A DNA stretch of 64,000 bases from Dehalococcoidia bacterium (GTDB taxonomy: Bacteria > Chloroflexota > Dehalococcoidia > Lucifugimonadales > G965248475), in assembly GCA_965248475.1 (NCBI GenBank), contig OZ252106.1, positions 20,746 to 84,745 on the forward strand, given 5' to 3'. The stretch's first letter is position 1. Every line of letters begins with the position of its first letter. The notes below the pieces were generated by a model, which worked only from the letters and a program-made list of their open reading frames with translations, did no database searches and was not told where the DNA came from. This document shows positions 1-64,000 of the stretch, one piece after another. The position numbers and the translations under genes are program-made.

Positions 1-1163
1 GGGTCGCCAGCAGGACGCCCTACGGCTACAACCGGGTCATGGTGCAGGACGGTCCCAAGAAGCGGCCCACGTTGGAACCTGATCCGGCCACCGCTCCCGT
101 GGTCGAGCGCATCTTTGGCATGGCCGAGGCAGGCAGGGGAATCCTAGACATCACCCGCACCCTCAACGACGAGGGGATCGCCAACCCCACCGGCAGGCTC
201 TGGTCCAAGAACGGAGTCCACATCATCCTCCGAAACGAGTCGTACACGGGGACTCTGGTCTGGGGCGCCGACGCCAAGGACAAGGCAGACCCGGTTCGGG
301 TGGAGAAGGCCTTTCCCGCCATCATCTCCAAGACCCGGTTCCGCCGAGTGAACCGGAAGCTTCGCTCCCGCGCTCCCAAGCGGAGCCACCCCCGCCGGGT
401 CGGAAGCTCCTACCTCCTCAGCGGACTGGTCAAGTGCAAGACCTGCAACCGCGCCCTCTCCGGTCAGGACGCCAAGAGCGGCAAGTTCTCCTACTACGTC
501 TGCCAGTCGGTGATGAAGCGGGGCAGTGGGGCCTGCAACGCCCCCAGGCTCAACGCCCGCCGCTTCGAGGAGCAGGTGGTCGGCAAGATTCGGGAGAACG
601 TGCTCACCGAGTCCAACATCCGGGAGTTGGTGAAGCTGGTGGACGAGGAGATGGACGGAGTTGCCAAGGAGCAACGTCAAAGGCTGGAGACCATCGACTC
701 GGAGCTTGTGGACGTGAAGCGCAGGCTGGACCGGCTCTACAACCTGGTGGAGACCACAGACCTGGACGTCGACGACTTCAAGCCCCGCATCCGGGAGCAC
801 CGGGAGCGGCAGGAGAGGCTTGAAGCCACGGCGGAGGAGGCGAGGGCGATGCTCTCCCAGCGCAAGGAGGTCCTGGACGACGTGGAGACCATCACGGCCT
901 ACGCCCAGGACCTGAGTGTGTTCCTGAACGAGAGCGAGCTGACGGAGCGCAGGGCCTTCATCGAGAGCTTCGTGAAGGAGGTCGTGGTCATGCCCGGCAA
1001 CGCCGTGGTGCGCTACACGATTCCGATGCCCGACGACAGCCCCATCCCTGGGAAAGATGCCGAGGAGATGGCGCTGAACGGCTCGGTTCTGTCTACCGTC
1101 AAGTTTGGTGGGCGATCCTGGACTCGAACCAGGGACCTCAGTCTTATCAGGACTGCGCTCTAA
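1..1163 (+). CDS. large serine recombinase, C-terminal part (5' end lies left of the window)
   Basis: Frame is open from the window edge (..PYGYNRVMVQDG..). Recombinase domain, Cys-rich zinc ribbon (CKTCNRALSG..YYVC..GACN) and long coiled-coil layout. Clear paralogue of the 49473..51061 gene. The last 19 codons are antisense tRNA-Ile. Confidence 0.85.
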   Translation, partial: VASRTPYGYNRVMVQDGPKKRPTLEPDPATAPVVERIFGMAEAGRGILDITRTLNDEGIANPTGRLWSKNGVHIILRNESYTGTLVWGADAKDKADPVRVEKAFPAIISKTRFRRVNRKLRSRAPKRSHPRRVGSSYLLSGLVKCKTCNRALSGQDAKSGKFSYYVCQSVMKRGSGACNAPRLNARRFEEQVVGKIRENVLTESNIRELVKLVDEEMDGVAKEQRQRLETIDSELVDVKRRLDRLYNLVETTDLDVDDFKPRIREHRERQERLEATAEEARAMLSQRKEVLDDVETITAYAQDLSVFLNESELTERRAFIESFVKEVVVMPGNAVVRYTIPMPDDSPIPGKDAEEMALNGSVLSTVKFGGRSWTRTRDLSLIRTAL

Positions 1164-1182
1164 CCACCTGAGCTAATCGCCC
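1106..1182 (-). tRNA. tRNA-Ile (anticodon GAT), CCA encoded
   Basis: Reverse complement reads GGGCGAT-TA-GCTC-AGGTGGTTA-GAGC-G-CAGTC-CTGATAA-GACTG-AGGTC-CCTGG-TTCGAGT-CCAGG-ATCGCCC-ACCA. All four stems pair perfectly; the anticodon loop carries GAT. Confidence 0.92.
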
Positions 1183-1366
1183 TCGCTGCTGGATCAGGCT
1201 TCAGGCCCAGCATACCCCTGAACATCCTAATACGGGCTATACGGGCGTATTGCGCGTACTACGGCCATCTGTCTTCTCCATAGGCAGTATAGGAAGGCGC
1301 TCAGTAGAGTGTCAAGGAATATCGCGTGCCTGGGCCAGTGTGGTGCGGCGGTGTTTCGTGTAGGCT

Positions 1367-3475
1367 GTGCGGTGGCAGGTAGGTCAGTTGAGATCAGTAT
1401 CCATATTTGGTTCTAATGTACCGGCCGGGCATCCGGCTATGACCCTTCTGGTGGGCATCCTGTTGGGGCTTTCCTTGCTGCTCTGGATGCCACTGGTGGT
1501 ATCCACCTCTACGCTGCATCCCTTTGTTGTCGGCAAGTCGCTCTACGCACGGGCGTTGATTGAGCTGGTCGCGGCGCTGTGGGTCGTCCTACTTCTATAC
1601 GATAGGTCATATCTGCCGCGCCGTTCCTGGGTCGTGGCAATATTTGGCGGGTACGTGGCGGTGGCGCTCCTTTCGGCGCTACAGGGCGCAGACGTTGTTC
1701 ATAGCATATGGGGCGACTACTTACGCATGCTCGGCGTGTGGAATCTGTTTCACTGGTTCCTGCTGACGCTGGTGGCATCCTCAGTGCTGCGCACACCCAG
1801 GGCGTGGCGTATAGCCTTCAACGTCAACCTTGGCATCGCTCTGCTGCTGTCACTTCTGGCCCTGTCACAGGCATATGGGGTTTCACTGCTGTACCGGCTG
1901 CCGCTGCTTCCAGAGTTGGCCGCCAAGTGCAGGGTGGATGCGAGCCTGGGCAACCCTGCCTATCTGGGCGCTATCCTCATGGTGAACATTGTGCTGGCGG
2001 CGGGGCTGCTGACCAGCTCCTTTGTAGCTACAGGAGATGACACGTCGTTGCCACGGGGACGTGACGAACGGCAGGAGCGCACCCGCTGGTGGGTATCGGG
2101 CCTCTACTGGCAGAGGGCGTTTTGGGCTGTCTCGGTTGGGCTGGCAATGTGGGTGCTGTTCTATACGGGAACTCGCGGCTCGCTCCTGGGTCTGGCTGCT
2201 GGTGCCGTGGCGATGCCGATAGGCGCGGCTATCTGGGGCAACCGAAGGGCAATTCTCCCGATCTCGTTCGCGGCGGAGGGCATACTCATAGCGCTTGCCT
2301 TCCTGTTCGTAGTCGACCAGGCTGTGGGATTACCCGTAGCAGAGGGGTGCAGTAAGCGTGTGGCCTCTACCCGGTTGGTCAATACGTCCCTGGGTGAGAG
2401 CAACGTATCTACGCGCGTGGAAGCGGCGGAGATTGGATGGAGGGCGTTTCTGGACCGGCCATTGTTGGGTTGGGGCCCTGAGAACTTCCAGCGGGCCTTT
2501 GAGAACCTGGCAACCGCATCTTTCTATCAGAGTGGCAGCGGGTCATTCGATAACGCTCACAACAAGGTGGTCGACGAGCTTGCCACCAAGGGCGCTATAG
2601 GCACGCTGTTCTACGCGGCGCTGTGGGGTGCGCTGGTGTGGGTGGTGGTCCGCAGACGCAGACCGCCCGATGAGGAAGTGATGGCCTACGCCGTCCTTGG
2701 AGCCCTTGGGGCCTACTTTGTGAACAATATGTTCCTGTCCGATGTCAACGGAGCGTTGCTGCAATGGGCCTTGCTGGTGGCCTGGGTAATCGCCCAGGAA
2801 CAGACGCCGAGCGAGGAGGACAAGGCAAGCGGACGCGGCCCGGTGTTCCTGCGCTCCCTACGTCTGCCATCAGGCCCGCTGGCCAGGGTTGGTCTTAGCG
2901 CGGCTGTCGTTGCTGTACTGGGTACGTCCCTGTACCTTCTCAACTACCGTCCGCTGGATGCGTCCAGGGAGTTTCTAGGCGCCTTCGCCGAGGGGCGGCC
3001 ATTGCAGGAGCGGCTCGATCTGGCAGGTTCCAGCTTCGACACCTTTTCTCCGCTGGCCGGCTATCCCAGGCGGTTGTGGTTCGAGCAGTTGGGCAGCCGG
3101 TGGGACAGCTTTGCGCCGGGAGAGAAGAACCTGGTGGCGTCGGTTGTGATCAGGGAGGTGCCGCGCGCGCTGGAGGATGCGCCCAGGGACTCACTGCTAC
3201 TGAAATCGGCAATACGGTTGCTCCAGGAGGTGGACCCCACGCCTCAGGCAGCCGAAAGCCTCGATCCCCTGGCGGACAGGCTGCTGGAGTTGGCACCGCA
3301 AAGGGTGTCCACCTTCCTGGTGCTTGTGAACCAGGCGCTGCTCAAAGCTGACTATTGGGGGGCACTGCGTATCATAAAAGAATATGAGGATGAAGCGCCG
3401 TGGACGGAGGGGCACTTCATTGCCTTCAAGGAGGCGGCACAGGATGGACTGCGAGAGGAATTTGGAGGCACCTAG
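1367..3475 (+). CDS. O-antigen ligase/polymerase-like (Wzy_C-type) polytopic membrane protein with soluble C-terminal extension
   Basis: Many hydrophobic spans. YTGTRGSLLGL and NAHNKVVDELATKGAIG motifs are typical of the O-antigen ligase family. The real start may be ATG 1439 (MTLLVGILLG), same frame. Confidence 0.7.
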   Translation: MRWQVGQLRSVSIFGSNVPAGHPAMTLLVGILLGLSLLLWMPLVVSTSTLHPFVVGKSLYARALIELVAALWVVLLLYDRSYLPRRSWVVAIFGGYVAVALLSALQGADVVHSIWGDYLRMLGVWNLFHWFLLTLVASSVLRTPRAWRIAFNVNLGIALLLSLLALSQAYGVSLLYRLPLLPELAAKCRVDASLGNPAYLGAILMVNIVLAAGLLTSSFVATGDDTSLPRGRDERQERTRWWVSGLYWQRAFWAVSVGLAMWVLFYTGTRGSLLGLAAGAVAMPIGAAIWGNRRAILPISFAAEGILIALAFLFVVDQAVGLPVAEGCSKRVASTRLVNTSLGESNVSTRVEAAEIGWRAFLDRPLLGWGPENFQRAFENLATASFYQSGSGSFDNAHNKVVDELATKGAIGTLFYAALWGALVWVVVRRRRPPDEEVMAYAVLGALGAYFVNNMFLSDVNGALLQWALLVAWVIAQEQTPSEEDKASGRGPVFLRSLRLPSGPLARVGLSAAVVAVLGTSLYLLNYRPLDASREFLGAFAEGRPLQERLDLAGSSFDTFSPLAGYPRRLWFEQLGSRWDSFAPGEKNLVASVVIREVPRALEDAPRDSLLLKSAIRLLQEVDPTPQAAESLDPLADRLLELAPQRVSTFLVLVNQALLKADYWGALRIIKEYEDEAPWTEGHFIAFKEAAQDGLREEFGGT

Positions 3476-3579
3476 CGGCCATACTTGACACCAGACTCGT
3501 CGTTGAGTAGTGTGACGCTCTCCAAAGGAATTCGGCGCATAGCCTAGCAAGAGAACCGCGATAAGCAGCCAAAGGTAAA

Positions 3580-5019
3580 ATGCCCCGAGTGCTGATAGCA
3601 GTGTTCGACGGTCTTCAGTCGGCACAGGTAACGCCTGAACTGATGCCAAACCTGGCGGCCCTGGCCGCCGGTGGCGTGACATTCGCTAACCACCACGCCG
3701 TATTTCCCACGGTGACGCGCATCAACGCCGCAAGTATGGTGACTGGGCGCTACCCGGGCGGCCACGGTATCCCAGGCAACCAGATGGTGGCACGGGATTT
3801 CGACCCGTACAATTCCTTTTCGGCGCTAGAGCCTATCCTGGCCCAGGTAGCCCAGAAGACGGGTCGGGTCCTGTTGGCACCCACGCTGGCGGACATACTC
3901 CACCGGTCAGACCAGGAGTACATTGCGGTGGGCACCGGCACCAGTGGCAACGCCTATATGCACAATCCCAACGCCGAGCGCTCCGGCGGTGCCACCATCC
4001 ATCCCGACTTTTGTCTGCCGTACAGTTTGTACGATGAGATGATAGCCAGGTTCGGGCCTTGGCCCGACGACACCACGCCCAACACAGCTCGCCTGGCACA
4101 TGCGGTCAGGATTATGACCGAATACGTACTGCCGGAGCGCCAACCCGCGGCCTCACTGATCTGGTTCTCGGAGCCGGACCACGCGCAGCACGCCTACGGG
4201 GTGGGCTCGGACGTGGCCGGGACGGCCATATTCGAAGCGGATCGGGAGTTCGGTAGGCTGCTTGAGTGGCTGGCTAGGTCCGGCCTGGCGGAGGACACAG
4301 ATGTGATGGTGATATCCGACCACGGCTACTCCACTGTCGCTGAGGTGGTGGACGTTGGAACACAGGTCAGGGAGGCGGGATTTCCAGCTGGTGACCAGCG
4401 GGGTGGAGTGATTGTAGCGGGCAACGGCGGTTCCGTCCTGTTCTACACCCACGAGAGCGACCATTCCACTACGGATAGGCTTGCGGCCTGGCTCATGGCG
4501 CAGCCCTGGTGCGGAGCGATAACCTCCTCGCAGGCGATTGCTGACATAGAGGGTGCGCTGCCGGCAAACCTGGTGGGCGGTAACGGGCCGCGCGCACCGG
4601 AGCTATGGATGTCATTCAAATGGAGTTCGGAGCCGAACAGCTTCGGGCTGGCGGGCCATGCCTATGCTGCTGGCGGGACAGCAGGCCTCGGCCAGCACGG
4701 CTCCATGAGCAGGCATGAGATGCACAACATACTGTACGCCCGAGGGCCCAGCTTCAAGCAGGGCGTATCGTTGGACAGCCCTTCCGGCAACGTGGACCTA
4801 GCCCCGACAGTGCTCCACCTGCTGGGTGTTCCAGCGGACGAACCCATGGACGGGCGCGCCCTGACCGAGGCTTTGACAGGCAGTGATCCGGTGGAATGGC
4901 CAACTGACGTTCATAGGGCAGAGCGCTCGGTGCAGGGTGGCAGGTACAATCAACAGATCACCGTTTCGCTGGCAGGGAACACACTGTATGTTGACGAGGG
5001 TCAGGCCAGCCTGAGTTAG
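3580..5019 (+). CDS. alkaline-phosphatase superfamily enzyme (nucleotide pyrophosphatase/phosphodiesterase-like)
   Basis: N-terminal VLIAVFDGLQ..PNL..GVTF..FPTVTRINAASMVTGRYPGGHGI and later SDHG motifs resemble type I phosphodiesterase/NPP family metal-site residues. Confidence 0.7.
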   Translation: MPRVLIAVFDGLQSAQVTPELMPNLAALAAGGVTFANHHAVFPTVTRINAASMVTGRYPGGHGIPGNQMVARDFDPYNSFSALEPILAQVAQKTGRVLLAPTLADILHRSDQEYIAVGTGTSGNAYMHNPNAERSGGATIHPDFCLPYSLYDEMIARFGPWPDDTTPNTARLAHAVRIMTEYVLPERQPAASLIWFSEPDHAQHAYGVGSDVAGTAIFEADREFGRLLEWLARSGLAEDTDVMVISDHGYSTVAEVVDVGTQVREAGFPAGDQRGGVIVAGNGGSVLFYTHESDHSTTDRLAAWLMAQPWCGAITSSQAIADIEGALPANLVGGNGPRAPELWMSFKWSSEPNSFGLAGHAYAAGGTAGLGQHGSMSRHEMHNILYARGPSFKQGVSLDSPSGNVDLAPTVLHLLGVPADEPMDGRALTEALTGSDPVEWPTDVHRAERSVQGGRYNQQITVSLAGNTLYVDEGQASLS

Positions 5020-6696
5020 CTACCTGTAAGGGTAGTCGGTGACGCTGTCCTCAGCAGCTATCAGGATAACACGGTCCGAAGGCGCCTCCCGTACCCGGGA
5101 CACCAGTTCGGCTACTTGAGTGTCCGAGAGAACCGGCACAGCGCCCTCAGGGGCCACCACCCGCATGACCCGGATGCGCGTCCCCAGCGCCTCCTCCAAC
5201 CTGGCCGTTAGCTCGTCCGCGCCCTCGCCCACCAGCATGGTTATCGACTTGCGTGCCGGTACGGCCTCGGCGCCAGCCTCCTGGTCCTCCCGCAGGACCT
5301 GCCAGTGGTATGGCAGGAGGGCACCAGCCGTCGCCACTACGCCCAAGAGCCATTTGCCGTCGCGCAGGAAGTCCAGTGAGATCTCACCCCGGAGCAGGTC
5401 TGTGAGCACCATTGTCAGGAAGCCGATCAGGCTGCCCAATGCCGCTAGTGCCAGGATACCCATGACACCGTACACGTAGATGCGCCGCGATGTGGCGGTG
5501 CGCTCGCCTATGCTCAGCGATGCCACCTGCCGCTGTATGCGTGGCCAGGACCAGAACCAGAGGGGGGCGCCGATGATGAGCAGCGTCAACGAAACGGCCA
5601 GCATGTCCCGCCAGGCGTCCGCCCCAGTAAGTGTATCCCTGGCGGATGGTATCAATAGCCCTATGACCAGTCCTATGAGCATGGGCGTCGCAGCAGCCAT
5701 AGCGCCCAGACCCATGGCCGACATAGCGTAGCCAAAGGAACGCCGCGCGCCTGGAATGCGGGATGCCATCCGTTGCGACTCCTCACGGACCACCTGCCAG
5801 TGGTAGGCAAGCAGAGCGCCTCCAACCAGCATGGCGGGTAGCAGGCTCGGTATCAGGCGGAAGTGGATGGCCGTCTCTGAAAGGCCTGGCACACCCAGCA
5901 GCCATCTGAGCAGGCCGTTGAGTATGCCAGCCACTGAGAACAGTACGGTAAGGGCGCCTCCCAGGAAGGCGAAGATGTAGAGGTACACCTGCCTTAGAGT
6001 GGATTCGATGTCGTCTCGAGCGAAGTAGAGCCAGTGGAAGGTCCACCAGGCGCCCCCAGCGACGGCCGCGGCCAGCGCATCGAGCATTCCATTGCCCCAC
6101 AGTCCTCCACCCGAAACCATGAACTGCCCATTTGTCAGCGCATCGTAGATACCGCCCAGGAGCACCCCCAGGATGCCGGCTATGCCCGCCGCCATGACGC
6201 CCAACCCGTAGAGGCTGGTAAGGTAGGCGTACCAGCGGCGCAATGTCAGGCCCCCGGCGGATGGTTCTTCTTCGTGGTGCTCCAGGTGCCAGTGATATGC
6301 CCAGACTGTCCCCCACGCCAGGACCTGCCCAATCCAGCTAGAATCGAATGTATCCGTCCCGAAGGCCCAGCGCAGCAGAGATACGATCGAGACGAACGTG
6401 AGGAGTGCGGATAGGAACATGACGCCGTATAGGTATAGCTTGCGCAGGACAGCACTGGTCTCCTGCGGATCGCGGTCTATCTGTCGCTGAGCCATGATCC
6501 AATGGACTGTCCAGAGCGGGGCGGCAACAACGATCATGGCTACACTCAGGCTCAACTGCTCGGCCAAATCGCCGGCGATGTTCCGATCCAGCAGTTGGTC
6601 CAGTAGGTATCTGAACAGCAGCGATGTCCCGCTGGCTGTCACTACCAGCGCCACGAAGGAGACACCGTAGATATAGAGCCGCTTCATGGTGTTCAT
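5020..6696 (-). CDS. polytopic membrane protein built from repeated two-helix modules (DUF5671-like), C-terminal soluble domain
   Basis: Five to six repeats of R-[KR]-x-Y-[ILV]-Y-G-V..(TM)..(TM)..W..HW (KRLYIYGV, RKLYLYGV, RRWYAYLT, RQVYLYIF, RRIYVYGV). Its stop codon abuts the stop of the convergent 3580..5019 gene. Confidence 0.6.
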   Translation of the reverse strand: MNTMKRLYIYGVSFVALVVTASGTSLLFRYLLDQLLDRNIAGDLAEQLSLSVAMIVVAAPLWTVHWIMAQRQIDRDPQETSAVLRKLYLYGVMFLSALLTFVSIVSLLRWAFGTDTFDSSWIGQVLAWGTVWAYHWHLEHHEEEPSAGGLTLRRWYAYLTSLYGLGVMAAGIAGILGVLLGGIYDALTNGQFMVSGGGLWGNGMLDALAAAVAGGAWWTFHWLYFARDDIESTLRQVYLYIFAFLGGALTVLFSVAGILNGLLRWLLGVPGLSETAIHFRLIPSLLPAMLVGGALLAYHWQVVREESQRMASRIPGARRSFGYAMSAMGLGAMAAATPMLIGLVIGLLIPSARDTLTGADAWRDMLAVSLTLLIIGAPLWFWSWPRIQRQVASLSIGERTATSRRIYVYGVMGILALAALGSLIGFLTMVLTDLLRGEISLDFLRDGKWLLGVVATAGALLPYHWQVLREDQEAGAEAVPARKSITMLVGEGADELTARLEEALGTRIRVMRVVAPEGAVPVLSDTQVAELVSRVREAPSDRVILIAAEDSVTDYPYR

Positions 6697-6710
6697 TGGC
6701 GTACGCCCGC

Positions 6711-7262
6711 CTACTCTGCGGGCCTGGGTTCGATGATTTCGCCGTCAGGCTGTGGGCAGCGATAGGTGGGCCATGGCACCTGAGAGAACCGCCACGATCC
6801 GTCGTCCTGAAGCTCCAGAGTGAACTCCAGACTCGTGGTGTACTCGCGCGGGGTCAGGTCAAAGGGCTGCGGCGTTCTCAGATCGTTGACGTCAACGCTG
6901 ACCCGGGCCTCGGTGTCGTCGAAGTAGCGCACGTCTTGAAGGAGCATCTGGGAGTCCTCAAATCGAGTGCGCGCGCGCGTCACGCGCTTCCATTCGCTGA
7001 GGATGCACTGCTCTTGAAGGTTGGTGGACAGGTAGGCGTAGGCCGCCGTTATATCGCCGACAACCATGGCGGTCAGGTACCGCTGGGTTATCCCTTCGGG
7101 CGTGTCTTCCGGGTACTGGGCGGGTTCGCGGTCAATGAAGGAGGCTACGATTGCAACCACCACCAGCATGGCCAGGGCCGCACCCATACCCATTAGCCAG
7201 CGATTTGACTTCGCCATTTCTTGAACCGCCTCATGCCGAGGATACGTCGTATGCGTCTCCAC
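6711..7262 (-). CDS. hypothetical membrane-anchored protein
   Basis: ORF with one N-terminal hydrophobic helix (WLMGMGAALAMLVVVAIVASF) and a soluble domain. Alternative start at 7217 (MAKSNRW). No recognisable family. Confidence 0.5.
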   Translation of the reverse strand: METHTTYPRHEAVQEMAKSNRWLMGMGAALAMLVVVAIVASFIDREPAQYPEDTPEGITQRYLTAMVVGDITAAYAYLSTNLQEQCILSEWKRVTRARTRFEDSQMLLQDVRYFDDTEARVSVDVNDLRTPQPFDLTPREYTTSLEFTLELQDDGSWRFSQVPWPTYRCPQPDGEIIEPRPAE

Positions 7263-7466
7263 TATAGCACCGGTGTTTCATGGGTGCCGTACTCTTGCGC
7301 TGTTCGGCCTACGGCCTAAAATGGCCCCTGCCGGATAACTCAGGAACGGAGACTTAGCGTATGGGAAAGATAGTTGGCATAGGCGGCGGAGACATGGAAG
7401 CGCTCGACTTTTCGGAAGGGCACTTCCTTCCAGTCGTACCAACCTAATGAACCCTAGCGGCCGTGA

Positions 7467-7727
7467 TTACGGTCGCTGCTCGGTCAGCCTGGGTACGACT
7501 GGTCTCAACCATCGGGAGACGCCGATCACGGCCCATGCGATGCTAAGCGGTAGGATCAGGGCATTCGGCCAGTATTCAGTTATGAATCCGTTGACGGGCG
7601 CTACTGCGAACACGGCGAGGATGAGCAGCACAGGAGCCCATATAGTTAGAGTCCTTGCCTCCCAAGCGGTAGCTCCGAATATTATTGTGGCTGCAAGGAT
7701 CGCCATGATTGCAAGAAACTCAACCAT
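7467..7727 (-). CDS. hypothetical small membrane protein
   Basis: 86-aa ORF with three hydrophobic spans. Its start overlaps the stop of 7720..8193 (ATGGTTGA). Visibly lower GC than neighbours. Confidence 0.35.
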   Translation of the reverse strand: MVEFLAIMAILAATIIFGATAWEARTLTIWAPVLLILAVFAVAPVNGFITEYWPNALILPLSIAWAVIGVSRWLRPVVPRLTEQRP

Positions 7728-8193
7728 GAACCCCGAGCCCCAGAGTTGTTTGCCAATAAAACCTGGTATCGATACTGCCCAAGTAGGAGGAGACGTCGCC
7801 TACCATGGCGACCCATACCGCCCCGTACATTCCCCTCCAACTCCACAAGGTCAGTCGTGAAGCCCAACCTACATGGTTAGCCGGACGAACTGTCCTCATT
7901 ATCGGTATCATCATCAAGTATACGAGGAAAATGAATTTGCCATAGATCTGGTAAGGCAATCCCTCGCCCCATCCCTTTGTTGGGCCGAAGCTCAGCAATC
8001 CCCAGGACTCCAGTAAAGGACCGAACGTCCTCTCGATCAAGGGCTCGTCAGACCAATTCACGCCAGGCTCATACATCCAAACGGAAGCCATAAAAGGGGT
8101 AACTGCGAGACAAACCATAGTTCCGATGAGAGCGGCCAGAGCGCTCCACCGCGCGGGCCGGGTTGACATGGAAGTGTCTAAGGGCGGCTTCAA
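7720..8193 (-). CDS. hypothetical membrane protein
   Basis: 157-aa ORF with several hydrophobic spans, no recognisable family. It could be one gene with 7467..7727. Confidence 0.4.
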   Translation of the reverse strand: MKPPLDTSMSTRPARWSALAALIGTMVCLAVTPFMASVWMYEPGVNWSDEPLIERTFGPLLESWGLLSFGPTKGWGEGLPYQIYGKFIFLVYLMMIPIMRTVRPANHVGWASRLTLWSWRGMYGAVWVAMVGDVSSYLGSIDTRFYWQTTLGLGVHG

Positions 8194-8433
8194 TGAGGAG
8201 CCCTCACTAACCCTGTGGCAGAGTTACGGAACCGAGCGCTGGGCGTAATCCGCATCAGGTTCTCCCCGAGGAATAGCCATTCGTCGGCCAACGACGAAAT
8301 GCCGGGTCGAGATAAGCGTCAGCCACGCAAACAGCAAGCCGTAAAACATGAGGGAAGACCGTATCAGCACCTATAATGCGTAGCCTACGGTTTCCAATGT
8401 TCTGTGCATCGTATCAACTCCTAATCTAATCCT

Positions 8434-11013
8434 CTATGTGCGCTTCACCTTGAACCGGCGCAGGCGCAGGGAGTTGGACACGACGGAGACCGAGCTGATG
8501 GCCATAGCGGCGGCGGCCATGACCGGGTTCAGGAAGCCGTTGTCCCCAAGGATGTACTGGAGCGCGCCCGCAGGCACACCAGTGTGGAGTACCTGGGTAA
8601 GGAACAGGTATAGTAGTCCCGCCGCTAGCGGAATCAATGCGACATTGTACCCGAAGGCCCAGCCCAGGTTCTGTTTGATGGTTCGCATGGTGGCCTTGGA
8701 GAGGGCAATGGCGTCAGCTATACCGTGTAGGTCGCCACGCATCAGCGTGACATCCGCGGCCTCCATTGCCACGTCCGTGCCGGTGCCGATGGCGATACCC
8801 ACGTCGGCCTGGACCAAAGCTGGAGCGTCGTTGATGCCGTCGCCCACCATGGCTACCAGCTTGCCTTCTTGCTGAAGGGCCCGTACCTGGGCTGCCTTCT
8901 GGTCCGGAAGCACCTCGGCCAGCACCCGGTCGATCCCGGCCTCTGCGGCGATGGCCTTGGCGGTACGACGGTTGTCGCCGGTGAGCATGATTACCTCCAG
9001 ACCCAGCTTGTGCAGGGCCTGCACCGCCTCCCTGGCGTCCGTGCGCAGGGTATCAGCCACGGCTATGATGCCCTTTACCTGCTGGTCCACTGTTACGAAC
9101 ATGGGCGTTTTGCCCTGGGTGGAGAGCGCCAGGGCCCTCTCATCGAGTCCGTTCAGAGCAAGGTCCTGGGTCTCTATGAAGGCCAGGTTACCCAACGTCA
9201 CAGAGAAGCCGTTGACCCGGGCCTGAATACCCTGACCGGGCAGTGCCTGGAACTCCGTGGTCTCCTCAAGGGACAGGCCGCGCTCCTGGGCAGCCGCCAC
9301 AATGGCCTCGCCCAGGGGATGCTCCGAGCCGCGTTCCGCAGATGCAGCTAGTCTCAGCAGGTCGTCCTCAGCTGCGCCGTTGGTGGTGACTATGTCGGTG
9401 ACCATGGGTGCACCCTTGGTCAGGGTGCCGGTCTTGTCAAGCACCACTGTCTGGATTTTGTAGCTTCGTTCCAGCGCCTCAGCATCACGAATCAAAATGC
9501 CATGCTCTGCTCCTTTGCCCATTCCCACCATAATGGCGGTGGGGGTTGCCAGGCCCAGGGCACAGGGGCAGGCGATGATCAATACGGCAACTGCATTGAG
9601 GATGGCGATCGCCAGCGCGGGAGCAGGGCCAAAGAAGAACCATGCTGCCCACGTTGCAGTGGCAACCCCAATCACTACTGGCACGAAGTAGCTGGCCACA
9701 ACGTCTGCCAGGCGCTGGATGGGCGCCTTGGAGCCCTGGGCCTCCTCCACCAGTCGGATGATCTGGGATAGGGCGGTATCCCTGCCTACCTTGGTGGCGT
9801 TGAAACGAAAACTCCCGGTCTTGTTGATGGTCGCTCCGTAAATGGTCGAGCCTATTGCCTTCTCAACGGGCATGCTCTCTCCCGTGAGCATGGACTCGTC
9901 CACCGCAGAGGCGCCGTCTGTAATTTCGCCGTCCGCAGGGATGGACTCGCCGGGTCGTACCACTATCATGTCGTTTACCACGACCTCCGTGAGCGGTATG
10001 TCCATCTCCTGGTCATCCCGCACCACGCGTGCGGTCTTGGGTCGCAGCCCCATGAGCTTGCGGATGGCTGCGGAGGTCTGCCCTTTAGCGCGTGCTTCCA
10101 GGAGCCGCCCCAAAAGGACCAACGAAATGATCATAGCGGAGGCGTCGAAGTAGGTGCCGGTGCTGTGGTTGAAGGCGCTGTGGGCATGGAGCAGGTGCGC
10201 TTCACTGAAGAAGCCACTAAAGAAGGTGAGCACCGTGCTGTATGCATAGGCAACGGTGGTCCCTACAGCGACGAGTGTGTTCATGTTGGTGGTGTAGTGC
10301 TTGGCGGCACCCCAGGCCGCACGGTAGAACTGGGCGCCAGCCCAGAACTGCACCGGAGTCGCCATCAACCACAGGGCCAAGTTGAGTTGGAACTCGGTCA
10401 CTCGCAGTGTCTCCAGGGAGATAAACATGAGGACCATGATTGCGATCCCCACGCTGCCTGCGAGCCCGACCTTGCGTGTCAGGGTCCGAATCTCTTTGGT
10501 GCGCGCCAGGCGTTCGACCTCTGGCCCCTCACCCGTGCCCTCTTCAGGCACCCCTTCTGCCAAGTAGCCAGCGTCCGCTACGATGTCCCGAAAGTCTTCC
10601 CATGTTAGGGAGCCAGCCAGGTACTCCACGGTCGCCTTCTCGGTAGCCAGGTTTACCGTGGCGGACATTACGCCATCCAGTTCATTCAACGCATCTTCTA
10701 CGTGGGCGACGCAGGAGGCACAGGTCATCCCGCCGATGTTGAGGGTAATCTTGTCCAGCACGGCCTTGTAGCCGGAGTCGTCCACGGCCTCGGCCAGATC
10801 ACGGGCTGTGGTGTGGGCCGGATCGAACTCCACCTTGACCTTTTCCGTAGCCAGGTTCACCTGGGCCTCGGCCACGCCGGGGATCTCCTTCAGCGCCCCC
10901 TCTACATGCATGACGCAGGAGGCACAGGTCATACCTTCTACATTCATGGTGATCCGTATATTCATGGTGATCCGTATATTCTTCTCTTTGGTGGTCGTTA
11001 CTTTCCCCTTCAA
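8434..11013 (-). CDS. copA: copper-translocating P1B-type ATPase with two N-terminal HMA domains
   Basis: Two GMTCASCV metal-binding domains, CPC motif ([12 protein letters not shown]), DKTGTLT phosphorylation site, GDGINDAP hinge. The ORF-track start 11013 is TTG; ATG starts at 10965 or 10947 are more likely. Confidence 0.95.
10942..10981 (-). repeat. 18-bp tandem duplication (2.2 copies of ATTCATGGTGATCCGTAT) covering the copA start codon
   Basis: Plus strand reads attcatggtgatccgtat attcatggtgatccgtat attc. On the coding strand this duplicates ..ATACGGATCACCATGAAT.., giving [13 protein letters not shown]. Confidence 0.9.
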
Positions 11014-11019
11014 GGCTGC

Positions 11020-11286
11020 CTACCGCTCGACCAGGTTGTACAGTTCCATCAACTCGTCGAGCACCTCGCCTTCGCGTCCATCCCGTACACCCTCTATGAC
11101 GTGGGTGTGCAGGTGGCCTTCAAGGATAAGGCCTTCGATCTTCTGGATGGCGCGGCGTACGGCGTAGGTCTGCTTGAGGACGTCCACACAGTACTTGTCC
11201 TCTTCTATCATACGGCGGATGCCTGACAGGTGGCCGTCCACGTAGTTCAGGCGCTTCAACGTCTCTTCTTTGACCTCTGGCAGCAT
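11020..11286 (-). CDS. csoR: CsoR-family copper-sensing transcriptional repressor
   Basis: LKRLNYVDGHLSGIRRMIEEDKYCVDVLKQTYAVRRAI..HLHTHV matches the CsoR/RcnR (DUF156) fold with Cys/His ligands. AAGGAG lies 8 nt before ATG 11286. It sits 6 nt upstream of copA. Confidence 0.9.
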   Translation of the reverse strand: MLPEVKEETLKRLNYVDGHLSGIRRMIEEDKYCVDVLKQTYAVRRAIQKIEGLILEGHLHTHVIEGVRDGREGEVLDELMELYNLVER

Positions 11287-11334
11287 ATCTTCTACTCCTT
11301 GAACCGTACTAAGCAGACCCCTACTTCTCACCGA

Positions 11335-11400
11335 CCCACCCTCGAATGTTTATGCCCTCCGGTCCCGACAGGTCGGGACACTTTCCTGGAGTCTACTTAG
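11335..11400 (+). repeat. mosaic intergenic repeat, short copy (head + GGTCCCGAC-N-GTCGGGAC hairpin)
   Basis: ttctcaccgacccaccctcgaatg...ggtcccgacaggtcgggacac shares modules with the copies at 25608 and 35586. Confidence 0.6.
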
Positions 11401-11437
11401 TTCTTGTGCAGAGCCAGGCCCCCTCATTTTGAAACCC

Positions 11438-11460
11438 ATACCCCCTGGGTGGGGGTCTAC
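11438..11460 (-). promoter_or_regulatory. candidate CsoR operator (GC-rich inverted repeat ACCCCC-N5-GGGGGT)
   Basis: ATACCCCCTGGGTGGGGGTCTAC lies ~150 nt upstream of csoR. It resembles described CsoR operators (TACCC..GGGGTA type pseudo-palindromes). Confidence 0.45.
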
Positions 11461-11534
11461 GGATAGAATAGCAGTCGTTGGAGTGGGTGTCAAGAGGATA
11501 TGAAGGCTGCTGGTGCGGAGGCGATGGGAGGCTG

Positions 11535-12389
11535 CTAACTCACTTCTGCCAGGAAGCGTGAAACCACCTGGTTGAAGAACTCAAGATTATCGCCGTGGAC
11601 GTAGTGGGTGGCATCGGGCACCTCCACCCACCTGACGTTGGGGTTGGCCTTGGCCATCTCTTCTGCGGTCTCTCCTGAGAGGACGTCTGACATGGCGCCT
11701 CGCAGCACCAGCGTGGGGCACTGGAGACCGCGAACGTGGGGCCACAGGTCCATCTGTCTGTCAGGATTGGAGTCCTCCATGACCTTCATGATCCCCTGGA
11801 GGTCGTACTTCCAAGTGACCTTGCCGCCAGGCAGCTCCTTCAGTGTGTTTTCCAGGCGCAGCCTCATGGCCTCTTCAGAGATCAAGGGCCGTTGCTCCCG
11901 CCACATGGCCTCGGCCTCTGCCCAGGAGGCGAATTCCATAGGGGTGTTCTTTATCTCCTGTGCGATGCGATTGCCTCCGGTGGGTTGCGCGGCCCTGGGC
12001 CCCATGTCCTCTACTACTGCCGCCGCCACCCTGTCCGGGTGCTGGGACGCGTATACCATTGTGTTGGCACCACCCATGGAGTGGCCTATGAGCACGAAAC
12101 GGTCCAGGCCAAGCTGGTCAACCAGCTGCTCCAGGTCTGACACGTAGGACTGGGTGTGGTAGCGAAGCTCCGGATCCCAGTCGCTGTCGCCGCGCCCCCG
12201 CTGGTCGACTGCTATGACGCGGTAACGGTCGCTGAACTCCCGGGACACGCCGTCCCAGTCGTGCGCAAAGCTACGTAGCCCGTGGAGCAGGACTACGGGC
12301 ATGGCCTTCTGATCGCTCCAGTCCAGGTAGTGGATGCGCAATCCGTTGACCGTGGCGACTCCGTCGGTGACCTTTGCCTGGGTAGCCAT
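11535..12389 (-). CDS. alpha/beta-fold hydrolase
   Basis: HGLRSF..DW, nucleophile elbow GHSMGG, C-terminal ..DATHYVH. Start taken at ATG 12389 (MATQAKV) rather than the ORF-track 12464. Confidence 0.8.
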   Translation of the reverse strand: MATQAKVTDGVATVNGLRIHYLDWSDQKAMPVVLLHGLRSFAHDWDGVSREFSDRYRVIAVDQRGRGDSDWDPELRYHTQSYVSDLEQLVDQLGLDRFVLIGHSMGGANTMVYASQHPDRVAAAVVEDMGPRAAQPTGGNRIAQEIKNTPMEFASWAEAEAMWREQRPLISEEAMRLRLENTLKELPGGKVTWKYDLQGIMKVMEDSNPDRQMDLWPHVRGLQCPTLVLRGAMSDVLSGETAEEMAKANPNVRWVEVPDATHYVHGDNLEFFNQVVSRFLAEVS

Positions 12390-12506
12390 TTTCGTTTCCC
12401 TACTGGCGGCTGTATCCGGTGTGTTTGTAGTGCGAGGTTCTAATCTGGAGATAGCCCTACACAAAAAGTGCCGACGCCGGGACTATTATATTATCAGCAA
12501 GTCAAT

Positions 12507-12606
12507 TCTTCCCACCCACTCCACCCTCGGCATCTTTTTTTGGAGAAGGGGGACACCCCCTTAGACCCCCGGCAGAGAACCTGGAGTTCTCTGCACTCTC
12601 CTTGGG
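12507..12606 (+). repeat. mosaic intergenic repeat copy (head + GGGGGACACCCCC module + CAGAGAACC/GGTTCTCTG hairpin)
   Basis: ttcttcccacccactccaccctcgg..ggagaagggggacacccccttagaccccc..ggcagagaacctggagttctctgcactctccttggg. Confidence 0.8.
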
Positions 12607-12656
12607 ATCATCTATTAGTTGTCGTGCAAAGCAGATTCACTCGATGAGTGGACTCT

Positions 12657-13607
12657 TCAGCCAACCTCCGGCAGCACCTGCTCACCAAGGAGGCGTATGG
12701 TGCGCAACACCTGCTCCTGGGCCATACCTACCGCCTGCAAGCGGCAGATCATATATGTGGCGCCCAGACGCTCCTGATACTCCCGCACGCGTTCCATGCC
12801 TTGCTCCGGGGTGCCGACAATGAACTGGGTCAGTGTCCTGCGCTCGAACTCCTCACGTTCGTACTGGGGGCCCAGGAAGCGGTGTGCTTCTGACATGGCC
12901 TGTTCCTGATCGTCCGAGAGATAGACCCACGAGCTGACTGGAAAGTCGTTCGGGACGGGGTTGCCGAACTCGGCCAAGGCCGCGTGGTAGATGGCCTGTT
13001 GTGGCAGCAGCGGTTCGATGCCACCGCCGCCGGGGAACCAGACGTGGCCCAAGCGGGCTGCTCTGCGAATTGCGGCTTCGCTGCCGCCACCCAGCCAGAG
13101 ACGGGGATACGGCTTCTGGACGGGTATCGCCATTGCCTGGGTCTTGGGCACCGTGAAATACCTGCCCTGAAACTCTACGTCACCGCCCTGCCAAAGTAGC
13201 TTCATCACCTCCAGCGACTCCTCGAACCGGGACGGCCGGCGCCGACGGTCCACGCCGAATGCCTGGTACTCGATATCAACATTGCCCAGGCCAAGGCCGA
13301 GGATGAAGCGGCCGTTGGTCATGACGTCCAGGGTGGCTACCTGCTCGGCGATGTCCACCGGGTTGTGCAGGGGCAGTAGCAGCACAGAGGTGCCGATCTC
13401 CATATCGCCAGCATCGGCGGCGAGGCGAGCGAGGAGGGGCAGCGTCTGGAGGCGCTGATTGGGCGCTGTGAGATAGTGCTGGCCGCTTGTGACGATGGAG
13501 AAGCCCAGGTCCCGGGCCAGTCTTACCTGCTCGGCCAGGTCATGGAAGACCTGGGTCATGTCTGCGTCCGCTGGATGGTGGGCGGTGACCCACAGGCCGA
13601 ATTTCAA
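12657..13607 (-). CDS. LLM-class (luciferase-like) flavin/F420-dependent oxidoreductase
   Basis: MKFGLWV..start typical of the family, TIM-barrel-length ORF, LGLGLGN..EY..FG motif. TTG start with AGGAGGA 5 nt upstream. Confidence 0.8.
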   Translation of the reverse strand: MKFGLWVTAHHPADADMTQVFHDLAEQVRLARDLGFSIVTSGQHYLTAPNQRLQTLPLLARLAADAGDMEIGTSVLLLPLHNPVDIAEQVATLDVMTNGRFILGLGLGNVDIEYQAFGVDRRRRPSRFEESLEVMKLLWQGGDVEFQGRYFTVPKTQAMAIPVQKPYPRLWLGGGSEAAIRRAARLGHVWFPGGGGIEPLLPQQAIYHAALAEFGNPVPNDFPVSSWVYLSDDQEQAMSEAHRFLGPQYEREEFERRTLTQFIVGTPEQGMERVREYQERLGATYMICRLQAVGMAQEQVLRTIRLLGEQVLPEVG

Positions 13608-13924
13608 GGAGTCCTCCTATATCTGTACGGCAGGTTCCCTGGGTGGGATGAATGAAATCTGGAGTTGAATGGTCGATGTTGATTGATTTATCGGGTTTTG
13701 GTGCTGCGGCAGCTTTGCATGGTATCTGCGTGAGGGTGCATGATCCCAGATAGGATGGCCTGATTGTTTCAGAAAAGGTGATTAGGAGCGGTAGGTCGAT
13801 TTTAAGGTAGTCCAGTCCATAGAGGCCATCACAAGGTAGAGTATCAGAGTTAGTCTGAGCCTGGGTAGAGAGGTGTGGCATGGGTGCAACGGCAAGCGCC
13901 AGGCGTTCGTTTGCGGCAGGCGTC

Positions 13925-14255
13925 TTTTTCCCACCCACCCACCCTCGTATGTTTGTCAGTTAGGGAGGACACCTCCTCCGACTTTGTCGCGAGTCGCGAT
14001 GAGCGAAGCATCATCGGACCTAAGACCTGCTGGCAGAGAACCCAGGTTCTCTGCACTCTCCTTGGATGGTTGCAGTTCCTCAACGGCGTGTGAGTGTTGC
14101 CTGCCCACCTGCCCTTAGTATCTTTTTGAAAGAAGGGGGACACCTCCTCGACTTGTCCGGACACATCGGGATGAGAGAAGTGCCGACTCGGTCGAGCACT
14201 CACGATGGAATCGGAGACTCGCGACTCCTGTCGGAGCTCAGCATGAGCGGTACTT
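13925..14255 (+). repeat. mosaic intergenic repeat, largest composite (two head-to-tail sets of modules)
   Basis: It holds a perfect CCCACCCACCCACCC head, a short and a long CCGACTT(T)GTC..GATGAG..ATCGGA module, the CAGAGAACC hairpin and the GATGGAATCGGAGACTCGCGACTCCTGTCGGAGCTCAGCATGAGCGG module. Confidence 0.8.
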
Positions 14256-14327
14256 CTGCCAACCCCAGGGTGTATCATCACTGTGGGCGGTGGTGTTCCC
14301 GAAGCATTTCCCCGGTAGGATGAAACT

Positions 14328-14867
14328 ATGGCCCCGTTCGGCCCATTGCTCAGCTTTCTTTCCGACTTGTCTAAGGTCCCTATTTTGGAGATGGGAACGG
14401 AAGCTTCTGGGCCATTCGAGATTGAGGAGCCCCACCCCATACTATTTTCTGGAAACTCAACGCTTGATTATGTATACATTGCATATCGTCTGAAGGTGCA
14501 CAATAAGCAAAAGTATTTTCTGAACAGTGCTGCCGAAAGTTGTGTAGCCTGGCTTGATCTTGAAAGAACTCCTGAGGCATATCAACTTGCATGGGTGGGT
14601 AGTCAAGCAGAGATGACCATCAACGTAGGTGACTATCGAGAGATAGACCTCTGCGCTAGAGTTGCTCGCAATGGCTCGATAGTAGCTCCGACGGAACGAG
14701 GTTACTGGGGTACGGAGGAGAGACGTTCAAGTCCAAGGACCATCGGGAATGGCATAGATGAATTGAGAGGCGAAATACGGGTGACGTCCGCCAATGGTAA
14801 GCTGGTTTCACGGAGGATAATCATATCGCCAACTAATGACAGACATCTCACCGTTGACATTCATTGA
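14328..14867 (+). CDS. hypothetical protein (orphan, visibly lower GC)
   Basis: ORF only. No recognisable motif. The 5' part overlaps repeat-derived sequence, so the true start is probably internal (e.g. MGTEASGPFE). Confidence 0.3.
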   Translation: MAPFGPLLSFLSDLSKVPILEMGTEASGPFEIEEPHPILFSGNSTLDYVYIAYRLKVHNKQKYFLNSAAESCVAWLDLERTPEAYQLAWVGSQAEMTINVGDYREIDLCARVARNGSIVAPTERGYWGTEERRSSPRTIGNGIDELRGEIRVTSANGKLVSRRIIISPTNDRHLTVDIH

Positions 14868-15031
14868 GTCTTCTCACTATTGCTAATCAGAGCAGAGTTC
14901 CGAGCGGGTGGGCGCTGCGTTTCCTGGGAGAAACGTGCTCGGGATGCTAGCTCTCCAGATAGGGAGTCCGGTTGCGGGCCTTCCCAACAACCTGCTAGCA
15001 TTCTCGGCGACCATCTAAGGAGAGTCCAAGA

Positions 15032-16108
15032 TTGGGTAAAATAAAGGTAGCAATCATAGGCGTAGGTAACTGTGCATCATCTCTTATTCAAGGGGTGCAT
15101 AAGTATCGCGAGGCGCCTGACGACGGGCCAATCCCCGGCCTGATGCACACAGTACTGGGCGACTATCACATTGGCGATATCGAGTTCGTTGCCGCCTTTG
15201 ATATAGACAAGAACAAGGTTGGTCTGGACCTGAGCGAGGCGATCTGCGCCCCCCCCAATAACACCTTTACATTCGCCGACGTGCCCCACATGGGCGTGAC
15301 GGTGCAGCGGGGCATGACGCACGACGGGATAGGCAAGTACGTGGCGGAGAAGGTCCAGAAGGCCCCAGGGTCCACAGTAGATATCGTCAATGTGCTCCAG
15401 GAGACCGGGGCCGAGGTGGTGGTCAGCTACCTGCCCGTGGGTAGCGAGGAGGCCACCAAGTGGTATGTAGAGCAGATCCTGGAGGCGGGATGCGCCTTCG
15501 TCAACTGCATTCCGGTATTCATCGCCAGGGAGTCGTACTGGCAGGGCCGGTTCGAAAAGAAGGGCCTGCCTATCATCGGCGACGACATTAAGTCGCAGGT
15601 AGGCTCCACCATCGTACACAGGGTGCTCACGCGTCTGTTTGAGGATCGGGGCGTCAAGGTGGAGAGGACTTATCAGCTCAATTTTGGTGGCAATATGGAC
15701 TTCCTGAACATGCTGGAGCGGGAGCGGTTGGATTCGAAGAAGATATCCAAGACCAATGCGGTCACCTCCCAACTCACCGACAATGAAAAGCTTGACGAAG
15801 ACAACGTTCACATCGGCCCCAGCGACTACGTGCCGTGGCTGAATGACCGGAAGTGGGCACACATACGCCTGGAGGGCCGGACATTTGGCGACGTTCCACT
15901 CAACCTGGAGCTGAAGCTTGAGGTGTGGGACAGCCCGAACTCGGCGGGAGTTGTGGTAGACGCTATCCGCTGCTGCAAGCTGGCGTTGGACCGGGGCATG
16001 TCAGGTGCTCTAACTGCGCCTTCTTCCTACTTTATGAAGTCGCCGCCAGTCCAGTACACTGACTCCGAGGCCCATGACAACGTGGAGGCCTTTATCCGGG
16101 GCGAGTAG
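15032..16108 (+). CDS. ino1: myo-inositol-1-phosphate synthase
   Basis: [21 protein letters not shown] Rossmann start, ..YLPVGSE..ATKWY.., ..[11 protein letters not shown].., ..SDYVPWL.. match short bacterial/archaeal MIPS. TTG start preceded by AAGGAG. Confidence 0.9.
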
Positions 16109-16183
16109 GGCAGCGCACCAGATCCAGCTACGGGTTGTCCCGCAGGCTCCGGGCCGGAGGGCCGACACCAGGCGAGATATGTT

Positions 16184-17371
16184 ATGAAGGTAGCGCTAGT
16201 ATCACCGTACGACTTCGCATACCCTGGCGGGGTTGTATCGCACATATCGCAGCTGTCATTGCAGTTGGAGCGGATGGGGCATACGGTCAAGATCATTGCA
16301 CCCGCGACGGCTCCCAATGCCAACGCGCTGGGGCTGGCCAACCTGATACCGGTAGGCCGTCCGTTCCCAGTTCCCAGCGGTGGGTCCATTGCCCGCATAT
16401 CACTCTCTGTGTGGCGGGAACGGCGGGTGAAGACCATCCTGCGGGAGGAGGGCTTCGACGTCATCCATCTGCACGAGCCGCTGGCGCCGGTGCTCCCTCC
16501 CACGGTGCTCCACCTTTCGAATACTGTAAATGTTGGGACGTTCCACGCCTTTCACGGGAGGGCATGGCAGTATCGGTTGAGCCGGAGGATCATCCGATAC
16601 TGGTTTGACAGGCTGGACGGCCGCATAGCCGTTTCCCAGCCCGCGCTTGGGTATATCAGCAGGTTCTTTCCCGGCGACTACACGGTTGTTCCAAACGGTG
16701 TGGACGCGGACTGGTACGCTGAGCCGGTCCCTCCCTTCGATGCGTTCAACGACGGCAAGCTGAACATTCTGTACCTGGGCCGGATGGAGAAACGCAAGGG
16801 CCTGAAGTACCTGCTGGCGGCCTTCAGCAGGCTGAAGTGGGACTACCCAAATATTCGTCTCATAGTTGTAGGGCCCGGGAACCCAGGCAAGGAGTGCTAC
16901 CGGCTCATGGCCGAGCGGAACCTTCAGGATGTCGTCTTCGTCGGGCATGTCAGTGACGACGCGAAGCGGAGGTACTTCCGTACGGCGGACATATTCTGCG
17001 CACCCGCGACCGGCAAGGAGAGTTTTGGGATAGTGCTGTGCGAGGCTATGGCATCGGGCATACCCATAGTTGCCTCCAACATAGACGGGTTCAACAGCGT
17101 GTTGACCGATGGACAGGAGGGGTTCATGGTGCCTCCCAAGAACGAGGAGGCCCTGGCCCTGGCGTTGGAGAAGCTGGTCAAGGACGCTGACCTGCGCCGC
17201 CAGATGGGTCAGATGGGTATGAAAACGGTCCAGAAGTACCGGTGGAGCAGGGTTGCCGAGCAGGTGGTCCGGTGCTACGAAGACGCCGCCGTTCATCGCG
17301 CCGCGCCGCATGGGGGAGATGGGCCTGGGGATGCGGATCTTGGGAAGACGGAGGCGGCGGTTGGCGGTTAG
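16184..17371 (+). CDS. GT4-family glycosyltransferase, PimA-like (phosphatidylinositol mannosyltransferase-like)
   Basis: MKVALVSPYDFAYPGGV.H start plus C-terminal E-x7-E GT4 signature region (FCAPATGKESFGIVLCEAMASG). Its position between ino1 and a PI-phosphate synthase-like gene supports the role. Confidence 0.75.
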   Translation: MKVALVSPYDFAYPGGVVSHISQLSLQLERMGHTVKIIAPATAPNANALGLANLIPVGRPFPVPSGGSIARISLSVWRERRVKTILREEGFDVIHLHEPLAPVLPPTVLHLSNTVNVGTFHAFHGRAWQYRLSRRIIRYWFDRLDGRIAVSQPALGYISRFFPGDYTVVPNGVDADWYAEPVPPFDAFNDGKLNILYLGRMEKRKGLKYLLAAFSRLKWDYPNIRLIVVGPGNPGKECYRLMAERNLQDVVFVGHVSDDAKRRYFRTADIFCAPATGKESFGIVLCEAMASGIPIVASNIDGFNSVLTDGQEGFMVPPKNEEALALALEKLVKDADLRRQMGQMGMKTVQKYRWSRVAEQVVRCYEDAAVHRAAPHGGDGPGDADLGKTEAAVGG

Positions 17372-17948
17372 GGACGACGCTCGGCGTCTGGCAACACGAT
17401 ACTTTGAAGAGCCCGCGGCCCGGTTCCTTCACACCCTGAAGCTCACACCCAACGTCGTCACGCTGCTGGGGTTGATAGGGACCGCCGGGGCGGCCTACCT
17501 GGCCAGTGTGGGCAGTCTGCTTGCGGCGGGCCTTGTGCTGGCCGTAGCCAGCGTCCTAGATATGCTGGATGGCGCTCTGGCGCGTTTCACCGGTAGGGCG
17601 AGCCGGTTTGGTGCGGCGCTGGACTCAGTGGCCGACCGGTTGTCGGAGGCGGTGCTGCTGCTGGGTGTTTTCATCTTCTACCTGCGTGGGGACGACGACG
17701 TGGGCGCCACGCTTGCCGTCGTTGCTCTGATCACATCCTACATGGTCAGCTACATACGTGCTCGTGGCGAGGGTCTGGGCATAACGATGAAGGATAGTGG
17801 CCTGGGTACCAGGCCTGAGCGCCTGGTGATCATGATTGTTGGGCTGGTGACAGGGTGGGTGATGGTGGCACTGGGCGTGGTGATAGCGATTTCAGCGGCA
17901 ACCTCGGCGCAGCGTATGTACCACCTGTGGCGTGAGGCGAAAGGGTAG
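17331..17948 (+). CDS. CDP-alcohol phosphatidyltransferase (phosphatidylinositol-phosphate synthase-like)
   Basis: DMLDGALARFTGRASRFGAALDSVADR fits D-x2-DG-x2-AR-x8-G-x3-D-x3-D. Multiple TM spans. In-frame ATG 17331 overlaps the end of the GT4 gene. Confidence 0.85.
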   Translation: MRILGRRRRRLAVRDDARRLATRYFEEPAARFLHTLKLTPNVVTLLGLIGTAGAAYLASVGSLLAAGLVLAVASVLDMLDGALARFTGRASRFGAALDSVADRLSEAVLLLGVFIFYLRGDDDVGATLAVVALITSYMVSYIRARGEGLGITMKDSGLGTRPERLVIMIVGLVTGWVMVALGVVIAISAATSAQRMYHLWREAKG

Positions 17949-18011
17949 GGCGTGCCCTGCACCGGCGTTGTTTCTGCTGCTCGGTTCGACCTTCACCCGT
18001 AAGAACAGACA

Positions 18012-18170
18012 TTACTCGGCGCTTCTTACGGCGTGTCCACCGAACCGGTTGCGCATGGATGCCAGAAGCCTGGCCCCGAAGGGCTGGTCCTGACGGGAGC
18101 GGAACCTGGCCTGGAGGGATAGGGTAATCACAGGCGCGGGTACGCCCAGCTCCAAATGGTTACCTCCAGT
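18012..18170 (-). pseudogene. 3' fragment of a 6-phosphogluconate dehydrogenase-like gene
   Basis: Minus-strand frame reads ..ELGVPAPVITLSLQARFRSRQDQPFGARLLASMRNRFGGHAVRSAE*, the conserved C-terminal block of short Gnd-type enzymes. No upstream part of the gene is present. Confidence 0.5.
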
Positions 18171-18179
18171 GCAGATCAC

Positions 18180-18517
18180 CTAGTTTGCTGGGCCTACTGC
18201 GGTATCAGAGTTCGCCAGATCCCGCAGGCGCTCCAGGATCATCGGCGTTGTAGGCCAGCCCCTTAGCCCCTCCTCCGTCTGGAACAGCCGACAGCTGAAC
18301 CCATACTAGTCCGCGTCCTCGGGAAACAGGTCGTTGCCGGAGACCCGGAGGGTCGGGGGGGGCCTTGAAACCGCAGCTCGTCGGCATTGGCTTGGTCCTT
18401 CACCTCGATCAGGGAGACCTCCATGTCCAAGCCGTGGAGGGTAAGGGCCTGCCTCAGGTTCTCAAGGGCCTGGTGCCAGGACGGACATCCGTCAAAGTAG
18501 AGAAGTTCTAAAACCAT
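18180..18517 (-). pseudogene. small thioredoxin-fold protein (YFDGCPSW.. / GSPT.RV.G.D family), disrupted
   Basis: MVLELLYFDGCPSWHQALENL.. is followed by a G8 tract (18355..18362). Family-like sequence (PTLRVSGNDLFPEDAD-TAG-YGFSCRLFQTEEGLRGWP..) continues in another frame and contains an in-frame TAG (18306..18308). AGGAGG lies before ATG 18517. Confidence 0.55.
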
Positions 18518-18530
18518 AATATTCCTCCTG

Positions 18531-20159
18531 TCAGCCAACTCCTGCGGCCAGCGCGCGCAAGCCCGATGCGTAGTCCTGTCCAAGCTGTATCCTGGCAACG
18601 CGACGGTCCAGTTGCTGCAAGACCCGGAGGTCGCCCAAGGCCTGGGCATCAGCCAGGGTGCCGAATGTGTAGGGCGCACCGGGTATCTGAACATCCTCCT
18701 TGTGCGCGGCAGTGATCTGGAGGAAGAGGCCTGTGTCCGGCCCGCCTTTGTGTAACTGACCGGTGGAGTGAAGGAATCGTGGGCCGTAGCCTACGGAGGT
18801 GGCAATACGGTAACGTCCGACAACCCGGTCACGCAGTTGGGTTAGCACCCGATCGTTTTCGGGCGTTGGTTGAAGGTAGGCCATGACGGCCAGATAGTCG
18901 CCCGGCCTTGCCTGGGACAGCAGGTCTGCCACCGAATCAGGGGCCTCAGATGGGGGCAGCCTGCCAGACGCCAGGTGCTCGCTGAGGACGGTGGCAGTCA
19001 CGTCCTTGGCTAGTTGGACATCGGGCTGGTCGAAGGGATGGATACCCAGGATAGCCCCGGCTACGGCGGTGGCGAACTCCCAGCGGAAGAACTCCGTCCC
19101 CAGGTCGTAGCGGTCGCGCAGGTCCAGGCGCAGCACTGGCTGGCCGGAGGCCTTGATCCGCTCCAGGGCGTCGTCAGCAGCGGCGTTGTCGTCTTCCTCC
19201 AACCGTAGGTGGACGAATAGACGGTCGTCTCCATAGGAGTCCGGTCCGGCCAACATTTCTCCCGCCACGGGCACGATGCCTTTGCCCTCCTTGCCGGTGC
19301 TTTCGGCTATGAGCTGCTCGGCCCATAGTCCGAAGGCGCTTATGGATGGCGAAGTGACCAGTGTGAGCTTGTCGCGTCCCTTGAGGGCCAGGGAGCCCAG
19401 AGCCGCGGCCAATCGAGCGCCCTGGTTGTTGTGCGCGGGCAGGTGGGAGGCGCACCCCTCACGCATGGAGTCTGCGCGGTCAAGGAGTAAGGTCAGGTCA
19501 AGGCCCATCAGGGCCGCAGGCACCAGGCCGAAGTAGGATAGAACCGAGTACCGCCCGCCGATATCAGGGGGGTTAAGGAATACGCGCCGGAACCCTTCCT
19601 CCTGAGCCAGGCTGTTCAGCGACGTTCCCTGGTCGGTGACGGCGACGAAGCTCTGCCCGGCGCTACTACTGCTGACAGCCTCTTCGACCAAGCCTCGGAA
19701 GTGGCTGTATGCGGACATGGGCTCTATAGTGCCACCGGACTTGGATGAGACCAGGAACAGGGTATGCGCCGGATCAACGGCCTTGGTCGCCGCTCTGATC
19801 CAGGCTGGAATGGTGGTGTCCAGGACTATGAGTTCCGGGTAGCCGGGTGCACTGCCAAAGGTCTGTCTCAGCACCTCCGGTCCCAGGCTGCTGCCGCCCA
19901 TGCCGAGGAGGACCACGTGGCGGAAGCCGGCGTCGCGGACCTCGGCGGCGAAGGACTGCAGGGCAGGCACCTGGTCGCGCATATGGTCGGTTACGGTGAG
20001 CCAGCCCAGGCGGTCTGATATCTCACGAGGGTCGGGCCGCCACACCGTGTGGTCGCGGCTCCAGACGCGGTCAACGACGTTGCCTTGCTGGAGGGTGTCC
20101 AGGGCTGCTTCAACGCCTGAGAGGTAGATGCCTAGGGCATCGGCCGTAGTGTGCGTCAC
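18531..20159 (-). CDS. pgi: glucose-6-phosphate isomerase
   Basis: PGI-family length and motifs (LLGMGGSSLGPEV, ..SKSGGT.E..). The GTG start overlaps the restored pirin stop (GTGA). Confidence 0.88.
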   Translation of the reverse strand: MTHTTADALGIYLSGVEAALDTLQQGNVVDRVWSRDHTVWRPDPREISDRLGWLTVTDHMRDQVPALQSFAAEVRDAGFRHVVLLGMGGSSLGPEVLRQTFGSAPGYPELIVLDTTIPAWIRAATKAVDPAHTLFLVSSKSGGTIEPMSAYSHFRGLVEEAVSSSSAGQSFVAVTDQGTSLNSLAQEEGFRRVFLNPPDIGGRYSVLSYFGLVPAALMGLDLTLLLDRADSMREGCASHLPAHNNQGARLAAALGSLALKGRDKLTLVTSPSISAFGLWAEQLIAESTGKEGKGIVPVAGEMLAGPDSYGDDRLFVHLRLEEDDNAAADDALERIKASGQPVLRLDLRDRYDLGTEFFRWEFATAVAGAILGIHPFDQPDVQLAKDVTATVLSEHLASGRLPPSEAPDSVADLLSQARPGDYLAVMAYLQPTPENDRVLTQLRDRVVGRYRIATSVGYGPRFLHSTGQLHKGGPDTGLFLQITAAHKEDVQIPGAPYTFGTLADAQALGDLRVLQQLDRRVARIQLGQDYASGLRALAAGVG

Positions 20160-21116
20160 TGCTGTTTCACAGGTATCTGACCCATACGGCCAGCCTGGTA
20201 GTCCTCAATCGCCTGCACGATCTCATCATGGGTGTTCATGACAAATGGCCCGTACCATGAGATCGGCTCACCAATGGGACGCTCCCCCCAGCAGCAGGAC
20301 CTCCGGGGTCGTCGACTTGGTCTCCTGCCTGGGTTCGCTGAATATTGTTAGCTGGTTGCCAGGGTCCATGACCGCCAGTTGGCCCTCTTTGATAGGGCGA
20401 CGGTCCGGGCCTATCTCGCCACGGCCTGCGAGTACATAGGCGAGGGCGTTGAAGTCAGGTCGCCAGGGGAGCTGTAGGCGCGCGCCTGGGCTGACGGTGG
20501 CATGGGCGTAGGTGATTGGGGTGTGAGTGGTGCCGGGTCCGCGGTGACCGGCAAGGTCACCGGCGATCAGACGTACGATAGCGCCCCCATCATCCGAGGC
20601 CAGGATGACGACCTCATCGGCAGCCAGGTCCTGGTACTGCGGCGGGCTCCATTTCTCATCACTTGGAAGGTTGACCGATAGCTGCACGCCATGAAAAAGG
20701 CCGCCCCCGGTGACGATCTGCTCGGTAAGCATTTCAGAATGGACGATACCGGACCCTGCGGTCATCCACTGGGTAGCGCCGTTGGTGATAAGGCCACCGC
20801 CGCCCTGGGAGTCGCGATGTTCAAGCTCTCCGTCCATCATGTAGGTTACGGTCTCAAAACCACGGTGCGGGTGGTCCGGCGCGCCTCTGGCCTCACCCGG
20901 TGTGTACTCCACCGCCCCCATGTGGTCAAGGAGGATGAACGGGTCGGCAAGTCGGAGATCGATGCTGGCGAAGGCCCTTCGCACCTCGAACCCGGCCCCT
21001 TCGAGCATGCTTGGGGAATCGGTCACGGTAGCGGCGTTGCGCTCAATGGCGGCTCCGGGGTCTACCGGAACGATGCGGGGAAGCGCTGGTATATCGTCCA
21101 CCTGTACTGCCGGCAT
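20156..21116 (-). CDS. pirin-family protein (apparent 1-nt frameshift in a C6 run at 20287..20292)
   Basis: HPHRGFETVTYMMDGELEHRDSQGG cupin motif. The ORF-track stop at 20268 cuts off the conserved C terminus, which continues in another frame as ..RPIGEPISWYGPFVMNTHDEIVQAIEDYQAGRMG..* ending at 20156. Confidence 0.8.
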
Positions 21117-21118
21117 TG

Positions 21119-21730
21119 TTACCCCTCTTCTTGGATAGGCTGGTCCCATCGCTCACGGAAGGCGACTTCGCCAAGGGGTCTGCGTCGCTTGCCGCCGAAG
21201 CGCTCGCCCTCACCAGGATAGCCCAGTGGAATGATGGCGGCGATATCGACCGTTTCCGGGATGCCCATTAACTGTTTGATGTCGTTTTCGAAGTGCCGGT
21301 GCATGGTGGTAGGCCGGGAGCCGAGGCCCAAGGCGCGGGCGGCCAGCATGAGGTTCTGCATGGCTGGGTAGATGGAGGCTCCGCGTACGAAGTCGCTGCG
21401 GGGTCCGGGGTTTGTGGATACGGCGTCGATGCAGACCAGTATGACCAGCGGCACGTCGGTGAATGTGGGCTCGCGGTCCTCCTGGTCGGTGGCTTGGGGC
21501 CTGCCTATGCGTGCGCCGGTGTCGTAGAGCTCACCGATGCGCCGCTTGATCGCGGTGTCACGCACAGCCACGAAACGACAGGGCTGGCGGTTGCCGGCGC
21601 TGGGTGCCCAGGTGGCGGCCTGGATAATGGTGCGGACGGCGTCATCAGGCACGGGCTCCTGGGTGAAGCGGCGGGTTGACCGCTGGGTGCGGAGCGCTTC
21701 AAACAGGGATATGTCTGGAGTGGTTGTCAT
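21119..21730 (-). CDS. nitroreductase-family oxidoreductase
   Basis: LRTQRSTRRFTQEPVPDD..I..AATWAPSAGNRQPCRFV signature. GAGGA lies 8 nt before ATG 21730. Its stop is 2 nt from the pirin start. Confidence 0.85.
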   Translation of the reverse strand: MTTTPDISLFEALRTQRSTRRFTQEPVPDDAVRTIIQAATWAPSAGNRQPCRFVAVRDTAIKRRIGELYDTGARIGRPQATDQEDREPTFTDVPLVILVCIDAVSTNPGPRSDFVRGASIYPAMQNLMLAARALGLGSRPTTMHRHFENDIKQLMGIPETVDIAAIIPLGYPGEGERFGGKRRRPLGEVAFRERWDQPIQEEG

Positions 21731-22034
21731 GAGCTTGTCCTCAACGGGTGTTTGGGGGATGGGAGTCAGTGTTGGCTGGGCATCCAAGTATAACGCAGCG
21801 GGTATGGTAAGCAGTGGGTACTGTCATGGCAGGGTGGCCCTGCACCCGCATTTCTCCAGAGCCTGACAAGGTTGGGATACCCTCCTACCAAACGGCGCAC
21901 CCAGCAATATTGCGGTATGCGATACGCAGGTGATCACGGATCACTGTAAGGTGGCGTTGGCGGTAGTGTGGGCACACATTTGGCGGCAATGATATTATTG
22001 GATACTTCAATTCGGCTGGAGTCTAAGTACTGAT

Positions 22035-22841
22035 ATGGCATGGAAATTTTACCTTACCAAATCACAGAGCGTTAATGTTCCTAGGCGAATCATGGTCGCT
22101 ACCCGTGAGGACTATGTCCGGGCACTAATAGAAGATGGTCAGATATCTTCAGAAACGGAATTAGCGAGCAATCCAGATTTAGTGGTAGCGGTGCACGAAG
22201 ATTGGTTACAAGAGCGCCAAGTAGGGTGTGTCTACGCCCAGCAGATCAACTCCAAACCAACCAACTATATAGCGGAGAAACGCGTGATTGAGGGTGACGA
22301 CCCTGTAGTGCTGGCGGCGTCCATAGATTCCACCACAGTGGCTGCTGTAGATTCAGAGCAACTAGAGGCCTTATCGTTATTACTTCCTTCAGTTTCTGAT
22401 ATGGCAACGCTATGCTCTTTAATACACGAGTTGGCCAAATATGACCGCTGGAAAGTTAGACCTGCTGTTCAACACGTAGAACCATCATCAGGGACTCTAT
22501 ATGCACTAGTGGGACTGGACTTCATACTTCCCGATGGCATTGTGAGCGCCGTACTTGGCCTCGGGCCTTTCGAGGAACTGCCAATGACTCGTAGGGGACC
22601 TTTCACAAGTCTGGAGATGCGCACAAAATCTAGCCATGCAAAGCCTGCTCACCATAGACCTGGTTTCCCACTTGTGTCTCACTTGGCACAGATTCCGCTC
22701 GAAGACGATCGGATAGCAGCAGAACATGAGTACCAGTGGCAACAAACCACGCAGCTTCGCCTCACTGTCCTAGGTAGTAACGATGCGCGAGCTAAGGCGG
22801 AGGTAACGTTCGCCGTACCGTGGGACCTCTTTGTTACCTAG
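22035..22841 (+). CDS. hypothetical protein (weak YqcI/YcgG-like resemblance)
   Basis: 268-aa ORF in visibly AT-richer DNA. GCVYAQQ and ..LGLGPFEELPMTRRGPFTSLEMR.. loosely recall the YqcI/YcgG family. This is not a secure call. Confidence 0.45.
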   Translation: MAWKFYLTKSQSVNVPRRIMVATREDYVRALIEDGQISSETELASNPDLVVAVHEDWLQERQVGCVYAQQINSKPTNYIAEKRVIEGDDPVVLAASIDSTTVAAVDSEQLEALSLLLPSVSDMATLCSLIHELAKYDRWKVRPAVQHVEPSSGTLYALVGLDFILPDGIVSAVLGLGPFEELPMTRRGPFTSLEMRTKSSHAKPAHHRPGFPLVSHLAQIPLEDDRIAAEHEYQWQQTTQLRLTVLGSNDARAKAEVTFAVPWDLFVT

Positions 22842-23532
22842 ATTCGCCCACACCTACTAGGCGTTTCAGCACTGGGCTTTTGCCGTAAGTTACGCGCTTG
22901 CGCCGAACTGTGCGGTGCATGTCTGCTGGTTCTTGACCAAGTTCGAACAGCCACGCCCATTGTTGCCTCTCTATCAAGCCCAGTAAACGCTCTCCGGCGA
23001 CACCATTTACATCTGTGGCAGCTCGGGCTACCCCTTTGGCTAGTGTCGCATGAGCATCGCTGGCAAGGTGCCGAACCGATTTCATTTCATTGTCACAGAT
23101 GGCAGCAATTACCATTAGATCATTAGGAGTTCCGTAACAACAACGAAATGCAGAGTCAGCCTCTACCAAGTTTAAATTAGGCGGCATCCATTGTCCGGCG
23201 GTTAGGGGATGATGGTCTATGACTAAGAACCGAGTATCAGGGAATTGCCAAGCGCGATGTGAAAGCGCTTCGCATGACCGTGTCGGATTCTTGAAGTCGA
23301 ACGCGATGTCCACACTGACGACCAAGTCAGTATGTGAAAAGTCCCACTGCTGGAAATGGTTTTCCCAGAAGGTATAGTTGGGTGTCTTCGTTGGATCAAC
23401 CACCACATCACTAACTATCCACCCATCCGCGATGAGGTTCTGGCGCGAGACTTCGGCGGCTAGGTACCCATCTCCATCCGCATGCCCAAACACAACAGCG
23501 CTACTAGTCGGCCGAGCATACGTATCTAACAT
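22834..23532 (-). CDS. hypothetical protein with DHH-phosphoesterase-like motifs
   Basis: VVFGHADGDGYLAA (DHH motif I/II-like) and LVIDHHP (DHH motif III-like). Low GC. Its 3' end overlaps the convergent 22035..22841 gene by 8 bp. Confidence 0.45.
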   Translation of the reverse strand: MLDTYARPTSSAVVFGHADGDGYLAAEVSRQNLIADGWIVSDVVVDPTKTPNYTFWENHFQQWDFSHTDLVVSVDIAFDFKNPTRSCEALSHRAWQFPDTRFLVIDHHPLTAGQWMPPNLNLVEADSAFRCCYGTPNDLMVIAAICDNEMKSVRHLASDAHATLAKGVARAATDVNGVAGERLLGLIERQQWAWLFELGQEPADMHRTVRRKRVTYGKSPVLKRLVGVGESR

Positions 23533-23665
23533 ATTATACCTACTAGCTCTAAGTCTCGGCAGACAGTAGCACAGTGATATTAAATATGCAAGACGCTCCA
23601 CTGACGGCTGACGGCGGGTTGCGTGGTTTGATACACTGGCGTCGATCAGCTACTGGAGGGTATGA

Positions 23666-24409
23666 ATGGCACTGATCTCTGAGAAGGACGCGCAGACGCT
23701 GAAGGACAGGTTCAAGCGGGAGCTGAAGAAGGACGTCAACATACGGCTGTTCAGCCAGAAGACGCTGGGCCTGACCATACCGGGTCGCGAGTGCGCCAAC
23801 TGTGAGGATACGGAGCACCTGATGGAGGAGCTTACCGCTCTATCGCCCAAGCTGCATCTGGACGTTAAGGACTACTACTCGCAGACAGATGAGGCCGCTG
23901 AGGCCGGCGTGGAGCGCATACCCGCCACTGTCATGTCCGCCAGTGACGCCGATAACGTGAAGTTCTACGGGATACCCATGGGGTACGAGTTCGGCACCAT
24001 GATCGAGGACCTGGTGACGCTGTCCCGCGGCGTAAGCCCGCTGTCGCTGGCCAGTCGCAAGAAGCTGAAGCAGCTGAAGGAGAACATACACATCCAGGTA
24101 TTCGTGACGCCTACGTGCGTGTACTGCCCACAGGTGGCCCGCCTGGCCCACGCCATGGCTATGGAGAACCCCAACATTGTGGCAGACGTTGTAGAGGTGC
24201 AGGAGTTCCCTATGCTGGTCCAGCGGTACATGGTCTCAGGTGTGCCCAAAACGGTGATCAACAACAGCGTCCAGTTTGTGGGAGCGGTGTCAGAGGACGC
24301 CTTTGTGGACAAGGTGATGGAGGCGGCGGGCGTTTCACCCGAGGAGCAGGAATCGCCTGCGTTGAGCGTTGCGCCGGAGTTGGGGCCGTCCACGCGGTCC
24401 ACGGGTTAG
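23666..24409 (+). CDS. protein disulfide oxidoreductase with two thioredoxin folds (PDO/glutaredoxin-like)
   Basis: Two CxxC sites (CANC, CVYC) spaced one thioredoxin fold apart; ..VSGVPKTVIN.. cis-Pro region. Confidence 0.7.
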   Translation: MALISEKDAQTLKDRFKRELKKDVNIRLFSQKTLGLTIPGRECANCEDTEHLMEELTALSPKLHLDVKDYYSQTDEAAEAGVERIPATVMSASDADNVKFYGIPMGYEFGTMIEDLVTLSRGVSPLSLASRKKLKQLKENIHIQVFVTPTCVYCPQVARLAHAMAMENPNIVADVVEVQEFPMLVQRYMVSGVPKTVINNSVQFVGAVSEDAFVDKVMEAAGVSPEEQESPALSVAPELGPSTRSTG

Positions 24410-24466
24410 CAGGGCGTGGCTGGATACTAGGCGTGGCCTAGGCGTGGGATGTTTGGATCAGATGTG

Positions 24467-24815
24467 TTCTTCCCACCCACCCGCCCTCGGTACCTTTTGA
24501 AAAAGGGGGGCACCCCCTTAGACCCCCGACATGGAACCCAGGTTCCCTGTACCTTCCTGTAGTTGAAGCATCTTTGTGTGAAGTGGGGACGCACCTCAAG
24601 CTTCCTAGTCCCAACAGGTTGGGACACCCGCGTTCTCTGCTGCTAGTGACCAGTCCAGTACTGGGTCGGTCAGGCCTGTGAGGTTCTCCCACCGCGCCAG
24701 ATGCTTCGGTCGTTTCGATGGGTCGGAACTCCCTCGAGCATGACAGTGGGGATACCGCTCATGTGCTTCCCTTCGGCTTCGCTCAGGATAAACTTCGACT
24801 CAGCATGAGCGGAGG
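24467..24815 (+). repeat. mosaic intergenic repeat, long composite copy
   Basis: ttcttcccacccacccgccctcgg..aaaaaggggggcacccccttagaccccc..ggaacccaggttcc..agtcccaacaggttgggacaccc...ttcgactcagcatgagcgg. It lies between convergent genes. Confidence 0.75.
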
Positions 24816-24864
24816 TTATGAAGCCCGGCAGGAAAGGGAATACCCACTCATGTAACTCCCACGG

Positions 24865-25608
24865 CTATTGTGCGAAGTCGGTGGGAGAGTCCAGGTGGTC
24901 CAGTACCTCCATAAGCGATTCTATCCTGGGGCAGTCGGTGACGTCGGTCATCACGCCGTCGCGGTCCAGCAGCAACGGGCGTATGCCCACGCCCTGTGCA
25001 CCCTGAACGTCCGAGCGGTAGGAATCGCCGACGTGTATCGCCTCGTCGGGGGCCACCCCTGCACGTTCAAGCGCCTTCAGGAATACGGGTGGATGGGGCT
25101 TGCCGATGCCAACCTCTGTGGAGCTCACCGTGAAGTCCAGGTAGGGTGCCAGGCCCAGGCTCTCGCACATTTCGTCGATGTCCCGACCTATGTTGCTGAT
25201 AAGACCCAGCGTCAGCTCCCGCAGCTTGAGCATGTCCATGACGGGAAGCGTATCGTCGAAGGCGGCGAAGGTGTAGGGAATCTGCTGCACCTTGGCCCAC
25301 ACCCGCCCGGCGGTATCCAGGTCCACGTTGATGCCTGCGCCCTCCATGATCAGACGCTGGTACTCGGCGAAGAAATGATCGCGTTCCTGGCCCTGTCGCC
25401 ACGAAAGGGGTGTGTCGCTGGCGTTGATCTGGGACATCCAATCGTCAGCGCCGACGTAACCACGGGCGATGCCTGCCTTTGTGGCGGTGAAGCCGAAGCT
25501 CTCCAGAGCCTGGGTCTGCACCTCCTCTCTGGGAGGATTGAACCCGGCCAGTGTGCCGTAGAAGTCGAAGAAGACGGCCTTGATCATTTCTCTTTGCTCC
25601 AGCGCCAT
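24865..25608 (-). CDS. HAD-superfamily hydrolase
   Basis: VFFDFYGTL (motif I DxD-like), ..LISN.. (motif II), ..HVGDSYRSDVQGA (motif IV). Confidence 0.85.
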   Translation of the reverse strand: MALEQREMIKAVFFDFYGTLAGFNPPREEVQTQALESFGFTATKAGIARGYVGADDWMSQINASDTPLSWRQGQERDHFFAEYQRLIMEGAGINVDLDTAGRVWAKVQQIPYTFAAFDDTLPVMDMLKLRELTLGLISNIGRDIDEMCESLGLAPYLDFTVSSTEVGIGKPHPPVFLKALERAGVAPDEAIHVGDSYRSDVQGAQGVGIRPLLLDRDGVMTDVTDCPRIESLMEVLDHLDSPTDFAQ

Positions 25609-25695
25609 TTTCCCACCCGCTCCACCCTCGTTACCTTTTGGGAGAAGGGGGGCACCCCCTTAGACCCCCCGGTCCCGACCTGTCGGGACACCTTC
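25608..25695 (+). repeat. mosaic intergenic repeat copy (head + GGGGGGCACCCCC module + GGTCCCGAC hairpin)
   Basis: ttttcccacccgctccaccctcgttaccttttgggagaaggggggcacccccttagaccccccggtcccgacctgtcgggacacc. It starts at the HAD start codon. Confidence 0.8.
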
Positions 25696-25808
25696 CTATT
25701 ATGCAGCCGAACATTCGGGAAGGATGCTTTTTCCCTTGAGCAAAGGTTGTGCTCCCTGGGGCTCTATTTTACCATTGCGATCGGGCATTGGGCCTCAGGT
25801 AGAGAGGG

Positions 25809-26546
25809 ATGGCTTTGACGCACCAGATACAGGTTACCATTGCCAACGTCGTACGCCGCATGGCGGTGGCGGCGGTGGACCTGCTGTTTCCCAAGCGATG
25901 TGTCGGCTGTGGCGATGAGGGCAGCTTCCTGTGCCAGAGGTGCTCTGAAGAGCTGCCCATGCTGGAGCCGCCGTACTGCTTCCTGTGCGCCCGGCCGGAG
26001 AGGCTGGTACTGGGGCTTTGCTCCCGCTGCCGGGGGAGGCTGCTGGAGATGGACGGCATCCGATCGCCGTATAGGATGGAGGGCGTGGTCCGGGAGGCGG
26101 TCCACGCGCTCAAGTACCAGAGTGTGCGAGCCTTTGCCCCGACTCTTGGGGGCCTGCTGGCGGACTATGTCTCCCGCAACCCGATGCCAGTGGACGTGCT
26201 GGTGCCCGTGCCGCTGCACCCGAGGCGGGAGCGCAGCCGGGGTTACAACCAGTCTGCGCTGATGGCACAGGCGATGGGAGAGGCCTTTGACGTGCCGGTG
26301 GAGGCCGATGCGTTGCGCCGACTCCGGCAGACGCCTCCCCAGGCTCGCAGCGTAGGGGGGGGGGATGAGCGAAGGTCCAACGTATCTGGCGCTTTCGAAG
26401 CCGAGGCGACCCTGGTCCAGGGCCGTCGGATTGTGGTCATAGACGACGTCTGCACCACCGGCGCTACGCTGGAGGCCTGTGCCATAGCCCTGCGTAGCGC
26501 TGGGGCATCGTCGGTATGGGGATTGACGCTGGCGCTGGAGACGTGA
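25809..26546 (+). CDS. comF: ComF-family phosphoribosyltransferase-domain protein
   Basis: N-terminal double CxxC (CVGCG..CQRC, CFLC..CSRC), ..RGYNQS.., ..R..NV.GAF.., PRT loop IVVIDDVCTTGATL. Confidence 0.8.
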   Translation: MALTHQIQVTIANVVRRMAVAAVDLLFPKRCVGCGDEGSFLCQRCSEELPMLEPPYCFLCARPERLVLGLCSRCRGRLLEMDGIRSPYRMEGVVREAVHALKYQSVRAFAPTLGGLLADYVSRNPMPVDVLVPVPLHPRRERSRGYNQSALMAQAMGEAFDVPVEADALRRLRQTPPQARSVGGGDERRSNVSGAFEAEATLVQGRRIVVIDDVCTTGATLEACAIALRSAGASSVWGLTLALET

Positions 26547-26666
26547 CGCAGGCTCCGGGTCGGCGTAAGATCTCACCTCGTCCCTTGCGGGGTGCCAGGG
26601 CGCGCACCTACAATGTGGGGCACGGTGAAAAGGCCCCTTTTCGCCGCTGATTAGGAGGGCAACCCC

Positions 26667-27914
26667 ATGAGTATTTTGAGTCAGGCCGACCCCGAGATAG
26701 CCCACGCCATGGAGCTTGAGGTGGAACGGCAGAAACGGAATGTAGTCCTCATAGCGTCCGAGAACTACGTCAGCCAAGCGGTACTGGAGGCCCAGGGTTC
26801 GGTAATGACGAACAAGTACGCCGAGGGCTATCCGGGCCGTCGTTACTACGGTGGGTGTGAGTTCGTGGACATCGCGGAGCAGCTTGCCATAGACCGGCTG
26901 AAGCAGCTGTTCGATGCCTCCCATGCTAACGTCCAGCCCCACAGCGGCGCTCAGGCCAACATGGCCGTCTACTTTGCCTTGCTTGAGGCAGGGGACACGG
27001 TGCTTGGAATGCGCTTGGACCAGGGGGGGCACCTGACCCACGGCAGCCCGGTCAACTTCTCTGGCAAGCTGTACAAGTTCACGGCCTACGGCGTTGACAG
27101 GGAGACGGAGTACATCGACTACGACGAGGTGGAGCGACTGGCCCGCGAGCACAGGCCCAAGGTGATAGTGGCCGGCGCCACGGCATATTCGCGTGTTATA
27201 GATTTCGCGCGGTTCAGGGCGATAGCGGACGAGGTCGACGCGATCCTGATGGTGGACATGGCGCACATAGCTGGCCTGATAGCCGCGGGCTCTCATCCAT
27301 CGTGTTTTCCGCACGCACAGGTGGTGACATCCACCACGCACAAGACGATGCGCGGTCCAAGGGGTGCGTTCATCCTGTGCGACGACGACCTGGCGCGGAA
27401 GGTAGACCGGGCTGTGTTTCCCGCTACTCAGGGCGGGCCGCAGATGCATACCATCGCTGCCAAGGCCGTGTCCTTCCGCGAGGCGCTGACGCCTGAGTTC
27501 GCCGAATACGGGCGACGCGTCGTGGAAAATGCGCATACGCTGGCGATGGCGCTGGAGGAGGGCGGCCTGCGCATCGTATCCGGCGGGACGGACAACCATC
27601 TCATGCTGGTGGACCTGACCCCCATAGACATAACCGGGCAGGAGGCGGAGGATGCGCTTGGGCGTGTCCACATTACGGTGAACAAGAACGCTATTCCATT
27701 CGACACGCAGCCGCCGAGGGTTACCAGCGGCCTGCGGCTGGGGACACCTGCCGTGACCACGCGGGGGTTCGGGTCGGAGGAGACAGCAGAGGTTGCGCGG
27801 CTCATTGTGCAGGTGCTGACTCACATAGGCGACACGCGGGTGGAGGAGGAGGTAGGGAGCAAGGTGCTGGAGCTCACCTCCGGGTTTCCCATACCTGGCG
27901 TTGATGGTGAGTAG
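26667..27914 (+). CDS. glyA: serine hydroxymethyltransferase
   Basis: [33 protein letters not shown] (PLP lysine) motifs. Confidence 0.97.
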
Positions 27915-28007
27915 CAGGTGCGAGTCACAGCGTAGCGTGGTATAATCTCGCCTGTGTGCCTGCAGACTGGCAGACCCTATCTGGACAGCATAGCCGGAGT
28001 ATTAGGA

Positions 28008-28319
28008 TTGCGTGACTACGAGTTAATGATGGTTATAAGCCCTCAGGTGGATGAAGAGGCCTCCGCCGCGTTGCTGGAGCGCGTAGGCCAGGTCATAACC
28101 GACGGCGGTGGTTCTGTTACTCTCCAGGAGCCCTGGGGTACAAGGCGGTTGGCCTACCCGATAGATGAGTTCCGTGAGGGGAACTATATCCTGACTCATC
28201 TTACCCTGGAGCCTGACGCTATTGGAGGGCTGGATACTCACTTGAAGTCTGTAAGTGATGTCATCCGCTACCTGCTAGTGAAGCGGGACATCAAAACCAG
28301 TAGTGAGGAGAAGCGGTAA
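28008..28319 (+). CDS. rpsF: 30S ribosomal protein S6
   Basis: (L/M)RDYELMMVISP..WG.RRLAYPI..EG.Y. TTG 28008 is preceded by GGAG. It is the first gene of the conserved S6-SSB-S18 cluster. Confidence 0.9.
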   Translation: MRDYELMMVISPQVDEEASAALLERVGQVITDGGGSVTLQEPWGTRRLAYPIDEFREGNYILTHLTLEPDAIGGLDTHLKSVSDVIRYLLVKRDIKTSSEEKR

Positions 28320-28744
28320 TGGTGGGGCTAAACAAGGTCATGGTCATTGGCAACATGGGCACTGATCCTGAGATGCGCTACACGCCCAATGGCAACCCAG
28401 TCACCTCATTTCGGATGGCCACGAGCCGTTCTTATACGTCGCCAGACGGTGAGCGCCACCAGGAAACCGAATGGTTCACGGTAATAGCGTGGAACCAGTT
28501 GGCGGAGCAGTGCAACCAGTACCTTTCGAAAGGTCGTAAGGCATACGTGGAGGGAAGGCTGCAGAGCCGGAGTTGGGAAGGGTCGGATGGTCAGACCCGG
28601 TTCAGAAACGAGATAATCGCGTCCAGGGTGCTTTTCCTTGACCGCGCACCGGGATCGCAAGGCGGCGAGTCTGAGGGTGGTGAGTCTGAGACTCCCGCGC
28701 CCGCGGAAGCCGCCACCGTAGAGGCCGAAGATTTACCCTTTTAA
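28319..28744 (+). CDS. ssb: single-stranded DNA-binding protein
   Basis: LNKVMVIGNMGTDPEMRYTPNG.PV..F..AT OB-fold start, acidic tail ending DLPF. ATG overlaps the rpsF stop (TAATG). Confidence 0.95.
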   Translation: MVGLNKVMVIGNMGTDPEMRYTPNGNPVTSFRMATSRSYTSPDGERHQETEWFTVIAWNQLAEQCNQYLSKGRKAYVEGRLQSRSWEGSDGQTRFRNEIIASRVLFLDRAPGSQGGESEGGESETPAPAEAATVEAEDLPF

Positions 28745-28768
28745 GATGGGGAAGCAGGAGCAAACAGC

Positions 28769-29065
28769 ATGACGACCGGACGGCCGCCGCCGCGCCGACG
28801 GCGAGAGGGTGGAGGCAGGTTCTTCAGACGCCGGAGGGTTTGTTCCTTCTGCGTGGACCATGTTACGCATATCGACTACAAGGACTTCAGTTCCTTGCGG
28901 CGCTATATCTCTGACCGGGCTCGCATAGACCCGCGTCGTAAGACTGGGACCTGCACGAAGCATCAGCGTGCGCTCTCATTGGCGCTGAAGCGTGCGAGGA
29001 ATCTTGCACTGCTTCCATTTACGCCTAACCATCTGTACGTAACGGGAGTCGCTTCGGGCCGCTAG
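28769..29065 (+). CDS. rpsR: 30S ribosomal protein S18
   Basis: C.FC......IDYKD...LRRYIS.R.RI.PRR.TG.C.KHQR.L..A.KRAR..ALLPF. Confidence 0.9.
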
Positions 29066-29075
29066 CAGGGGTCCA

Positions 29076-30179
29076 TTGGATGTTCGCCCCAAGTCGTCTC
29101 CAGGGGAGCGCTTGGGGACTCCGTTCATCATTTCCATCATGACTACGCCAAGCCGCGAACATCAGCCCAGAGTAGGTGCCAGGCGGAGACAGGCCTCTCG
29201 CGCGCAGCGTGAGCGAAGGCGCCAGCGTTTGCTGATGGCCTTCGTGGTGGTCGTAGTACTTCTTATCGTCGGCATTCCTGCCTACGGTTACTATGACGCC
29301 TTCGTAGAACCGCCCAGACGGACCATTCTTACCGTCAATGGTGTTGAACACACCCTGGGCGAGGTTGCCACGGTGACACGGGCCACGGTAGCGACTATGG
29401 TGAGCCAGGGGCAAACGCCGGAGTTGTCATCTCTCCCGTTTGAGGTGTACATCAATCTGGTGGATGAGGAGTTGATGCGCCAGGCCGCACCTCAGCTTGA
29501 TATTTTCGTTACCCAGGACGACGTTGACGCTAGGCTCCGGGAGGTGTACTACCCCCAGCCTCCCGTGGGTGAACAGACAGACCCCGGTGCGCTGGAGCGT
29601 GAGTTCGAAGAGATCTATCGCCGCTACCTGTCGCTTACGGGGTTTACGGATGAGGAGAACCGAGAGCGCTTAAGGACCAGTATTCTCCGTCAACGTATAC
29701 AGGACCTGTTGAAGGAACAGGTGCCCTTTGTTGCGGAGCAGGTCTACACTTTCTGGTTTCGGTTGAGTGATGACGACCAGATCGAAGAGGTCATCCAGCG
29801 CATTGGTGATGGCGAGACGCTCGACACCCTGGCCCGCACCTACGGCGCGACTGACCGGTTTGCCGATGACGACGGCCTGGTGGGCTGGGTACCCAGAGGG
29901 GCCATCCCAGGCCTGGACGAGGTCCTGTTCTCTATAGAACACGATACTATCAGCGAGCCGACCACGACCCAGCGGGGCATCTACGTGGTCAAGGTCACCG
30001 ATGGCCCCGATATAAGGGAGATCAGCGAGGAGATGCGCACCGCTCTGCAGGTTGAGGCCATGTCTCTGTGGCTAACCCAGCAGCGGGCCGAAAACGATAT
30101 CTCCGGCAGCTTCCCGTCCGGCGCCTACCAGTGGGTGGTAGACCAGGTACGGGAGATTGTTCCCACCACTGCCCCGTAG
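29076..30179 (+). CDS. membrane-anchored parvulin-type peptidyl-prolyl isomerase (SurA/PpiC-like)
   Basis: N-terminal TM helix (LLMAFVVVVVLLIVGIPAYG), C-terminal PpiC-like block (..DDGLVGWVPRGAIPGLDEVLFS..IS.P..T..G.YVVKV). An ATG 29139 start is possible. Confidence 0.7.
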   Translation: MDVRPKSSPGERLGTPFIISIMTTPSREHQPRVGARRRQASRAQRERRRQRLLMAFVVVVVLLIVGIPAYGYYDAFVEPPRRTILTVNGVEHTLGEVATVTRATVATMVSQGQTPELSSLPFEVYINLVDEELMRQAAPQLDIFVTQDDVDARLREVYYPQPPVGEQTDPGALEREFEEIYRRYLSLTGFTDEENRERLRTSILRQRIQDLLKEQVPFVAEQVYTFWFRLSDDDQIEEVIQRIGDGETLDTLARTYGATDRFADDDGLVGWVPRGAIPGLDEVLFSIEHDTISEPTTTQRGIYVVKVTDGPDIREISEEMRTALQVEAMSLWLTQQRAENDISGSFPSGAYQWVVDQVREIVPTTAP

Positions 30180-30259
30180 GTAATACCGCGAGTCTGCTCG
30201 CTGGGGACGGTCTGGAAGCGCCTTTGAAGTTGCACCGATAACTGATCCACTACTATTGA

Positions 30260-31564
30260 ATGGATAAAGACGGAAAGATAGGCATCGGTCTGCTCGGCCT
30301 TGGAGTCGTGGGCTCCGAGGTGGCGCGTATCCTGGTTGAGAAGTCGGAGCGCCTGGCGCAGCAGGTGGGTGCGCCGCTGGTCATATGCGGTGTTCTAGTC
30401 AGAGACACTGGCAGGCTCAGGAGCTTTGAATCGCTCTCCCATCTCACTACCACTGAACCCGCAGATATACTAAATAATTCGCAGGTGGATATTGTGGTGG
30501 AGCTGATGGGCGGGGAGGAACCAGCCGCGGACTATCTGCGCAACGCCCTGACGCAGGGGAAACATGCCGTTACAGCCAACAAGGAGGTAATGGCGACGCA
30601 AGGGCCGGAGCTGATCCGGCTGGCGGAAGAGCAGGAGGTCAACCTGCTGTATGAAGCCAGCGTGGGTGGTGGGATTCCTATTATCGGCCCTCTTCGCAAG
30701 GACATGCTAGCCAACGAGGTGACATCCCTTCACGCCATAATCAACGGCACCACCAACTACATTCTTACCAGGATGTCTCAGGAGGGGACTGACTTTCAGA
30801 CGGCACTGGAATCTGCCCAAGAGCTTGGGTACGCCGAGGCCGATCCGTCCAAGGATGTCGATGGGACTGACGCTGCCTTCAAGCTGGCTATACTGGCGAC
30901 ACTGGCTTTTCATACGCAGGTTGTGGTCAGTGACGTTTATCATGAGGGCATATCCAGGCTGACATCGGAAGATTTCCGGTACGCCAGGGAGTTGGGGTAC
31001 GCTATTAAGCTGCTGGCTGTGGCCCGCAGCGATGAGGCGGGCCTTTCCCTGCGCGTACACCCGGCACTGATCCCGGACGAGCATCTCCTGGCGAAGGTTG
31101 ACGGCCCGTTCAACGCTGTTGAGATTGAGGGCGATCTGGTTGGTCGCGTGGTGTTCCACGGTCAGGGCGCGGGCCCAGGGCCTACTAGTAGCGCCGTGCT
31201 AGGTGATATCCTGGAGGTTGCTCGAGGGATAGCCTCCGGTCGCAGGCCTATAAAACGGGGTTCCCTGCGGAATGGGCTTTCGATAGTGCCTATGGAGGAG
31301 TTGGTCACTCAGTACTATGCTCGAGTCACAGTCGCGGACAGAGCCGGAGTACTGGCCCAGATAGCTGCGGTTCTTGGTGAGTTGGACATCAGCATAGCGT
31401 CGGTGATACAGAAAAACGTGGATCACGCCAACCTGACGGCGGAGCTGATGATAATGACCCACACATCCAGGGAGGCAGACGTGCGGGAGGCGGTTCGTAG
31501 GCTAGAGGGGTTGGAGGTGGTCAAGGAGATCGTCAGCCTGATCCGCGTGGAGCATTGGCCTTAG
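30260..31564 (+). CDS. hom: homoserine dehydrogenase
   Basis: IGIGLLGLGVVG NAD fold, ..EASVGGGIPII.. catalytic block, C-terminal ACT domain. Confidence 0.93.
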   Translation: MDKDGKIGIGLLGLGVVGSEVARILVEKSERLAQQVGAPLVICGVLVRDTGRLRSFESLSHLTTTEPADILNNSQVDIVVELMGGEEPAADYLRNALTQGKHAVTANKEVMATQGPELIRLAEEQEVNLLYEASVGGGIPIIGPLRKDMLANEVTSLHAIINGTTNYILTRMSQEGTDFQTALESAQELGYAEADPSKDVDGTDAAFKLAILATLAFHTQVVVSDVYHEGISRLTSEDFRYARELGYAIKLLAVARSDEAGLSLRVHPALIPDEHLLAKVDGPFNAVEIEGDLVGRVVFHGQGAGPGPTSSAVLGDILEVARGIASGRRPIKRGSLRNGLSIVPMEELVTQYYARVTVADRAGVLAQIAAVLGELDISIASVIQKNVDHANLTAELMIMTHTSREADVREAVRRLEGLEVVKEIVSLIRVEHWP

Positions 31565-31585
31565 ACCGGAAGGCAGCGCTGGCAG

Positions 31586-32677
31586 TTGGAAAGTTCAGAT
31601 AGCTACGATATGGTCAACCGTGGGGTGCTGGAGCACTACCGAGGTCTGTTGCCCGTTACCGAGGCGACACCATCCATTAGCCTGGGGGAGGGAAACACTC
31701 CCCTTGTACGTTCCCGTTACATAGGGCCACAGATAGGGTGCGACGATCTGTATTTCAAGTTGGAGGGCTGCAATCCCACCGGCTCATTCAAGGACAGAGG
31801 CATGGTGGTCGCGGTAGCCAAGGCCATTGAGGCTGGAAGTACAACTATTGTGTGCGCCTCCACGGGCAACACCAGCGCCTCTGCGGCTGCGTATGGGGCG
31901 TACTGCGGTTTGAAGACTGTAGTCCTGGTCCCCAAGGGCAACGTGGCCACGGGCAAGCTAGCCCAGGCAATGGCCCACGGGGCGCAGGTGCTGGTCATAG
32001 ATGGGAACTTCGACCAGGCGCTGGAGTTGGTGCGGACATTGACGTCCAGCCATCCTTTCACCCTGGTCAACTCGGTCAATCCATATCGGCTGGAGGGGCA
32101 GAAGACAGCCGCCTTTGAGGTGGTGGACGCTCTGGGCAAGGCGCCGGACTATCTATTCATACCGGTCGGCAACGCCGGCAACATTACTGCATACTGGCGG
32201 GGATTCTGCGAGTACAGCGATCTGGGCCGGAGCGATAGTAGGCCCTTGATGATGGGTTTCCAGGCGGAGGGCGCTGCACCCATAGTGGCGCGCGCGCCGG
32301 TAGAGAGACCGACCACTATTGCATCGGCGATCAGGATAGGCAACCCTGCCAGCTGGCAGAGCGCTATCGACGCCAGGGACCAGTCGGGCGGCACGATCGA
32401 CATGGTGACCGACCAGGAGATACTGGATACCTATGGGCTACTCGCTACACGAGAGGGTGTTTTCTGTGAGCCTGCGTCCGCTGCATGCGTCGCCGGGCTG
32501 GTCAAACTGGTCCGGGGCGGGCTTGACCTGAAAGGCCGTAGTGTGGTGTGCGTCATCACAGGCACGGGGCTGAAGGAGCCGGAGTTGCCGTCTCGGCTTG
32601 CCGCATCGCAGCCAAACGAGACCGCGGCGGACCTGAGTTCTGTGGAAGAGGCGCTTGGCCTGATAGCAGTTAGCTGA
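31586..32677 (+). CDS. thrC: threonine synthase
   Basis: LGEGNTPL, ..NPTGSFKDRG (PLP lysine), ..STGNTSAS.. motifs. It follows hom. Confidence 0.93.
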   Translation: MESSDSYDMVNRGVLEHYRGLLPVTEATPSISLGEGNTPLVRSRYIGPQIGCDDLYFKLEGCNPTGSFKDRGMVVAVAKAIEAGSTTIVCASTGNTSASAAAYGAYCGLKTVVLVPKGNVATGKLAQAMAHGAQVLVIDGNFDQALELVRTLTSSHPFTLVNSVNPYRLEGQKTAAFEVVDALGKAPDYLFIPVGNAGNITAYWRGFCEYSDLGRSDSRPLMMGFQAEGAAPIVARAPVERPTTIASAIRIGNPASWQSAIDARDQSGGTIDMVTDQEILDTYGLLATREGVFCEPASAACVAGLVKLVRGGLDLKGRSVVCVITGTGLKEPELPSRLAASQPNETAADLSSVEEALGLIAVS

Positions 32678-32691
32678 GCTATGGGAGAGGC

Positions 32692-33258
32692 ATGATAGAG
32701 GAGCGAACAGTCCAGGAAGCGGTCACAGAGCTCCTGCGCTACATTGGGGAGGACCCTCAGCGCAGTGGCCTGGTGGATACACCAAGGCGCGTGGCTGAGA
32801 TGTACCTGGAGCTGTTTTCCGGCGTAGACCAGGACCCTGCCAAGGAGCTGCAGGTCACATTCGACGAAGGCAACGGCGATATGGTGGTGCTGCGGGACAT
32901 CAGCTTCTACTCGATGTGCGAGCATCACCTCATACCCTTCTTCGGCTCCGCCAGCATCGGCTACCTTCCCAACGGAAGTGTGGTCGGCGTGAGCAAGTTG
33001 GTACGGGCGCTGGGGGTGCTCGCACATCGCCCGCAGCTTCAGGAGCGGCTCACCGCCCAGCTCGCGGACGCGCTGCTAAATACACTCCACCCGGAAGGCG
33101 TGGCAGTGGTGTTGAACGCGGAGCACCTTTGCATCAGTATGCGCGGCGTGCAGAAGCCGGGTACCAAGGTGGTTACCTCTGCTGTACGCGGCAGCTTTCG
33201 CCGCGAGTCGCTGAATCGCAAAGAAATACTAACGCTACTCGGGGGAGGCGCAGAGTGA
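32692..33258 (+). CDS. folE: GTP cyclohydrolase I
   Basis: GL.DTP.RVA.MY.E.F.G.., ..FYSMCEHHLIPFFG.., ..RPQLQERLT.. Confidence 0.95.
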   Translation: MIEERTVQEAVTELLRYIGEDPQRSGLVDTPRRVAEMYLELFSGVDQDPAKELQVTFDEGNGDMVVLRDISFYSMCEHHLIPFFGSASIGYLPNGSVVGVSKLVRALGVLAHRPQLQERLTAQLADALLNTLHPEGVAVVLNAEHLCISMRGVQKPGTKVVTSAVRGSFRRESLNRKEILTLLGGGAE

Positions 33259-34232
33259 CGCTTACCGTAGCGCAGGAGGGGTTCGACGAGATTTGGGCAG
33301 ATTGGGAATCGCTACTGTCTGAGTGCTCCCAACCCACGGTGTTCCAGACGCCACTATGGCATCGGGCCTGGTGGGATGAGGAGGAGGGGGAGGCCGAGCT
33401 TCGCCTGGTGGCGATTCGAGACAGCGGGGTTCTGGTGGGTGTGGCTCCTCTGATGTACCGCGACGATACGCTGATGTCTTTGGGGGACCCGGACCTGTGG
33501 GACTACCAGACGTTCGTGACAGCACGGGGGCGGGAGTCGGAGCTGTATCAGGAACTGTTCGACTACCTGGCGGAACAGCCGTGGAACAAGATGGAGCTCA
33601 GCTCGCTTCCGGAAGGCTCCCCTTCCCTTGAGCTCATCCCAGAGATGGCACGGAGCAAGGGCTATTCGGTGGATGTATCGGAGCAGGACGTATCGCCTGG
33701 GTTGCCTTTGCCGTCCAGTTGGGACGACTACCTGGCGGGGCTGTCCAAGAAAGGCCGCCACGAGCTGCGGCGCAAGTTCCGGCGTCTGGAGAACAACGGG
33801 ACATACGAAGTGTACTCAGTAGATGGAGCATTGTCCCTGGACGGCTCACTGGACGACTTTTTTCGCATGATGCGGGACAGCCGTCAGGACAAGGCCATGT
33901 TCCTTACACCGAAGCGGGAGCAGTTCTTCCGGCACATGGCTGAAGAGATGGCCCGTGCGGACGTGCTGCGGCTGTTTTTCATGGAGGTGTCAGGGGAGCG
34001 TGTCGCCAGCGTGATGTGCTTTGACTATGGGCAGGTACGGTTCCTCTACAATGCGGGGTATAATCCGGAGTACGCCCCGTTGAGTGTCGGTCTGCTGCTC
34101 AAGAGTACATGTCTCCAGCAGGCCATCGAGCAGGATATGGGGTATTTCGACTTTCTCAGGGGAGACGAGCGTTACAAGTATGAACTGGGAGCACAGGTGG
34201 TACAGGTGTACCGGATGGTAGTCCAGCGATGA
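33255..34232 (+). CDS. GNAT-fold acetyltransferase, FemAB/CelD-like
   Basis: Start set at GTG 33255, overlapping the folE stop (GTGA). ..FQTPLWHRAWW.., ..YNAGYNPEY..LSVG.. and ..YFDFLRGDE.YKY..G resemble BioF2-like/CelD-type GNAT domains. Confidence 0.65.
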   Translation: MTLTVAQEGFDEIWADWESLLSECSQPTVFQTPLWHRAWWDEEEGEAELRLVAIRDSGVLVGVAPLMYRDDTLMSLGDPDLWDYQTFVTARGRESELYQELFDYLAEQPWNKMELSSLPEGSPSLELIPEMARSKGYSVDVSEQDVSPGLPLPSSWDDYLAGLSKKGRHELRRKFRRLENNGTYEVYSVDGALSLDGSLDDFFRMMRDSRQDKAMFLTPKREQFFRHMAEEMARADVLRLFFMEVSGERVASVMCFDYGQVRFLYNAGYNPEYAPLSVGLLLKSTCLQQAIEQDMGYFDFLRGDERYKYELGAQVVQVYRMVVQR

Positions 34233-34332
34233 ACCTCTTACCGACGATGTCTCATCTTACGGACGGTTGGTTCAGGTCTGCCGTAGCGGCAGCGGTGCGT
34301 TGAAGCAACATTAGAGGCGCAAAGCGAGCAGG

Positions 34333-35571
34333 ATGTCGTCAAACAGGATCGCATTCATAAGTGTGCACGGATGTCCCCTGGCCCGCCTGGGTACAAGGGA
34401 CTCCGGTGGAATGAATGTTTACGTCCACAGGCTGGCCAGCGCCCTGGGACGCCTTGGGTGCCAGGTAGACATATTTACACGGGCTCACGACACGCAGGAG
34501 CCGTCCATCGTGGAGTTGGACGACAACACCCGGCTAATTCATCTTGAGGCTGGGCCTGTCGACGCTCCCAAAGAGGAGCTCGTCCAGTATCTGCCCGATT
34601 TTCTGTCCCGGCTCAGGGACTTTCAGCAGGACAGCGGCCTTGCGTATGACACGATCCACAGCCACTACTGGCTTTCCGGATGGGTAGGCGGCGAGCTGGC
34701 ACGGGAGTGGGGCGTGCCCCACGTAGCCACGTTCCATACCTTGGCAGAGGTGAAGAGCAGAGCGCGCGTAGGTGAAGGAGATGCGGGGCCCCGGAGCGGA
34801 GTTGAGCAGCAGGTTACCGCGGCGGCGGACGGGATCGTGGTCTCTACCGGACATGAACGCACGGCCCTGGCGCAGCTCTATGATGTGCCCGAAGAGAAGG
34901 TGTACGTCATACCCGCGGGGGTTGACCTGGATCTGTTCAAGCCCGGAGACCAGGCTGCGGCCAGGGATCAGCTGGGGTTGAATGGGGGTCGCGTGCTGCT
35001 ATATGTGGGCCGGCTGGAGCCTATCAAGGGTCTGGAGGTCCTTATGTACACCCTGGGCAGCATGGAAGAGCCAGGGGATGTGCGTCTGCTTGTTATCGGT
35101 GGTGACGGCGAGCGTGACGAGGGGTATCAGAGGATGATGGGGTTGGCCAGGGAGCTGAACATTGAAGACCGGGTAGACTTTCTTGGCAGCCTCAGCCACG
35201 GCCTGCTGCCCCTGTACTACCAGGCGGCAGACGTGTGCGTTGTACCGTCCTACTACGAGAGCTTTGGGTTGGTGGCGCTGGAGGCTATGGCATGCGGCAC
35301 ACCCGTGGTGGGCTCTCGCGTGCCGGGTCTGGAGACCATCGTACGGGACAACTGGTCTGGCTACCTGGTGCCGTGGCACTGCCCTGACGCCTTCGTAGAC
35401 CGGATAGAGGTTTTGCTGGCCAACGAAGACTTGAGACAGAGCATGGGCGAAGAGGCCCAGGTTACGGCTGCTGGGATGAGTTGGGACCGAATGGCGGTAT
35501 CGGTGGCTGAGGTATACGCGGAGCTTGAGGAGCATGGCATCCAGCGATTAGCCGGCCCCGTGAAGGGCTAA
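34333..35571 (+). CDS. GT4-family glycosyltransferase, MshA-like
   Basis: ISVHGCPLARLG..DSGGMNVYV.. N-terminal signature shared with MshA-type enzymes; C-terminal E-x7-E region (VVPSYYESFGLVALEAMACG). Confidence 0.75.
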   Translation: MSSNRIAFISVHGCPLARLGTRDSGGMNVYVHRLASALGRLGCQVDIFTRAHDTQEPSIVELDDNTRLIHLEAGPVDAPKEELVQYLPDFLSRLRDFQQDSGLAYDTIHSHYWLSGWVGGELAREWGVPHVATFHTLAEVKSRARVGEGDAGPRSGVEQQVTAAADGIVVSTGHERTALAQLYDVPEEKVYVIPAGVDLDLFKPGDQAAARDQLGLNGGRVLLYVGRLEPIKGLEVLMYTLGSMEEPGDVRLLVIGGDGERDEGYQRMMGLARELNIEDRVDFLGSLSHGLLPLYYQAADVCVVPSYYESFGLVALEAMACGTPVVGSRVPGLETIVRDNWSGYLVPWHCPDAFVDRIEVLLANEDLRQSMGEEAQVTAAGMSWDRMAVSVAEVYAELEEHGIQRLAGPVKG

Positions 35572-35585
35572 CTCTAGGCGGGGGA

Positions 35586-35775
35586 CTTCGTCCCATCCGC
35601 TCCGCCCTCGCTACCTTCTTGGGGGAAGTGGGACACCCCTCCGACTTTGTCCCGACACATCGGGATGAGCGGAGTGCCGACTCGGTCGAGCACTCGAGAT
35701 GGAATCGGAGCATCATCGGACCGAGAACTTCCCGATCCCGACGAGTCGGGACACCCTCTTTGGGCGCCCACCCAC
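35586..35775 (+). repeat. mosaic intergenic repeat copy
   Basis: Degenerate head (cttcgtcccatccgctccgccctcg), then ccgactttgtcccgacacatcgggatgagcggagtgccgactcggtcgagcactcgagatggaatcggagcatcatcggacc and the hairpin gatcccgacgagtcgggacaccc. Nearly identical to the 38767 copy. Confidence 0.85.
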
Positions 35776-35853
35776 AGTACGAGTCTTTAGTACGATAGAA
35801 TGGACTATGTGGAGTGACGTGGATGATGGCGCAGTGAAAAACGGGGAGCATCT

Positions 35854-36969
35854 ATGAGGCCTTCATATACCCTTATCCGTATCGGTGGGATACGTATAAG
35901 CGTCCATTTCACCTGGCTTTTTGCCGTTGGATTTATAGCGCTGACACTGTCAGAGGGTTTTTTCCCTGCCTACTTTAGGGGATGGAGTACCGCCACCTAC
36001 TGGGGCACCGGGATATTGGCGTCGCTGCTCCTCTTTCTGTCGGTGCTGGTGCATGAGCTGGCGCATTCTTTTGTCGCTCAGGCCAGGGGACTGAAGGTGG
36101 AGGGCATTACGCTGTTCATATTCGGCGGTGTGAGCAACATGGGCAGCGAACCCACCCAGGCCAGGGACGAGTTTGCGATAGCGGTGGTGGGACCGCTGAC
36201 CAGTCTGGTGCTTGCGGCACTCTTCTGGGCACTGTATATGGCCACTGGCGACGGCAATGGCCCTGTGGTGGCTGTCATGTTCTATCTGGGGTACATGAAC
36301 GCCCTGCTCGCTGTGTTCAATATGATGCCCGGCTTCCCGCTGGATGGGGGTCGGGTGCTCCGCTCCGTTGTGTGGGGCGTTACAGGAAACCTGTCCAGGG
36401 CCACCAACATCGCTGCAGGGGTAGGGCAGGCCTTTGGCTGGTCTCTGGTGGGCCTGGGCGTCTACCAGGTCCTGCAGGGAAGCATTGCCGGCGGCCTGTG
36501 GATGGCTGTCATAGGCTGGTTCCTGAGCAGCATCGCCGGGGCCAACCGTAAGGAGAGCATGATTGAGAAGCGGTTCCGGGGGGTGCGCGTCGATCAGTTG
36601 ATGGACCGAGGTGCGGCGGCGGTCTCGTCTGGGACGTTGGTGGAGGTATTGGTCCGCGAGCATTTCATGCAGCGGGGCAGCCGCGCCGCTCCGGTTGTTG
36701 AGTATGACAGGATCGTCGGCATCGCCACACTAACAGATGTCAGGGCAGTGCCGCAGGACCGGTGGGCGGAGGTACGGGTGGAGGAGGTAATGACCAGGGA
36801 GCCTCTCTACAGCGTGGGTCCCGACGATGAGCTGGGCGTTGCGCTGCGGATGCTGGCCGAGCATAGCTTGAATCAGGTGATGGTGCTAAGCGGTGGTCGA
36901 CTGGTCGGCCTTCTGAGCAGGGCCGACGTGATTCGGTACCTACAGTTCAGCCGGGGTCGGGGTGATTGA
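35854..36969 (+). CDS. M50-family site-2 metalloprotease with C-terminal CBS pair
   Basis: HELAHSFVA (HExxH) inside a TM helix, ..NMMPGFPLDGGRV.. second motif, two CBS-like repeats at the C terminus. Confidence 0.85.
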   Translation: MRPSYTLIRIGGIRISVHFTWLFAVGFIALTLSEGFFPAYFRGWSTATYWGTGILASLLLFLSVLVHELAHSFVAQARGLKVEGITLFIFGGVSNMGSEPTQARDEFAIAVVGPLTSLVLAALFWALYMATGDGNGPVVAVMFYLGYMNALLAVFNMMPGFPLDGGRVLRSVVWGVTGNLSRATNIAAGVGQAFGWSLVGLGVYQVLQGSIAGGLWMAVIGWFLSSIAGANRKESMIEKRFRGVRVDQLMDRGAAAVSSGTLVEVLVREHFMQRGSRAAPVVEYDRIVGIATLTDVRAVPQDRWAEVRVEEVMTREPLYSVGPDDELGVALRMLAEHSLNQVMVLSGGRLVGLLSRADVIRYLQFSRGRGD

Positions 36970-37029
36970 TCTGAGCGGGAATACGGCCTGGCAGGGTGGC
37001 TGCTCATGGCCTTCGACAGGTCCGAGTAG

Positions 37030-37110
37030 GCCCGACACGTCGAGGCTCGCGATGGAATCAGAGACTCACGATTCCTGTCGGAGTTCAGGCTGGGGGACTC
37101 CTTAGGGGCA
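37030..37110 (+). repeat. mosaic intergenic repeat, partial copy
   Basis: cccgacacgtcgaggctcgcgatggaatcagagactcacgattcctgtcggagttcagg matches the module at 14195..14250. Confidence 0.6.
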
Positions 37111-37219
37111 CGGCTGTTCCATACCTATGCGTATAAGCCCTGGCTATGCTTGGAGTGGGGGTAGGGCCCACCTGTAGAATGATGCGATATGTATCACGAC
37201 TTTGGGATTGAGGACATAG

Positions 37220-38203
37220 TTGGAACTCGCTGAGTCTCTCGGTATCTTCTCCCTGACCGCGGTGGTAATTGTGGTGGCCGCCGTTCTCCTGGCTATATCG
37301 TCAGACGTAATAGCGGACCGGTCCGGCTGGGGCCGCCTATGGGTAGGTTCGCTGCTTATGGCGGGAGCCACCTCCCTGCCGGAGTTGGTAACCAATATCG
37401 CGGCGGTACGCATAGGCGCGCCGGCGCTGGCAGCGGGGGACATTCTGGGTGCCAACATGCTCAACATGAACAACCTTGCGCTGCTGGCCAGCGGGCTGGG
37501 GGGGGGTGAGGTGTTCCGGCGGCTGATGCCCCAGCAGGCGTTGGTGGCCCTGCTAGCTATGGCGCTTACTGGAATAGCGACTCTTTCCGCAGCGCTTCAG
37601 ATAGAGATCCGCTGGCTGTTTCTGAGCCCGCCTTCGCTGGCAATTCTGGTGGGGTACGTGGTTGGATCGCGCATCCTTTATCGGATGACCGTTGAGGTGT
37701 CGGATGTGGAAACACCTGCTGAGGGGCGCTCGCTTCGCTGGGGTTGGACCATGTTCATCATATCGGCGGCGGCCATCAGCGGGTCGGCTCCGTTCCTGGC
37801 CACGAGCGCCCAGAGCATCGCCGAGATCACGGGTCTTGGCGAGAGTTTCGTCGGAGTCGTTGCCGTGGCATTCGTGACAACACTTCCGGAGCTGGTTGCC
37901 ACCGGCACGGCTTTACGGCAGGGTGCGGACGACCTGGCTGTGGCGGGCATGTTCGGCACCAACGCCTTCAACGTGGGCGCTCTGGCGGTTGCTGATATGT
38001 TCTCGCCCAGTGAATCACTGTTCGGGAGCCTGGACGGGAGTCATGTAGCTGCGGGGCTGTTCGCCATCTTGCTCATGGGTATAGCTGCGTTGCAGGTGTG
38101 GAGGCGGCGACGGCTGCCGTGGTTCTCAGTTACGGAATTCAGCACGGCGCTGATTGTGGGCGTGTACGCACTGGGACTATTCCTGGTGTACCGACTAGGG
38201 TGA
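37220..38203 (+). CDS. CaCA-family sodium/calcium antiporter (YrbG-like)
   Basis: Two alpha-repeat signatures (GATSLPELVTNIAAV and FVTTLPELVATGTAL), about 10 TM spans. TTG start. Confidence 0.8.
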   Translation: MELAESLGIFSLTAVVIVVAAVLLAISSDVIADRSGWGRLWVGSLLMAGATSLPELVTNIAAVRIGAPALAAGDILGANMLNMNNLALLASGLGGGEVFRRLMPQQALVALLAMALTGIATLSAALQIEIRWLFLSPPSLAILVGYVVGSRILYRMTVEVSDVETPAEGRSLRWGWTMFIISAAAISGSAPFLATSAQSIAEITGLGESFVGVVAVAFVTTLPELVATGTALRQGADDLAVAGMFGTNAFNVGALAVADMFSPSESLFGSLDGSHVAAGLFAILLMGIAALQVWRRRRLPWFSVTEFSTALIVGVYALGLFLVYRLG

Positions 38204-38221
38204 GACCGGGCAGGCTGTGGG

Positions 38222-38662
38222 CTAGTCAAGCAGCAGCTTTAGCAGGTCGTGGCGGGTGACGATTCCAACCAGGTCCTGGCCGCGCATTACAGGGAACCTG
38301 TGGATATCCTTGCTCACCATGAGGCGTGCCATCTCCGCGATCGGTGCATCCTCCTGGACGGTGGTGACGGGCTGTTTCATAACATCCCGCACCTTTTTTG
38401 ACCTTATCTCCTGAGAGACCTCCTCCAGCTGATCGGGGTTGGCCCAGGAGTCCATGAGGGTGTACAGGTTACCCGCAAGGGGCATGAACTTGTGGTGGAG
38501 ACCGAAGTCGGAGTGGGTAAGCATGCCCACAAGCTGACCCTGGCCGTCCACCACCGGCAGGCAACTGAGGTTGTACTCCAGCAGCAGCCTGGCCGCGCTT
38601 TCAACGGTCTCTTCAGCGTTGATGGTGACAACCGGCGCGGTCATCAGGTCTTTGGCTTGCAT
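38222..38662 (-). CDS. CBS-pair domain protein
   Basis: Two CBS repeats (AKDLMTAPVVTI..LLLEYNLSCLPVVD; VRDVMKQPVTTV..LMVSKDIHRFPVM). Confidence 0.85.
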   Translation of the reverse strand: MQAKDLMTAPVVTINAEETVESAARLLLEYNLSCLPVVDGQGQLVGMLTHSDFGLHHKFMPLAGNLYTLMDSWANPDQLEEVSQEIRSKKVRDVMKQPVTTVQEDAPIAEMARLMVSKDIHRFPVMRGQDLVGIVTRHDLLKLLLD

Positions 38663-38766
38663 GAGGGTGTCCTTAGTGTGACATTATATATGGTGATGCC
38701 GTTATGGGCTAACGCAACTTTGCCTAAAAAGCATGGCTCCCCGTTGGAATTTTCCAGCCAGACGCT

Positions 38767-38935
38767 TTCTTCCCACCCACCCACCCTCGAAGGTTATTTC
38801 TGAGGGCACATCCTCCGACTTTGTCCCGACACATCGGGATGAGCGAAGTGCCGACTCGGTCGAGCACTCGCGATGGAATCGGAGCATCATCGGACCTCAG
38901 ACTCCCTGCCAGAGGGGGTATTCCCCCCTGGGCTC
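38767..38935 (+). repeat. mosaic intergenic repeat copy with perfect CCCACCCACCCACCC head
   Basis: ttcttcccacccacccaccctcga..ccgactttgtcccgacacatcgggatgagcgaagtgccgactcggtcgagcactcgcgatggaatcggagcatcatcggacc.. Confidence 0.85.
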
Positions 38936-38953
38936 CCCAGGTAGGGTGGTACA

Positions 38954-39191
38954 GGGTACTGACGGGTTTCGGATTTGAATGGTACTTTTCCGGGGAAACA
39001 AAGCCGACTTTAGTAACATTTCTTTTGTTAAGGTGCGAGAGGCGTTCTGCCCTGGCCTCTGTCCGAGCGCCTAACAGATGGTACCCTTGCATGGAGGGTA
39101 GCAAAGATGAGGCGGTAGGGGCGAGGAGTGGGTGGCAGTGCTGAGATATTGCGGGATGTGTTCCAGGGTTCGAATCCCTGATGGCCCACCA
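38954..39191 (+). ncRNA. candidate tRNA-like RNA: secure tRNA-type 3' end (39164..39191), possible degenerate or atypical tmRNA
   Basis: 3' end CAGGG-TTCGAAT-CCCTG-ATGGCCC-A-CCA is a canonical T arm, acceptor strand and CCA. No matching 5' acceptor strand lies within tRNA distance. 38954 GGGTACTGACGGGTTTCGGATTTG resembles tmRNA 5' ends, but it pairs at only 5 of 7 acceptor positions and has no G3:U70. Confidence 0.3.
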
Positions 39192-39211
39192 GACTTGACA
39201 AAATCAAGAAC
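39183..39211 (+). repeat. attL: core GGCCCACCA plus element arm CCAGACTTGACAAAATCAAGAAC
   Basis: Read directly from the sequence. The arm is the inverted repeat of 51029..51051 (21/23 match). Confidence 0.7.
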
Positions 39212-39311
39212 TTTCACCCTGCGGTTCAGGTTGGACGTATGAGTTGGCGGCCACTACGGCGACCACCATCACTGTATGCGGGTATACTCCCCAGCGAAAG
39301 AGAGGAGGCCC

Positions 39312-40418
39312 ATGGACTTCATCGACGACGTGCGGACAAGGTCAAGACGGTTTGAAGCTCGGCTTGAACACCTGGATACGGAAGAGGCGACGAAGACATC
39401 CCTCGTTATGCCCTTTATCCAAATGCTCGGCTACAGCATCTTCGATCCAACTGAGGTGGTGCCAGAGTACACGGCGGACTTCGGCAACAAGAAAGGTGAG
39501 AAGGTGGATTACGCCCTGATGCAGAACGGCAAGCCCGTCGTCCTGATTGAGGCCAAGAAGCACGGCTCCAGCCTGCGGGTGGAGCAGGAATCGCAACTCT
39601 TCCGCTACTTTTCCGCCACCGCCGCCCGGTTTGGCATTCTAACGGACGGCATCGTCTATCGATTCTACTCCGACTTGGACGAGCCGCGAGAGATGGACAA
39701 GAGGCCGTTCTTCGAGTTCAACATGTTGGAGTTCACGGACTTACAGGTCGAGCAGCTCAAGCAGTTCCATAAGGACAGCTTTGACCCTGCGGAGACCGTG
39801 GAGGCGGCGCGAGAGCTGAAGTACACCAACGAGATCAAACGTACGCTTTCCGAAGAGATGAGGAATCCGTGTGACGACTTCGTGCGGTTCATATTGAACA
39901 GAATCGAGTATCCCGGATCGAAGACCAAGCAGCGAATAGAGCAGTTCACCCCTCTGGTCCAACAGGCGTTCGCCCAGTTCGTCAAAGACTTAATAGACGC
40001 ACGGCTAAAATCCGCTCTGGACCGTGGCAATGAGCCAACGGAGGAACCTGCCGTTGAGGAGTCTACCACCGGGCGTCCGGCTGAAGTGGAGTATCCCCTC
40101 TATCTGTTTTTGGACTCGAAGGGGGTAAAGGCTAGGGCGCGCCAGGACGATAGGACCAGCTTTGTGGTGCTGGCCGGGTCGCAGGCAGTGAAGGACGAAG
40201 TTTCCAGCATCCCCAAAAGCTTGGCTAACATGAGGAAAGCCTTGATAGATGACGGATTCCTGGTAGACGAAGGTACCACGTATAGGCTGACCCAGGATCA
40301 GTCGTTCAATACTCCATCTGGTGCAGCTTCATTCCTCGTGGTGGCGAGTAGAAACGGGCTAACGGCATGGAAGGACGCCGAGGGACGGACGCTGAGGGAC
40401 ATAACCGATACACACTAA
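39312..40418 (+). CDS. restriction-endonuclease-like protein (HsdR-N-type nuclease fold N terminus, DUF4357-like C terminus)
   Basis: ..TSLVMPFIQMLGY...EY......GEKVDYAL...GKPVVLIEAKK fits the type I R-subunit N-terminal/Mrr-like PD-(D/E)xK pattern. The C-terminal ..FVVLAGSQA....SIP.S....R..L..DG.L.. block resembles DUF4357. GAGGAGG lies before ATG 39312. Confidence 0.65.
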   Translation: MDFIDDVRTRSRRFEARLEHLDTEEATKTSLVMPFIQMLGYSIFDPTEVVPEYTADFGNKKGEKVDYALMQNGKPVVLIEAKKHGSSLRVEQESQLFRYFSATAARFGILTDGIVYRFYSDLDEPREMDKRPFFEFNMLEFTDLQVEQLKQFHKDSFDPAETVEAARELKYTNEIKRTLSEEMRNPCDDFVRFILNRIEYPGSKTKQRIEQFTPLVQQAFAQFVKDLIDARLKSALDRGNEPTEEPAVEESTTGRPAEVEYPLYLFLDSKGVKARARQDDRTSFVVLAGSQAVKDEVSSIPKSLANMRKALIDDGFLVDEGTTYRLTQDQSFNTPSGAASFLVVASRNGLTAWKDAEGRTLRDITDTH

Positions 40419-40434
40419 GAGCGAGGCCTCCACC

Positions 40435-41361
40435 ATGCGCAGCATTGCAGCGGATATGGCGACTCGCAATCTGAAGCTAATCGCGGCGTTCCTAGCAATC
40501 CTATTGGTCGTGGGGTTGGCGGCGTGTGGGGAGACAGAGAATCAACCGGTCTCCCGCTCAACTGCTCCCGCACCGACAGCCACGCCAGTTCTTTACCCCA
40601 CTTCTTCACCAACTCCGGCGGCCACGCTAACGGCCGTGCGGACACTTGAACCCACTGCTACCCAGGAAGCCGCAACCGGCTCGGATCTCTGGAGGGGGCT
40701 CGTGGTCGCCCCAGAGTATCGCTGTTCGCCATACGACTCTGACGACTACCCGTACTCGCAGTCCGTTGAGCAACGTATCGTTGCCAGCATGGGCAACATC
40801 ATCTACGGCCCGTACACGGGTAGGTGGTTCGGTGGCACATCTGATACAGACATCGAGCACATTGTCGCGCGCTCCGAAGCTCACGACAGCGGCCTCTGTG
40901 AAGTTGACGCTGCAACGCAGCGGCAGTTTGCTTCTGACCTTCTGAATCTCACCCTGGCCAGTCCTGCGGTCAATCGCTCGCAGAAGAGTGGCAAGGATGC
41001 GACCGAATGGCTCCCCGACCTGAATCGCTGTTGGTTCGCAAGCCGCGTGGTGGGGGTGCGCCAACAGTACGATCTCACTGTCGATGAGCGGGAGCGCGAC
41101 GTGCTGGAGGGCATATTGTCAGGCTGCGCGTCCACGGAAATGATTGTGCTAGAAAGCCCCCCGGCCTCGACAGCGACTCCTGCCTCTGCGCCAGAAGGCG
41201 AGGAGGTCAGCAGCGCCCTCGAGATGTACGATGAAAATGGGAATGGCCGTATCACTTGCGCAGAGGCGCGTAACCATGGCATTGCCCCTGTTCGCCGTGG
41301 ACATCCCGCATACGAGTTCATGAATGACGCCGACAATGACGGCGTGGTATGCGAGCGGTGA
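40435..41361 (+). CDS. secreted lipoprotein nuclease (DUF1524/GmrSD-C HNH-like) with C-terminal Excalibur Ca-binding domain
   Basis: Lipobox LVVGLAAC; ..TDIEHIVARSEAHDSG.. and ..NLTLASPAVNRSKSG-type His-Me motif; C-terminal DENGNGRITCAEARNHG..DADNDGVVCE. Confidence 0.7.
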   Translation: MRSIAADMATRNLKLIAAFLAILLVVGLAACGETENQPVSRSTAPAPTATPVLYPTSSPTPAATLTAVRTLEPTATQEAATGSDLWRGLVVAPEYRCSPYDSDDYPYSQSVEQRIVASMGNIIYGPYTGRWFGGTSDTDIEHIVARSEAHDSGLCEVDAATQRQFASDLLNLTLASPAVNRSQKSGKDATEWLPDLNRCWFASRVVGVRQQYDLTVDERERDVLEGILSGCASTEMIVLESPPASTATPASAPEGEEVSSALEMYDENGNGRITCAEARNHGIAPVRRGHPAYEFMNDADNDGVVCER

Positions 41362-41522
41362 GGCCGACCCGCTCCCGATAGCAGGAAGGCCAAGTGCATC
41401 AGATACCGGCACTCAAGGGTTGCCCTGGGTAAGAGCTCGTCTGGGTACGCGCTGAATTGACTTCGGGACCCAATGTGACGGATAATACACTCCGTACGAA
41501 TAACACCGGACAGAGGAGCGAT

Positions 41523-41774
41523 ATGACGAATCGGTTAGACGTACGGCTGGACGTCGAACATCGGCGGCGACTGGAGGAGTTGGCCCAGGAGAAGGGAGAG
41601 GCGATCTCCAACGTCGTGCGCCGCCTCATCGACGGGGCCTATGAGGACATCCTGCGCACGCGCCGCAAGGAGGCGGTGGAACGGCTAATCCGGTTGAACG
41701 TGGAAGACCCGCCGGACCCCGACACCCTCTCACGCGAGTTGGAGGCGGCCCATGAGCCCGGCGGTCTTCATTGA
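41523..41774 (+). CDS. ribbon-helix-helix antitoxin (VapB/CopG-like)
   Basis: MTNRLDVRLDVEHRRRLEELAQEKGEAISNVVRRLI is an RHH pattern. GAGGAG lies before ATG 41523. It overlaps the following PIN gene. Confidence 0.75.
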   Translation: MTNRLDVRLDVEHRRRLEELAQEKGEAISNVVRRLIDGAYEDILRTRRKEAVERLIRLNVEDPPDPDTLSRELEAAHEPGGLH

Positions 41775-42210
41775 CGCCAACGTTCCCATCTACGCCGCCG
41801 GCGGGGACCATCCCTACAAGGAGCCGTGCGCCCGGATTCTCCGCGTGGTGGCCGAGGAGCCGCAGCCGTTCGTAACCGACTCTGAGGTCCTCCAGGAGTT
41901 GATGCACCGCTACCTGGCTTCAGGACGCTGGGCGTTGGGTCGGGAGGTTCTCCGGGCCTTCGCCGAGGCCATGAATGGCCGGATCGAACCCGTCCATGCC
42001 GAAGACGTTCTTTCGGCGTCGGAGATGGCGGACAGCCATCCCGGAGTCAGCGCCCGGGACCTGGTCCACGCGGCGGTGATGCAGCGGCTGAGAGTAGGTC
42101 GCATCATCTCGGCGGACACCGACTTCGACCGACTGGAGGGCGTTGACAGGCTCGACCCCGCCTGCGTCGGGGAATGGGAACGTTCCATCCCAGCAGTCGG
42201 GGAAGGGTAG
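41752..42210 (+). CDS. vapC: PIN-domain toxin
   Basis: VFIDANVPIYAAG (first acidic residue), ..SEVLQEL.., ..ARDLVHAAVM.., ..IISADTDFD.. Confidence 0.8.
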   Translation: MSPAVFIDANVPIYAAGGDHPYKEPCARILRVVAEEPQPFVTDSEVLQELMHRYLASGRWALGREVLRAFAEAMNGRIEPVHAEDVLSASEMADSHPGVSARDLVHAAVMQRLRVGRIISADTDFDRLEGVDRLDPACVGEWERSIPAVGEG

Positions 42211-45200
42211 CCCTGGCTATTCGCCATTTGGAAACCTAAGCAACCTGGGGACGACTTTGGCACTCCACATCGACATAGACGACCCCAAGCACCGCAACGC
42301 CGTCGCTGAGATTCTGAGACGGCACGATGACGGCGCGGCCGAGGCCAACATCACCAGCGCGGTCCGCGACTTCCTCATCGTCACCGCGCTCGTGAAGAGC
42401 GAGGAGATGGCCGAGGAGAGCCCGCCCTCGGACGAGTCTAGGAGTGCCGTTGACCTGAAGGCACTGGACACCTTCATCGAGTTCAAGCGGCGCATCGGAA
42501 CAGCATCCGGCGGCGCACCCAACCCGCAGTACGTCGAGCAACTGGACGACTACCTGGCTCAAGCGTTGACGCAAGGCCGGGTTCAGATGGGCGTGCTCAC
42601 CGACGGCAAGCGATGGCTGCTGCGCTGGCACAACGCCGGGCCGGTCAGAATGGCCCCACCCTACGCCTTCACCCTGGAGGAGCCGGACCAATGGATCGGC
42701 CTCTACGAGTGGCTGCGAGACTCGGCCCTGGTATCCCTTGAAGGAGTCAGGCCCGATAGAGAGGGGATCGAAGGGCATTTCGGCCCGGACAGTCCTTCCT
42801 ACCAGCGCGACATCGCCGCTCTCAAGACCCTCTACCAAGAGAACGCCGAACAAGAAACCATCCGTATCAAGCGCCGGTTGTGGTACGACCTGCTGCGCAC
42901 CGCCCTGGGCGAGATCGCCTACACCACGGAGGGGATGAGCGCCGAGGCGCAAGCGCGGCTGGCCAAGGTCGGCGTCGGCCCGGAGGAGATGGACGATCTG
43001 TTCATCCGACACACCTACTTGAGCGCCGTCATCGGCATGGTGGTGCAGGCCTCCTTTGGCATCGACATACGCCGCCTAGCCGAGACAGACCCTGCCGACC
43101 TTATCCAAGGCCGAGAGTTGTACCGCGCCACCGGGTTGCAGGGGGTGCTGGAGTCGGACTTCTTCGCTTGGCCCAACGAGGTCGGCGGCGAGGCGTTGCT
43201 GCAAACACTGGCCCGCCGGGTCGCCCGGTTCGACTGGGCCGAGGCCCCGCCGGACACTGCGGCAACGCTCTACGAGTCGGTCATCCCGCCCGATGAACGG
43301 AGGCAGTTGGGGGAGTACTACACCCCGGCCTGGCTGGCCCGCGCCATGATTCGGGAGTTGGTTGACGACCCGCTGAACCAGCGCGTGCTGGACCCTGCCT
43401 GCGGCTCCGGCACCTTCGTGGCCGAGGCGGTGTCCCACTTCATAGCCGCCGCCAACGCAGCCAACTGGAACCCGGGGGAAGTCCTCAACCGGCTGCGGGA
43501 GGCAGTGACCGGCATCGACGTCCACCCCGTGGCTGTGCACCTCGCCCGTGCCGCGTGGACGTTGGCCGCCCGTCCTGCCATCAACGCCGCCAGCGCCGCC
43601 GGGTTCGATGCGTCCCTGTCCATCCCCGTCTACCTGGGCGACGCCCTCCAACTGCGCTTTCGCACCGGCGATATGTTCGCCGAGCACAACATCACAGTCC
43701 AGGTAGAGGATGAGGAGAACACCGAATTGGTCTTTCCCGTGAGCCTGGTGGAACGAGCGGAAACCTTCGACGCCCTGATGGGGGACGTTTCGGCCTCCAT
43801 TGAGCGGGGAGACGACCCGTTCCTGGCCCTGGACGACAACGAAATCAACGACCCCACTGAGCGCCAAGTCATTAACCACGCCATAGCCGCCATGCAGAGG
43901 CTCCACGACAGGGGGCGCAACCATATCTGGGCCTACTACGCCCGGAATATGGTGCGCCCCGTGGTGTTGTCACGCTCCAAGGTGGACGTGGTGATCGGCA
44001 ATCCGCCTTGGATCAACTACAACCAGACCGCCGACATCCTGCGAGACGAGTTGCAGAACCTGAGCCGGAACGCTTACGGCATCTGGGCAGGGGGGCGATA
44101 CGCTACCCACCAAGACGTGGCTGGGTTGTTCTTCGCCCGCAGCACCGACCTGTACCTGAAAGATGGGGGCGTAATCGGCTTCGTGCTGCCCCACAGCGCA
44201 CTTCAGGCCGGGCAGTACTCCAAGTGGCGCGGCGGTCAGTGGCGGGCGCGCAAGTCAGGTCCGAGCGTCTCGGTGGACTTCACCTTCAAACCGGCCTGGG
44301 ACCTGGAACAACTCAAGCCCAACAGCTTCTTCCCAATACCCGCCTCGGTGGCCTTTGCCCGCAAGCTCTCCCAAGACGTCTTAAGTAAACCGCTGGCCGG
44401 GACGGTGGAGCGGTGGCGGGGAAGGGCTGGGGCCGATGACGTGCGGCGGGAGTTGGCGAGCATCACCGACACCGGAGCAGCGGGGGAATCTCCCTACGGC
44501 GGTTACTCCCGGCAGGGCGCCATCATCGTGCCACGCTGTCTGTTCTTCGCCAAAGAAATGGAGAACACCGCCATCGTGCAAGCAGCGCCGACGGTCACGG
44601 TCAATCCCCGTCGGGGTAGCTTGGATAAAGCGCCGTGGAGGGACCTGGACCTGACCGCCATCACCAGCCAGACCGTGGAGAAAACCCACCTCTTCGCCGT
44701 TTACCTGGGAGAGACCGTTGCCCCCTACGTCACGCTGGAACCCCTGAAGGCCCTGCTGCCGTTGAAGCAGGGCGACGACGCCATTCCCACCGATGCCAAC
44801 GGAACGGGCGGCATCCGGCTGGGCGGCCTGGAACGGCGGATGCGGGAGCGCTGGCAGACGGTCAGCCGTCTGTGGGAGGGCAACAAGGCCCTGGCCAACA
44901 ACTTGAACCTGCTCAGTCAGCTCGATTACATGGGCAAGCTGTCTTCGCAATTGGAGTGGCAGCGGGATGCAGGAGACCGGCCTGTTCGCTTGGCTTATGC
45001 GAGCTCTGGCACTCCGACGGCGGCGTTGGTCGCCGATGATGGGCTATTGGTTGATTACACCCTGTTCTGGATCGCTTGCAAGGACATAAATGAAGCCAAC
45101 TATCTGTTGGCTGTCATAAACAGCGTTACCTTGTATGAGTCTGTACAGTCATTTATGCCGAAAGGCCAGTTTGGTGCTCGCCATCTACAAAAGCACCTGT

Positions 45201-45436
45201 GGAAGCTGCCAATCCCAGAGTTCGACCCGGCGGAAGAATTGCACGTCACCCTTGCCGAGGCCGGGGCAACGGCGGCAGTAGGCGCTAAAGCGAAACTGGA
45301 CCACCTCCGAGTGCAACGCGGCGATGACCTGACTGTGGCCATCGTCCGACGCGAGTTACGGGCATGGCTGCGCACATCGGACGAGGGAAGGGCCGTGGAG
45401 TCCGCTGTGCGCAGACTGCTAGCGGACGGTTCGTAG
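42143..45436 (+). CDS. fused PD-(D/E)xK nuclease / gamma-class N6-adenine DNA methyltransferase / target-recognition protein (type IIG/IIL-like RM enzyme)
   Basis: N terminus ..AVDLKALDTFIEFKRR (D..ExK). LGEYYTPAWLARAMI + VLDPACGSGTF (AdoMet motif) and VVIGNPPWINY (NPPW catalytic motif). Long C-terminal region. The first ~70 nt overlap vapC, so the true start is probably downstream. Confidence 0.8.
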   Translation: MTGSTPPASGNGNVPSQQSGKGSPGYSPFGNLSNLGTTLALHIDIDDPKHRNAVAEILRRHDDGAAEANITSAVRDFLIVTALVKSEEMAEESPPSDESRSAVDLKALDTFIEFKRRIGTASGGAPNPQYVEQLDDYLAQALTQGRVQMGVLTDGKRWLLRWHNAGPVRMAPPYAFTLEEPDQWIGLYEWLRDSALVSLEGVRPDREGIEGHFGPDSPSYQRDIAALKTLYQENAEQETIRIKRRLWYDLLRTALGEIAYTTEGMSAEAQARLAKVGVGPEEMDDLFIRHTYLSAVIGMVVQASFGIDIRRLAETDPADLIQGRELYRATGLQGVLESDFFAWPNEVGGEALLQTLARRVARFDWAEAPPDTAATLYESVIPPDERRQLGEYYTPAWLARAMIRELVDDPLNQRVLDPACGSGTFVAEAVSHFIAAANAANWNPGEVLNRLREAVTGIDVHPVAVHLARAAWTLAARPAINAASAAGFDASLSIPVYLGDALQLRFRTGDMFAEHNITVQVEDEENTELVFPVSLVERAETFDALMGDVSASIERGDDPFLALDDNEINDPTERQVINHAIAAMQRLHDRGRNHIWAYYARNMVRPVVLSRSKVDVVIGNPPWINYNQTADILRDELQNLSRNAYGIWAGGRYATHQDVAGLFFARSTDLYLKDGGVIGFVLPHSALQAGQYSKWRGGQWRARKSGPSVSVDFTFKPAWDLEQLKPNSFFPIPASVAFARKLSQDVLSKPLAGTVERWRGRAGADDVRRELASITDTGAAGESPYGGYSRQGAIIVPRCLFFAKEMENTAIVQAAPTVTVNPRRGSLDKAPWRDLDLTAITSQTVEKTHLFAVYLGETVAPYVTLEPLKALLPLKQGDDAIPTDANGTGGIRLGGLERRMRERWQTVSRLWEGNKALANNLNLLSQLDYMGKLSSQLEWQRDAGDRPVRLAYASSGTPTAALVADDGLLVDYTLFWIACKDINEANYLLAVINSVTLYESVQSFMPKGQFGARHLQKHLWKLPIPEFDPAEELHVTLAEAGATAAVGAKAKLDHLRVQRGDDLTVAIVRRELRAWLRTSDEGRAVESAVRRLLADGS

Positions 45437-45519
45437 CAGCGAAATCACTTTCGCCCCCTCTTCAGGGAAGATTACATCAGCATAGGTGCATCCTACCCAC
45501 GGGTGCTGTCATGTGATGG

Positions 45520-47268
45520 TTGCCCAACACGCCGGTCAGTCGCTACGCTTGCCGTATGGGTTTCTCAGATCGACAGTTGCTCGATGCCCTCAGTCGAATG
45601 CCGTTTATCGAATCAACGGAGTTGGCGCTCATCCTGGGCGAGCCGCACGCGACCGTCCACCGCAGACTGTCCGAGTTGCTGGCCGACGGCATTGTCGGGA
45701 GAGTGAGTCACGGCACCGTGCATCTGCCGTCGAGCGGGAGATACTGCCTGACGGCGAAGGGCATCAGGCAGGCCGCCGGGATTCTCGGCTTTGGCACGCC
45801 CTCGGACTTCGTACGGGCCTATCCCGTGTCCAGGGAGTGGCTGACGCTGCTCATTCGCCGGATGGACGCGGTGGCCGCCATCTACCGATTGGCCTCGTCA
45901 CTCTCCCCCGGCAGTGACGGACTGCGTACTCACGTGGAGTTCCATCGCAGGGGTCGCTTCGACGCCAACATCACCCTCCACGATGGCCGCAGCTTCGGCG
46001 TGGTGCGCCAGGGTCTGGCCCTGCGGCGGCGGTCGCTCTACGACCGGCTGAGGGCCATAGCGGAGTACGACTACCGGCGCCGCCCCGACATCGTTCTGAT
46101 CATCGTGCCCAGCGTCTGGGAGCAGAGGTTGACGACGCGGTTCTGCGAGCAACGGGATCTCCGCGACTGCTTCGTCGCCGTGGAGTCCAGGGAGGCGCTG
46201 GAGAGACGAGGCGGCCGCGTCTGGCAGAGTGTCTCGGTCCTGATTGGAGGGCGGCACCGCACGCTGGAGGGCGTCATCTCCCAGGCCAGCCCTGGCGGAA
46301 GGAGTCGAGCGGCGTCGCCGAGTCGGAAGCGGGCGTCGCTGCCCCGTCCCGAGCGGATGGTGCAGGCTGCGCCAACCTTCGGCATCAGCCCTTCAGAGAA
46401 GCGGGTGCTCGACCTTATCACAGACCACCCGATGATCCCACGGGAACACCTGGCTCGCTGGCTTGGGGTCTCCGAGGGGCGGGTCAGCCAGACGATGCAC
46501 AGCCTCGTCGATACATGGGGCCTAGTGGAGCGACGAGGACGACGCGGAGACACACGCTACACCCTGTCTGCTGAGGGAATACGCTACATCACCCACCGAG
46601 ACCGTGCTCAGCTCCCGACCACGCGGGCCATCTGGAGCACGGCTCTCACAACAGATCGTCAGGGCAGAAGACGGCACGTGGGCCACCGGATCGACACGTG
46701 GGCGCGGCAGACGAGGCACGCCGACGGCATCACATGGTTCCTCTCAAAGCTGGAAGCCGAGGCGAGGACCGACCCTGACAGCGAGCTCCTGTGGTCCGTC
46801 CCCACCGCCAGGTCCGACCGGGCCTACAACTGGGGCGATTCGGCCATCGCACCCGACGCCGTGGGGCACTTGGTCGCAGGGGGCCTTCACGTGCCGTTCT
46901 CCCTGGAGTACGAGCTTCGTGCCCGTCACCCCGAGGGAGTTATTGCCTGCCTGAGTCCCTACATGAGCTACTACTGGTCCACCGAGCCGGGCGAAGACCA
47001 GCCACCGTTCCCCACCACCCTCTTCGTCGTGGACACTGAGGAGGTCGAGGCCACCTACGTGCGCACGGCGTCCCAGTTGGCCACCATGTCGCTGCCCATC
47101 CTCGTGTCCTGCCGGCCCGTTCTGTCCACCACAGGGATACTGGGAAGGTCATGGCGTCCACTCTGGGAGCCGGAGTCCCCACGACTGGCACTGTCCGGGC
47201 TCCGACTCTACCAGTGGGACTCACTCTACCACCGGATGCGTCATCGTCCTGTAGGGGGGAATAGATAG
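45520..47268 (+). CDS. double winged-helix protein, replication-relaxation-family-like (tandem duplicated module)
   Basis: Two wHTH segments (LDALSRMPFIESTELALILGEPHATVHRRLSELLADGIV; RVLDLITDHPMIPREHLARWLGVSEGRVSQTMHSLVD), each followed by a nuclease-fold-like block. The second keeps ..IAPDAVGHL....VPFSLEYE.. Confidence 0.55.
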   Translation: MPNTPVSRYACRMGFSDRQLLDALSRMPFIESTELALILGEPHATVHRRLSELLADGIVGRVSHGTVHLPSSGRYCLTAKGIRQAAGILGFGTPSDFVRAYPVSREWLTLLIRRMDAVAAIYRLASSLSPGSDGLRTHVEFHRRGRFDANITLHDGRSFGVVRQGLALRRRSLYDRLRAIAEYDYRRRPDIVLIIVPSVWEQRLTTRFCEQRDLRDCFVAVESREALERRGGRVWQSVSVLIGGRHRTLEGVISQASPGGRSRAASPSRKRASLPRPERMVQAAPTFGISPSEKRVLDLITDHPMIPREHLARWLGVSEGRVSQTMHSLVDTWGLVERRGRRGDTRYTLSAEGIRYITHRDRAQLPTTRAIWSTALTTDRQGRRRHVGHRIDTWARQTRHADGITWFLSKLEAEARTDPDSELLWSVPTARSDRAYNWGDSAIAPDAVGHLVAGGLHVPFSLEYELRARHPEGVIACLSPYMSYYWSTEPGEDQPPFPTTLFVVDTEEVEATYVRTASQLATMSLPILVSCRPVLSTTGILGRSWRPLWEPESPRLALSGLRLYQWDSLYHRMRHRPVGGNR

Positions 47269-47822
47269 GGCCGATGCGTCCCTATCCCCCGACATGCTGT
47301 CTGGGGGCTGCAAAGTTGCCTCGACGGGGGGCTTTTCGAGGTTCGCCGGTGCCGCAAACCGCCCTATCTGCCCCTGTTTTAGCTACGAAACGGGCCGGAA
47401 GACCCGTTGACCGGTCAGCGCTGGAAAATGCAAATGATTGGGAAGCTGTGCTAAACTACGATGCCTCTCCTACGACGACTTGTTTGCACTCTTGCAGCCG
47501 TTGACGTGTCAGCATGTAGCGAGGAAACAGCTATGGATGAACCTGTCCGGCTGGTCGGCACAGCTGATCCGGGCGGGATTTGGCGTGTCGGCGGCGTCCG
47601 CGGCCCAGTGTGGCCCATCGGTTTTGCGGCGAAACGATGTCGGGGTGCGTGACATGATTTTGGGGCATGGGTAGGAACGGACATCCCGGGCCAGCCAGCT
47701 AACGCTTTCTGCCACATTCGGAGTGTACTGACCGAAATCTGTTAGCAGTACCTGTAAAGGGCTGGTTCCACCGAAAAATGGATGGAATTGCTAAAGCGGG
47801 CCACCCCCTGTAGAAAACGGAA

Positions 47823-48305
47823 ATGACTCCTGGGAAGCCAAAGAGCAACGGCGGGCCAGCATTGCGGGCCGACGACAGTCAGCCCGACCTCAAGTGGGTT
47901 GTGGAGTGGCTCGTTGAGCGGGAGGGACAGCGCCGGACGGCGGCCCTCCTGGGAGTGAACCGCAAGACAGTGGTGCTGGCCCTGCGCCGGGAGCGACTGA
48001 CGGGCAGGATGACCCTGGCCGTGCAGCGACTCATGGCCAACCTGGACGACCCCGGATGGGAGAGAACGACGCCACTGGACCGGTTGGAGGCGAGGATGAG
48101 GCTGGCGATTGAAGCCGTGGACGATCTGGCTAGGCTCGTGGAGCGTCTGACCCGGCGCGTGGAGGCCCTGGAGGCGGCTCGGCAACCCGAAGACGACGTT
48201 GGAGACCAGGCGGCGAATGCGCCCGAGTCCGAGGGCCGGGTTCTGCGTCTGTTCAACTGGAGGCGGAGGCGCTATCCACGTAGCGAGGAAAAGAGAGATG
48301 GATGA
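47823..48305 (+). CDS. hypothetical HTH/coiled-coil protein
   Basis: ORF with an HTH-like segment (RTAALLGVNRKTVVLALRR) and a coiled-coil tail. It overlaps the next start by ATGGATGA. Confidence 0.5.
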   Translation: MTPGKPKSNGGPALRADDSQPDLKWVVEWLVEREGQRRTAALLGVNRKTVVLALRRERLTGRMTLAVQRLMANLDDPGWERTTPLDRLEARMRLAIEAVDDLARLVERLTRRVEALEAARQPEDDVGDQAANAPESEGRVLRLFNWRRRRYPRSEEKRDG

Positions 48306-48787
48306 GCACGTCCGTTGGGTGACGAAAGCGGAGGCGGCGCGAGAGATGGAAATATCCCTGTCCACCCTCGACCGGAGGGATCAGGAGTGGAGAGGTCTAT
48401 GTGCGTATGCACGGGCTAGAGTACGTGGGCGACGACGAACTGCTGCGTCGATCCCTTGGTCGGGAGGACAAGCTTCAGCGGACGGCACGGGAGTTGGATA
48501 GGACAGTCACAGAGTCGGAGCGGGAGCGAGACGTGGCCAGGGAAGCGGCGTTAGCCAGCAGACAGGCGCAGAAGGAGATGGAGGAGGCGTACCGAAAGGA
48601 GCGGGCAGCCCACGGCGAGGACGAGACGAAGGGCTATCAGGCTCGGCCTCGCCGTGGGCTGCCCGCTCCTCGTCATCTGCGGTCTGCTCACCTGGCGGCT
48701 GCTTGCGTGAGAATTGACCGACGAGTCTTGACTCGTTCACGTGTGAAGGATAGAATGACTCGTAGAGCCTCTATTCATGACTCATAA
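48301..48787 (+). pseudogene. excisionase/MerR-type HTH (Xis-like) gene with apparent +1 frameshift near 48377
   Basis: MDEHVRWVTKAEAAREMEISLSTLDRR then changes frame. The sequence reads ..IRSGEVYVRMHGLEYVGDDELLRR.. in the frame of ORF 48401..48787, which is the usual continuation of such HTH proteins. Confidence 0.5.
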
Positions 48788-48797
48788 GGAGCGTGAT

Positions 48798-49061
48798 ATG
48801 AACCAACTGACGGTCAGAGGATTCGACGACGAACTGAGCGCCGTAATGCACGGCCTCGCCAAGCGGGAAGGAATCTCCCTGAACCAGGCCGCCCTAAGGC
48901 TCCTAAGGAAGGGTGCCGGAATAACGGATAGCAAGAGAAACCCGAACGCCATAGGGTCTTCGTTGGACGACCTGTTCGGCGTATGGAGCCGGGATGAGGC
49001 GGAGAGCTTCGATAGCGCTCTTGAGGTATTCGAGACCGTGGACGAGGCAGCGTGGGCATGA
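48798..49061 (+). CDS. RHH/Arc-type antitoxin
   Basis: MNQLTVRGFDDELSAVMHGLAKREGISLNQAALRLL is a FitA/VapB-like pattern. AAGGAG lies before ATG 48798. It overlaps the PIN gene. Confidence 0.75.
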   Translation: MNQLTVRGFDDELSAVMHGLAKREGISLNQAALRLLRKGAGITDSKRNPNAIGSSLDDLFGVWSRDEAESFDSALEVFETVDEAAWA

Positions 49062-49456
49062 GGATTCTGCTGGACTCCAATGCCTATTCCGCATTCATGC
49101 GGGGCAACGAGGAAGTGAGAGACCTGATACAGGCCGCTGAGGAGGTGTTGTTCTCCGCTATTTTGGTGGGCGAACAGCTATTCGGCTTCCGGCAAGGAGC
49201 GTACTACGAGCGGAACCTTACGGAACTTCGATCCTTTCTCGAACGTCCCTACGTGTCCTTCGTTCCTGTAGGCCCGGTGACTGCTGACCGCTACTCTAGG
49301 GTAATGACTGCGCTAAAGGCGAAGGGGCGGCCAATTCCGACAAACGACGTCTGGATTGCGGCCCACGCAATGGAGACAGGGGCTGACCTTGTGTCGGCCG
49401 ACGGACACTTCGAGCACGTTGATGGGATTGTGTGGATACCAGTCACGACCAACTGA
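49052..49456 (+). CDS. vapC: PIN-domain toxin
   Basis: ILLDSNAYSAF.., ..VGEQLFG.., ..IPTNDVWIAAHA.., ..LVSADGHFEHV.. Confidence 0.8.
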   Translation: MGMRILLDSNAYSAFMRGNEEVRDLIQAAEEVLFSAILVGEQLFGFRQGAYYERNLTELRSFLERPYVSFVPVGPVTADRYSRVMTALKAKGRPIPTNDVWIAAHAMETGADLVSADGHFEHVDGIVWIPVTTN

Positions 49457-50046
49457 AACTAAGGAGGACAGCATGAAGAAGCACCTACAGCCACTCACGC
49501 CAGCAGCACTCTACGCCAGAGTGTCCAGCGACAGACAGGACGTGGACCTGTCCGTGTCCGCCCAGCTACGGGGGCTCAAGGACTACGCCAGGGCCAACGG
49601 CTACTCCGTCGCCCGCCAGTACATAGACGAGGCCGAGAGCGGCCGCGTCGCAGACAGACCCCAGTTCAGGGAGATGATCGAGGAGGGCAGTAAGGCGAAG
49701 GCCCCCTTCGACGTGATTCTCGTCTGGAAATTCTCCCGCTTCACCAGGAAGCGGGAGCACGCCGTCGCCTTCAAGTCCATGCTGCGGAGGAAGGGTATCA
49801 GAGTAGTCTCTATCACCGAGCAGGCCGAGGACAACGCCACGGGCAGGCTGCTTGAGGGAATCATCGAGAGCGTCGATGAGTTCTACAGCGAAAATTTAGC
49901 GCAGGAGGTCGTCCGTGGTATGCGGGAAGCCGCATCACGAGGCTTCTTCCTCGGCTCCAAGGCCCCCTTCGGCTACAGGCGGGTCAAGGTCAATGACGGA
50001 GCCAAGGAGCGTCCCACTCTGGACGTGGACCCTACCGCCGCTCCTA

Positions 50047-50080
50047 TAGTGAAGGGAATCTTCTAGTGAAGGGAATCTTC
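50047..50080 (+). repeat. perfect tandem duplication 2 x 17 bp (TAGTGAAGGGAATCTTC)
   Basis: Read directly: cctaTAGTGAAGGGAATCTTCTAGTGAAGGGAATCTTCgagagc. Confidence 0.95.
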
Positions 50081-51028
50081 GAGAGCTCCCTGCGTAGCAA
50101 CCGCCTCAAGGAGATATGCAGGGAGCTGAACGACCGGGGCATCACCAATAGGGGAAGACGCTGGTACAAGGGTGGACTCCACTACCTGCTGACCAACGAA
50201 GCCTACACCGGCGCAGCCGTCTGGGGCCGCACGTCGAAGGGAGAGAAGGCCCAGGACCCGGTAAGTGTGGAGGGAGCGTGGCCCGCCCTGGTATCCAGAG
50301 AGCTGTTCGTCGCCGTTCAGCAGGCGATGAGTGAGCGTGCCCCGAAGGTGCAGAGACCCGCGAGGGTTGGGAGCAGGTTCCTGCTGAGCGGTTTGCTGAA
50401 GTGTGGAGTGTGCGGCAGGCCCTACTCCGGCCAGGGGGCCAAGAGCGGCCAGTTCGCTTATTACATCTGCGGCACCCTGTTCACGGAGGGCGCAGGGACG
50501 TGCAGCGCCCGCTACCTGAACGCTCCCAGGGTGGAGGAGTTCGTGGTGGAGAAGATCAGGGAGCGGATTCTGACCGAGGAGACCATCGTTGAGTTGGTGA
50601 CGTTGGTGGCCGAGGAGATAGACGCCATGGCCGGGGAGCTATCCGGCAGGCTAGAGGTCGTAGAGGCTGAGCTATCCGATGTGAGGAAGCGTCTTGAGCG
50701 GCTCTACGAGGCCATTGAGACCAGCGAGCTGACGTTGGAGGTCCTGTCGCCCCGCATCCTGTCTCTGAGGCACCGCGAGGAGCAGCTGGAGGCTGCGCGA
50801 GACGATGCCGAGCGCCAGCTTGAGCAGAGGAGAGTGGAGCTGCCTAACACCGAGGAGATCAAGGGGTACGTGGCGGACTTCCGGGAGTTCTTGCAAGAAG
50901 GGACGTTCCCTGAGCGCAAGGCGCTCATCCGCAACTTCGTGGAGGGCATCGAGGTGGTTGGAGACGAGGCCACACTGACGTACACCATCCCCATGCCGAA
51001 CGATGGTGTGACCTCGGAATCGGCCTCG

Positions 51029-51058
51029 GTTCTTGATTTCGTCAAGTCCGGCCCACCA
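51029..51058 (+). repeat. attR: element arm GTTCTTGATTTCGTCAAGTCCGG plus core GGCCCACCA
   Basis: Read directly. It lies in the last codons of the recombinase gene, and the stop codon TGA follows the core. Confidence 0.7.
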
Positions 51059-51400
51059 TGACGTACCGAACTGCGAACTCGCCCGTTTAGGGCGACCTCT
51101 GCAGTGTCCGCTCCACCTATGGGAGAGTCCTCCGGCGTAGGTATGGAGTAGACGATAGCAGCCTTGCCGGGCTTGACTTCGATCTCCTTGACGAAGGAGC
51201 GGACGAACGCCCTGGCCTGAGTCAGCTCGCTGGTCTCGACTCCCATCCTTTAGGTAGACGAAGCGAGAAAGCAGGTTGGTCCGCCAAGCCCGGCGCTTCG
51301 ACCAATGCCCAGTCGGGCGATGGCTGTGCGGCAAGTGCCTGTTCGATAGCCTGGGGCAACTGAATCCGACTGTCAGCATCCAACTGCTGCACGGCGGCTG
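51059..51400 (-). pseudogene. 3' remnant of a third large serine recombinase (5'-truncated, frameshifted)
   Basis: Minus strand reads ..ETSELTQARAFVRSFVKEIEVKPGKAAIVYSIPTPEDSPIGGADTAEVALNGRVRSSVRHGG. This is colinear with the C terminus of the 1..1163 protein (SELTERRAFIESFVKEVVVMPGNAVVRYTIPMPDDSPIPG..ALNGSVLSTVKFGG). An upstream piece (..QQLDADSRIQLPQ..) is in another frame. Confidence 0.6.
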
Positions 51401-51444
51401 AAGGTGTGCCCACCTGAATTCCCGTCCCGCCACACCACTGTCTG

Positions 51445-52407
51445 CTAGCGCTCTGCGTGGCCTCCCTTCTTCTCCAAAGCACCGCGTACTAGAGTTCCAA
51501 CTGTGGGGTCCGTCATGATCCCCCGCGAAAGCTCCCCCGACTCTAGCCAGAACGACCGCACGACGGACGTGCCATCCGCGAGCCGGAACCCTAGGAAGTA
51601 TCTCTCCCCTTCATGGTCGCGCCGGTCCTGGTCCACGAGCGATGCGAGGACCGCTTCGACGGCACGGTTGACTGAGGACTCCTGATCTATTGTGGCAAGC
51701 ACCGTGGCTGCGTCCTCTTCACTGAGGACGTCGATGGCAGTGACCTTGCCTCGGATGTCCAGAAGGTCCTCACCGGTCTTGGCCTGCGGATTGGTGTCCG
51801 CTTCGTAGATCGTGACTGCACCGTGCTCCAACGTCGCCAGTCGAAACTTGGGCGAGTATCCCTTGACTGCATACACCAGCGTGCCCGGACTGAGATAGGT
51901 CGCATCGCCGTCCTGGTATTGATAGTTGGACCCGACGTGGTCGTCGCCCCTGAAGGCCACCCGGTACCGTTCCGCAAAGTCTTCGACCGTGAGAACGTTG
52001 CTGTCCAACGTCCAGGCCTGCACGTACCTAATGCCCCCGAACTGGACAAGAGGGACCCACTCGATCACTACGCGCGGGTTGGGTTGGGGCTCGTCGTCGC
52101 TTTGAATGCCATCCATGATGCGCGCCATGGTTGTGTCATCCGCGAATACCGCGTCCAGACGGCTCGGGCCGCCGTTGCGTCCGTCGTGCCGTTCGATGAT
52201 CCGCCCCTCGCCGTCGACCACAGCCTGGGAGCCAGATGGAACGTGGGTGACGTAGGCGACCTTCCCAGCCCCGTCGGGCGACTGGCCTTTCACGAACGCC
52301 ACGACAACGCCCGATCCGAGATCGAGCCTATAGGCTACGGGGGCGGTTGTAGGGGATGATTCGTTGCTTCCGCAGGCCGCCAGCCCAAGGGCCAGTAGTG
52401 CAAACAA
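51445..52407 (-). CDS. hypothetical lipoprotein
   Basis: ..LFALLALGLAACGSNE lipobox. No recognisable domain. The start is uncertain (TTG 52407, or further upstream giving (M)TRLLAILFALL..). Confidence 0.55.
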   Translation of the reverse strand: MFALLALGLAACGSNESSPTTAPVAYRLDLGSGVVVAFVKGQSPDGAGKVAYVTHVPSGSQAVVDGEGRIIERHDGRNGGPSRLDAVFADDTTMARIMDGIQSDDEPQPNPRVVIEWVPLVQFGGIRYVQAWTLDSNVLTVEDFAERYRVAFRGDDHVGSNYQYQDGDATYLSPGTLVYAVKGYSPKFRLATLEHGAVTIYEADTNPQAKTGEDLLDIRGKVTAIDVLSEEDAATVLATIDQESSVNRAVEAVLASLVDQDRRDHEGERYFLGFRLADGTSVVRSFWLESGELSRGIMTDPTVGTLVRGALEKKGGHAER

Positions 52408-52620
52408 GATGGCCAGTAAACGTGTCAGGGCGCACCTCCCTCAATAGGAGATTTCTCCATTCTCACATAATAAGACGCCACTTTCGTCAAAAAAGTTCCC
52501 ACTGTTCTTCTGATTATCTAAGCCGGGATTTCCCATATTGGGAGTCTTCAGGCTCAACGGGCAGCCCAAACGAGATAGTTGCGTCATAGTCAGGTCCTGC
52601 AAGGCCAGTCAATGGTCGGT

Positions 52621-53265
52621 CTATCCGAGTACGTTCCCCGCACGCAGCATCGTGCCCTCGCAGTCACCGAACTGGTTGAACACGAACAAAGGGTGATAGC
52701 ACGTGCTCCCAAAGTGACCGTTGTACGACGATCCCTCCCGTTCTCCATGTACCGGACTCTCCGAACTGTCCATGTCCAAGATCACCCGCCGGTGCGGCGT
52801 GCGGGACATAGCTCCGTCCACCCACTTAGCGTTCAGTTGGCCCAACCCTTCCACGTTGCTGTCTTGCGTAAGTACCTCGGTCTCAAACCGGCTCATGGCG
52901 CTCGCGCTCGCCGCCGGTCTGTCTATGCCTCGGTCTCCAACGACTACCCGCATCGTCGGATCGTCGGCCAGCCGTTCAGCGTCGTTGGTATCCTCGTAGC
53001 CCGCCAGACGACTGTACACCGACTGCCTGAGAAGGCCCACCAATCGGTGCTGCACGTTACGACCGCCCCGAGTCTCCTGCAAACACTCACTGGCCGTCTC
53101 CGTCAGTCCCAGCGCATCATCCAACTCGCGACAGGCCAACAGTCCGGCATCTGAGGTAATGGTGGCACCGTGGAACTCCAACCGTATACGTCGGTCGAAA
53201 CGGGGCTTGGCGCAGACGTTCGTGCTTTCACCCATTGGGTGCCTCCAGAGTAGGTACGTTATCAA
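52621..53265 (-). pseudogene. IS1380-family transposase, N-terminal fragment only
   Basis: ..ITSDAGLLACRELDDALGL..LLRQSVYSRLAGYEDTNDAERL..DP....V......AS.SAMSRFE.. is the conserved IS1380 N-terminal region. The ORF ends after ~214 aa with no DDE C-terminal half and no terminal repeats seen. Confidence 0.7.
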
Positions 53266-53432
53266 GAACTAAAGTAGTAGATCACGACCAGTCTAGCACT
53301 CATGATAAGCACTACGCTCTGCTATGCGGCTACATCAGGTAGCTCTGTTGCTGATTACGGCAAGCCATGCAGGGTTGATATGGGAAATGTGGGATGAAGT
53401 GTCTGCAGGGGAGCTTCTCGGCTCAATTGAAC

Positions 53433-54193
53433 TCATCGCGTACGACTCCCTACTTTCGCTCCTGCCTGTGGTAAGGACTGCCTATACGCCCCAGTCGTCC
53501 CAGTACCCATTGTTCTTTTTCCCTTTCTGATCAATCCACGGGTACTTGTAGATTGGCAAACACCCAATAAGACAATATTGAACCGTGCCCTGAGTGAACG
53601 CCGTATAGAACGTAGAAGCAAGATAAGTGGAGCCACTGCTATGACCCTTGTAGCTCCAGGGCCAATTCGCGGGTCCACCGCGCGTCCGGTATCCACTGTC
53701 GACGGTCGATACCGTGTAGCATCAATTAATCTTTTGCCAGTATTGCCGAAAGATCCCTTGGCTGACTGTGAGCTTCCTCCACGTCCAAGTGCAAGAATCC
53801 CCCCATTCCCATTCGAGACCTTTCGTGAAGCGGCCACTGGCACCCCCGCCGCACCTTCCCCTGTAGTTACCTCGTAAGTGATCGGCGTCTTCCTTACGAG
53901 GTCTTCGATAGCCGCCTGGGCTTCGCGGGGCAACTCGGCGAAAGCGGCCTGCGCACCATCACCCTTCTGCTGCAACTCTTCTGCTGCAACTCTTCGATAG
54001 TGTGGATGATGACTTCAGGATCGGACCAGTCTACTTCCGCTCCGACTTCCGCTCCGGCGGCCGCTCCGGCAGGCACAGCTATCATCGCGAGCACTATTGC
54101 AATCGCCATAACGCCACAGAATACGCCTAGCCGCTTCTTGTTCATCGTACCCCCTCCGTTATGCCTAGCTAGTAATGCCCTAACACCGCGCAA
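53433..54193 (-). pseudogene. secreted hypothetical protein disrupted by a 14-bp tandem duplication (53965..53992)
   Basis: The signal peptide ORF (MNKKRLGVFCGVMAIAIVLAMIAVPAGA..) ends soon after ttctgctgcaactc ttctgctgcaactc. Removing one copy joins it to ORF 53433..53975 (..IEELQQKGDGAQAAFAELPREAQAAIEDL..). The distal part still looks degenerate. Confidence 0.4.
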
Positions 54194-54560
54194 CTCAAGG
54201 CAGATTGCCGCTGCCGTCGCTCAGTATGGGACCGGCCATCCAAGGCGCTTGTGGTCTTGAGGTAAATAAATCGGGAAACCTCTAGCAGGGATGCCCCAAG
54301 GCTCCTCTTGGGCAGGTTCAGCAGGAAGTTCTCCGGGTCCACGTCATTGAACGCACACTGACCTTTAGACTCGCTCAAGATATGGCATACGGGGAACCTA
54401 CGGGGTTTAGGGCGCTTTGGAAGAGTCTGCCAGGCCCGATCAATGGCTGGGCGAAGCGCCTCCCTGCCCTGCGTGTTCGCGGTCGCCCGCCCCGGGGCAG
54501 CAATCAAACTGGGATAACGGCGACGGCGTCCGCCAGTGGACCTTATGCCGACGGCTACGG

Positions 54561-55840
54561 CTAGTCGACGATCTCTACCTTGAATCTGTGGCCAACGTCC
54601 CCTAGTTGGGACTTGTAGAAGGTGCTGAGATAGTAAATGCCAGCTGGGAGGTCAAGGGTAAGTCCTTCCACTGCGTTGCTTGAATAGACTTCTTCCCCCC
54701 CCTTCTCAGGAACGGCTCTGTTTCCCGGACGGTGTACACCCGTATCTGCTGCACCTGACCCGGACTGGAATCGTCACCTGAAACGACAATCGAGAACATG
54801 CCCCCTCGTTTCATCATTACAGCCGATGCCTTTTCGAATCCTTCCCATCCTGCGCTATCTGCGCAGATGCTGCTGTTTGCACTCACCGGCCAGCAGTAGC
54901 TGCCTCTCCGTCCCTGGTGCGAGCGGCCACCGTGCTCGAGGGACACTTGAGGAAGTGGTGGCGGTGGTGACTGCTCGCGCGGAGTGGCTGCGGTGGCCCC
55001 GATCTCAACCTTGAAACCGTAGGTAACTTCCCCTAGCTGGGACTTATAGACGGTGCTGAGAACGTAGAAGCCAGACGGTATGTCGAGAGGAAGTCTATCC
55101 AATGCATCGCTTGGATAGACTTCCTCTCCCATCTTCAGAACCGGCCCTGTCTCCAAGACGGTGAACACACTTGTCGTTACTTCACTCGGACTGGGGTCGT
55201 CACTTGAAACAACAATCGAGAATTCGTCTCCTCGTTTCATCAGCACAGGCGATGCCCCGTCTGGCCCTGCTCCCACGGTGTCATCACAGAAGCGGCTGTC
55301 TGTTTGCGTCGGCCAACAGTAGTTGTCTATCCACCCTTGATAGGCGCGGCCCCCGTACTCAAGGGACATTTGAGGAAGTGGTGGAGAGCATTCAGGGAAC
55401 GTGAGCACGAGCTTCATCAGGGAACTGTCTGCTAGTAGGGCGTCAAATCGGTTTCGCCCCTCGTCGGTACGGTAATCGGGCCGGGGCGACGTTCTCACGG
55501 AACCGTCTCGGTTCAAGTACAGGTGAGACCCCGAATGTAGGTCTGTCAGAATGATAGGCGCTACCGCATCGATATTGGTCGGCGGGCAAGGAACGTACCA
55601 CACATGTATGTCTCCATCGACGACTCGCGTGTTGTTACCTGCTTCCACCGGTGTTTGAACTCTTCTCTCTTCGCGGGTAGGTGTTGGTGGAAGGGATGGG
55701 GCTCCCTGAGTAGGCTGCACCCCAACCGCAGCCTCGGTAGGGGCCGGTGCAGGAGACGCAGGCGTTTCCGCACACGCCATGATCGCCAACAGCAAAAGGC
55801 TTACGAGCAGCGAGGTGGTTATCCTTATTCTCGTGTTCAT
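54561..55840 (-). CDS. lipoprotein with an internally duplicated ~130-aa domain (frameshift in C8 run 54695..54702)
   Basis: Signal/lipobox LLLLAIMAC. There are two copies of PPLPQ(M/V)SLE(Y/H)GGR..YCWP...C.D..G......V.MKRG..FSIVVS.DD.SP... After the C8 tract the second copy continues in another frame (EEVYSSNAVEGLTLDLPAGIYYLSTFYKSQLGDVGHRFKVEIVD*), matching the end of copy 1. Confidence 0.65.
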
Positions 55841-56624
55841 TTACGTTGCTCCGTGTGAGCCGGAAGCAGTCCCGGGCTAGCTCGTCAGGCTCTCCTCCTG
55901 GCGCGGCGAAGGTCCAGGAAGGCCGCCAGGCCACGGCGGCAACGGCCAGGGCGCCGGCGACGCCCACCAGGAGCCACCGAGAGGCGCCTCCCTCATCCGG
56001 CACAGGCTCCACTGCCTGGGCCGGCTCGACCTGATCGCTGGCCCCCTCAGCGCCGTCCGAAGCGCTTCCAGAGGCCGTCATCGCGCCGTCCGGGTTCGAC
56101 TTGGCGTCAGAGCTGCCCGAAGCGTCCCCGGAGGTCGCCATAGCGCCCTCTGCCCTGGGGCCTGCATCTGCGACGACCTTGCCTGCGCCAGCCTGGCCTC
56201 CAGCAGGAGAAGGCTGGGAGACGGGCTGGGGGAGAGCCCCCGAGGGTTGAACATCGCGAAGGCGAGCGGCCTGTATCCGTAGCCCCCGGGGCGTCTCATT
56301 GGGTCGAGCGACCACGCCCACGGCGTCCACGGGTATGCCCAGCGCCGAAAGCAGCGCCGGCAGCGCGGCCACCGTACGCTGCAGCTCCAGGGTAATCACA
56401 TGGATCGTCGTACGCAGCTCATCCACCCTACGGCCTCCGCGAGGAAAGCGTCCGACCTCCTGCAGCTCCGGCAGCGGGTAGATGACCTCTGGGTATTGCG
56501 TACTGTTCTCTCCCATCCTCGCCCGTGTGATGCCGATGGTGTTGGCCGAGCTGGTCACGAAGCGGTTGATCACCTCGCTCCAGCGCCAAAGGTCCTGGTA
56601 GTCGTATTTCACTGGGATGATCAC
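55635..56624 (-). CDS. hypothetical protein: N-terminal globular domain, Ala/Gly/Ser/Asp-rich linker, C-terminal TM helix
   Basis: ORF only. As drawn, the 3' end overlaps the next gene by ~200 nt. An alternative frame ends ..AVAAFLDLRRARRRA* at 55885, suggesting a frameshift or a mis-called end. A 29-codon ORF with GGAGGA precedes it and overlaps its GTG start (GTGA). Confidence 0.4.
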   Translation of the reverse strand: MIIPVKYDYQDLWRWSEVINRFVTSSANTIGITRARMGENSTQYPEVIYPLPELQEVGRFPRGGRRVDELRTTIHVITLELQRTVAALPALLSALGIPVDAVGVVARPNETPRGLRIQAARLRDVQPSGALPQPVSQPSPAGGQAGAGKVVADAGPRAEGAMATSGDASGSSDAKSNPDGAMTASGSASDGAEGASDQVEPAQAVEPVPDEGGASRWLLVGVAGALAVAAVAWRPSWTFAAPGGEPDELARDCFRLTRSNVNEHENKDNHLAARKPFAVGDHGVCGNACVSCTGPYRGCGWGAAYSGSPIPSTNTYPRREKSSNTGGSR

Positions 56625-56836
56625 GATAGTGCTGGTCGACTTCTTGTACTCAATTTGTATCTCCCGCTTTGCTGGACGTTAGGCGTCGTCTTGTCGTTCA
56701 TGGCACTCATGAGGTCCTCCGATTATTGGATGGTCCTTACCATGGCATTCGTTGCAATGGGCTAACGTGATCACCTGCTCTGAGTGCGCGCCCCCGGAGA
56801 CCAGCTCACCCACCGCCCAAATGCTCAGCACTGCAC

Positions 56837-57658
56837 TCATTCGTCGCCGCTTAAGACCTCGCGATCCGAGCGGACCACAGAAGTCGTTATGCTGTTGAGA
56901 ATGTCCGTCCTGGTCGCATCAATGAGGTTCTTCTCCGCAACCGCCCGGAGATCATCGAGAACGGAGTCGGAAGCTGTGCTCTCCAGTGCAACAGTCGTTC
57001 TTATCTGACCCGTCGCGGAGTCGAACGAGGTGGAGGCGTCGCGCACTTCGGGCGCCCCGAGCACTGCGTAGTGGACTGCTTCGATCGCCCTTTGGAGCTC
57101 CACCTCACTGAAGCCCAGCTCGGTGCGCACTTCGACTGAAACGCCACTGTGACTGCTGGTGAAGGTGTCGATTATGTCGAGTGCCGCCTCGGGAGCGGGG
57201 CCCGTGAAAGCGACCCATGCGTGACCAGCGTCTACGATCTCCGAACCGGTGAAAGCGGCGGGAACCGCTTCACGGATTTTCTCGACCGCCAAGGCGAAGT
57301 TGTCGTTCCAGGCGTACCGATCGATGGCTTCCTGAAGAGATATCCCTTCTTGGCTGGCGATGTGCTGCAAGTCTCTCAACTCCGCGTCACTAGGAGGGTC
57401 GTCGATTTCCGCCGCCGCCGCTTCCGGCGGGGGTGTACTCTCCTCTCCTGCGCGGTTGTCAGAAGACGATTCTGCCCCCATGGACTCGTCCGTGGACTCA
57501 GGATGCGCTTCTTCGCTATCGGTGGAGTAAATCGCATCGTTGCTGGTGCCAGGGGATTCCTCAGATTCCTCGCCGCCGCCAAAGAACATGATCCCCGGAG
57601 TGACCAAGACAACCACGAGGACGCCTACGGCTACTAGAGACCCAAAAGCGACGATCAT
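56837..57658 (-). CDS. membrane-anchored extracytoplasmic protein (probable C-terminal part of an anti-sigma factor)
   Basis: TM helix (IVAFGSLVAVGVLVVVLV), acidic linker, ~190-aa extracytoplasmic domain. It lies directly downstream of the ECF sigma gene. Confidence 0.5.
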   Translation of the reverse strand: MIVAFGSLVAVGVLVVVLVTPGIMFFGGGEESEESPGTSNDAIYSTDSEEAHPESTDESMGAESSSDNRAGEESTPPPEAAAAEIDDPPSDAELRDLQHIASQEGISLQEAIDRYAWNDNFALAVEKIREAVPAAFTGSEIVDAGHAWVAFTGPAPEAALDIIDTFTSSHSGVSVEVRTELGFSEVELQRAIEAVHYAVLGAPEVRDASTSFDSATGQIRTTVALESTASDSVLDDLRAVAEKNLIDATRTDILNSITTSVVRSDREVLSGDE

Positions 57659-57818
57659 AATTGCGTCTCATCGCGCCAAACCCTGTTTTTCCTCGTTGGA
57701 TGTCGCGGACGCTTCTCTCGATGCGGGGCCATAAGTCATGGGCGTCAGACACTGCGGACTGGGCTAGGTCGGTTAGCCGGTCCCGGTTCAGGAGCTCGTC
57801 GACAGGTTGCGTGTTCAT
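57561..57818 (-). CDS. probable anti-sigma factor N-terminal (cytoplasmic) segment
   Basis: ..DLWPRIERSV.. pattern. It starts 10 nt after the ECF sigma stop. The tail after ..GAMRRN overlaps the 56837..57658 start in another frame. Confidence 0.4.
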   Translation of the reverse strand: MNTQPVDELLNRDRLTDLAQSAVSDAHDLWPRIERSVRDIQRGKTGFGAMRRNYDRRFWVSSSRRRPRGCLGHSGDHVLWRRRGI

Positions 57819-57827
57819 ATCGTCCTC

Positions 57828-58373
57828 CTACTCTCCGCGTACTATGCCCTGGAGCAGCCGTTTCATACGCCCTCGTGCGTCATGGAGGTGGCGCTTGACG
57901 GTGCCCGGCGTGCGTCCGGTTCGCCCGACCATCTCGGCCTCGGACAGGTCGAGAAAGTACCGCATGACGACTGCGCCTCGCTGCGCCGGCGTAAGACGTG
58001 CTAGCGCCTCGTGAACGGCCCTTCGCTCCTCGTTCAGGACTGCGGCAGCCTCCGGGTCGGTCGATTCGTCCCGCCCTCCCGTGTCCTCTGCGCGGTCAAG
58101 GGTCGTCGTCCGGTCCCGCCGTTGGGTCACCTTGATAGCATCGCTCACGACGATTCTGTAGAACCATGGACCGAACGGGCGCGTCGGATCGTACTGCTGC
58201 GCTCGCTCGAAGACTCGAAGGAAAGCGCCGCTCACGACATCCTCAGCAAGAGTGAGTTCGTGAGTGACCAGATAGGCGGCGCGCAGTGCGCTCGTCTGGT
58301 AACGGCTCACCAGCTTACCAAGGGCGTTGATATTGCCCTCTTTCATCCGTTCCATGTCTAGTCGGTCGCTCAC
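57828..58373 (-). CDS. ECF-type RNA polymerase sigma-70 family factor
   Basis: Region 2 (..LAEDVVSGAFLRVF......DP.RPFGPWFYRIVVS) and region 4 HTH (LTPAQRGAVVMRYFLDLSEAEMVGRTGRTPGTVKRHLHDARGRM). Confidence 0.9.
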   Translation of the reverse strand: MSDRLDMERMKEGNINALGKLVSRYQTSALRAAYLVTHELTLAEDVVSGAFLRVFERAQQYDPTRPFGPWFYRIVVSDAIKVTQRRDRTTTLDRAEDTGGRDESTDPEAAAVLNEERRAVHEALARLTPAQRGAVVMRYFLDLSEAEMVGRTGRTPGTVKRHLHDARGRMKRLLQGIVRGE

Positions 58374-58682
58374 TTCTCATCGACCCTCGTCTGCACGGAC
58401 ACCTCTATATGTACTATCTGCGAGACCGCCTTTAGGTTGAGGGGGAGTAAGACCAGACGCGCACTCCCAATAACTGCGACATTCGCGGACGGTGGACCTG
58501 AACTCAAACGCCTTCTGTATGTTCATCCAAAGTCGCCGTTGGTGAATCCCAATCTATATGTGATGCTTGTACCATAGCTTTTGGCCGTGTCAATGACTAA
58601 ACTCAGTCATTTTTCTTAGCTGTCGACGACATACACGGCATACGAGGCCAAGATGACCTGGAGGCGGAATCGTTGGGAGTGG

Positions 58683-59375
58683 CTAGAGCAGACCGAAATG
58701 CTGGGCCGAGGTCACTGCGGCTAGTGTGGATTTCACATGCAGCTTCTTGCGAGCGTTGCGGACATGGTTGAGGACGGTGTGAGGACTCAGGCCGAACTCG
58801 TCGGCGATCTCTTTGGTCTCCAGCCCCAAAGCCACCAAGCGCAAAACTTCCAACTCGCGGCCAGTAAGGGGACCAGCTGCGCGGCGGGTCGAGTCGGTGG
58901 TCAAGTCCGTTGGCACGGCTGGGGACTTCCCTTCAGAGAACACACTCTGGACGGTTGCAGCGACTCTTGTGGCCCGTGCTTCATCTAGGTTCGCATTGAA
59001 CAAGTGTACTAGCAGCGTCTGATCCGAGTGGGCCATCGGGATGATCAGAGGGGTTATCATGATCTCTTTTCGTGTGCCTAGCGCGCACCGCGCTCGGACA
59101 CAGGTTACCGGCGGGACACGTCGTTCTCTGGCGAGCCGGATAGAAGGGCAGCCTTCCATGCAGACCGGCGTCGAACCTTCCGGGGGAAGGTTCCGCAATA
59201 CCTCGTAGCATCGCCGCCCGATCACCTGGGACGCTTTGTGCCCGAGAATCTGCTCGGCGCTGCGGTTCCAGAAGACGATGGTCTGGCTAATATCCACGGC
59301 GTAGACACCGTATGGCGCTGCGCTCAGCAGGTCTAGAATGCCTTCTGTCGTCTCAGGGACCTCGGGTCCATCCAT
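58683..59375 (-). CDS. PAS-domain LuxR-family transcriptional regulator
   Basis: PAS-like N terminus (YGVYAVD.SQTIVFWNRSAEQILG) and C-terminal LuxR HTH (LTGRELEVLRLVALGLETKEIADEFGLSPHTVLNHVRNARKKL). Confidence 0.85.
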   Translation of the reverse strand: MDGPEVPETTEGILDLLSAAPYGVYAVDISQTIVFWNRSAEQILGHKASQVIGRRCYEVLRNLPPEGSTPVCMEGCPSIRLARERRVPPVTCVRARCALGTRKEIMITPLIIPMAHSDQTLLVHLFNANLDEARATRVAATVQSVFSEGKSPAVPTDLTTDSTRRAAGPLTGRELEVLRLVALGLETKEIADEFGLSPHTVLNHVRNARKKLHVKSTLAAVTSAQHFGLL

Positions 59376-59780
59376 GTTGCGTGGCTTTGCTGTTGATGCA
59401 ATGTTCCCGCTTTCTAGATAGGTCCATTCTAACCCATCGCGACCATAGAGTGTCTGGAATCAGGGACAACGACCAGTAGGGTAGGCCGCTGGCAAGTAAT
59501 CCCGGCTGCCCGAAGCACTTTTCCGTCGGCCCCCCTCCGAACCGGACGTGGCACTTTCGCGTCATCCGGCTCTCCAGTCACTTTCACAAGGTCCGGCCTC
59601 ACCGCATATAGGTAACCATCGGGCAATTTATCCCCGTCGCCTACTTGGGGTCATCGCAGAGATCGTATCGAGGAGGCGCGCCAGGCACCTAGCTGGAAGT
59701 CCCGGTGCTGCCGCCTTCCACCCCGTCCAATCCCACTGCCCACGAGTACCGCAGTTTTTTGTGTCGATTGCCTCTCATCC

Positions 59781-60122
59781 ATGCTGCTGGCGCAAGGCGT
59801 TCAAGTGAGCATGGACGGCAGGGGCCGGTGCATGGACAACGTCTTCGTGGAACGGCTGTGGCGCAGCATCAAGTACGAGGAGGTGTACCTGAAGGCATAC
59901 CAAAATGGGACTGAGGCCAGAAAGGGGATTGGGGCTTATCTGGCCTTCTACAACCAAGAGCGGCCCCATCAAGCCCTGGGCTATCGGTCACCGGGTCAGG
60001 TGTTCCAAGCAGTGAGCCCACAAAGGTGTTTACTGGAACATCCACAAGCCTTACCATCGGATGAAGGTTTACGAGACACCCCAGCGGTAGACTCTCTTAT
60101 TTTAGCCTCACCGCTGTCCTGA
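59781..60122 (+). pseudogene. IS3-family transposase, C-terminal (rve) fragment
   Basis: ..GRGRCMDNVFVERLWRSIKYEEVYL.AY......R..I..Y..FYN.ERPHQALGYR.P is the end of a DDE integrase-core domain. There is no upstream catalytic part. Confidence 0.75.
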
Positions 60123-60277
60123 TGATGGGGTCCACTTGATAGACCGGCAGCAGGGCAATCGTTGTTGATCAGAGGGTGACGATGTATCACATGAAATGTA
60201 TTGAGGAGACGAATCTCCTTTGCATTCAACCCGTTCATCCTGGTTGGCAAATGGCATCAGCCTGAGGAGGAGGAAAG

Positions 60278-61531
60278 GTGTTCAAGATCGATAAGTTCCA
60301 TTTGGTGGTAGTTGCTCTGCTTGCCGTTTTGACTGTGGCAGTGGCCGCTTGCGACAGTGAACCCGAAAAGGCGCCTGATCCGTTGATTGTCGGCCACCTC
60401 AACGCCTTCACCGGGTCGCTGTCCTACTTCGGCGAGTCCCACTCAAACAGCATCGGCCTGGCGGCGGACCACATCAACCGTGCTGGCGGCATCCAGGGCG
60501 GCTCCGTGGTCTTGGTTCACCGCGACACCGCAGTGAATCCGGTCCAGGGTGTGTCCGCGGCTGAGGAGTTGGTGAATGTCCAGGGAGTGGTGGCGATCGT
60601 GGGGGCGTTGGCGAGCGGTGTAACTATACCTGTCGCCACTTCGGTGACTGTCCCCAACGGCGTGCTGCAAATTTCCGGCGCATCGACCGCGCCCACCATA
60701 ACCGTGCTGGAAGATAACGATTTCCTGTTCCGTACTTCACTGTCCGACGCCTCTCAGGGCGTGGTTCTGGCGGATTTGGCCAAGGAGTTGGGCTACGAGA
60801 GCGCGGGCATCCTGTACATCAATAACGCATATGGGGAAGGGTTGGCGGCCCAGTTCACGGAATCGTTTACCGCATTGGGTGGCACGGTAATCGCTTCGGT
60901 GCCTCACGAAGATAGCCAACCCACCTTCGTTTCCGAGTTGGAGAAGGCCACCGAAGGCGACCCTGACGTCCTGATCGCTATCAGCTACCAGCAGGCCGAG
61001 GTTTACCTACGCGAGGCCCTGGAAGGCGGTTATGCGGACACCTTCCTGTTCGTGGACGGCACCAAGATCCCCGAATCTTTCGCAGTCATCGGCTGGGACC
61101 TTCTGGAAGGCAGCTATGGCACCGGGCCGGGCTTCGAGGCCAACCCGTCAACCCAGGCGTTCATCGACTCCTATGTGAGGACCTACGACATGGAGCCTGA
61201 GCATCCCTTCATGAACGAAACCTACGACGCGATGATCCTTATCGGCTTGGCTGCTGCCAAGGCCGGGACCACCACGGACTCTGCCGCTATTCGCGACGCC
61301 CTCCGGGACGTAGCCAATCCCCCCGGCGAGGTGGTGAGGCCCGGAGAGGAGGGCATCAAGCGGGCCATGGAGCTGATCGCCGATGGCAAGGACATTAACT
61401 ACGAGGGAGCTGCGGGCTCGGTTGACTTGGACGAGAACGGTGACGTCATCACAGGCCACATCGAAGTGTGGAAGATCGAAGGCGGCGAGATCGTTTCGGA
61501 TCGCCAAGTGCCGGTTGACTTGGGCCAATAA
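60278..61531 (+). CDS. ABC transporter substrate-binding lipoprotein (branched-chain amino acid/LivJ-type, Peripla_BP_6)
   Basis: Lipobox LTVAVAAC; ..IVGHLNAFTGSLSYFGES..; type I periplasmic binding-fold length. It sits next to liv-type permeases. Confidence 0.8.
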   Translation: MFKIDKFHLVVVALLAVLTVAVAACDSEPEKAPDPLIVGHLNAFTGSLSYFGESHSNSIGLAADHINRAGGIQGGSVVLVHRDTAVNPVQGVSAAEELVNVQGVVAIVGALASGVTIPVATSVTVPNGVLQISGASTAPTITVLEDNDFLFRTSLSDASQGVVLADLAKELGYESAGILYINNAYGEGLAAQFTESFTALGGTVIASVPHEDSQPTFVSELEKATEGDPDVLIAISYQQAEVYLREALEGGYADTFLFVDGTKIPESFAVIGWDLLEGSYGTGPGFEANPSTQAFIDSYVRTYDMEPEHPFMNETYDAMILIGLAAAKAGTTTDSAAIRDALRDVANPPGEVVRPGEEGIKRAMELIADGKDINYEGAAGSVDLDENGDVITGHIEVWKIEGGEIVSDRQVPVDLGQ

Positions 61532-61672
61532 ATCCAGCGCGGGCCGAAACTAGACTCCTAGCGATTGCGCCGGGACGCTGAGAGCGGATTCTCGGCGACC
61601 CGGCGCATGTTATTCGACGTGAGCACATCGCCACGGATCAAGAGAGTTTGACCATCGTAGCATTCGCCACAC

Positions 61673-62671
61673 CTAGCCAGGAGCGTCTGGAGGGAACCCG
61701 CGTCGGGCGACATGGCGCTGCTCACCCAGGATGCCGCTGGGGCGCAGCAGGATCACCGCCACGATGAGCGCGCCTATCAAGAAGAGCCGGAAGCTGGGAT
61801 CGGAAAGTATGCCGGGCAGGGACTGCGTGCCAGTCCAGATTCCCCACACCACGAACGCTCCCAGGATTGCCCCCTTGTTGTTGGCGGAGCCGCCCACCAT
61901 CAGCATGGCCCAGATCACGAAGGTAGCGAGCAGCGGGTCGAAGGTTAGCGGGGAGAGAAAGCGGATGTGGTGGGCATAAAGCGCGCCGCCGATACCCATG
62001 ATCATCGCGCCCATGATGAACGCCTGAAGCTTGAACTTGAATACATCCTTACCGCTGGCTTCGGCGGCCGTCTCGTCCTCGCGAATGGCCCTCAGCACCC
62101 GTCCCCAGGGAGAGTTGACCGCCTGTTGCACCGCCAGATAGAGCGCCGCCAGCGTGACGATCACTACCGTTAGATACAGGTAGTTGTAGATGTCCGGCGC
62201 TATCCAGTCGCCCAGAAACTTTGGGATTCTGTACAGCCCCTTGGAGCCGTTGGCCAGCCACTTTTCGTTCAGGAATAAGAGGCGTACCGTCTCGGCGATT
62301 CCCAGCGTGGCTATCGCCAGATAATCGTCGCGCAGCCGCAGAGCAACGTAGCCAATGACCAGCGCAAACACTCCGCAGCACAATGCTGCCGCCACCAGTC
62401 CAAAGACGAACCAGACGTCGATGCCCAAGTCCAGATAGCTCAGACTGGACCAGTTGCCGCCGAACTTGAAGTCCTCGAACAGCGTCGGGTCCGGCGACGA
62501 GGTGGTCAACAGCGCCGATGCGTAGGCGCCCAGCGCAAAAAATCCGGCGATCCCGATGTTGAATAGCCCGGTGAACCCCCAATGAACGTTCAGCCCCAGG
62601 GAGAAGACGGAATAGATGCCCGCCATGATGGCAAATCCCACCAGGTAATCGAGGACGCCGATTACTTCCAA
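61673..62671 (-). CDS. livM: branched-chain amino acid ABC transporter permease (LivM-like)
   Basis: ..GFTGLFNIGIAGFFALGAYASALL.. and about 9 TM spans. Confidence 0.85.
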   Translation of the reverse strand: MEVIGVLDYLVGFAIMAGIYSVFSLGLNVHWGFTGLFNIGIAGFFALGAYASALLTTSSPDPTLFEDFKFGGNWSSLSYLDLGIDVWFVFGLVAAALCCGVFALVIGYVALRLRDDYLAIATLGIAETVRLLFLNEKWLANGSKGLYRIPKFLGDWIAPDIYNYLYLTVVIVTLAALYLAVQQAVNSPWGRVLRAIREDETAAEASGKDVFKFKLQAFIMGAMIMGIGGALYAHHIRFLSPLTFDPLLATFVIWAMLMVGGSANNKGAILGAFVVWGIWTGTQSLPGILSDPSFRLFLIGALIVAVILLRPSGILGEQRHVARRGFPPDAPG

Positions 62672-62672
62672 T

Positions 62673-63698
62673 TCAGCTCCGTGCTCCTCCCAAAATTCCG
62701 CGCGGCCGCACCAGTAGCACCATAATCATCAGCGCGAAGGCTACCGCGGGTTTGTAGCTGGGGTTGATCCATTGAGTCGAAACTTCAGACGTTACTCCGA
62801 TGACGAAGGCACCCACCAGCGCGCCGTATGGGCTTCCGATGCCTCCCAGGATTACGGCGGCGAACAGAGGGATGAGGAACTTCCAGCCCATTATGGGCAG
62901 CATGTTCGCCTGAAATACGGCCAGCAGGATGCCAGCGGTGGCGGCCAACGCCGCGCCCATTCCCCAAGTCCACCATATGACGCGCTGGGTACCGATGCCG
63001 CTGACCAGGGCTAGGTCGGGGTTGTCCGCTGTGGCGCGCATGGCCTTGCCCATTTTGCTGCGGCTCAGCACCAGATACAACGCCACCACGAGGATGACGG
63101 CCACGATGGCGATGAAGATAGCGTCCGGCGGTATCCGCACGTCCATGGGTAGGTGAAACACCTGCCGGGTCTCCCTCGGCAAGCGCTGGACATCTCCTCC
63201 CCAAATCAGCTGCACCAACCCGCGCAGCGCGATGGCTACTCCCAGCGAGGCCATTGAAACCACTACGGCGTTCACGCCTCGGTTCCGCAGCCGATGGTAC
63301 ACTACCACGTCCAGAGCGACCGCCGCGGCGGCGATGACCGCCGCCGCTATCGGCAAGGCAATGAGCAGAGGGTAGCCGAATGTGAATGGCCCCAGACCCT
63401 CGCCCTCAACTCCAATCTTCGGAAGCAGGCTGCCGATAATGAACAGCGCGGCGTACGCTCCCAAGGTCATATAGTCGCCGTGAGCGATGTTGGCGAAATT
63501 GAGGATGCCGTAGATCAGGGTCAAGCCGATAGCGCCTAGGGCGATGATGGCCCCGAGGAAAATGCCGTTGACCACCAGCCCCATCTTGACGAAAGGCAGG
63601 AAGCCAATGGCCAGCGCCGCCAACACTATGACGGCAGTGGTGTGCGCTGGCATCCAGGCCGAGCCGATTTGTCGGGCGGTATCGCGCAGGGTAGTCAT
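62673..63698 (-). CDS. livH: branched-chain amino acid ABC transporter permease (LivH-like)
   Basis: ..NGIFLGAIIALGAIGLTLIYGILNFANIAHGDYMTLGAY.. Its stop is 1 nt from the livM start. Confidence 0.85.
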   Translation of the reverse strand: MTTLRDTARQIGSAWMPAHTTAVIVLAALAIGFLPFVKMGLVVNGIFLGAIIALGAIGLTLIYGILNFANIAHGDYMTLGAYAALFIIGSLLPKIGVEGEGLGPFTFGYPLLIALPIAAAVIAAAAVALDVVVYHRLRNRGVNAVVVSMASLGVAIALRGLVQLIWGGDVQRLPRETRQVFHLPMDVRIPPDAIFIAIVAVILVVALYLVLSRSKMGKAMRATADNPDLALVSGIGTQRVIWWTWGMGAALAATAGILLAVFQANMLPIMGWKFLIPLFAAVILGGIGSPYGALVGAFVIGVTSEVSTQWINPSYKPAVAFALMIMVLLVRPRGILGGARS

Positions 63699-63725
63699 CT
63701 CTGACTTTCTGAGCGCACGTCTTGA

Positions 63726-64000
63726 TTAGCCTCCTAGGTACAGACTGGCTACTTGCGGGTTGTCCAGCAGGTCAGGGCCGGTGTCGTCCAGCCGGTTTTC
63801 CCCCGCAACCAGAACGTAGCCTCGGTGCGACATTCGCAGCGCTTCGCGGGCGTTTTGCTCTACCAGCAGCACGGCTACGCCGCTTCGATTAATGTCCCTG
63901 ATGCGCTCGAAGACCAGGCCCATCATCTCTGGAGAGAGCCCGGCGGAGGGTTCGTCCAGCAGTATCAGCGCAGGGTCCAGCATCAGCGCGCGGGCGAGGG
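63726..64000 (-). CDS. livF: ABC transporter ATP-binding protein (LivF-like), C-terminal part; gene continues beyond the window
   Basis: ..LLDEPSAGLSP (Walker B/D loop), ..LLVEQNA (H-loop region), C-terminal ..ASLYLGG. Confidence 0.85.
   Translation of the reverse strand, partial: LARALMLDPALILLDEPSAGLSPEMMGLVFERIRDINRSGVAVLLVEQNAREALRMSHRGYVLVAGENRLDDTGPDLLDNPQVASLYLGG

What the first reader, a model, noticed from the sequence alone, without database searches (positions are those of the whole stretch)
11335..38935. Modular (mosaic) intergenic repeat family, all copies on the same strand, absent from the islands
At least eight intergenic sites carry different combinations of the same sequence modules: 11335, 12507, 13925, 24467, 25608, 35586, 37030 and 38767. 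(1) A head, TTCTTCCCACCCACCCACCCTCG. (2) ..GAAGGGGGRCACCCCCTTAGACCCCC, or the variant GGGACACCTCCTCCGACTTTGTC. (3) The hairpin GGCAGAGAACC-N-GGTTCTCTGCACTCTCCTTGG. (4) A ~75-nt block, CCGACTTTGTCCCGACACATCGGGATGAGCGRAGTGCCGACTCGGTCGAGCACTCGMGATGGAATCGGAGCATCATCGGACC, nearly identical at 35640 and 38812. (5) The hairpin GGTCCCGAC-N2-3-GTCGGGACAC. (6) GATGGAATCRGAGACTCRCGAYTCCTGTCGGAGYTCAG(C/G)..CATGAGCGG. Copies range from ~60 to ~350 nt, and they generate the spurious recurring peptides in the ORF track (FPTHPPS.., SDFVPTHRDERSADSVEHSRWNRSIIGP). Every copy I found has the head on the plus strand, whether the flanking genes are convergent, divergent or tandem. None lies in 39.2-64 kb or 0-11 kb. 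This resembles BIME/REP-like mosaic elements, but I do not recognise the modules.
Basis: seen in the sequence. Interest (0 to 1): 0.65.

Follow-up and report, generated by a model that had tools for sequence, protein, structure and literature searches.

The report
Strand-polar mosaic repeats: MITE plus nuclease-type hairpins
The repeats are real, but they are three kinds of small non-coding DNA element nested in one another (a miniature transposon, short hairpin units that flank small GIY-YIG nuclease genes, and hairpin cassettes); nearly all point the same way relative to replication direction, which ordinary miniature transposons do not do.

Summary
All eight sites carry the modules, and the genome holds about 115 such loci, 92 on one strand and 23 on the other.

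The "family" is a composite of three element types:
- **Core (A).** About 100 nt: a C-rich head (CCCACCCACCCRCCC), two covarying hairpins and a CACYYTCC tail. Full-length copies have terminal inverted repeats and roughly 10-bp target-site duplications, so it is a MITE. It occurs in 50 of 151 sampled genomes of the order, with up to about 150 copies per genome. It has no Rfam match.
- **24-nt units (B).** GTCATTCTGAG..CGAAGAATC and CGCTCAYSCTGAGC..TCGAAGG..ATGAGCG. They resemble Neisseria NTS/Ssn motifs and flank three or four of the five small GIY-YIG nuclease genes.
- **Cassettes (C).** TCCGAY..TCGGAC and TCCCGAC..GTCGGGA. They sit at one fixed position in hairpin 1 in 28 copies, without duplication, and also in the unit loops.

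In this genome, orientation follows gene-corrected GC skew (p about 1e-8; 56:4 in one replichore), while protein genes are at 51%. RAYT/Y1 transposases do not co-occur with the core.

The likely mechanism is replication-coupled handling of single-stranded DNA. That step is inferred, not shown. No RNA data were available.

The parts
11318..11414 (+). Truncated core. It has the head (TACTTCTCACCGACCCACCCTCG) and hp2 of the TCCCGAC..GTCGGGA type, but no hp1. A right-end repeat, TTGTGCAGAGC, lies at 11404-11414. The head overlaps the start of the CsoR-like gene on the - strand.
   Evidence: (29.7 bits)
12454..12632 (+). Full-length core element of 179 nt. Left end is GCCCTACACAAAAAGT. Head, hp1 (AAGGGGGACACCCCCTT) and hp2 (GCAGAGAACC..GTTCTCTGC) follow. 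Right end is TCGTGCAAAGC.
   Evidence: (84 bits)
13921..14067 (+). Core carrying a 43-nt TCCGAC..CATCATCGGAC cassette (13977-14019) at the fixed site in the 3' arm of hp1.
   Evidence: (70.7 bits)
14091..14252 (+). Degenerate second core (head and hp1). It is fused to a hybrid of the long cassette and the 3' half of a type-B unit, ending ..GAGCTCAGCATGAGCGG. The join lies at the shared block CGATGGAATCGGAG.
   Evidence: (23 bits)
24463..24563 (+). Plain core with no insert, in a convergent gap.
   Evidence: 94.1 bits
24693..24815 (-). Two unit-type elements on the opposite strand. One is GTCATGCTCGAG-[hairpin]-CGAAGCATC. The other is a CGCTCATGCTGAG..CACATGAGCGG unit.
25603..25702 (+). Core with TCCCGAC-type hp2. 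The head abuts the ATG of the HAD-hydrolase gene on the - strand.
   Evidence: (56.6 bits)
35583..35770 (+). Core with the 82-nt cassette (35640-35721) in hp1. Its hp2 is ATCCCGACGAGTCGGGAC.
37010..37100 (+). Type-B element: a 24-nt unit carrying a 63-nt TCCGA..TCGGA insert.
38763..38944 (+). Core with the 82-nt cassette (38814-38895) in hp1. Its hp2 is CCAGAGGGGGTATTCCCCCCTGG. A promoter-like extension, TTGCCT-N19-TGGAAT, lies upstream.
   Evidence: (59.8 bits)

Best explanation
The mosaic is built from three kinds of small non-coding mobile or selfish DNA element that nest in one another.

**A. The core is a MITE.**
- It is about 100 nt: a C-rich head, hairpin 1 with an ACA(C) loop, a CCCCYG linker, hairpin 2 (CAGRG..CYCTG) and a CACYYTCC tail.
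- Full-length copies are about 140-180 nt.
- They end in GGCYTTGCACAAAAAG / CTTTTTGTGCAAAGC and are flanked by roughly 10-bp target duplications.
- The MITE is old and widespread in this order, and present in other orders of the class.

**B. The 24-nt units resemble Ssn recognition motifs.**
- The units are GTCATTCTGAG-CGAAG-CGAAGAATC and CGCTCAYSCTGAGC-NNG-TCGAAGGRY-ATGAGCG.
- They are built like the Neisseria NTS/Ssn-related motifs (GTCATTC...GAATC).
- They flank the genome's small single-domain GIY-YIG nuclease genes.
- They are most likely recognition hairpins of those nucleases, read as single-stranded DNA.

**C. The cassettes enter at fixed positions.** Cassettes bounded by TCCGA/TCGGA, or made of TCCCGAC-N-GTCGGGA, enter the 3' arm of hairpin 1 and the loop of the units. 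They leave no target duplication. Recombination at shared blocks then yields the mosaic.

**Polarity.** All three types keep one strand relative to replication. The C-rich head strand is the locally G-rich strand, which I take as the leading strand. The GTCATTC motif strand is its complement.

**Shown:** the anatomy, covariation, inverted repeats and target duplications, the fixed insertion site, the gene-repeat association, and the link between orientation and skew.

**Inferred:** the polarity arises because these hairpins are made or cut only in single-stranded DNA at the fork. Either insertion is replication-coupled, or copies whose cleavable strand sits on the lagging-strand template are lost.
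For: **Core: distribution and structure**
- The core model R1 finds 89 matches in this genome.
- It finds 50 of 151 genomes of the order and 38 of 88 genera.
- It finds 90 copies in G040 and 148 in G068.
- It also hits other orders of the class. In other classes it matches partially, with the two hairpins only.
- Covariation on 54 copies from more than 20 genomes: 93% of cells paired, 14 of 17 pairs with changes on both sides, about 58% paired in slid controls.

**Core: MITE features**
- The end pattern has 227 matches in G008, against 0 for the reversed control.
- Target duplications seen: GTAGCGTAGG at 10/10, plus others.
- Flank test: mean 6.9 of 9 matches against 4.7 for mismatched flanks. 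Scores of 8 or more occur in 3 of 10 true pairs and 0 of 90 controls.
- An own-genome copy has CATGTGCCAG at 10/10.

**Cassettes**
- In 28 copies, removing TCCGAY..CATCATCGGAC restores a perfect hairpin 1.
- All four combinations exist: two hairpin variants, each with or without a 36-nt block.
- An insert at the same site occurs in another family, G010.

**Units and nuclease genes**
- The genome has five small GIY-YIG ORFs of 81-118 aa.
- Genes 1, 2 and 4 have a unit directly upstream and another downstream. Gene 3 is flanked by TCCCGAC hairpins.
- The unit matches the NTS at GTCATTC...GAATC (NTS sequence from PMC11893778).

**Polarity**
- Loci orientation against gene-strand-balanced skew: Fisher p about 1e-8.
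- The right replichore has 56:4, and the association holds inside the left replichore, p=0.003. dnaA lies at 2.084 Mb.
- Protein genes are only 51% co-oriented with the G-rich strand.
- Units run 54:10 on the opposite strand. They are opposite to the neighbouring head in 37 of 40 cases, and their association with skew has p=0.0035.
- Type B and the cassettes share the same polarity.
- G040 shows two large orientation domains.
- Family-specific replication-linked orientation bias is documented for IS elements (PMC3971601).
Against: - No autonomous IS with matching ends was found in this genome or in the sampled part of G008.
- The published degenerate SRM pattern does not hit the units above chance: 14 hits against about 16 expected.
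- The GIY-YIG proteins match no NCBIfam model. They match a UPF0213 structure only weakly. Their membership of the Ssn subfamily is therefore unproven.
- GIY-YIG copy number is only modestly higher in genomes that have the core (2.45 against 1.74, p=0.0035, not corrected for phylogeny). Some core-rich genomes have only one GIY-YIG match, presumably UvrC.
- Skew sampling in two other genomes was inconclusive. There was no difference in G008 and a weak trend in G040. The samples were 20-kb windows, not corrected for gene strand.
- In this genome, 1.80-2.08 Mb lies on the left replichore, has near-zero skew, and still carries 19 + copies against 2 - copies.
- No nuclease activity, mobility or transcription was observed.
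Confidence: 0.6

Rival explanations
1. The core is a family of structured RNAs. It could be an sRNA or a cis-acting UTR element, such as a 3'-end stabiliser or terminator with hairpins plus an RNA G-quadruplex on the antisense strand. On this view it is kept by the host, and its mobility is secondary.
For: - Covariation is strong, and the single-stranded C-rich segments are conserved across an order.
- A subfamily carries a promoter-like TTGCAY-N17-19-TGGAAT upstream of the head.
- Copies are enriched where a gene's 3' end faces the element: convergent gaps 16.8% and antisense tandem gaps 13.1%, against 4.6% for sense tandem gaps.
- One lineage keeps a G.U pair at the base of hp2 on the head strand.
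Against: - Orientation follows replication skew, not the flanking genes.
- Neither hairpin is followed by a U-run, and the scans find no promoter or terminator consensus in the elements.
- Folding energies are no better than shuffles, with z from -1.8 to +1.5.
- The wobble test is undecided: 29 G.T against 20 A.C.
- The promoter-like extension is absent in G008.
- Terminal repeats and target duplications show transposition.
- Flanking genes are functionally unrelated.
- There is no Rfam match.
Confidence: 0.12
2. It is a REP/BIME-type system mobilised by a RAYT or IS200/IS605 Y1 transposase through single-stranded DNA.
For: - The architecture is a hairpin mosaic.
- The strand polarity is of the kind known for single-strand transposons.
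- The cassettes insert without a target duplication.
- Two RAYT genes are present in the genome.
Against: - Y1_Tnp occurs in only 14 of 151 genomes and is absent from G008, G018, G012 and G068, which carry tens to about 150 copies.
- The own RAYTs are flanked by a different, GTAG-tagged hairpin with only 2-3 copies.
- The core has terminal inverted repeats and roughly 10-bp duplications, which Y1 transposition does not make.
- I saw no GTAG or CGTC tag on the modules when reading them.
Confidence: 0.06
3. The elements are host-selected, replication-polar DNA sites. The C-rich head, with its G-quadruplex complement, and the two hairpins would act on one template strand at the fork, for example in priming, fork pausing or chromosome organisation. 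Transposition would only be the means of spread.
For: - Polarity is 93% in the right replichore while genes are at 51%.
- The C-tracts are invariant across the order.
- 40 of the genome's 64 short-loop G4 motifs lie in the heads.
Against: - Only about half of the heads keep four C3 tracts.
- Copy number varies from 0 or 1 to about 150 among related genomes, so the element is not essential.
- Density along the chromosome is very uneven.
Confidence: 0.1
4. The polarity is a by-product of local copying. Tandem or segmental duplication, or short-range hopping that keeps orientation, would produce it, with no link to replication.
For: - Orientation is blocky in G068 and G008.
- Tandem arrays with about 200-nt spacing occur there.
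- The skew samples in G008 show no difference between + and - blocks.
Against: - Three unrelated element types share the polarity.
- The association with gene-corrected skew holds within each replichore.
- Copies are dispersed between unrelated genes over 1.1 Mb with a 56:4 orientation.
Confidence: 0.1

Closest known systems
Bacterial MITEs with structured interiors: ERIC/IRU, Correia (CREE), RUP and BOX
   Same: - Small, non-coding and intergenic.
- Terminal inverted repeats and target duplications.
- Stable internal hairpins.
- Size variants made by inserts at fixed internal sites (as in ERIC) or by modules (as in BOX).
- Tens to hundreds of copies.
- These properties of the named families are from my general knowledge.
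   Different: - The interior, not just the ends, is conserved with compensatory changes across an order.
- The duplication is about 10 bp.
- No partner IS was found.
- Orientation is strongly polar relative to replication skew.
NTS / dRS3 / Ssn-related motifs with the SsnA GIY-YIG single-strand nuclease (Chenal et al. 2025, PMC11893778)
   Same: - Oriented hairpin repeats of 24-35 nt with GTCATTC...GAATC arms.
- Rarely found inside genes.
- Small single-domain GIY-YIG genes are flanked by their own repeat.
   Different: - The published degenerate SRM pattern does not match.
- Membership of the proteins in the Ssn subfamily is untested.
- Here the units accept nested cassettes and show replication polarity. 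The paper does not mention 'leading strand' at all.
REP/BIME/REPIN with RAYT
   Same: - Mosaic combinations of hairpin modules in intergenic DNA.
- A single-strand logic is suspected.
   Different: - There is no co-occurrence with Y1 transposases.
- The hairpins carry no GTAG or CGTC tag.
- The core carries terminal repeats and target duplications.
IS200/IS605 and their PATE derivatives; replication-biased IS families (Gomez et al. 2014, PMC3971601)
   Same: - Orientation is tied to the direction of replication.
- The cassettes insert without duplication at a defined sequence or structure.
   Different: - No matching transposase was found.
- The core makes duplications.
- At 93% in one replichore, the bias here is strong for a non-autonomous element of about 100 nt.

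Membership tests
MITE | Terminal inverted repeats | tested here: met
   GGCYTTGCACAAAAAG / CTTTTTGTGCAAAGC. There are 227 end matches in G008 against 0 for the reversed control. Own-genome copies also carry them.
MITE | Target-site duplication of fixed length | tested here: met
   Direct repeats of about 9-11 bp are seen. Two are perfect 10-mers. Flanks of the same copy match better than flanks of different copies: 6.9 against 4.7 of 9.
MITE | Short, non-coding, multi-copy | tested here: met
   Copies are 100-180 nt. There are 89 model matches in this genome, and they are intergenic.
MITE | Autonomous IS with the same ends | tested here: inconclusive
   None was found in this genome. A wide end-pair in G008 proved to be two separate copies around a thioesterase gene.
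REP/BIME with RAYT | Co-occurrence with a Y1 (RAYT) transposase gene flanked by the same hairpin | tested here: not met
   PF01797 occurs in 14 of 151 genomes and is absent from the element-rich ones. The own RAYTs are flanked by GTAGGGGCGGGTTT, which has 2-3 copies.
REP/BIME with RAYT | 20-40-nt imperfect palindrome with a GTAG or CGTC tag | tested here: not met
   Reading of the modules shows no such tag on hp1, hp2 or the cassettes.
Ssn / SRM system | Small single-domain GIY-YIG gene flanked by its own hairpin repeat | tested here: met
   There are five ORFs of 81-118 aa. Genes 1, 2 and 4 have a unit upstream and downstream, and gene 3 has TCCCGAC hairpins on both sides.
Ssn / SRM system | Repeat fits the published SRM pattern HGTCWY..RNCYNB | tested here: not met
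   14 hits against about 16 expected, and none lies in the elements. The unit fails at one degenerate position, although it shares GTCATTC..GAATC with the NTS.
Ssn / SRM system | Protein belongs to cd10448 and cuts single-stranded DNA at the motif | not testable with these tools
   The proteins match Pfam GIY-YIG, no NCBIfam model and, weakly, the UPF0213 structure 1ZG2.
Described RNA families (Rfam 15) | Match to a covariance model | tested here: not met
   There is no match at gathering scores, and none at E<=5 over 11-39.2 kb.
Intrinsic terminators | GC-rich hairpin followed by a T-run | tested here: not met
   No element hairpin is flagged by the scan. hp2 is followed by CACYYTCC.

The most novel reading that the evidence does not exclude
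In this lineage, reported by other agents of this scan to be Chloroflexota, one replication-coupled single-strand DNA process governs a whole ecosystem of hairpin repeats. Small Ssn-like GIY-YIG nucleases would recognise oriented hairpins on one strand. This would drive hairpin-targeted, duplication-free insertion of cassettes. It would also purge copies whose cleavable strand lies on the lagging-strand template. The repeat orientation would then be a fossil record of replication direction and of past inversions. That would make Ssn-type nucleases agents of repeat mobility or genome polarity, beyond their described role in restricting transformation.
Probability: 0.2. Interest if true: 0.8.

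Novelty: new variant of a known kind. Interest (0 to 1): 0.6.

Why it matters
- **Abundance.** These elements are the dominant intergenic repeats of a widespread, mostly uncultured lineage. Other agents' notes describe the genome as a SAR202-like Dehalococcoidia; I did not verify this.
- **Assembly.** The repeats break metagenome assemblies. Logan contigs end at 35388/35666, 37039 and 38840, exactly at elements.
- **Annotation.** They create spurious ORFs and false start codons.
- **Genome history.** Their near-uniform polarity gives a cheap marker of replication direction and of inverted blocks in genomes with weak skew.
- **A testable link.** The association between nested hairpin cassettes and small GIY-YIG genes can be tested at the bench. 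It bears on the open question of what Ssn-type single-strand nucleases do outside Neisseria.
- **An unusual MITE.** A MITE whose interior is conserved with covariation across an order is a good case for asking whether selection acts on the element's DNA structure, on its RNA, or on the host.

Tried and rejected
- **Rfam.** No family matches at gathering scores or at E<=5.
- **RAYT/Y1 mobilisation.** Rejected on distribution and on the RAYTs' own, different hairpin.
- **Published SRM regex.** No enrichment.
- **Folding energy against shuffles.** Not significant for cores, the cassette or type B. The support for structure rests on covariation alone.
- **Strand of folding from wobble pairs.** Undecided, with 29 G.T against 20 A.C. 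The outer inverted repeat shows wobbles on either strand in different copies.
- **Promoter and terminator scans.** Nothing lies in the elements.
- **Autonomous partner.** I tried self-BLAST of long repeats, a search for end pairs, and a candidate at 884-886 kb. The candidate is a methyltransferase insertion. A wide end-pair in G008 is two copies around a thioesterase gene.
- **Single-copy genome G006.** The one copy lies upstream of an SDR-like gene, which is uninformative.
- **Polarity in other genomes.** Twelve 20-kb skew samples were inconclusive.
- **G-quadruplex as the conserved feature.** Only about half of the heads keep four C3 tracts.
- **GIY-YIG as a requirement for the core.** The association is only modest, and some core-rich genomes have a single GIY-YIG match.

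Full report
**1. Observation**

The window is C1:20746-84745 of a single-contig genome of 2.40 Mb with 59.5% GC.
- The head motif occurs four times in the window with at most 3 mismatches, against none in shuffles.
- Reading the eight cited sites confirms the modules.
- BLAST with the eight copies gives 115 loci in the genome, about 14 kb in all, nearly all intergenic.
- Of these, 92 have the head on the + strand and 23 on the - strand.
- Within the window every copy is on + and lies between 11.3 and 38.9 kb.

**2. Anatomy of the core**

Aligning copies by eye and then with relatives shows a core of about 100 nt. It reads as follows:
- YTTCTTCCCACCCRCCCRCCCT, followed by a spacer rich in T;
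- hairpin 1 (for example TGAGGGG-ACA-CCCCTCA, AAGGGGG-ACA-CCCCCTT or TAGGGAGG-ACA-CCTCCCTA);
- the linker RACYCCCYGG;
- hairpin 2, with a CAGRG..CYCTG base and a freely varying top, or TCCCGAC-N-GTCGGGA;
- the tail CACYYTCC.

Modules 2a and 2b are versions of hairpin 1.

I built a covariance model, R1. Its matches are:
- 89 in this genome;
- 50 of 151 sampled genomes of the same order, and 38 of 88 genera;
- 90 copies in G040 and 148 in G068;
- three genomes of other orders of the class;
- the two-hairpin part alone in other classes of the phylum.

Some complete genomes have one copy or none.

I tested covariation on 54 copies from more than 20 genomes.
- 93% of pair cells are standard pairs.
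- 14 of 17 pairs show changes on both sides.
- Slid controls give about 58% paired.

Folding energies are not better than shuffles. The wobble test does not decide which strand folds. Rfam has no match, even at E<=5.

**3. The core is a MITE**

In G008 the core is bounded by GGCYTTGCACAAAAAG and CTTTTTGTGCAAAGC. The end pattern has 227 matches there, against none for the reversed control. The same ends occur on full-length copies in this genome.

The flanks carry direct repeats of about 10 bp.
- GTAGCGTAGG is a perfect 10/10 match. TACCTGCGCC, ACTCTACCC, CCTAGACC and GGGGAAGGT are near-perfect.
- CATGTGCCAG is a perfect 10/10 match at 2311422/2311600 of this genome.
- Flanks of the same copy match at 6.9 of 9 on average, against 4.7 for flanks of different copies.
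- Scores of 8 or more occur in 3 of 10 true pairs and in 0 of 90 controls.

First-reader notes from other genomes describe what appears to be the same element, with 9-bp and 14-bp direct repeats (e1-5085336, e1-2195596). A follow-up agent called a related element a structured MITE (e1-2496190). I found no autonomous partner.

**4. Cassettes in hairpin 1**

Twenty-eight copies carry an insert that starts TCCGAY and ends CATCATCGGAC. It is always placed after the third or fourth base of the 3' arm of hairpin 1. Removing it restores a perfect hairpin in every sequence type of hairpin 1.
- There is no target duplication.
- Lengths are about 42, 46, 78 and 82 nt (observed range 42-82).
- These four lengths are the four combinations of two inner hairpins, GTCGCGA-G-TCGCGAT or GTCCCGA-CACA-TCGGGAT, with or without a 36-nt block.
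- The inserts are about 93-95% alike. The host cores are only about 83-93% identical to the window copy. The inserts are therefore younger than the cores.
- A different insert with the same TCCGA start sits at the same site in another family, G010.

**5. Units and GIY-YIG genes**

A note from another genome pointed to Ssn-type repeats (e1-922118), so I looked for GIY-YIG genes.

This genome has UvrC and five small ORFs of 81-118 aa with the GIY-YIG domain. Their surroundings are shown.
- Gene 4 (1903 kb) is preceded by TGTCATTCTGAGCGAAGCGAAGAATCTAAGG. It is followed by GTCATTCTGAG-TCCCGACCTGTCGGGA-CGAAGAATC.
- Gene 2 (2320 kb) has the same kind of unit before and after it.
- Gene 1 (1841 kb) has CGCTCACCCTGAGCCYGTCGAAGGGT before and after it. 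It also has inverted type-B-like copies on both sides.
- Gene 3 (433 kb) lies beside a tRNA gene, between tRNA fragments that each carry a TCCCGAC-N-GTCGGGA hairpin.

A pattern search finds 64 such units. Their centre is either 3-5 nt, or a TCCCGAC hairpin, or a 63-nt TCCGA..TCGGA insert. It has 20 copies at about 95% identity.

The unit shares GTCATTC...GAATC with the Neisseria NTS, CGTCATTCCCGCG..GCGGGAATC (PMC11893778).

Three results limit the claim.
- The published degenerate SRM pattern is not enriched.
- The proteins match no NCBIfam model, and match a UPF0213 structure only weakly.
- GIY-YIG counts are only modestly higher in genomes that have the core.

**6. Polarity**
- The head strand is the locally G-rich strand. 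Elements were masked and + and - genes weighted equally. The test gives Fisher p about 1e-8.
- dnaA lies at 2.084 Mb, where skew turns positive. The cumulative skew peaks near 0.78 Mb.
- From 2.08 Mb through 0 to 0.78 Mb there are 56 + copies and 4 - copies.
- On the other replichore orientation is mixed but still follows local skew, p=0.003. Blocks of + copies lie in positive or near-zero skew. This reads as past inversions.
- Protein genes are 51% co-oriented with the G-rich strand.
- The units, written GTCATTC.., lie 54:10 on the opposite strand. They are opposite to the neighbouring head in 37 of 40 cases, and their association with skew has p=0.0035.
- G040 shows two large orientation domains.
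- Skew samples from G008 and G040 were inconclusive.
- Other agents reported skew-following hairpin repeats in other Chloroflexota (e1-4975278, e1-1231369). One reported transcription-following orientation (e1-3877053). In this genome my data favour skew.

**7. Context**
- Elements are more frequent in convergent gaps (16.8%) and in tandem gaps read antisense to the head (13.1%).
- They are less frequent in sense tandem gaps (4.6%) and in divergent gaps (8.8%).
- Flanking genes are unrelated.
- No promoter or terminator consensus lies in the elements.
- A subfamily has a promoter-like TTGCAY-N17-19-TGGAAT before the head.
- The heads supply 40 of the genome's 64 short-loop G4 motifs. Only about half of the heads keep four C3 tracts.

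**8. Reading**

Shown:
- a composite of a widespread structured MITE, nuclease-associated hairpin units and nested cassettes;
- all three types are strand-polar in this genome.

Inferred:
- The hairpins are made or cut as single-stranded DNA, probably by the small GIY-YIG nucleases.
- Replication asymmetry sets the polarity. It does so either at insertion, as in the precedents for IS families (PMC3971601), or by loss of copies whose cleavable strand lies on the lagging-strand template.

RAYT-based mobilisation is not supported.

RNA function could not be tested.

The lineage label (Chloroflexota, SAR202-like Dehalococcoidia) comes from other agents' notes. I did not check it.

Noticed in passing
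genome C1:433000-433900 (outside the window): A small GIY-YIG gene lies just downstream of a tRNA gene that I read as tRNA-Asn (GTT anticodon); I did not run a tRNA finder on it. The gene sits between partial tRNA copies in which the anticodon arm is replaced by a TCCCGAC-N-GTCGGGA hairpin (GGTAGAG-TCCCGACACGTCGGGA-TTAACCGG). It looks like a hairpin cassette, or the nuclease gene itself, inserted into a tRNA gene with partial duplication.
   Followed up: partly
genome C1:1821450-1824300 (outside the window): Two RAYT-like Y1 transposase genes are each flanked by GTAGGGGCGGGTTTSAAA hairpins. That hairpin has only 2-3 copies in the genome, so it is unrelated to the abundant repeats.
   Followed up: partly
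window 59476-59574 (-): Rfam match to group II intron domain V/VI at 62.8 bits. It lies in the element-free part of the window.
   Followed up: no
window 35388-35666, 37039, 38840-38877, 39195: Logan contigs of the metagenome runs that hold this genome end exactly at the repeat elements. The repeats fragment short-read assemblies.
   Followed up: no
window 39068-39248: Summed contig depth in the metagenomes jumps to 1300-5500x here, against about 3-11x around it. The stretch contains a tRNA-3'-half-like sequence (..GGTTCGAATCCCTGATGGCCCACCA) shared by many organisms. It borders the island that another agent described.
   Followed up: no
genome C1:884150-886540 (outside the window): A Dam-like DNA methyltransferase (DPPY motif) and an unknown neighbouring gene are inserted between metabolic genes. 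This is possibly a restriction-modification pair.
   Followed up: no
genome C1, 1.80-2.08 Mb and 0.95-1.05 Mb: These blocks have a GC skew and a repeat orientation that disagree with their side of dnaA (2.084 Mb). They are candidate large inversions or an origin displaced from dnaA. In G040 the orientation switch also lies about 330 kb from dnaA.
   Followed up: partly
G068:C1:134700-135210 and 2943860-2944340: Tandem arrays of three or more core elements at about 200-nt spacing, all in one orientation.
   Followed up: no

Follow-up and report, generated by a model that had tools for sequence, protein, structure and literature searches.

A serine-recombinase island carrying defence genes beside a decayed tRNA gene in a Dehalococcoidia bacterium

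Genes and features of the locus

The window analyzed here is a 64-kb stretch of DNA from a Dehalococcoidia bacterium. Between a tRNA relic and the 3' end of a large serine recombinase (LSR) gene it contains a block of genes on the plus strand. The features are listed with the evidence used to assign them.

39110..39191, plus: tRNA relic, a mismatched 82-nt cloverleaf detected by ARAGORN at 80% stringency (ps80) only
39186..39187, plus: putative crossover dinucleotide CC in attL, tRNA positions 71-72; loci differ to the left of CC and agree from CC-ACCA on
39188..39211, plus: P' arm of the predicted attP, ACCA-GACTTGACAAAATCAAGAAC, the island's left end (arm scans, junction table)
39212..39243, plus: conserved left-end sequence TTTCACCCTGCGGTTCAGGTTGGACGTATGAG (junction table)
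39276..40418, plus: cargo, HSDR_N and DUF4357 protein, similar to candidate defence family PDC-S14 (family searches)
40435..41361, plus: cargo, GmrSD_C-like nuclease domain and Excalibur calcium-binding domain (family search)
41752..42210, plus: PIN-domain toxin of the first toxin-antitoxin-like module (family search)
42143..45436, plus: cargo, type IIG restriction-modification enzyme, Eco57I/N6_Mtase (REase_MTase_IIG, 3e-69)
45520..47268, plus: backbone, winged-helix and Replic_Relax (replication-relaxation) protein (PF13814)
47274..48787, plus: small backbone ORFs (no family matches)
48777..49456, plus: VapBC-like module, RHH antitoxin (48777-49061) and PIN toxin (49052-49456) (family and defence searches)
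49473..51061, plus: LSR gene, frameshifted (domain searches)
50047-50063 and 50064-50080, plus: perfect 17-bp tandem duplication of TAGTGAAGGGAATCTTC, breaking the recombinase frame; homologues are uninterrupted here
51029..51052, plus: P arm of the predicted attP, GTTCTTGATTTCGTCAAGTCCGGC, within the recombinase's last codons (arm scans, junction table)
51053..51054, plus: putative crossover dinucleotide CC in attR; 13 junctions agree as far as GGC-CC, then diverge
51055..51231, minus: outside the island, 3' stump (last ~59 codons) of another serine-recombinase gene (tblastn)

Comparison with related loci shows a conserved backbone, made up of the Replic_Relax protein, the small ORFs, the PIN toxin-antitoxin module and the LSR, and a left part of exchangeable defence cargo, in which the PDC-S14-like and GmrSD_C-like proteins and the type IIG restriction-modification enzyme are joined by a second PIN module. 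The Replic_Relax protein is conserved in the related loci L077, L078 and L079, and in the small-ORF region, as far as 48601, L077 and L078 show 85-87% DNA conservation. L079 also contains a 99%-identical copy of the GmrSD_C-like gene, a 1059-aa orthologue of the type IIG enzyme, and the same called pair of PIN toxin and upstream ORF. This small ORF (41457-41774) is possibly the antitoxin of the first PIN module, and the true start of the type IIG enzyme probably lies downstream of 42143. A directionality factor could sit among the small ORFs at 47274..48787; domain and family searches recognized no such factor among the backbone ORFs. The island genes include no coupling-protein or type IV secretion genes and no identified oriT, and the Replic_Relax protein had no match in the plasmid database.

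Island boundaries

The island ends predicted in the preliminary description of this DNA were matched by homology breakpoints in four related islands, which lie at independent loci on other Chloroflexota contigs. On the left, homology to the islands in L077 and L079, which have other flanks, breaks at 39183/39184. Against L078 it begins at 39167, because the neighbouring tRNA T-arm is also common to L078 and the window. On the right, homology to L078 and L076 ends at 51057/51058, and homology to L077 reaches 51071 because a few bases extend into an antisense tRNA. L079 is 93.4% identical over 39184-47636 with a different left flank, and the left end of L080 is the same as that of the window in a third flank. 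The window, L079 and L080 thus have a common left end and cargo in three left flanks, and the right flanks differ among the 13 loci of the family junction comparison.

Base composition did not distinguish the island from its surroundings. A window scan placed mosaic repeats at 11.3-14.2, 24.5-25.7, 35.6-35.7 and 38.76-38.91 kb and found no convincing copy within 39192-51058, in agreement with the earlier remark that these repeats spare the island. It had also been suggested that relatives be searched for the empty site and for circle-junction sequences, and neither these nor a free circle were found in the searched collections. In the closest left-flank relative, L093 (85% identical DNA), synteny ends at 38709, before the tRNA relic. 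The contiguous attP was absent from scans of JGI metagenomes and IMG/VR.

Attachment arms and crossover position

Everything that had been stated about repeats, arms and palindrome from the sequence was reproduced in the window. The 9-mer GGCCCACCA is present at 39183-39191 and 51050-51058; it has 4 copies against 1.26 expected in the 64-kb window, which is weak evidence when taken alone. Adjoining it are inverted repeats of 23 nt, CCAGACTTGACAAAATCAAGAAC (39189-39211) and GTTCTTGATTTCGTCAAGTCCGG (51029-51051), which are 91% complementary (21/23). With up to 3 mismatches, the 20-nt arm occurs in the 64 kb only at these two sites, where 0.01 would be expected by chance. Joining the right end to the left end rebuilds a site with 23-nt arms, matching at 21 of 23 positions, in dyad symmetry around CCCA.

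The P' arm follows ..CCACCA also in L076, L077, L078, L079 and L080. L079 and L080 have the TTTCACCCTGCGGTTCAGGTTGGACGTATGAG region beyond it unchanged, and L076, L077 and L078 have related sequence there; in a circle, 39212..39243 would encode the recombinase's last codons. Alignment of 13 recombinase-side (attR-type) and 7 far-side (attL-type) junctions brackets the crossover to CC. The recombinase-side junctions are constant up to GGC-CC and the far-side junctions from CC-ACCA onward, which places the exchange at the dyad centre. In L076 both arms are contiguous as the predicted attP, GTTCTTGATTTCGTCAAGTCCGGCCCACCAAACTGTACAAAATCAAGAAC (P-CC-P'); this site is on a 185-kb contig and is therefore an internal array junction.

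The proposal that the joined ends form the attP of the island's own LSR is thus supported by the breakpoints, by L076 and by the junction table. The site has the form expected of an LSR attP, ~50 bp with dyad arms around a non-palindromic central dinucleotide that alone would be strictly common with attB. The 9-bp repeat is attP mimicry of a tRNA end (..CC-ACCA) and is not chemically required.

The recombinase gene

The LSR gene encodes a Resolvase domain (49473-50066; PF00239, 2.6e-33), with the serine motif YARVSSDRQ at residues 14-22, and Recombinase and zinc-ribbon domains (50066-51061; PF07508, 2e-19, and PF13408, Zn_ribbon_recom, 2.8e-15). Its PDB matches were the catalytic domains of TP901-1 integrase and TnpX; identity to solved LSRs is low and mostly confined to the catalytic domain. 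Removal of one copy of the 17-bp duplication restores an uninterrupted 523-aa protein ending in ..VLDFVKSGPP*. Because the duplication breaks the LSR, this copy is probably immobile by itself. Judged by its sequence, it is probably a dead but otherwise ordinary member of the family.

Joining 51058 to 39192, as in a circle, extends the reading frame by 16 codons, DLTKSRTFTLRFRLDV*, as had been predicted. The recombinase P0111 of L076 carries a 16-codon tail, NCTKSRTFTIRSRLIP, that matches the predicted one. Searches returned 3750 recombinase homologues at E<=1e-60, of which the 120 listed have identities of 81-92%. The sequence ..VLDFV[K/Q]S[G/S] was counted in 106 of these 120, and a recognizable form of it in 113 homologues; nearly all then continue with PP and diverge. 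By a rough count of the homologues listed, the tail is an antisense LSR 3' end in ~75, an antisense tRNA T-arm in ~20, and attP-like in one. The diverging tails and the read-through tail of L076 agree with the earlier claim that integration alters the C terminus of the enzyme.

The tRNA relic and the right flank

ARAGORN at default settings and Rfam found no tRNA or tmRNA at 39110-39191. Only the T-arm and the 3' acceptor strand plus ACCA of the relic (~39162-39191) are canonical. Its 3' 25 nt are identical to the 3' ends of tRNA-Lys/tRNA-Met genes of many Firmicutes, and its acceptor end, ATGGCCC-ACCA, is tRNA-Lys/Met-like. The tRNA-like gene of the preliminary description therefore stands as a tRNA 3' acceptor end that served as target, but as a relic rather than a detectable gene. 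The B half-site, GGTTCGAATCCCTGATGGC (39167-39185), comes from the relic. In the window, the motif GGTTCGAR-TCC-N6-GCCCACCA is confined to the relic and a tRNA-Ile gene. At the latter lies a second LSR (47% identical), with the same junction motif, ..GCCCACCA|AACTTGACGGTAGACAGAAC, and a different att arm. Most of the other junctions examined resemble the one here in having a degenerate tRNA partner. In L077 the P arm runs into an antisense tRNA-Arg(TCT) that is intact and has GG at nucleotides 71-72.

On the right, the stump is 59% identical to the window's other recombinase (tblastn, E 1.4e-19). It reads toward the core, and the flank begins with the tRNA's own ACCA (51055-51058). Homologous flanks are also found next to the P arm in L084, L089 and L090, and many of the homologue tails consist of such sequence. 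The right half of the candidate attB is the minus-strand 3' stump of another LSR and not native chromosome. As this flank is the stump of an older, different serine recombinase, the island appears to be a secondary insertion within an accretion array. L076 and L078 also contain arrays, and L081 has recombinase pairs lying tail to tail.

Interpretation and alternative explanations

The sequence and its comparison with relatives show where the island ends and where crossover falls, which arms and cargo it has, and to what family it belongs. On these grounds we give a probability of about 0.88 to the reading that 39188-51054 (~11,867 bp) is an integrated mobile island whose family is abundant in Chloroflexota metagenome assemblies.

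A direct repeat outside and an inverted repeat inside at both ends is formally also the geometry of a DDE-type transposon with 20-23-bp terminal inverted repeats and a 9-bp target-site duplication (GGCCCACCA). This reading is contradicted and hardly credible: the island has no transposase, the LSR being its sole recombinase, the supposed duplication is the same CC-ACCA in every family copy at any site, and the arms are contiguous around the core in L076. The right junctions of L077 and L081 have CC-GCC.., which does not copy the left one. Entry by a tyrosine integrase at the tRNA gene, with the serine recombinase as mere cargo or resolvase, has next to no probability. The 3' ends of tRNA genes are classic targets of tyrosine integrases, which prefer RNA genes (PMC13626063; Williams 2002 as cited in PMC12884075), but no tyrosine recombinase gene is present in or beside the island. 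The expected long direct repeat of the tRNA 3' part is missing, only 9 bp being common, and the arms lie inside the 3' end of the LSR gene and co-vary with the LSR type (the 47%-identical LSR at tRNA-Ile has another arm).

The left arm might instead be what remains of the 3' end of a recombinase gene in inverted orientation, so that the repeat would come from convergent gene ends and the true limits would lie elsewhere. Translation of the minus strand at 39182-39211 does give a 10-aa match (90%) to the recombinase C-terminus, and recombinase 3' stumps are common beside these elements. However, the recombinase homology ends at the arm, with minus-strand stop codons beyond it, and the homology between islands starts exactly at the arm. 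The sequence TTTCACCCTG..GGTTCAGGTTGG.. inside the arm is not recombinase-like and is the conserved island left end in L076-L080, which makes this explanation very improbable. It is unlikely, too, that the island is intact and still autonomously mobile, with the 17-bp duplication an assembly artefact or with recombinase fragments that complement each other. The source is apparently a metagenome assembly, and the 21/23 arms, the otherwise intact ORFs and the 93% identity to L079 suggest recent activity. Against this, a perfect 17-bp tandem duplication was judged atypical for a consensus error and is absent from all homologues fetched; an LSR is not known to stay active once its catalytic domain and helix E are separated from the recombinase domain.

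Proposed mechanism and significance

In the integrated island that we favour, the LSR would recombine a ~50-bp near-palindromic attP, in which the central CC separates the P arm GTTCTTGATTTCGTCAAGTCCGGC from the P' arm ACCAGACTTGACAAAATCAAGAAC, with a tRNA 3' acceptor end. The staggered cut would fall at the central CC, corresponding to tRNA nucleotides 71-72. Since attP itself carries ..CC-ACCA, the tRNA end would stay intact on the left (attL) after insertion. The P arm would be joined to the former downstream DNA (attR), and because it lies inside the recombinase's last codons, integration would replace the last 16 of them. The target here was probably a tRNA relic at which an older element, with an LSR of a related type, had already inserted. 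The recombinase stump of that element abuts attR tail to tail, so the island would be the tRNA-proximal and youngest member of the array. Excision as a circle, recognition of the tRNA end, the order of insertion and the loss of mobility are what we infer for this island.

A broader reading, to which we give somewhat less than even odds, is that the family has no single attB and reads a motif of many tRNAs, namely the T-arm GGTTCGA 19 nt from the end of the acceptor stem, followed by GC/GT. The cut would be at nucleotides 71-72, and CC or GG at this position would set the orientation of entry, the CC orientation restoring ACCA and the GG orientation leaving G-CCG. Because the tRNA half-site would survive in attL, insertion could be repeated, and new elements of this and related recombinase families would keep entering beside the tRNA, giving the tail-to-tail arrays in which most copies are found. 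Exchanging the last 16 codons could give the circle and the integrated island different enzymes and thereby a built-in directionality cue.

These results provide a base-precise attP/attB description for an abundant, uncharacterized family of Chloroflexota serine integrases, and suggest that serine integrases of this kind can insert at the acceptor ends of tRNAs, where tyrosine integrases are normally found. The island would be a compact vehicle by which genes for restriction-modification and other defences pass among these mostly uncultured bacteria. Natural junctions at many tRNA-like sites form a ready-made specificity data set, and an enzyme that reads a generic tRNA feature, if this is true, might interest genome engineers.

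Comparison with known systems

Islander/TIGER-type islands of tyrosine integrases likewise insert into tRNA 3' ends and restore the gene end. They differ in chemistry and att architecture, having a long direct tRNA 3' repeat and no palindromic 50-bp site. The phage large serine integrases (phiC31, Bxb1, TP901-1, A118/LI) share the Resolvase, Recombinase and zinc-ribbon architecture (with a presumed coiled coil here), an attP of ~50 bp that is an imperfect palindrome with a non-palindromic central dinucleotide, and a shorter attB half-site. The present element is not a phage (no virion genes), targets a tRNA end instead of a protein-coding gene, and has its attP inside the integrase ORF. In its P arms the GGTTC motif lies ~6 bp further out (-25..-21) than in the tRNA half-sites (-19..-15). 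The zinc-ribbon motif of the LI integrase attP is shifted outward by ~5 bp, which the shift seen here may resemble.

SCCmec elements with Ccr recombinases and other integrative mobilizable elements that use serine recombinases (reviewed in PMC5704250) are likewise small, non-conjugative islands that an LSR moves into a conserved gene's 3' end, with swappable cargo and tandem arrays. In SCC the recombinases are the CcrA/CcrB pair or CcrC and the target is the 3' end of rlmH; host range and backbone genes differ.

By described features rather than by recombinase sequence, the closest known analogues appear to be the ssrA islands of Dehalococcoides (DsiB), small mobilizable islands with a ~540-aa serine recombinase at the 3' end of a tRNA-shaped gene (McMurdie et al., 2011; PMC3146451). 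They occur in the same phylum and accumulate in tandem (accretion) as well. The DsiB recombinase gene always overlaps att at its 3' end, resulting in differing C-termini, as was found here, and the authors of that study suggested that full function may exist only on the circle (PMC3146451). The DsiB target is a single tmRNA gene with a 20-bp direct repeat, whereas the targets here are acceptor ends of tRNAs or tRNA relics with only CC-ACCA in common; integration of the ssrA type was not seen, as Rfam and ARAGORN detected no tmRNA and only 9 bp are repeated. The DsiB module includes a small serine recombinase, DsiA, in addition to DsiB, as well as ParB, Mom and RecF-like genes, while the island has one LSR, a PIN toxin-antitoxin pair and the Replic_Relax protein; family searches found a single Resolvase-domain gene and no ParB or Mom matches in it. 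Moreover, dsiB adjoins attL on the ssrA side, whereas the LSR here lies at the end far from the tRNA. The island is thus a well-documented fresh member of an already known class, a carrier of defence and toxin-antitoxin genes beside a decayed tRNA gene.

Island ends and attachment sites

The preliminary description had placed an 11.9-kb island between two ends which, when joined, would rebuild a 50-bp palindromic attP for the island's own large serine recombinase (LSR). On re-examination, its coordinates and sequences for both ends were correct. The 9-mer GGCCCACCA occurs at 39183-39191 and 51050-51058; taken alone, it is poor evidence (4 copies in the window, 1.26 expected). Just inside these copies lies an inverted repeat of 23 nt, CCAGACTTGACAAAATCAAGAAC at 39189-39211 and GTTCTTGATTTCGTCAAGTCCGG at 51029-51051, with 91% complementarity. 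A scan of the window with a 20-nt arm, allowing 3 mismatches, returned the two island ends only (0.01 expected). Readings of the ends as those of a transposon (TIR and TSD) and of the left arm as a gene relic were weighed and rejected. Base composition within the window did not set the island apart and was uninformative as a marker.

The reported absence of mosaic intergenic repeats from the island was also confirmed, the repeats of the window stopping at 38914. Their families occupy 11314-14228, 24459-25680, 35638-35740 and 38759-38914, and include an 85-nt unit whose copies at 35638 and 38812 share 98% identity. The final cluster stops about 200 bp ahead of the tRNA relic described below, and pieces recur in L093, the nearest left-flank relative.

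An empty site was sought in relatives, and none was found by either the exact-protein or the orthologous-neighbour route. The neighbouring CBS protein clusters with no other protein and is absent from the gene-position index, and its exact-protein look-up gave no empty site. L093, whose Na/Ca exchanger is 93% identical, offers no comparable site because its synteny with the window ends at 38709.

Gene content and the interrupted recombinase

Features of the island, from left to right, and of its surroundings
3-1109, +, second LSR, 47% identical to the island LSR, cut by the window start
1106-1182, -, intact tRNA-Ile(GAT), into which the second LSR reads antisense
Island order 1 (cargo), HSDR_N/DUF4357 protein resembling the candidate defence family PDC-S14
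Island order 2 (cargo), GmrSD_C-like/Excalibur protein
Island order 3 (cargo), small ORF and PIN toxin
Island order 4 (cargo), type IIG restriction-modification enzyme, ~1,060-1,097 aa
Island order 5, winged-helix/Replic_Relax protein
Island order 6 (47274-48787), small ORFs without assigned function
Island order 7, RHH antitoxin and VapC-like PIN toxin
Island order 8 (rightmost), large serine recombinase with Resolvase, Recombinase and Zn_ribbon_recom domains
49356/49473-50066 and 50066-51061, ORFs of this recombinase, split by a perfect 17-bp tandem duplication
50047-50063 and 50064-50080, the two copies of this duplication
52621-53265, -, truncated DDE transposase (DDE_Tnp_1_4, profile positions 3-192 of 435) in the decayed region right of the island

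Deleting one 17-bp copy in silico restored a continuous recombinase of 523 aa. PDB matches of its catalytic domain were the TP901-1 integrase and TnpX catalytic domains. Among plasmid-borne recombinases, no match exceeded 32% identity, and nothing in the plasmid database matched the Replic_Relax protein. Neither a tyrosine integrase nor a transposase is present inside the island, and no directionality factor was recognised among its genes. The toxin-antitoxin module beside the recombinase (48601-49458) is exchangeable: DNA on both its sides is conserved in the related loci L077 and L078 (intact family members, sample ERZ26167216), while the slot holds RHH and PIN in the window versus DUF7662 and PIN, without DNA homology, in L077, L078 and a further locus, L081.

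Boundaries in related loci

The window belongs to a Chloroflexota contig of 2.40 Mb. A search with the repaired recombinase returned 3750 homologues at E<=1e-60; the 120 listed were 81-92% identical. The motif ..VLDFV[K/Q]S[G/S] could be located near the C-terminus in 113 of these 120, nearly all of which continue with PP and then diverge totally in sequence and length. This point of divergence is where the P arm (51029-51052, inside the recombinase 3' end) meets the core.

For nine homologues, the surrounding DNA was retrieved to compare boundaries. Over 39184-47636, L079 shares 93.4% identity with the window, and its left flank is different. Homology to L077 has its left limit at 39183 and its right limit at 51071, that to L078 is bounded by 39167 (the T-arm being common to both) and 51057, and that to L076 has its right limit at 51058. 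A looser P-arm scan of JGI metagenomes gave 10 further loci, all integrated copies; the P arm is the same in each, with six distinct flanks beyond it.

Some loci are rearranged. In L080 (11568-13470), part of the island's left cargo (HSDR_N/DUF4357 and a truncated GmrSD_C) is present in inverted form together with its P' arm, immediately downstream of a family recombinase, an arrangement that suggests inversion between arms by the recombinase. L081 carries two complete recombinase genes whose 3' ends face each other across about 700 bp (1128-2753, +; 3450-5051, -), and in the 835-aa called protein P0001 the end of a family recombinase runs on into a second copy. The pair and the fusion are signs of dense arrays.

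attP, crossover and the predicted circle

The contiguous attP predicted from the joined ends has a match in L076, where P arm, core and P' arm are contiguous at 11543-11592 (GTTCTTGATTTCGTCAAGTCCGGCCCACCAAACTGTACAAAATCAAGAAC). The 16-codon read-through predicted for the circle, which would lengthen the repaired enzyme from 523 to 539 aa, is likewise mirrored there: the L076 recombinase (P0111) ends in NCTKSRTFTIRSRLIP, the counterpart of DLTKSRTFTLRFRLDV in the window. Because it lies inside a 185-kb contig, the L076 site is an array-internal junction. Scans of JGI metagenomes and IMG/VR for a contiguous attP were empty, and a free circle was not found.

In order to place the crossover, 13 recombinase-side and 7 far-side junctions were aligned. 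The former are invariant through ..GTCCGGC-CC; the latter are variable up to ..GC and invariant from CC-ACCA-RACTKKAYRAAATCAAGAAC onward. Since one side is constant through CC and the other from CC, the exchange falls within this dinucleotide, at the middle of the 50-bp dyad (23 + CCCA + 23), in agreement with the dyad centre proposed earlier. The crossover positions in the window are 39186-39187 and 51053-51054, and the excised circle would measure about 11,867 bp. Its junction, 51054 joined to 39188, is predicted to read GTCAAGTCCGGC-CC-ACCAGACTTGAC, and the empty site, 39187 joined to 51055, GATGGC-CC-ACCATGACGTACC.

The tRNA partner

The left partner (39110-39191) is a tRNA relic and not a functional tRNA or tmRNA gene. 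Rfam gave no tRNA or tmRNA match there, at the gathering score or at E<=10, and ARAGORN none at default settings; a tRNA or tmRNA identity was rejected on these grounds. At 80% stringency, ARAGORN folded an 82-nt cloverleaf over 39110-39191, in which the acceptor stem is mismatched and the anticodon loop odd. The T-arm and the 3' acceptor strand are canonical; the "tRNA-like gene" of the preliminary description is a relic rather than a working gene. A displaced 5' half (GGGCCATTAGCTCAG..) was sought across the window, with tRNA-Ile as the only match.

Dozens of genomes have tRNA-Lys(CTT) and tRNA-Met(CAT) genes whose 3' end matches the last 25 nt of the relic exactly. A scan of the genome collection for this end gave 75 loci, mostly ordinary Firmicutes tRNA-Lys/Met genes; three are Chloroflexi loci in non-tRNA contexts, without island arms. 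These are L001 480-504 (-), L014 198-222 (+) and L009 3233-3257, all in other Chloroflexi MAGs. L001 and L014 lie on one contig, JACPQL010000051.1, which has the 25-nt end twice, in inverted orientation, the 55 nt upstream being nearly identical and no island arms following.

The tRNA partners beside recombinase arms are mostly degenerate, keeping T-arm and acceptor 3' strand with a decayed 5' part, and are missed by ARAGORN (L076 15637-15711; L078 11560-11650 and 12761-12834; the right junctions of L080, L081 and L082; window 39110-39191). Only the tRNA-Arg of L077 and the tRNA-Ile of the window are intact.

Wherever a partner at the junctions could be recognised, it was the acceptor end of a tRNA. 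At the window's attL, at the tRNA-Val-like partner of L078 and beside the second LSR (tRNA-Ile), the tRNA reads ..GC-CC-ACCA and is followed by the element in tRNA orientation. The P arm of L077 abuts an antisense tRNA-Arg(TCT) that is intact and has GG at nucleotides 71-72, and antisense tRNA-like flanks are also seen in L078, L080, L081, L082 and L087. At all these tRNA-type partners, the start of GGTTCGA, or of a variant with one mismatch, is 19 nt away from the crossover, and the P arms have GGTTC at -25..-21. Serine integrases are known from structural work to have a different offset in attP than in attB half-sites, and the GGTTC offset between P arms and tRNA half-sites appears to resemble this difference. 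We infer that the enzyme may read the T-arm/acceptor end, with CC versus GG setting the orientation.

Right flank and array history

Read on the minus strand, positions 51055-51231 encode a recombinase C-terminus of 59 residues, 59% identical to the second LSR (E 1.4e-19). This stump ends at the core, so that it lies tail to tail with the island LSR. By a rough count, about two thirds of the 113 listed-homologue tails also run antisense into the 3' end of a recombinase gene. The attB with weaker symmetry that had been deduced from the outer flanks is a composite of tRNA end and old element arm, since the right flank is the older recombinase stump.

At the junction of second LSR and tRNA-Ile, ..GCCCACCA is followed directly by AACTTGACGGTAGACAGAAC. 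Because this motif matches the island's left end, a second, related island is located beyond the left end of the window. In the simplest history, an element of the second-LSR type would first have occupied the tRNA relic, the present island would have inserted between the tRNA end and the older element, and most of the latter would later have been lost.

Beyond the truncated DDE transposase (52621-53265), the ORFs are unannotatable. A group II intron catalytic domain is found at 59476-59574 (-; Rfam, 62.8 bits); the ORF beside it (58683-59375) is a PAS/LuxR regulator and not a reverse transcriptase.

Relation to known systems

The originally described structure is real, and its interpretation is supported by the arms, the boundaries, the contiguous attP and the crossover. 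The island is a new, well-delimited, apparently inactivated member of an established class, the integrative islands with serine recombinases. What is most interesting reaches beyond this locus: at the family level, the acceptor ends of tRNAs may be recognised generically and arrays built there.

The closest described system is that of the Dehalococcoides ssrA islands (PMC3146451). Both have a serine recombinase of about 540 aa, occur in the same phylum, use the 3' end of a tRNA-shaped gene and accrete in tandem. In both, C-termini differ because the 3' end of the recombinase gene overlaps the att site. However, ssrA islands target tmRNA with a 20-bp repeat and have the partner recombinase DsiA (PMC3146451), and their module genes differ from those found here. 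Because target, DsiA partner and module genes differ, the island is not a member of the ssrA-island family as defined. Its att architecture is of the phage serine integrase type, and tRNA ends are usually the province of tyrosine integrases (PMC13626063).
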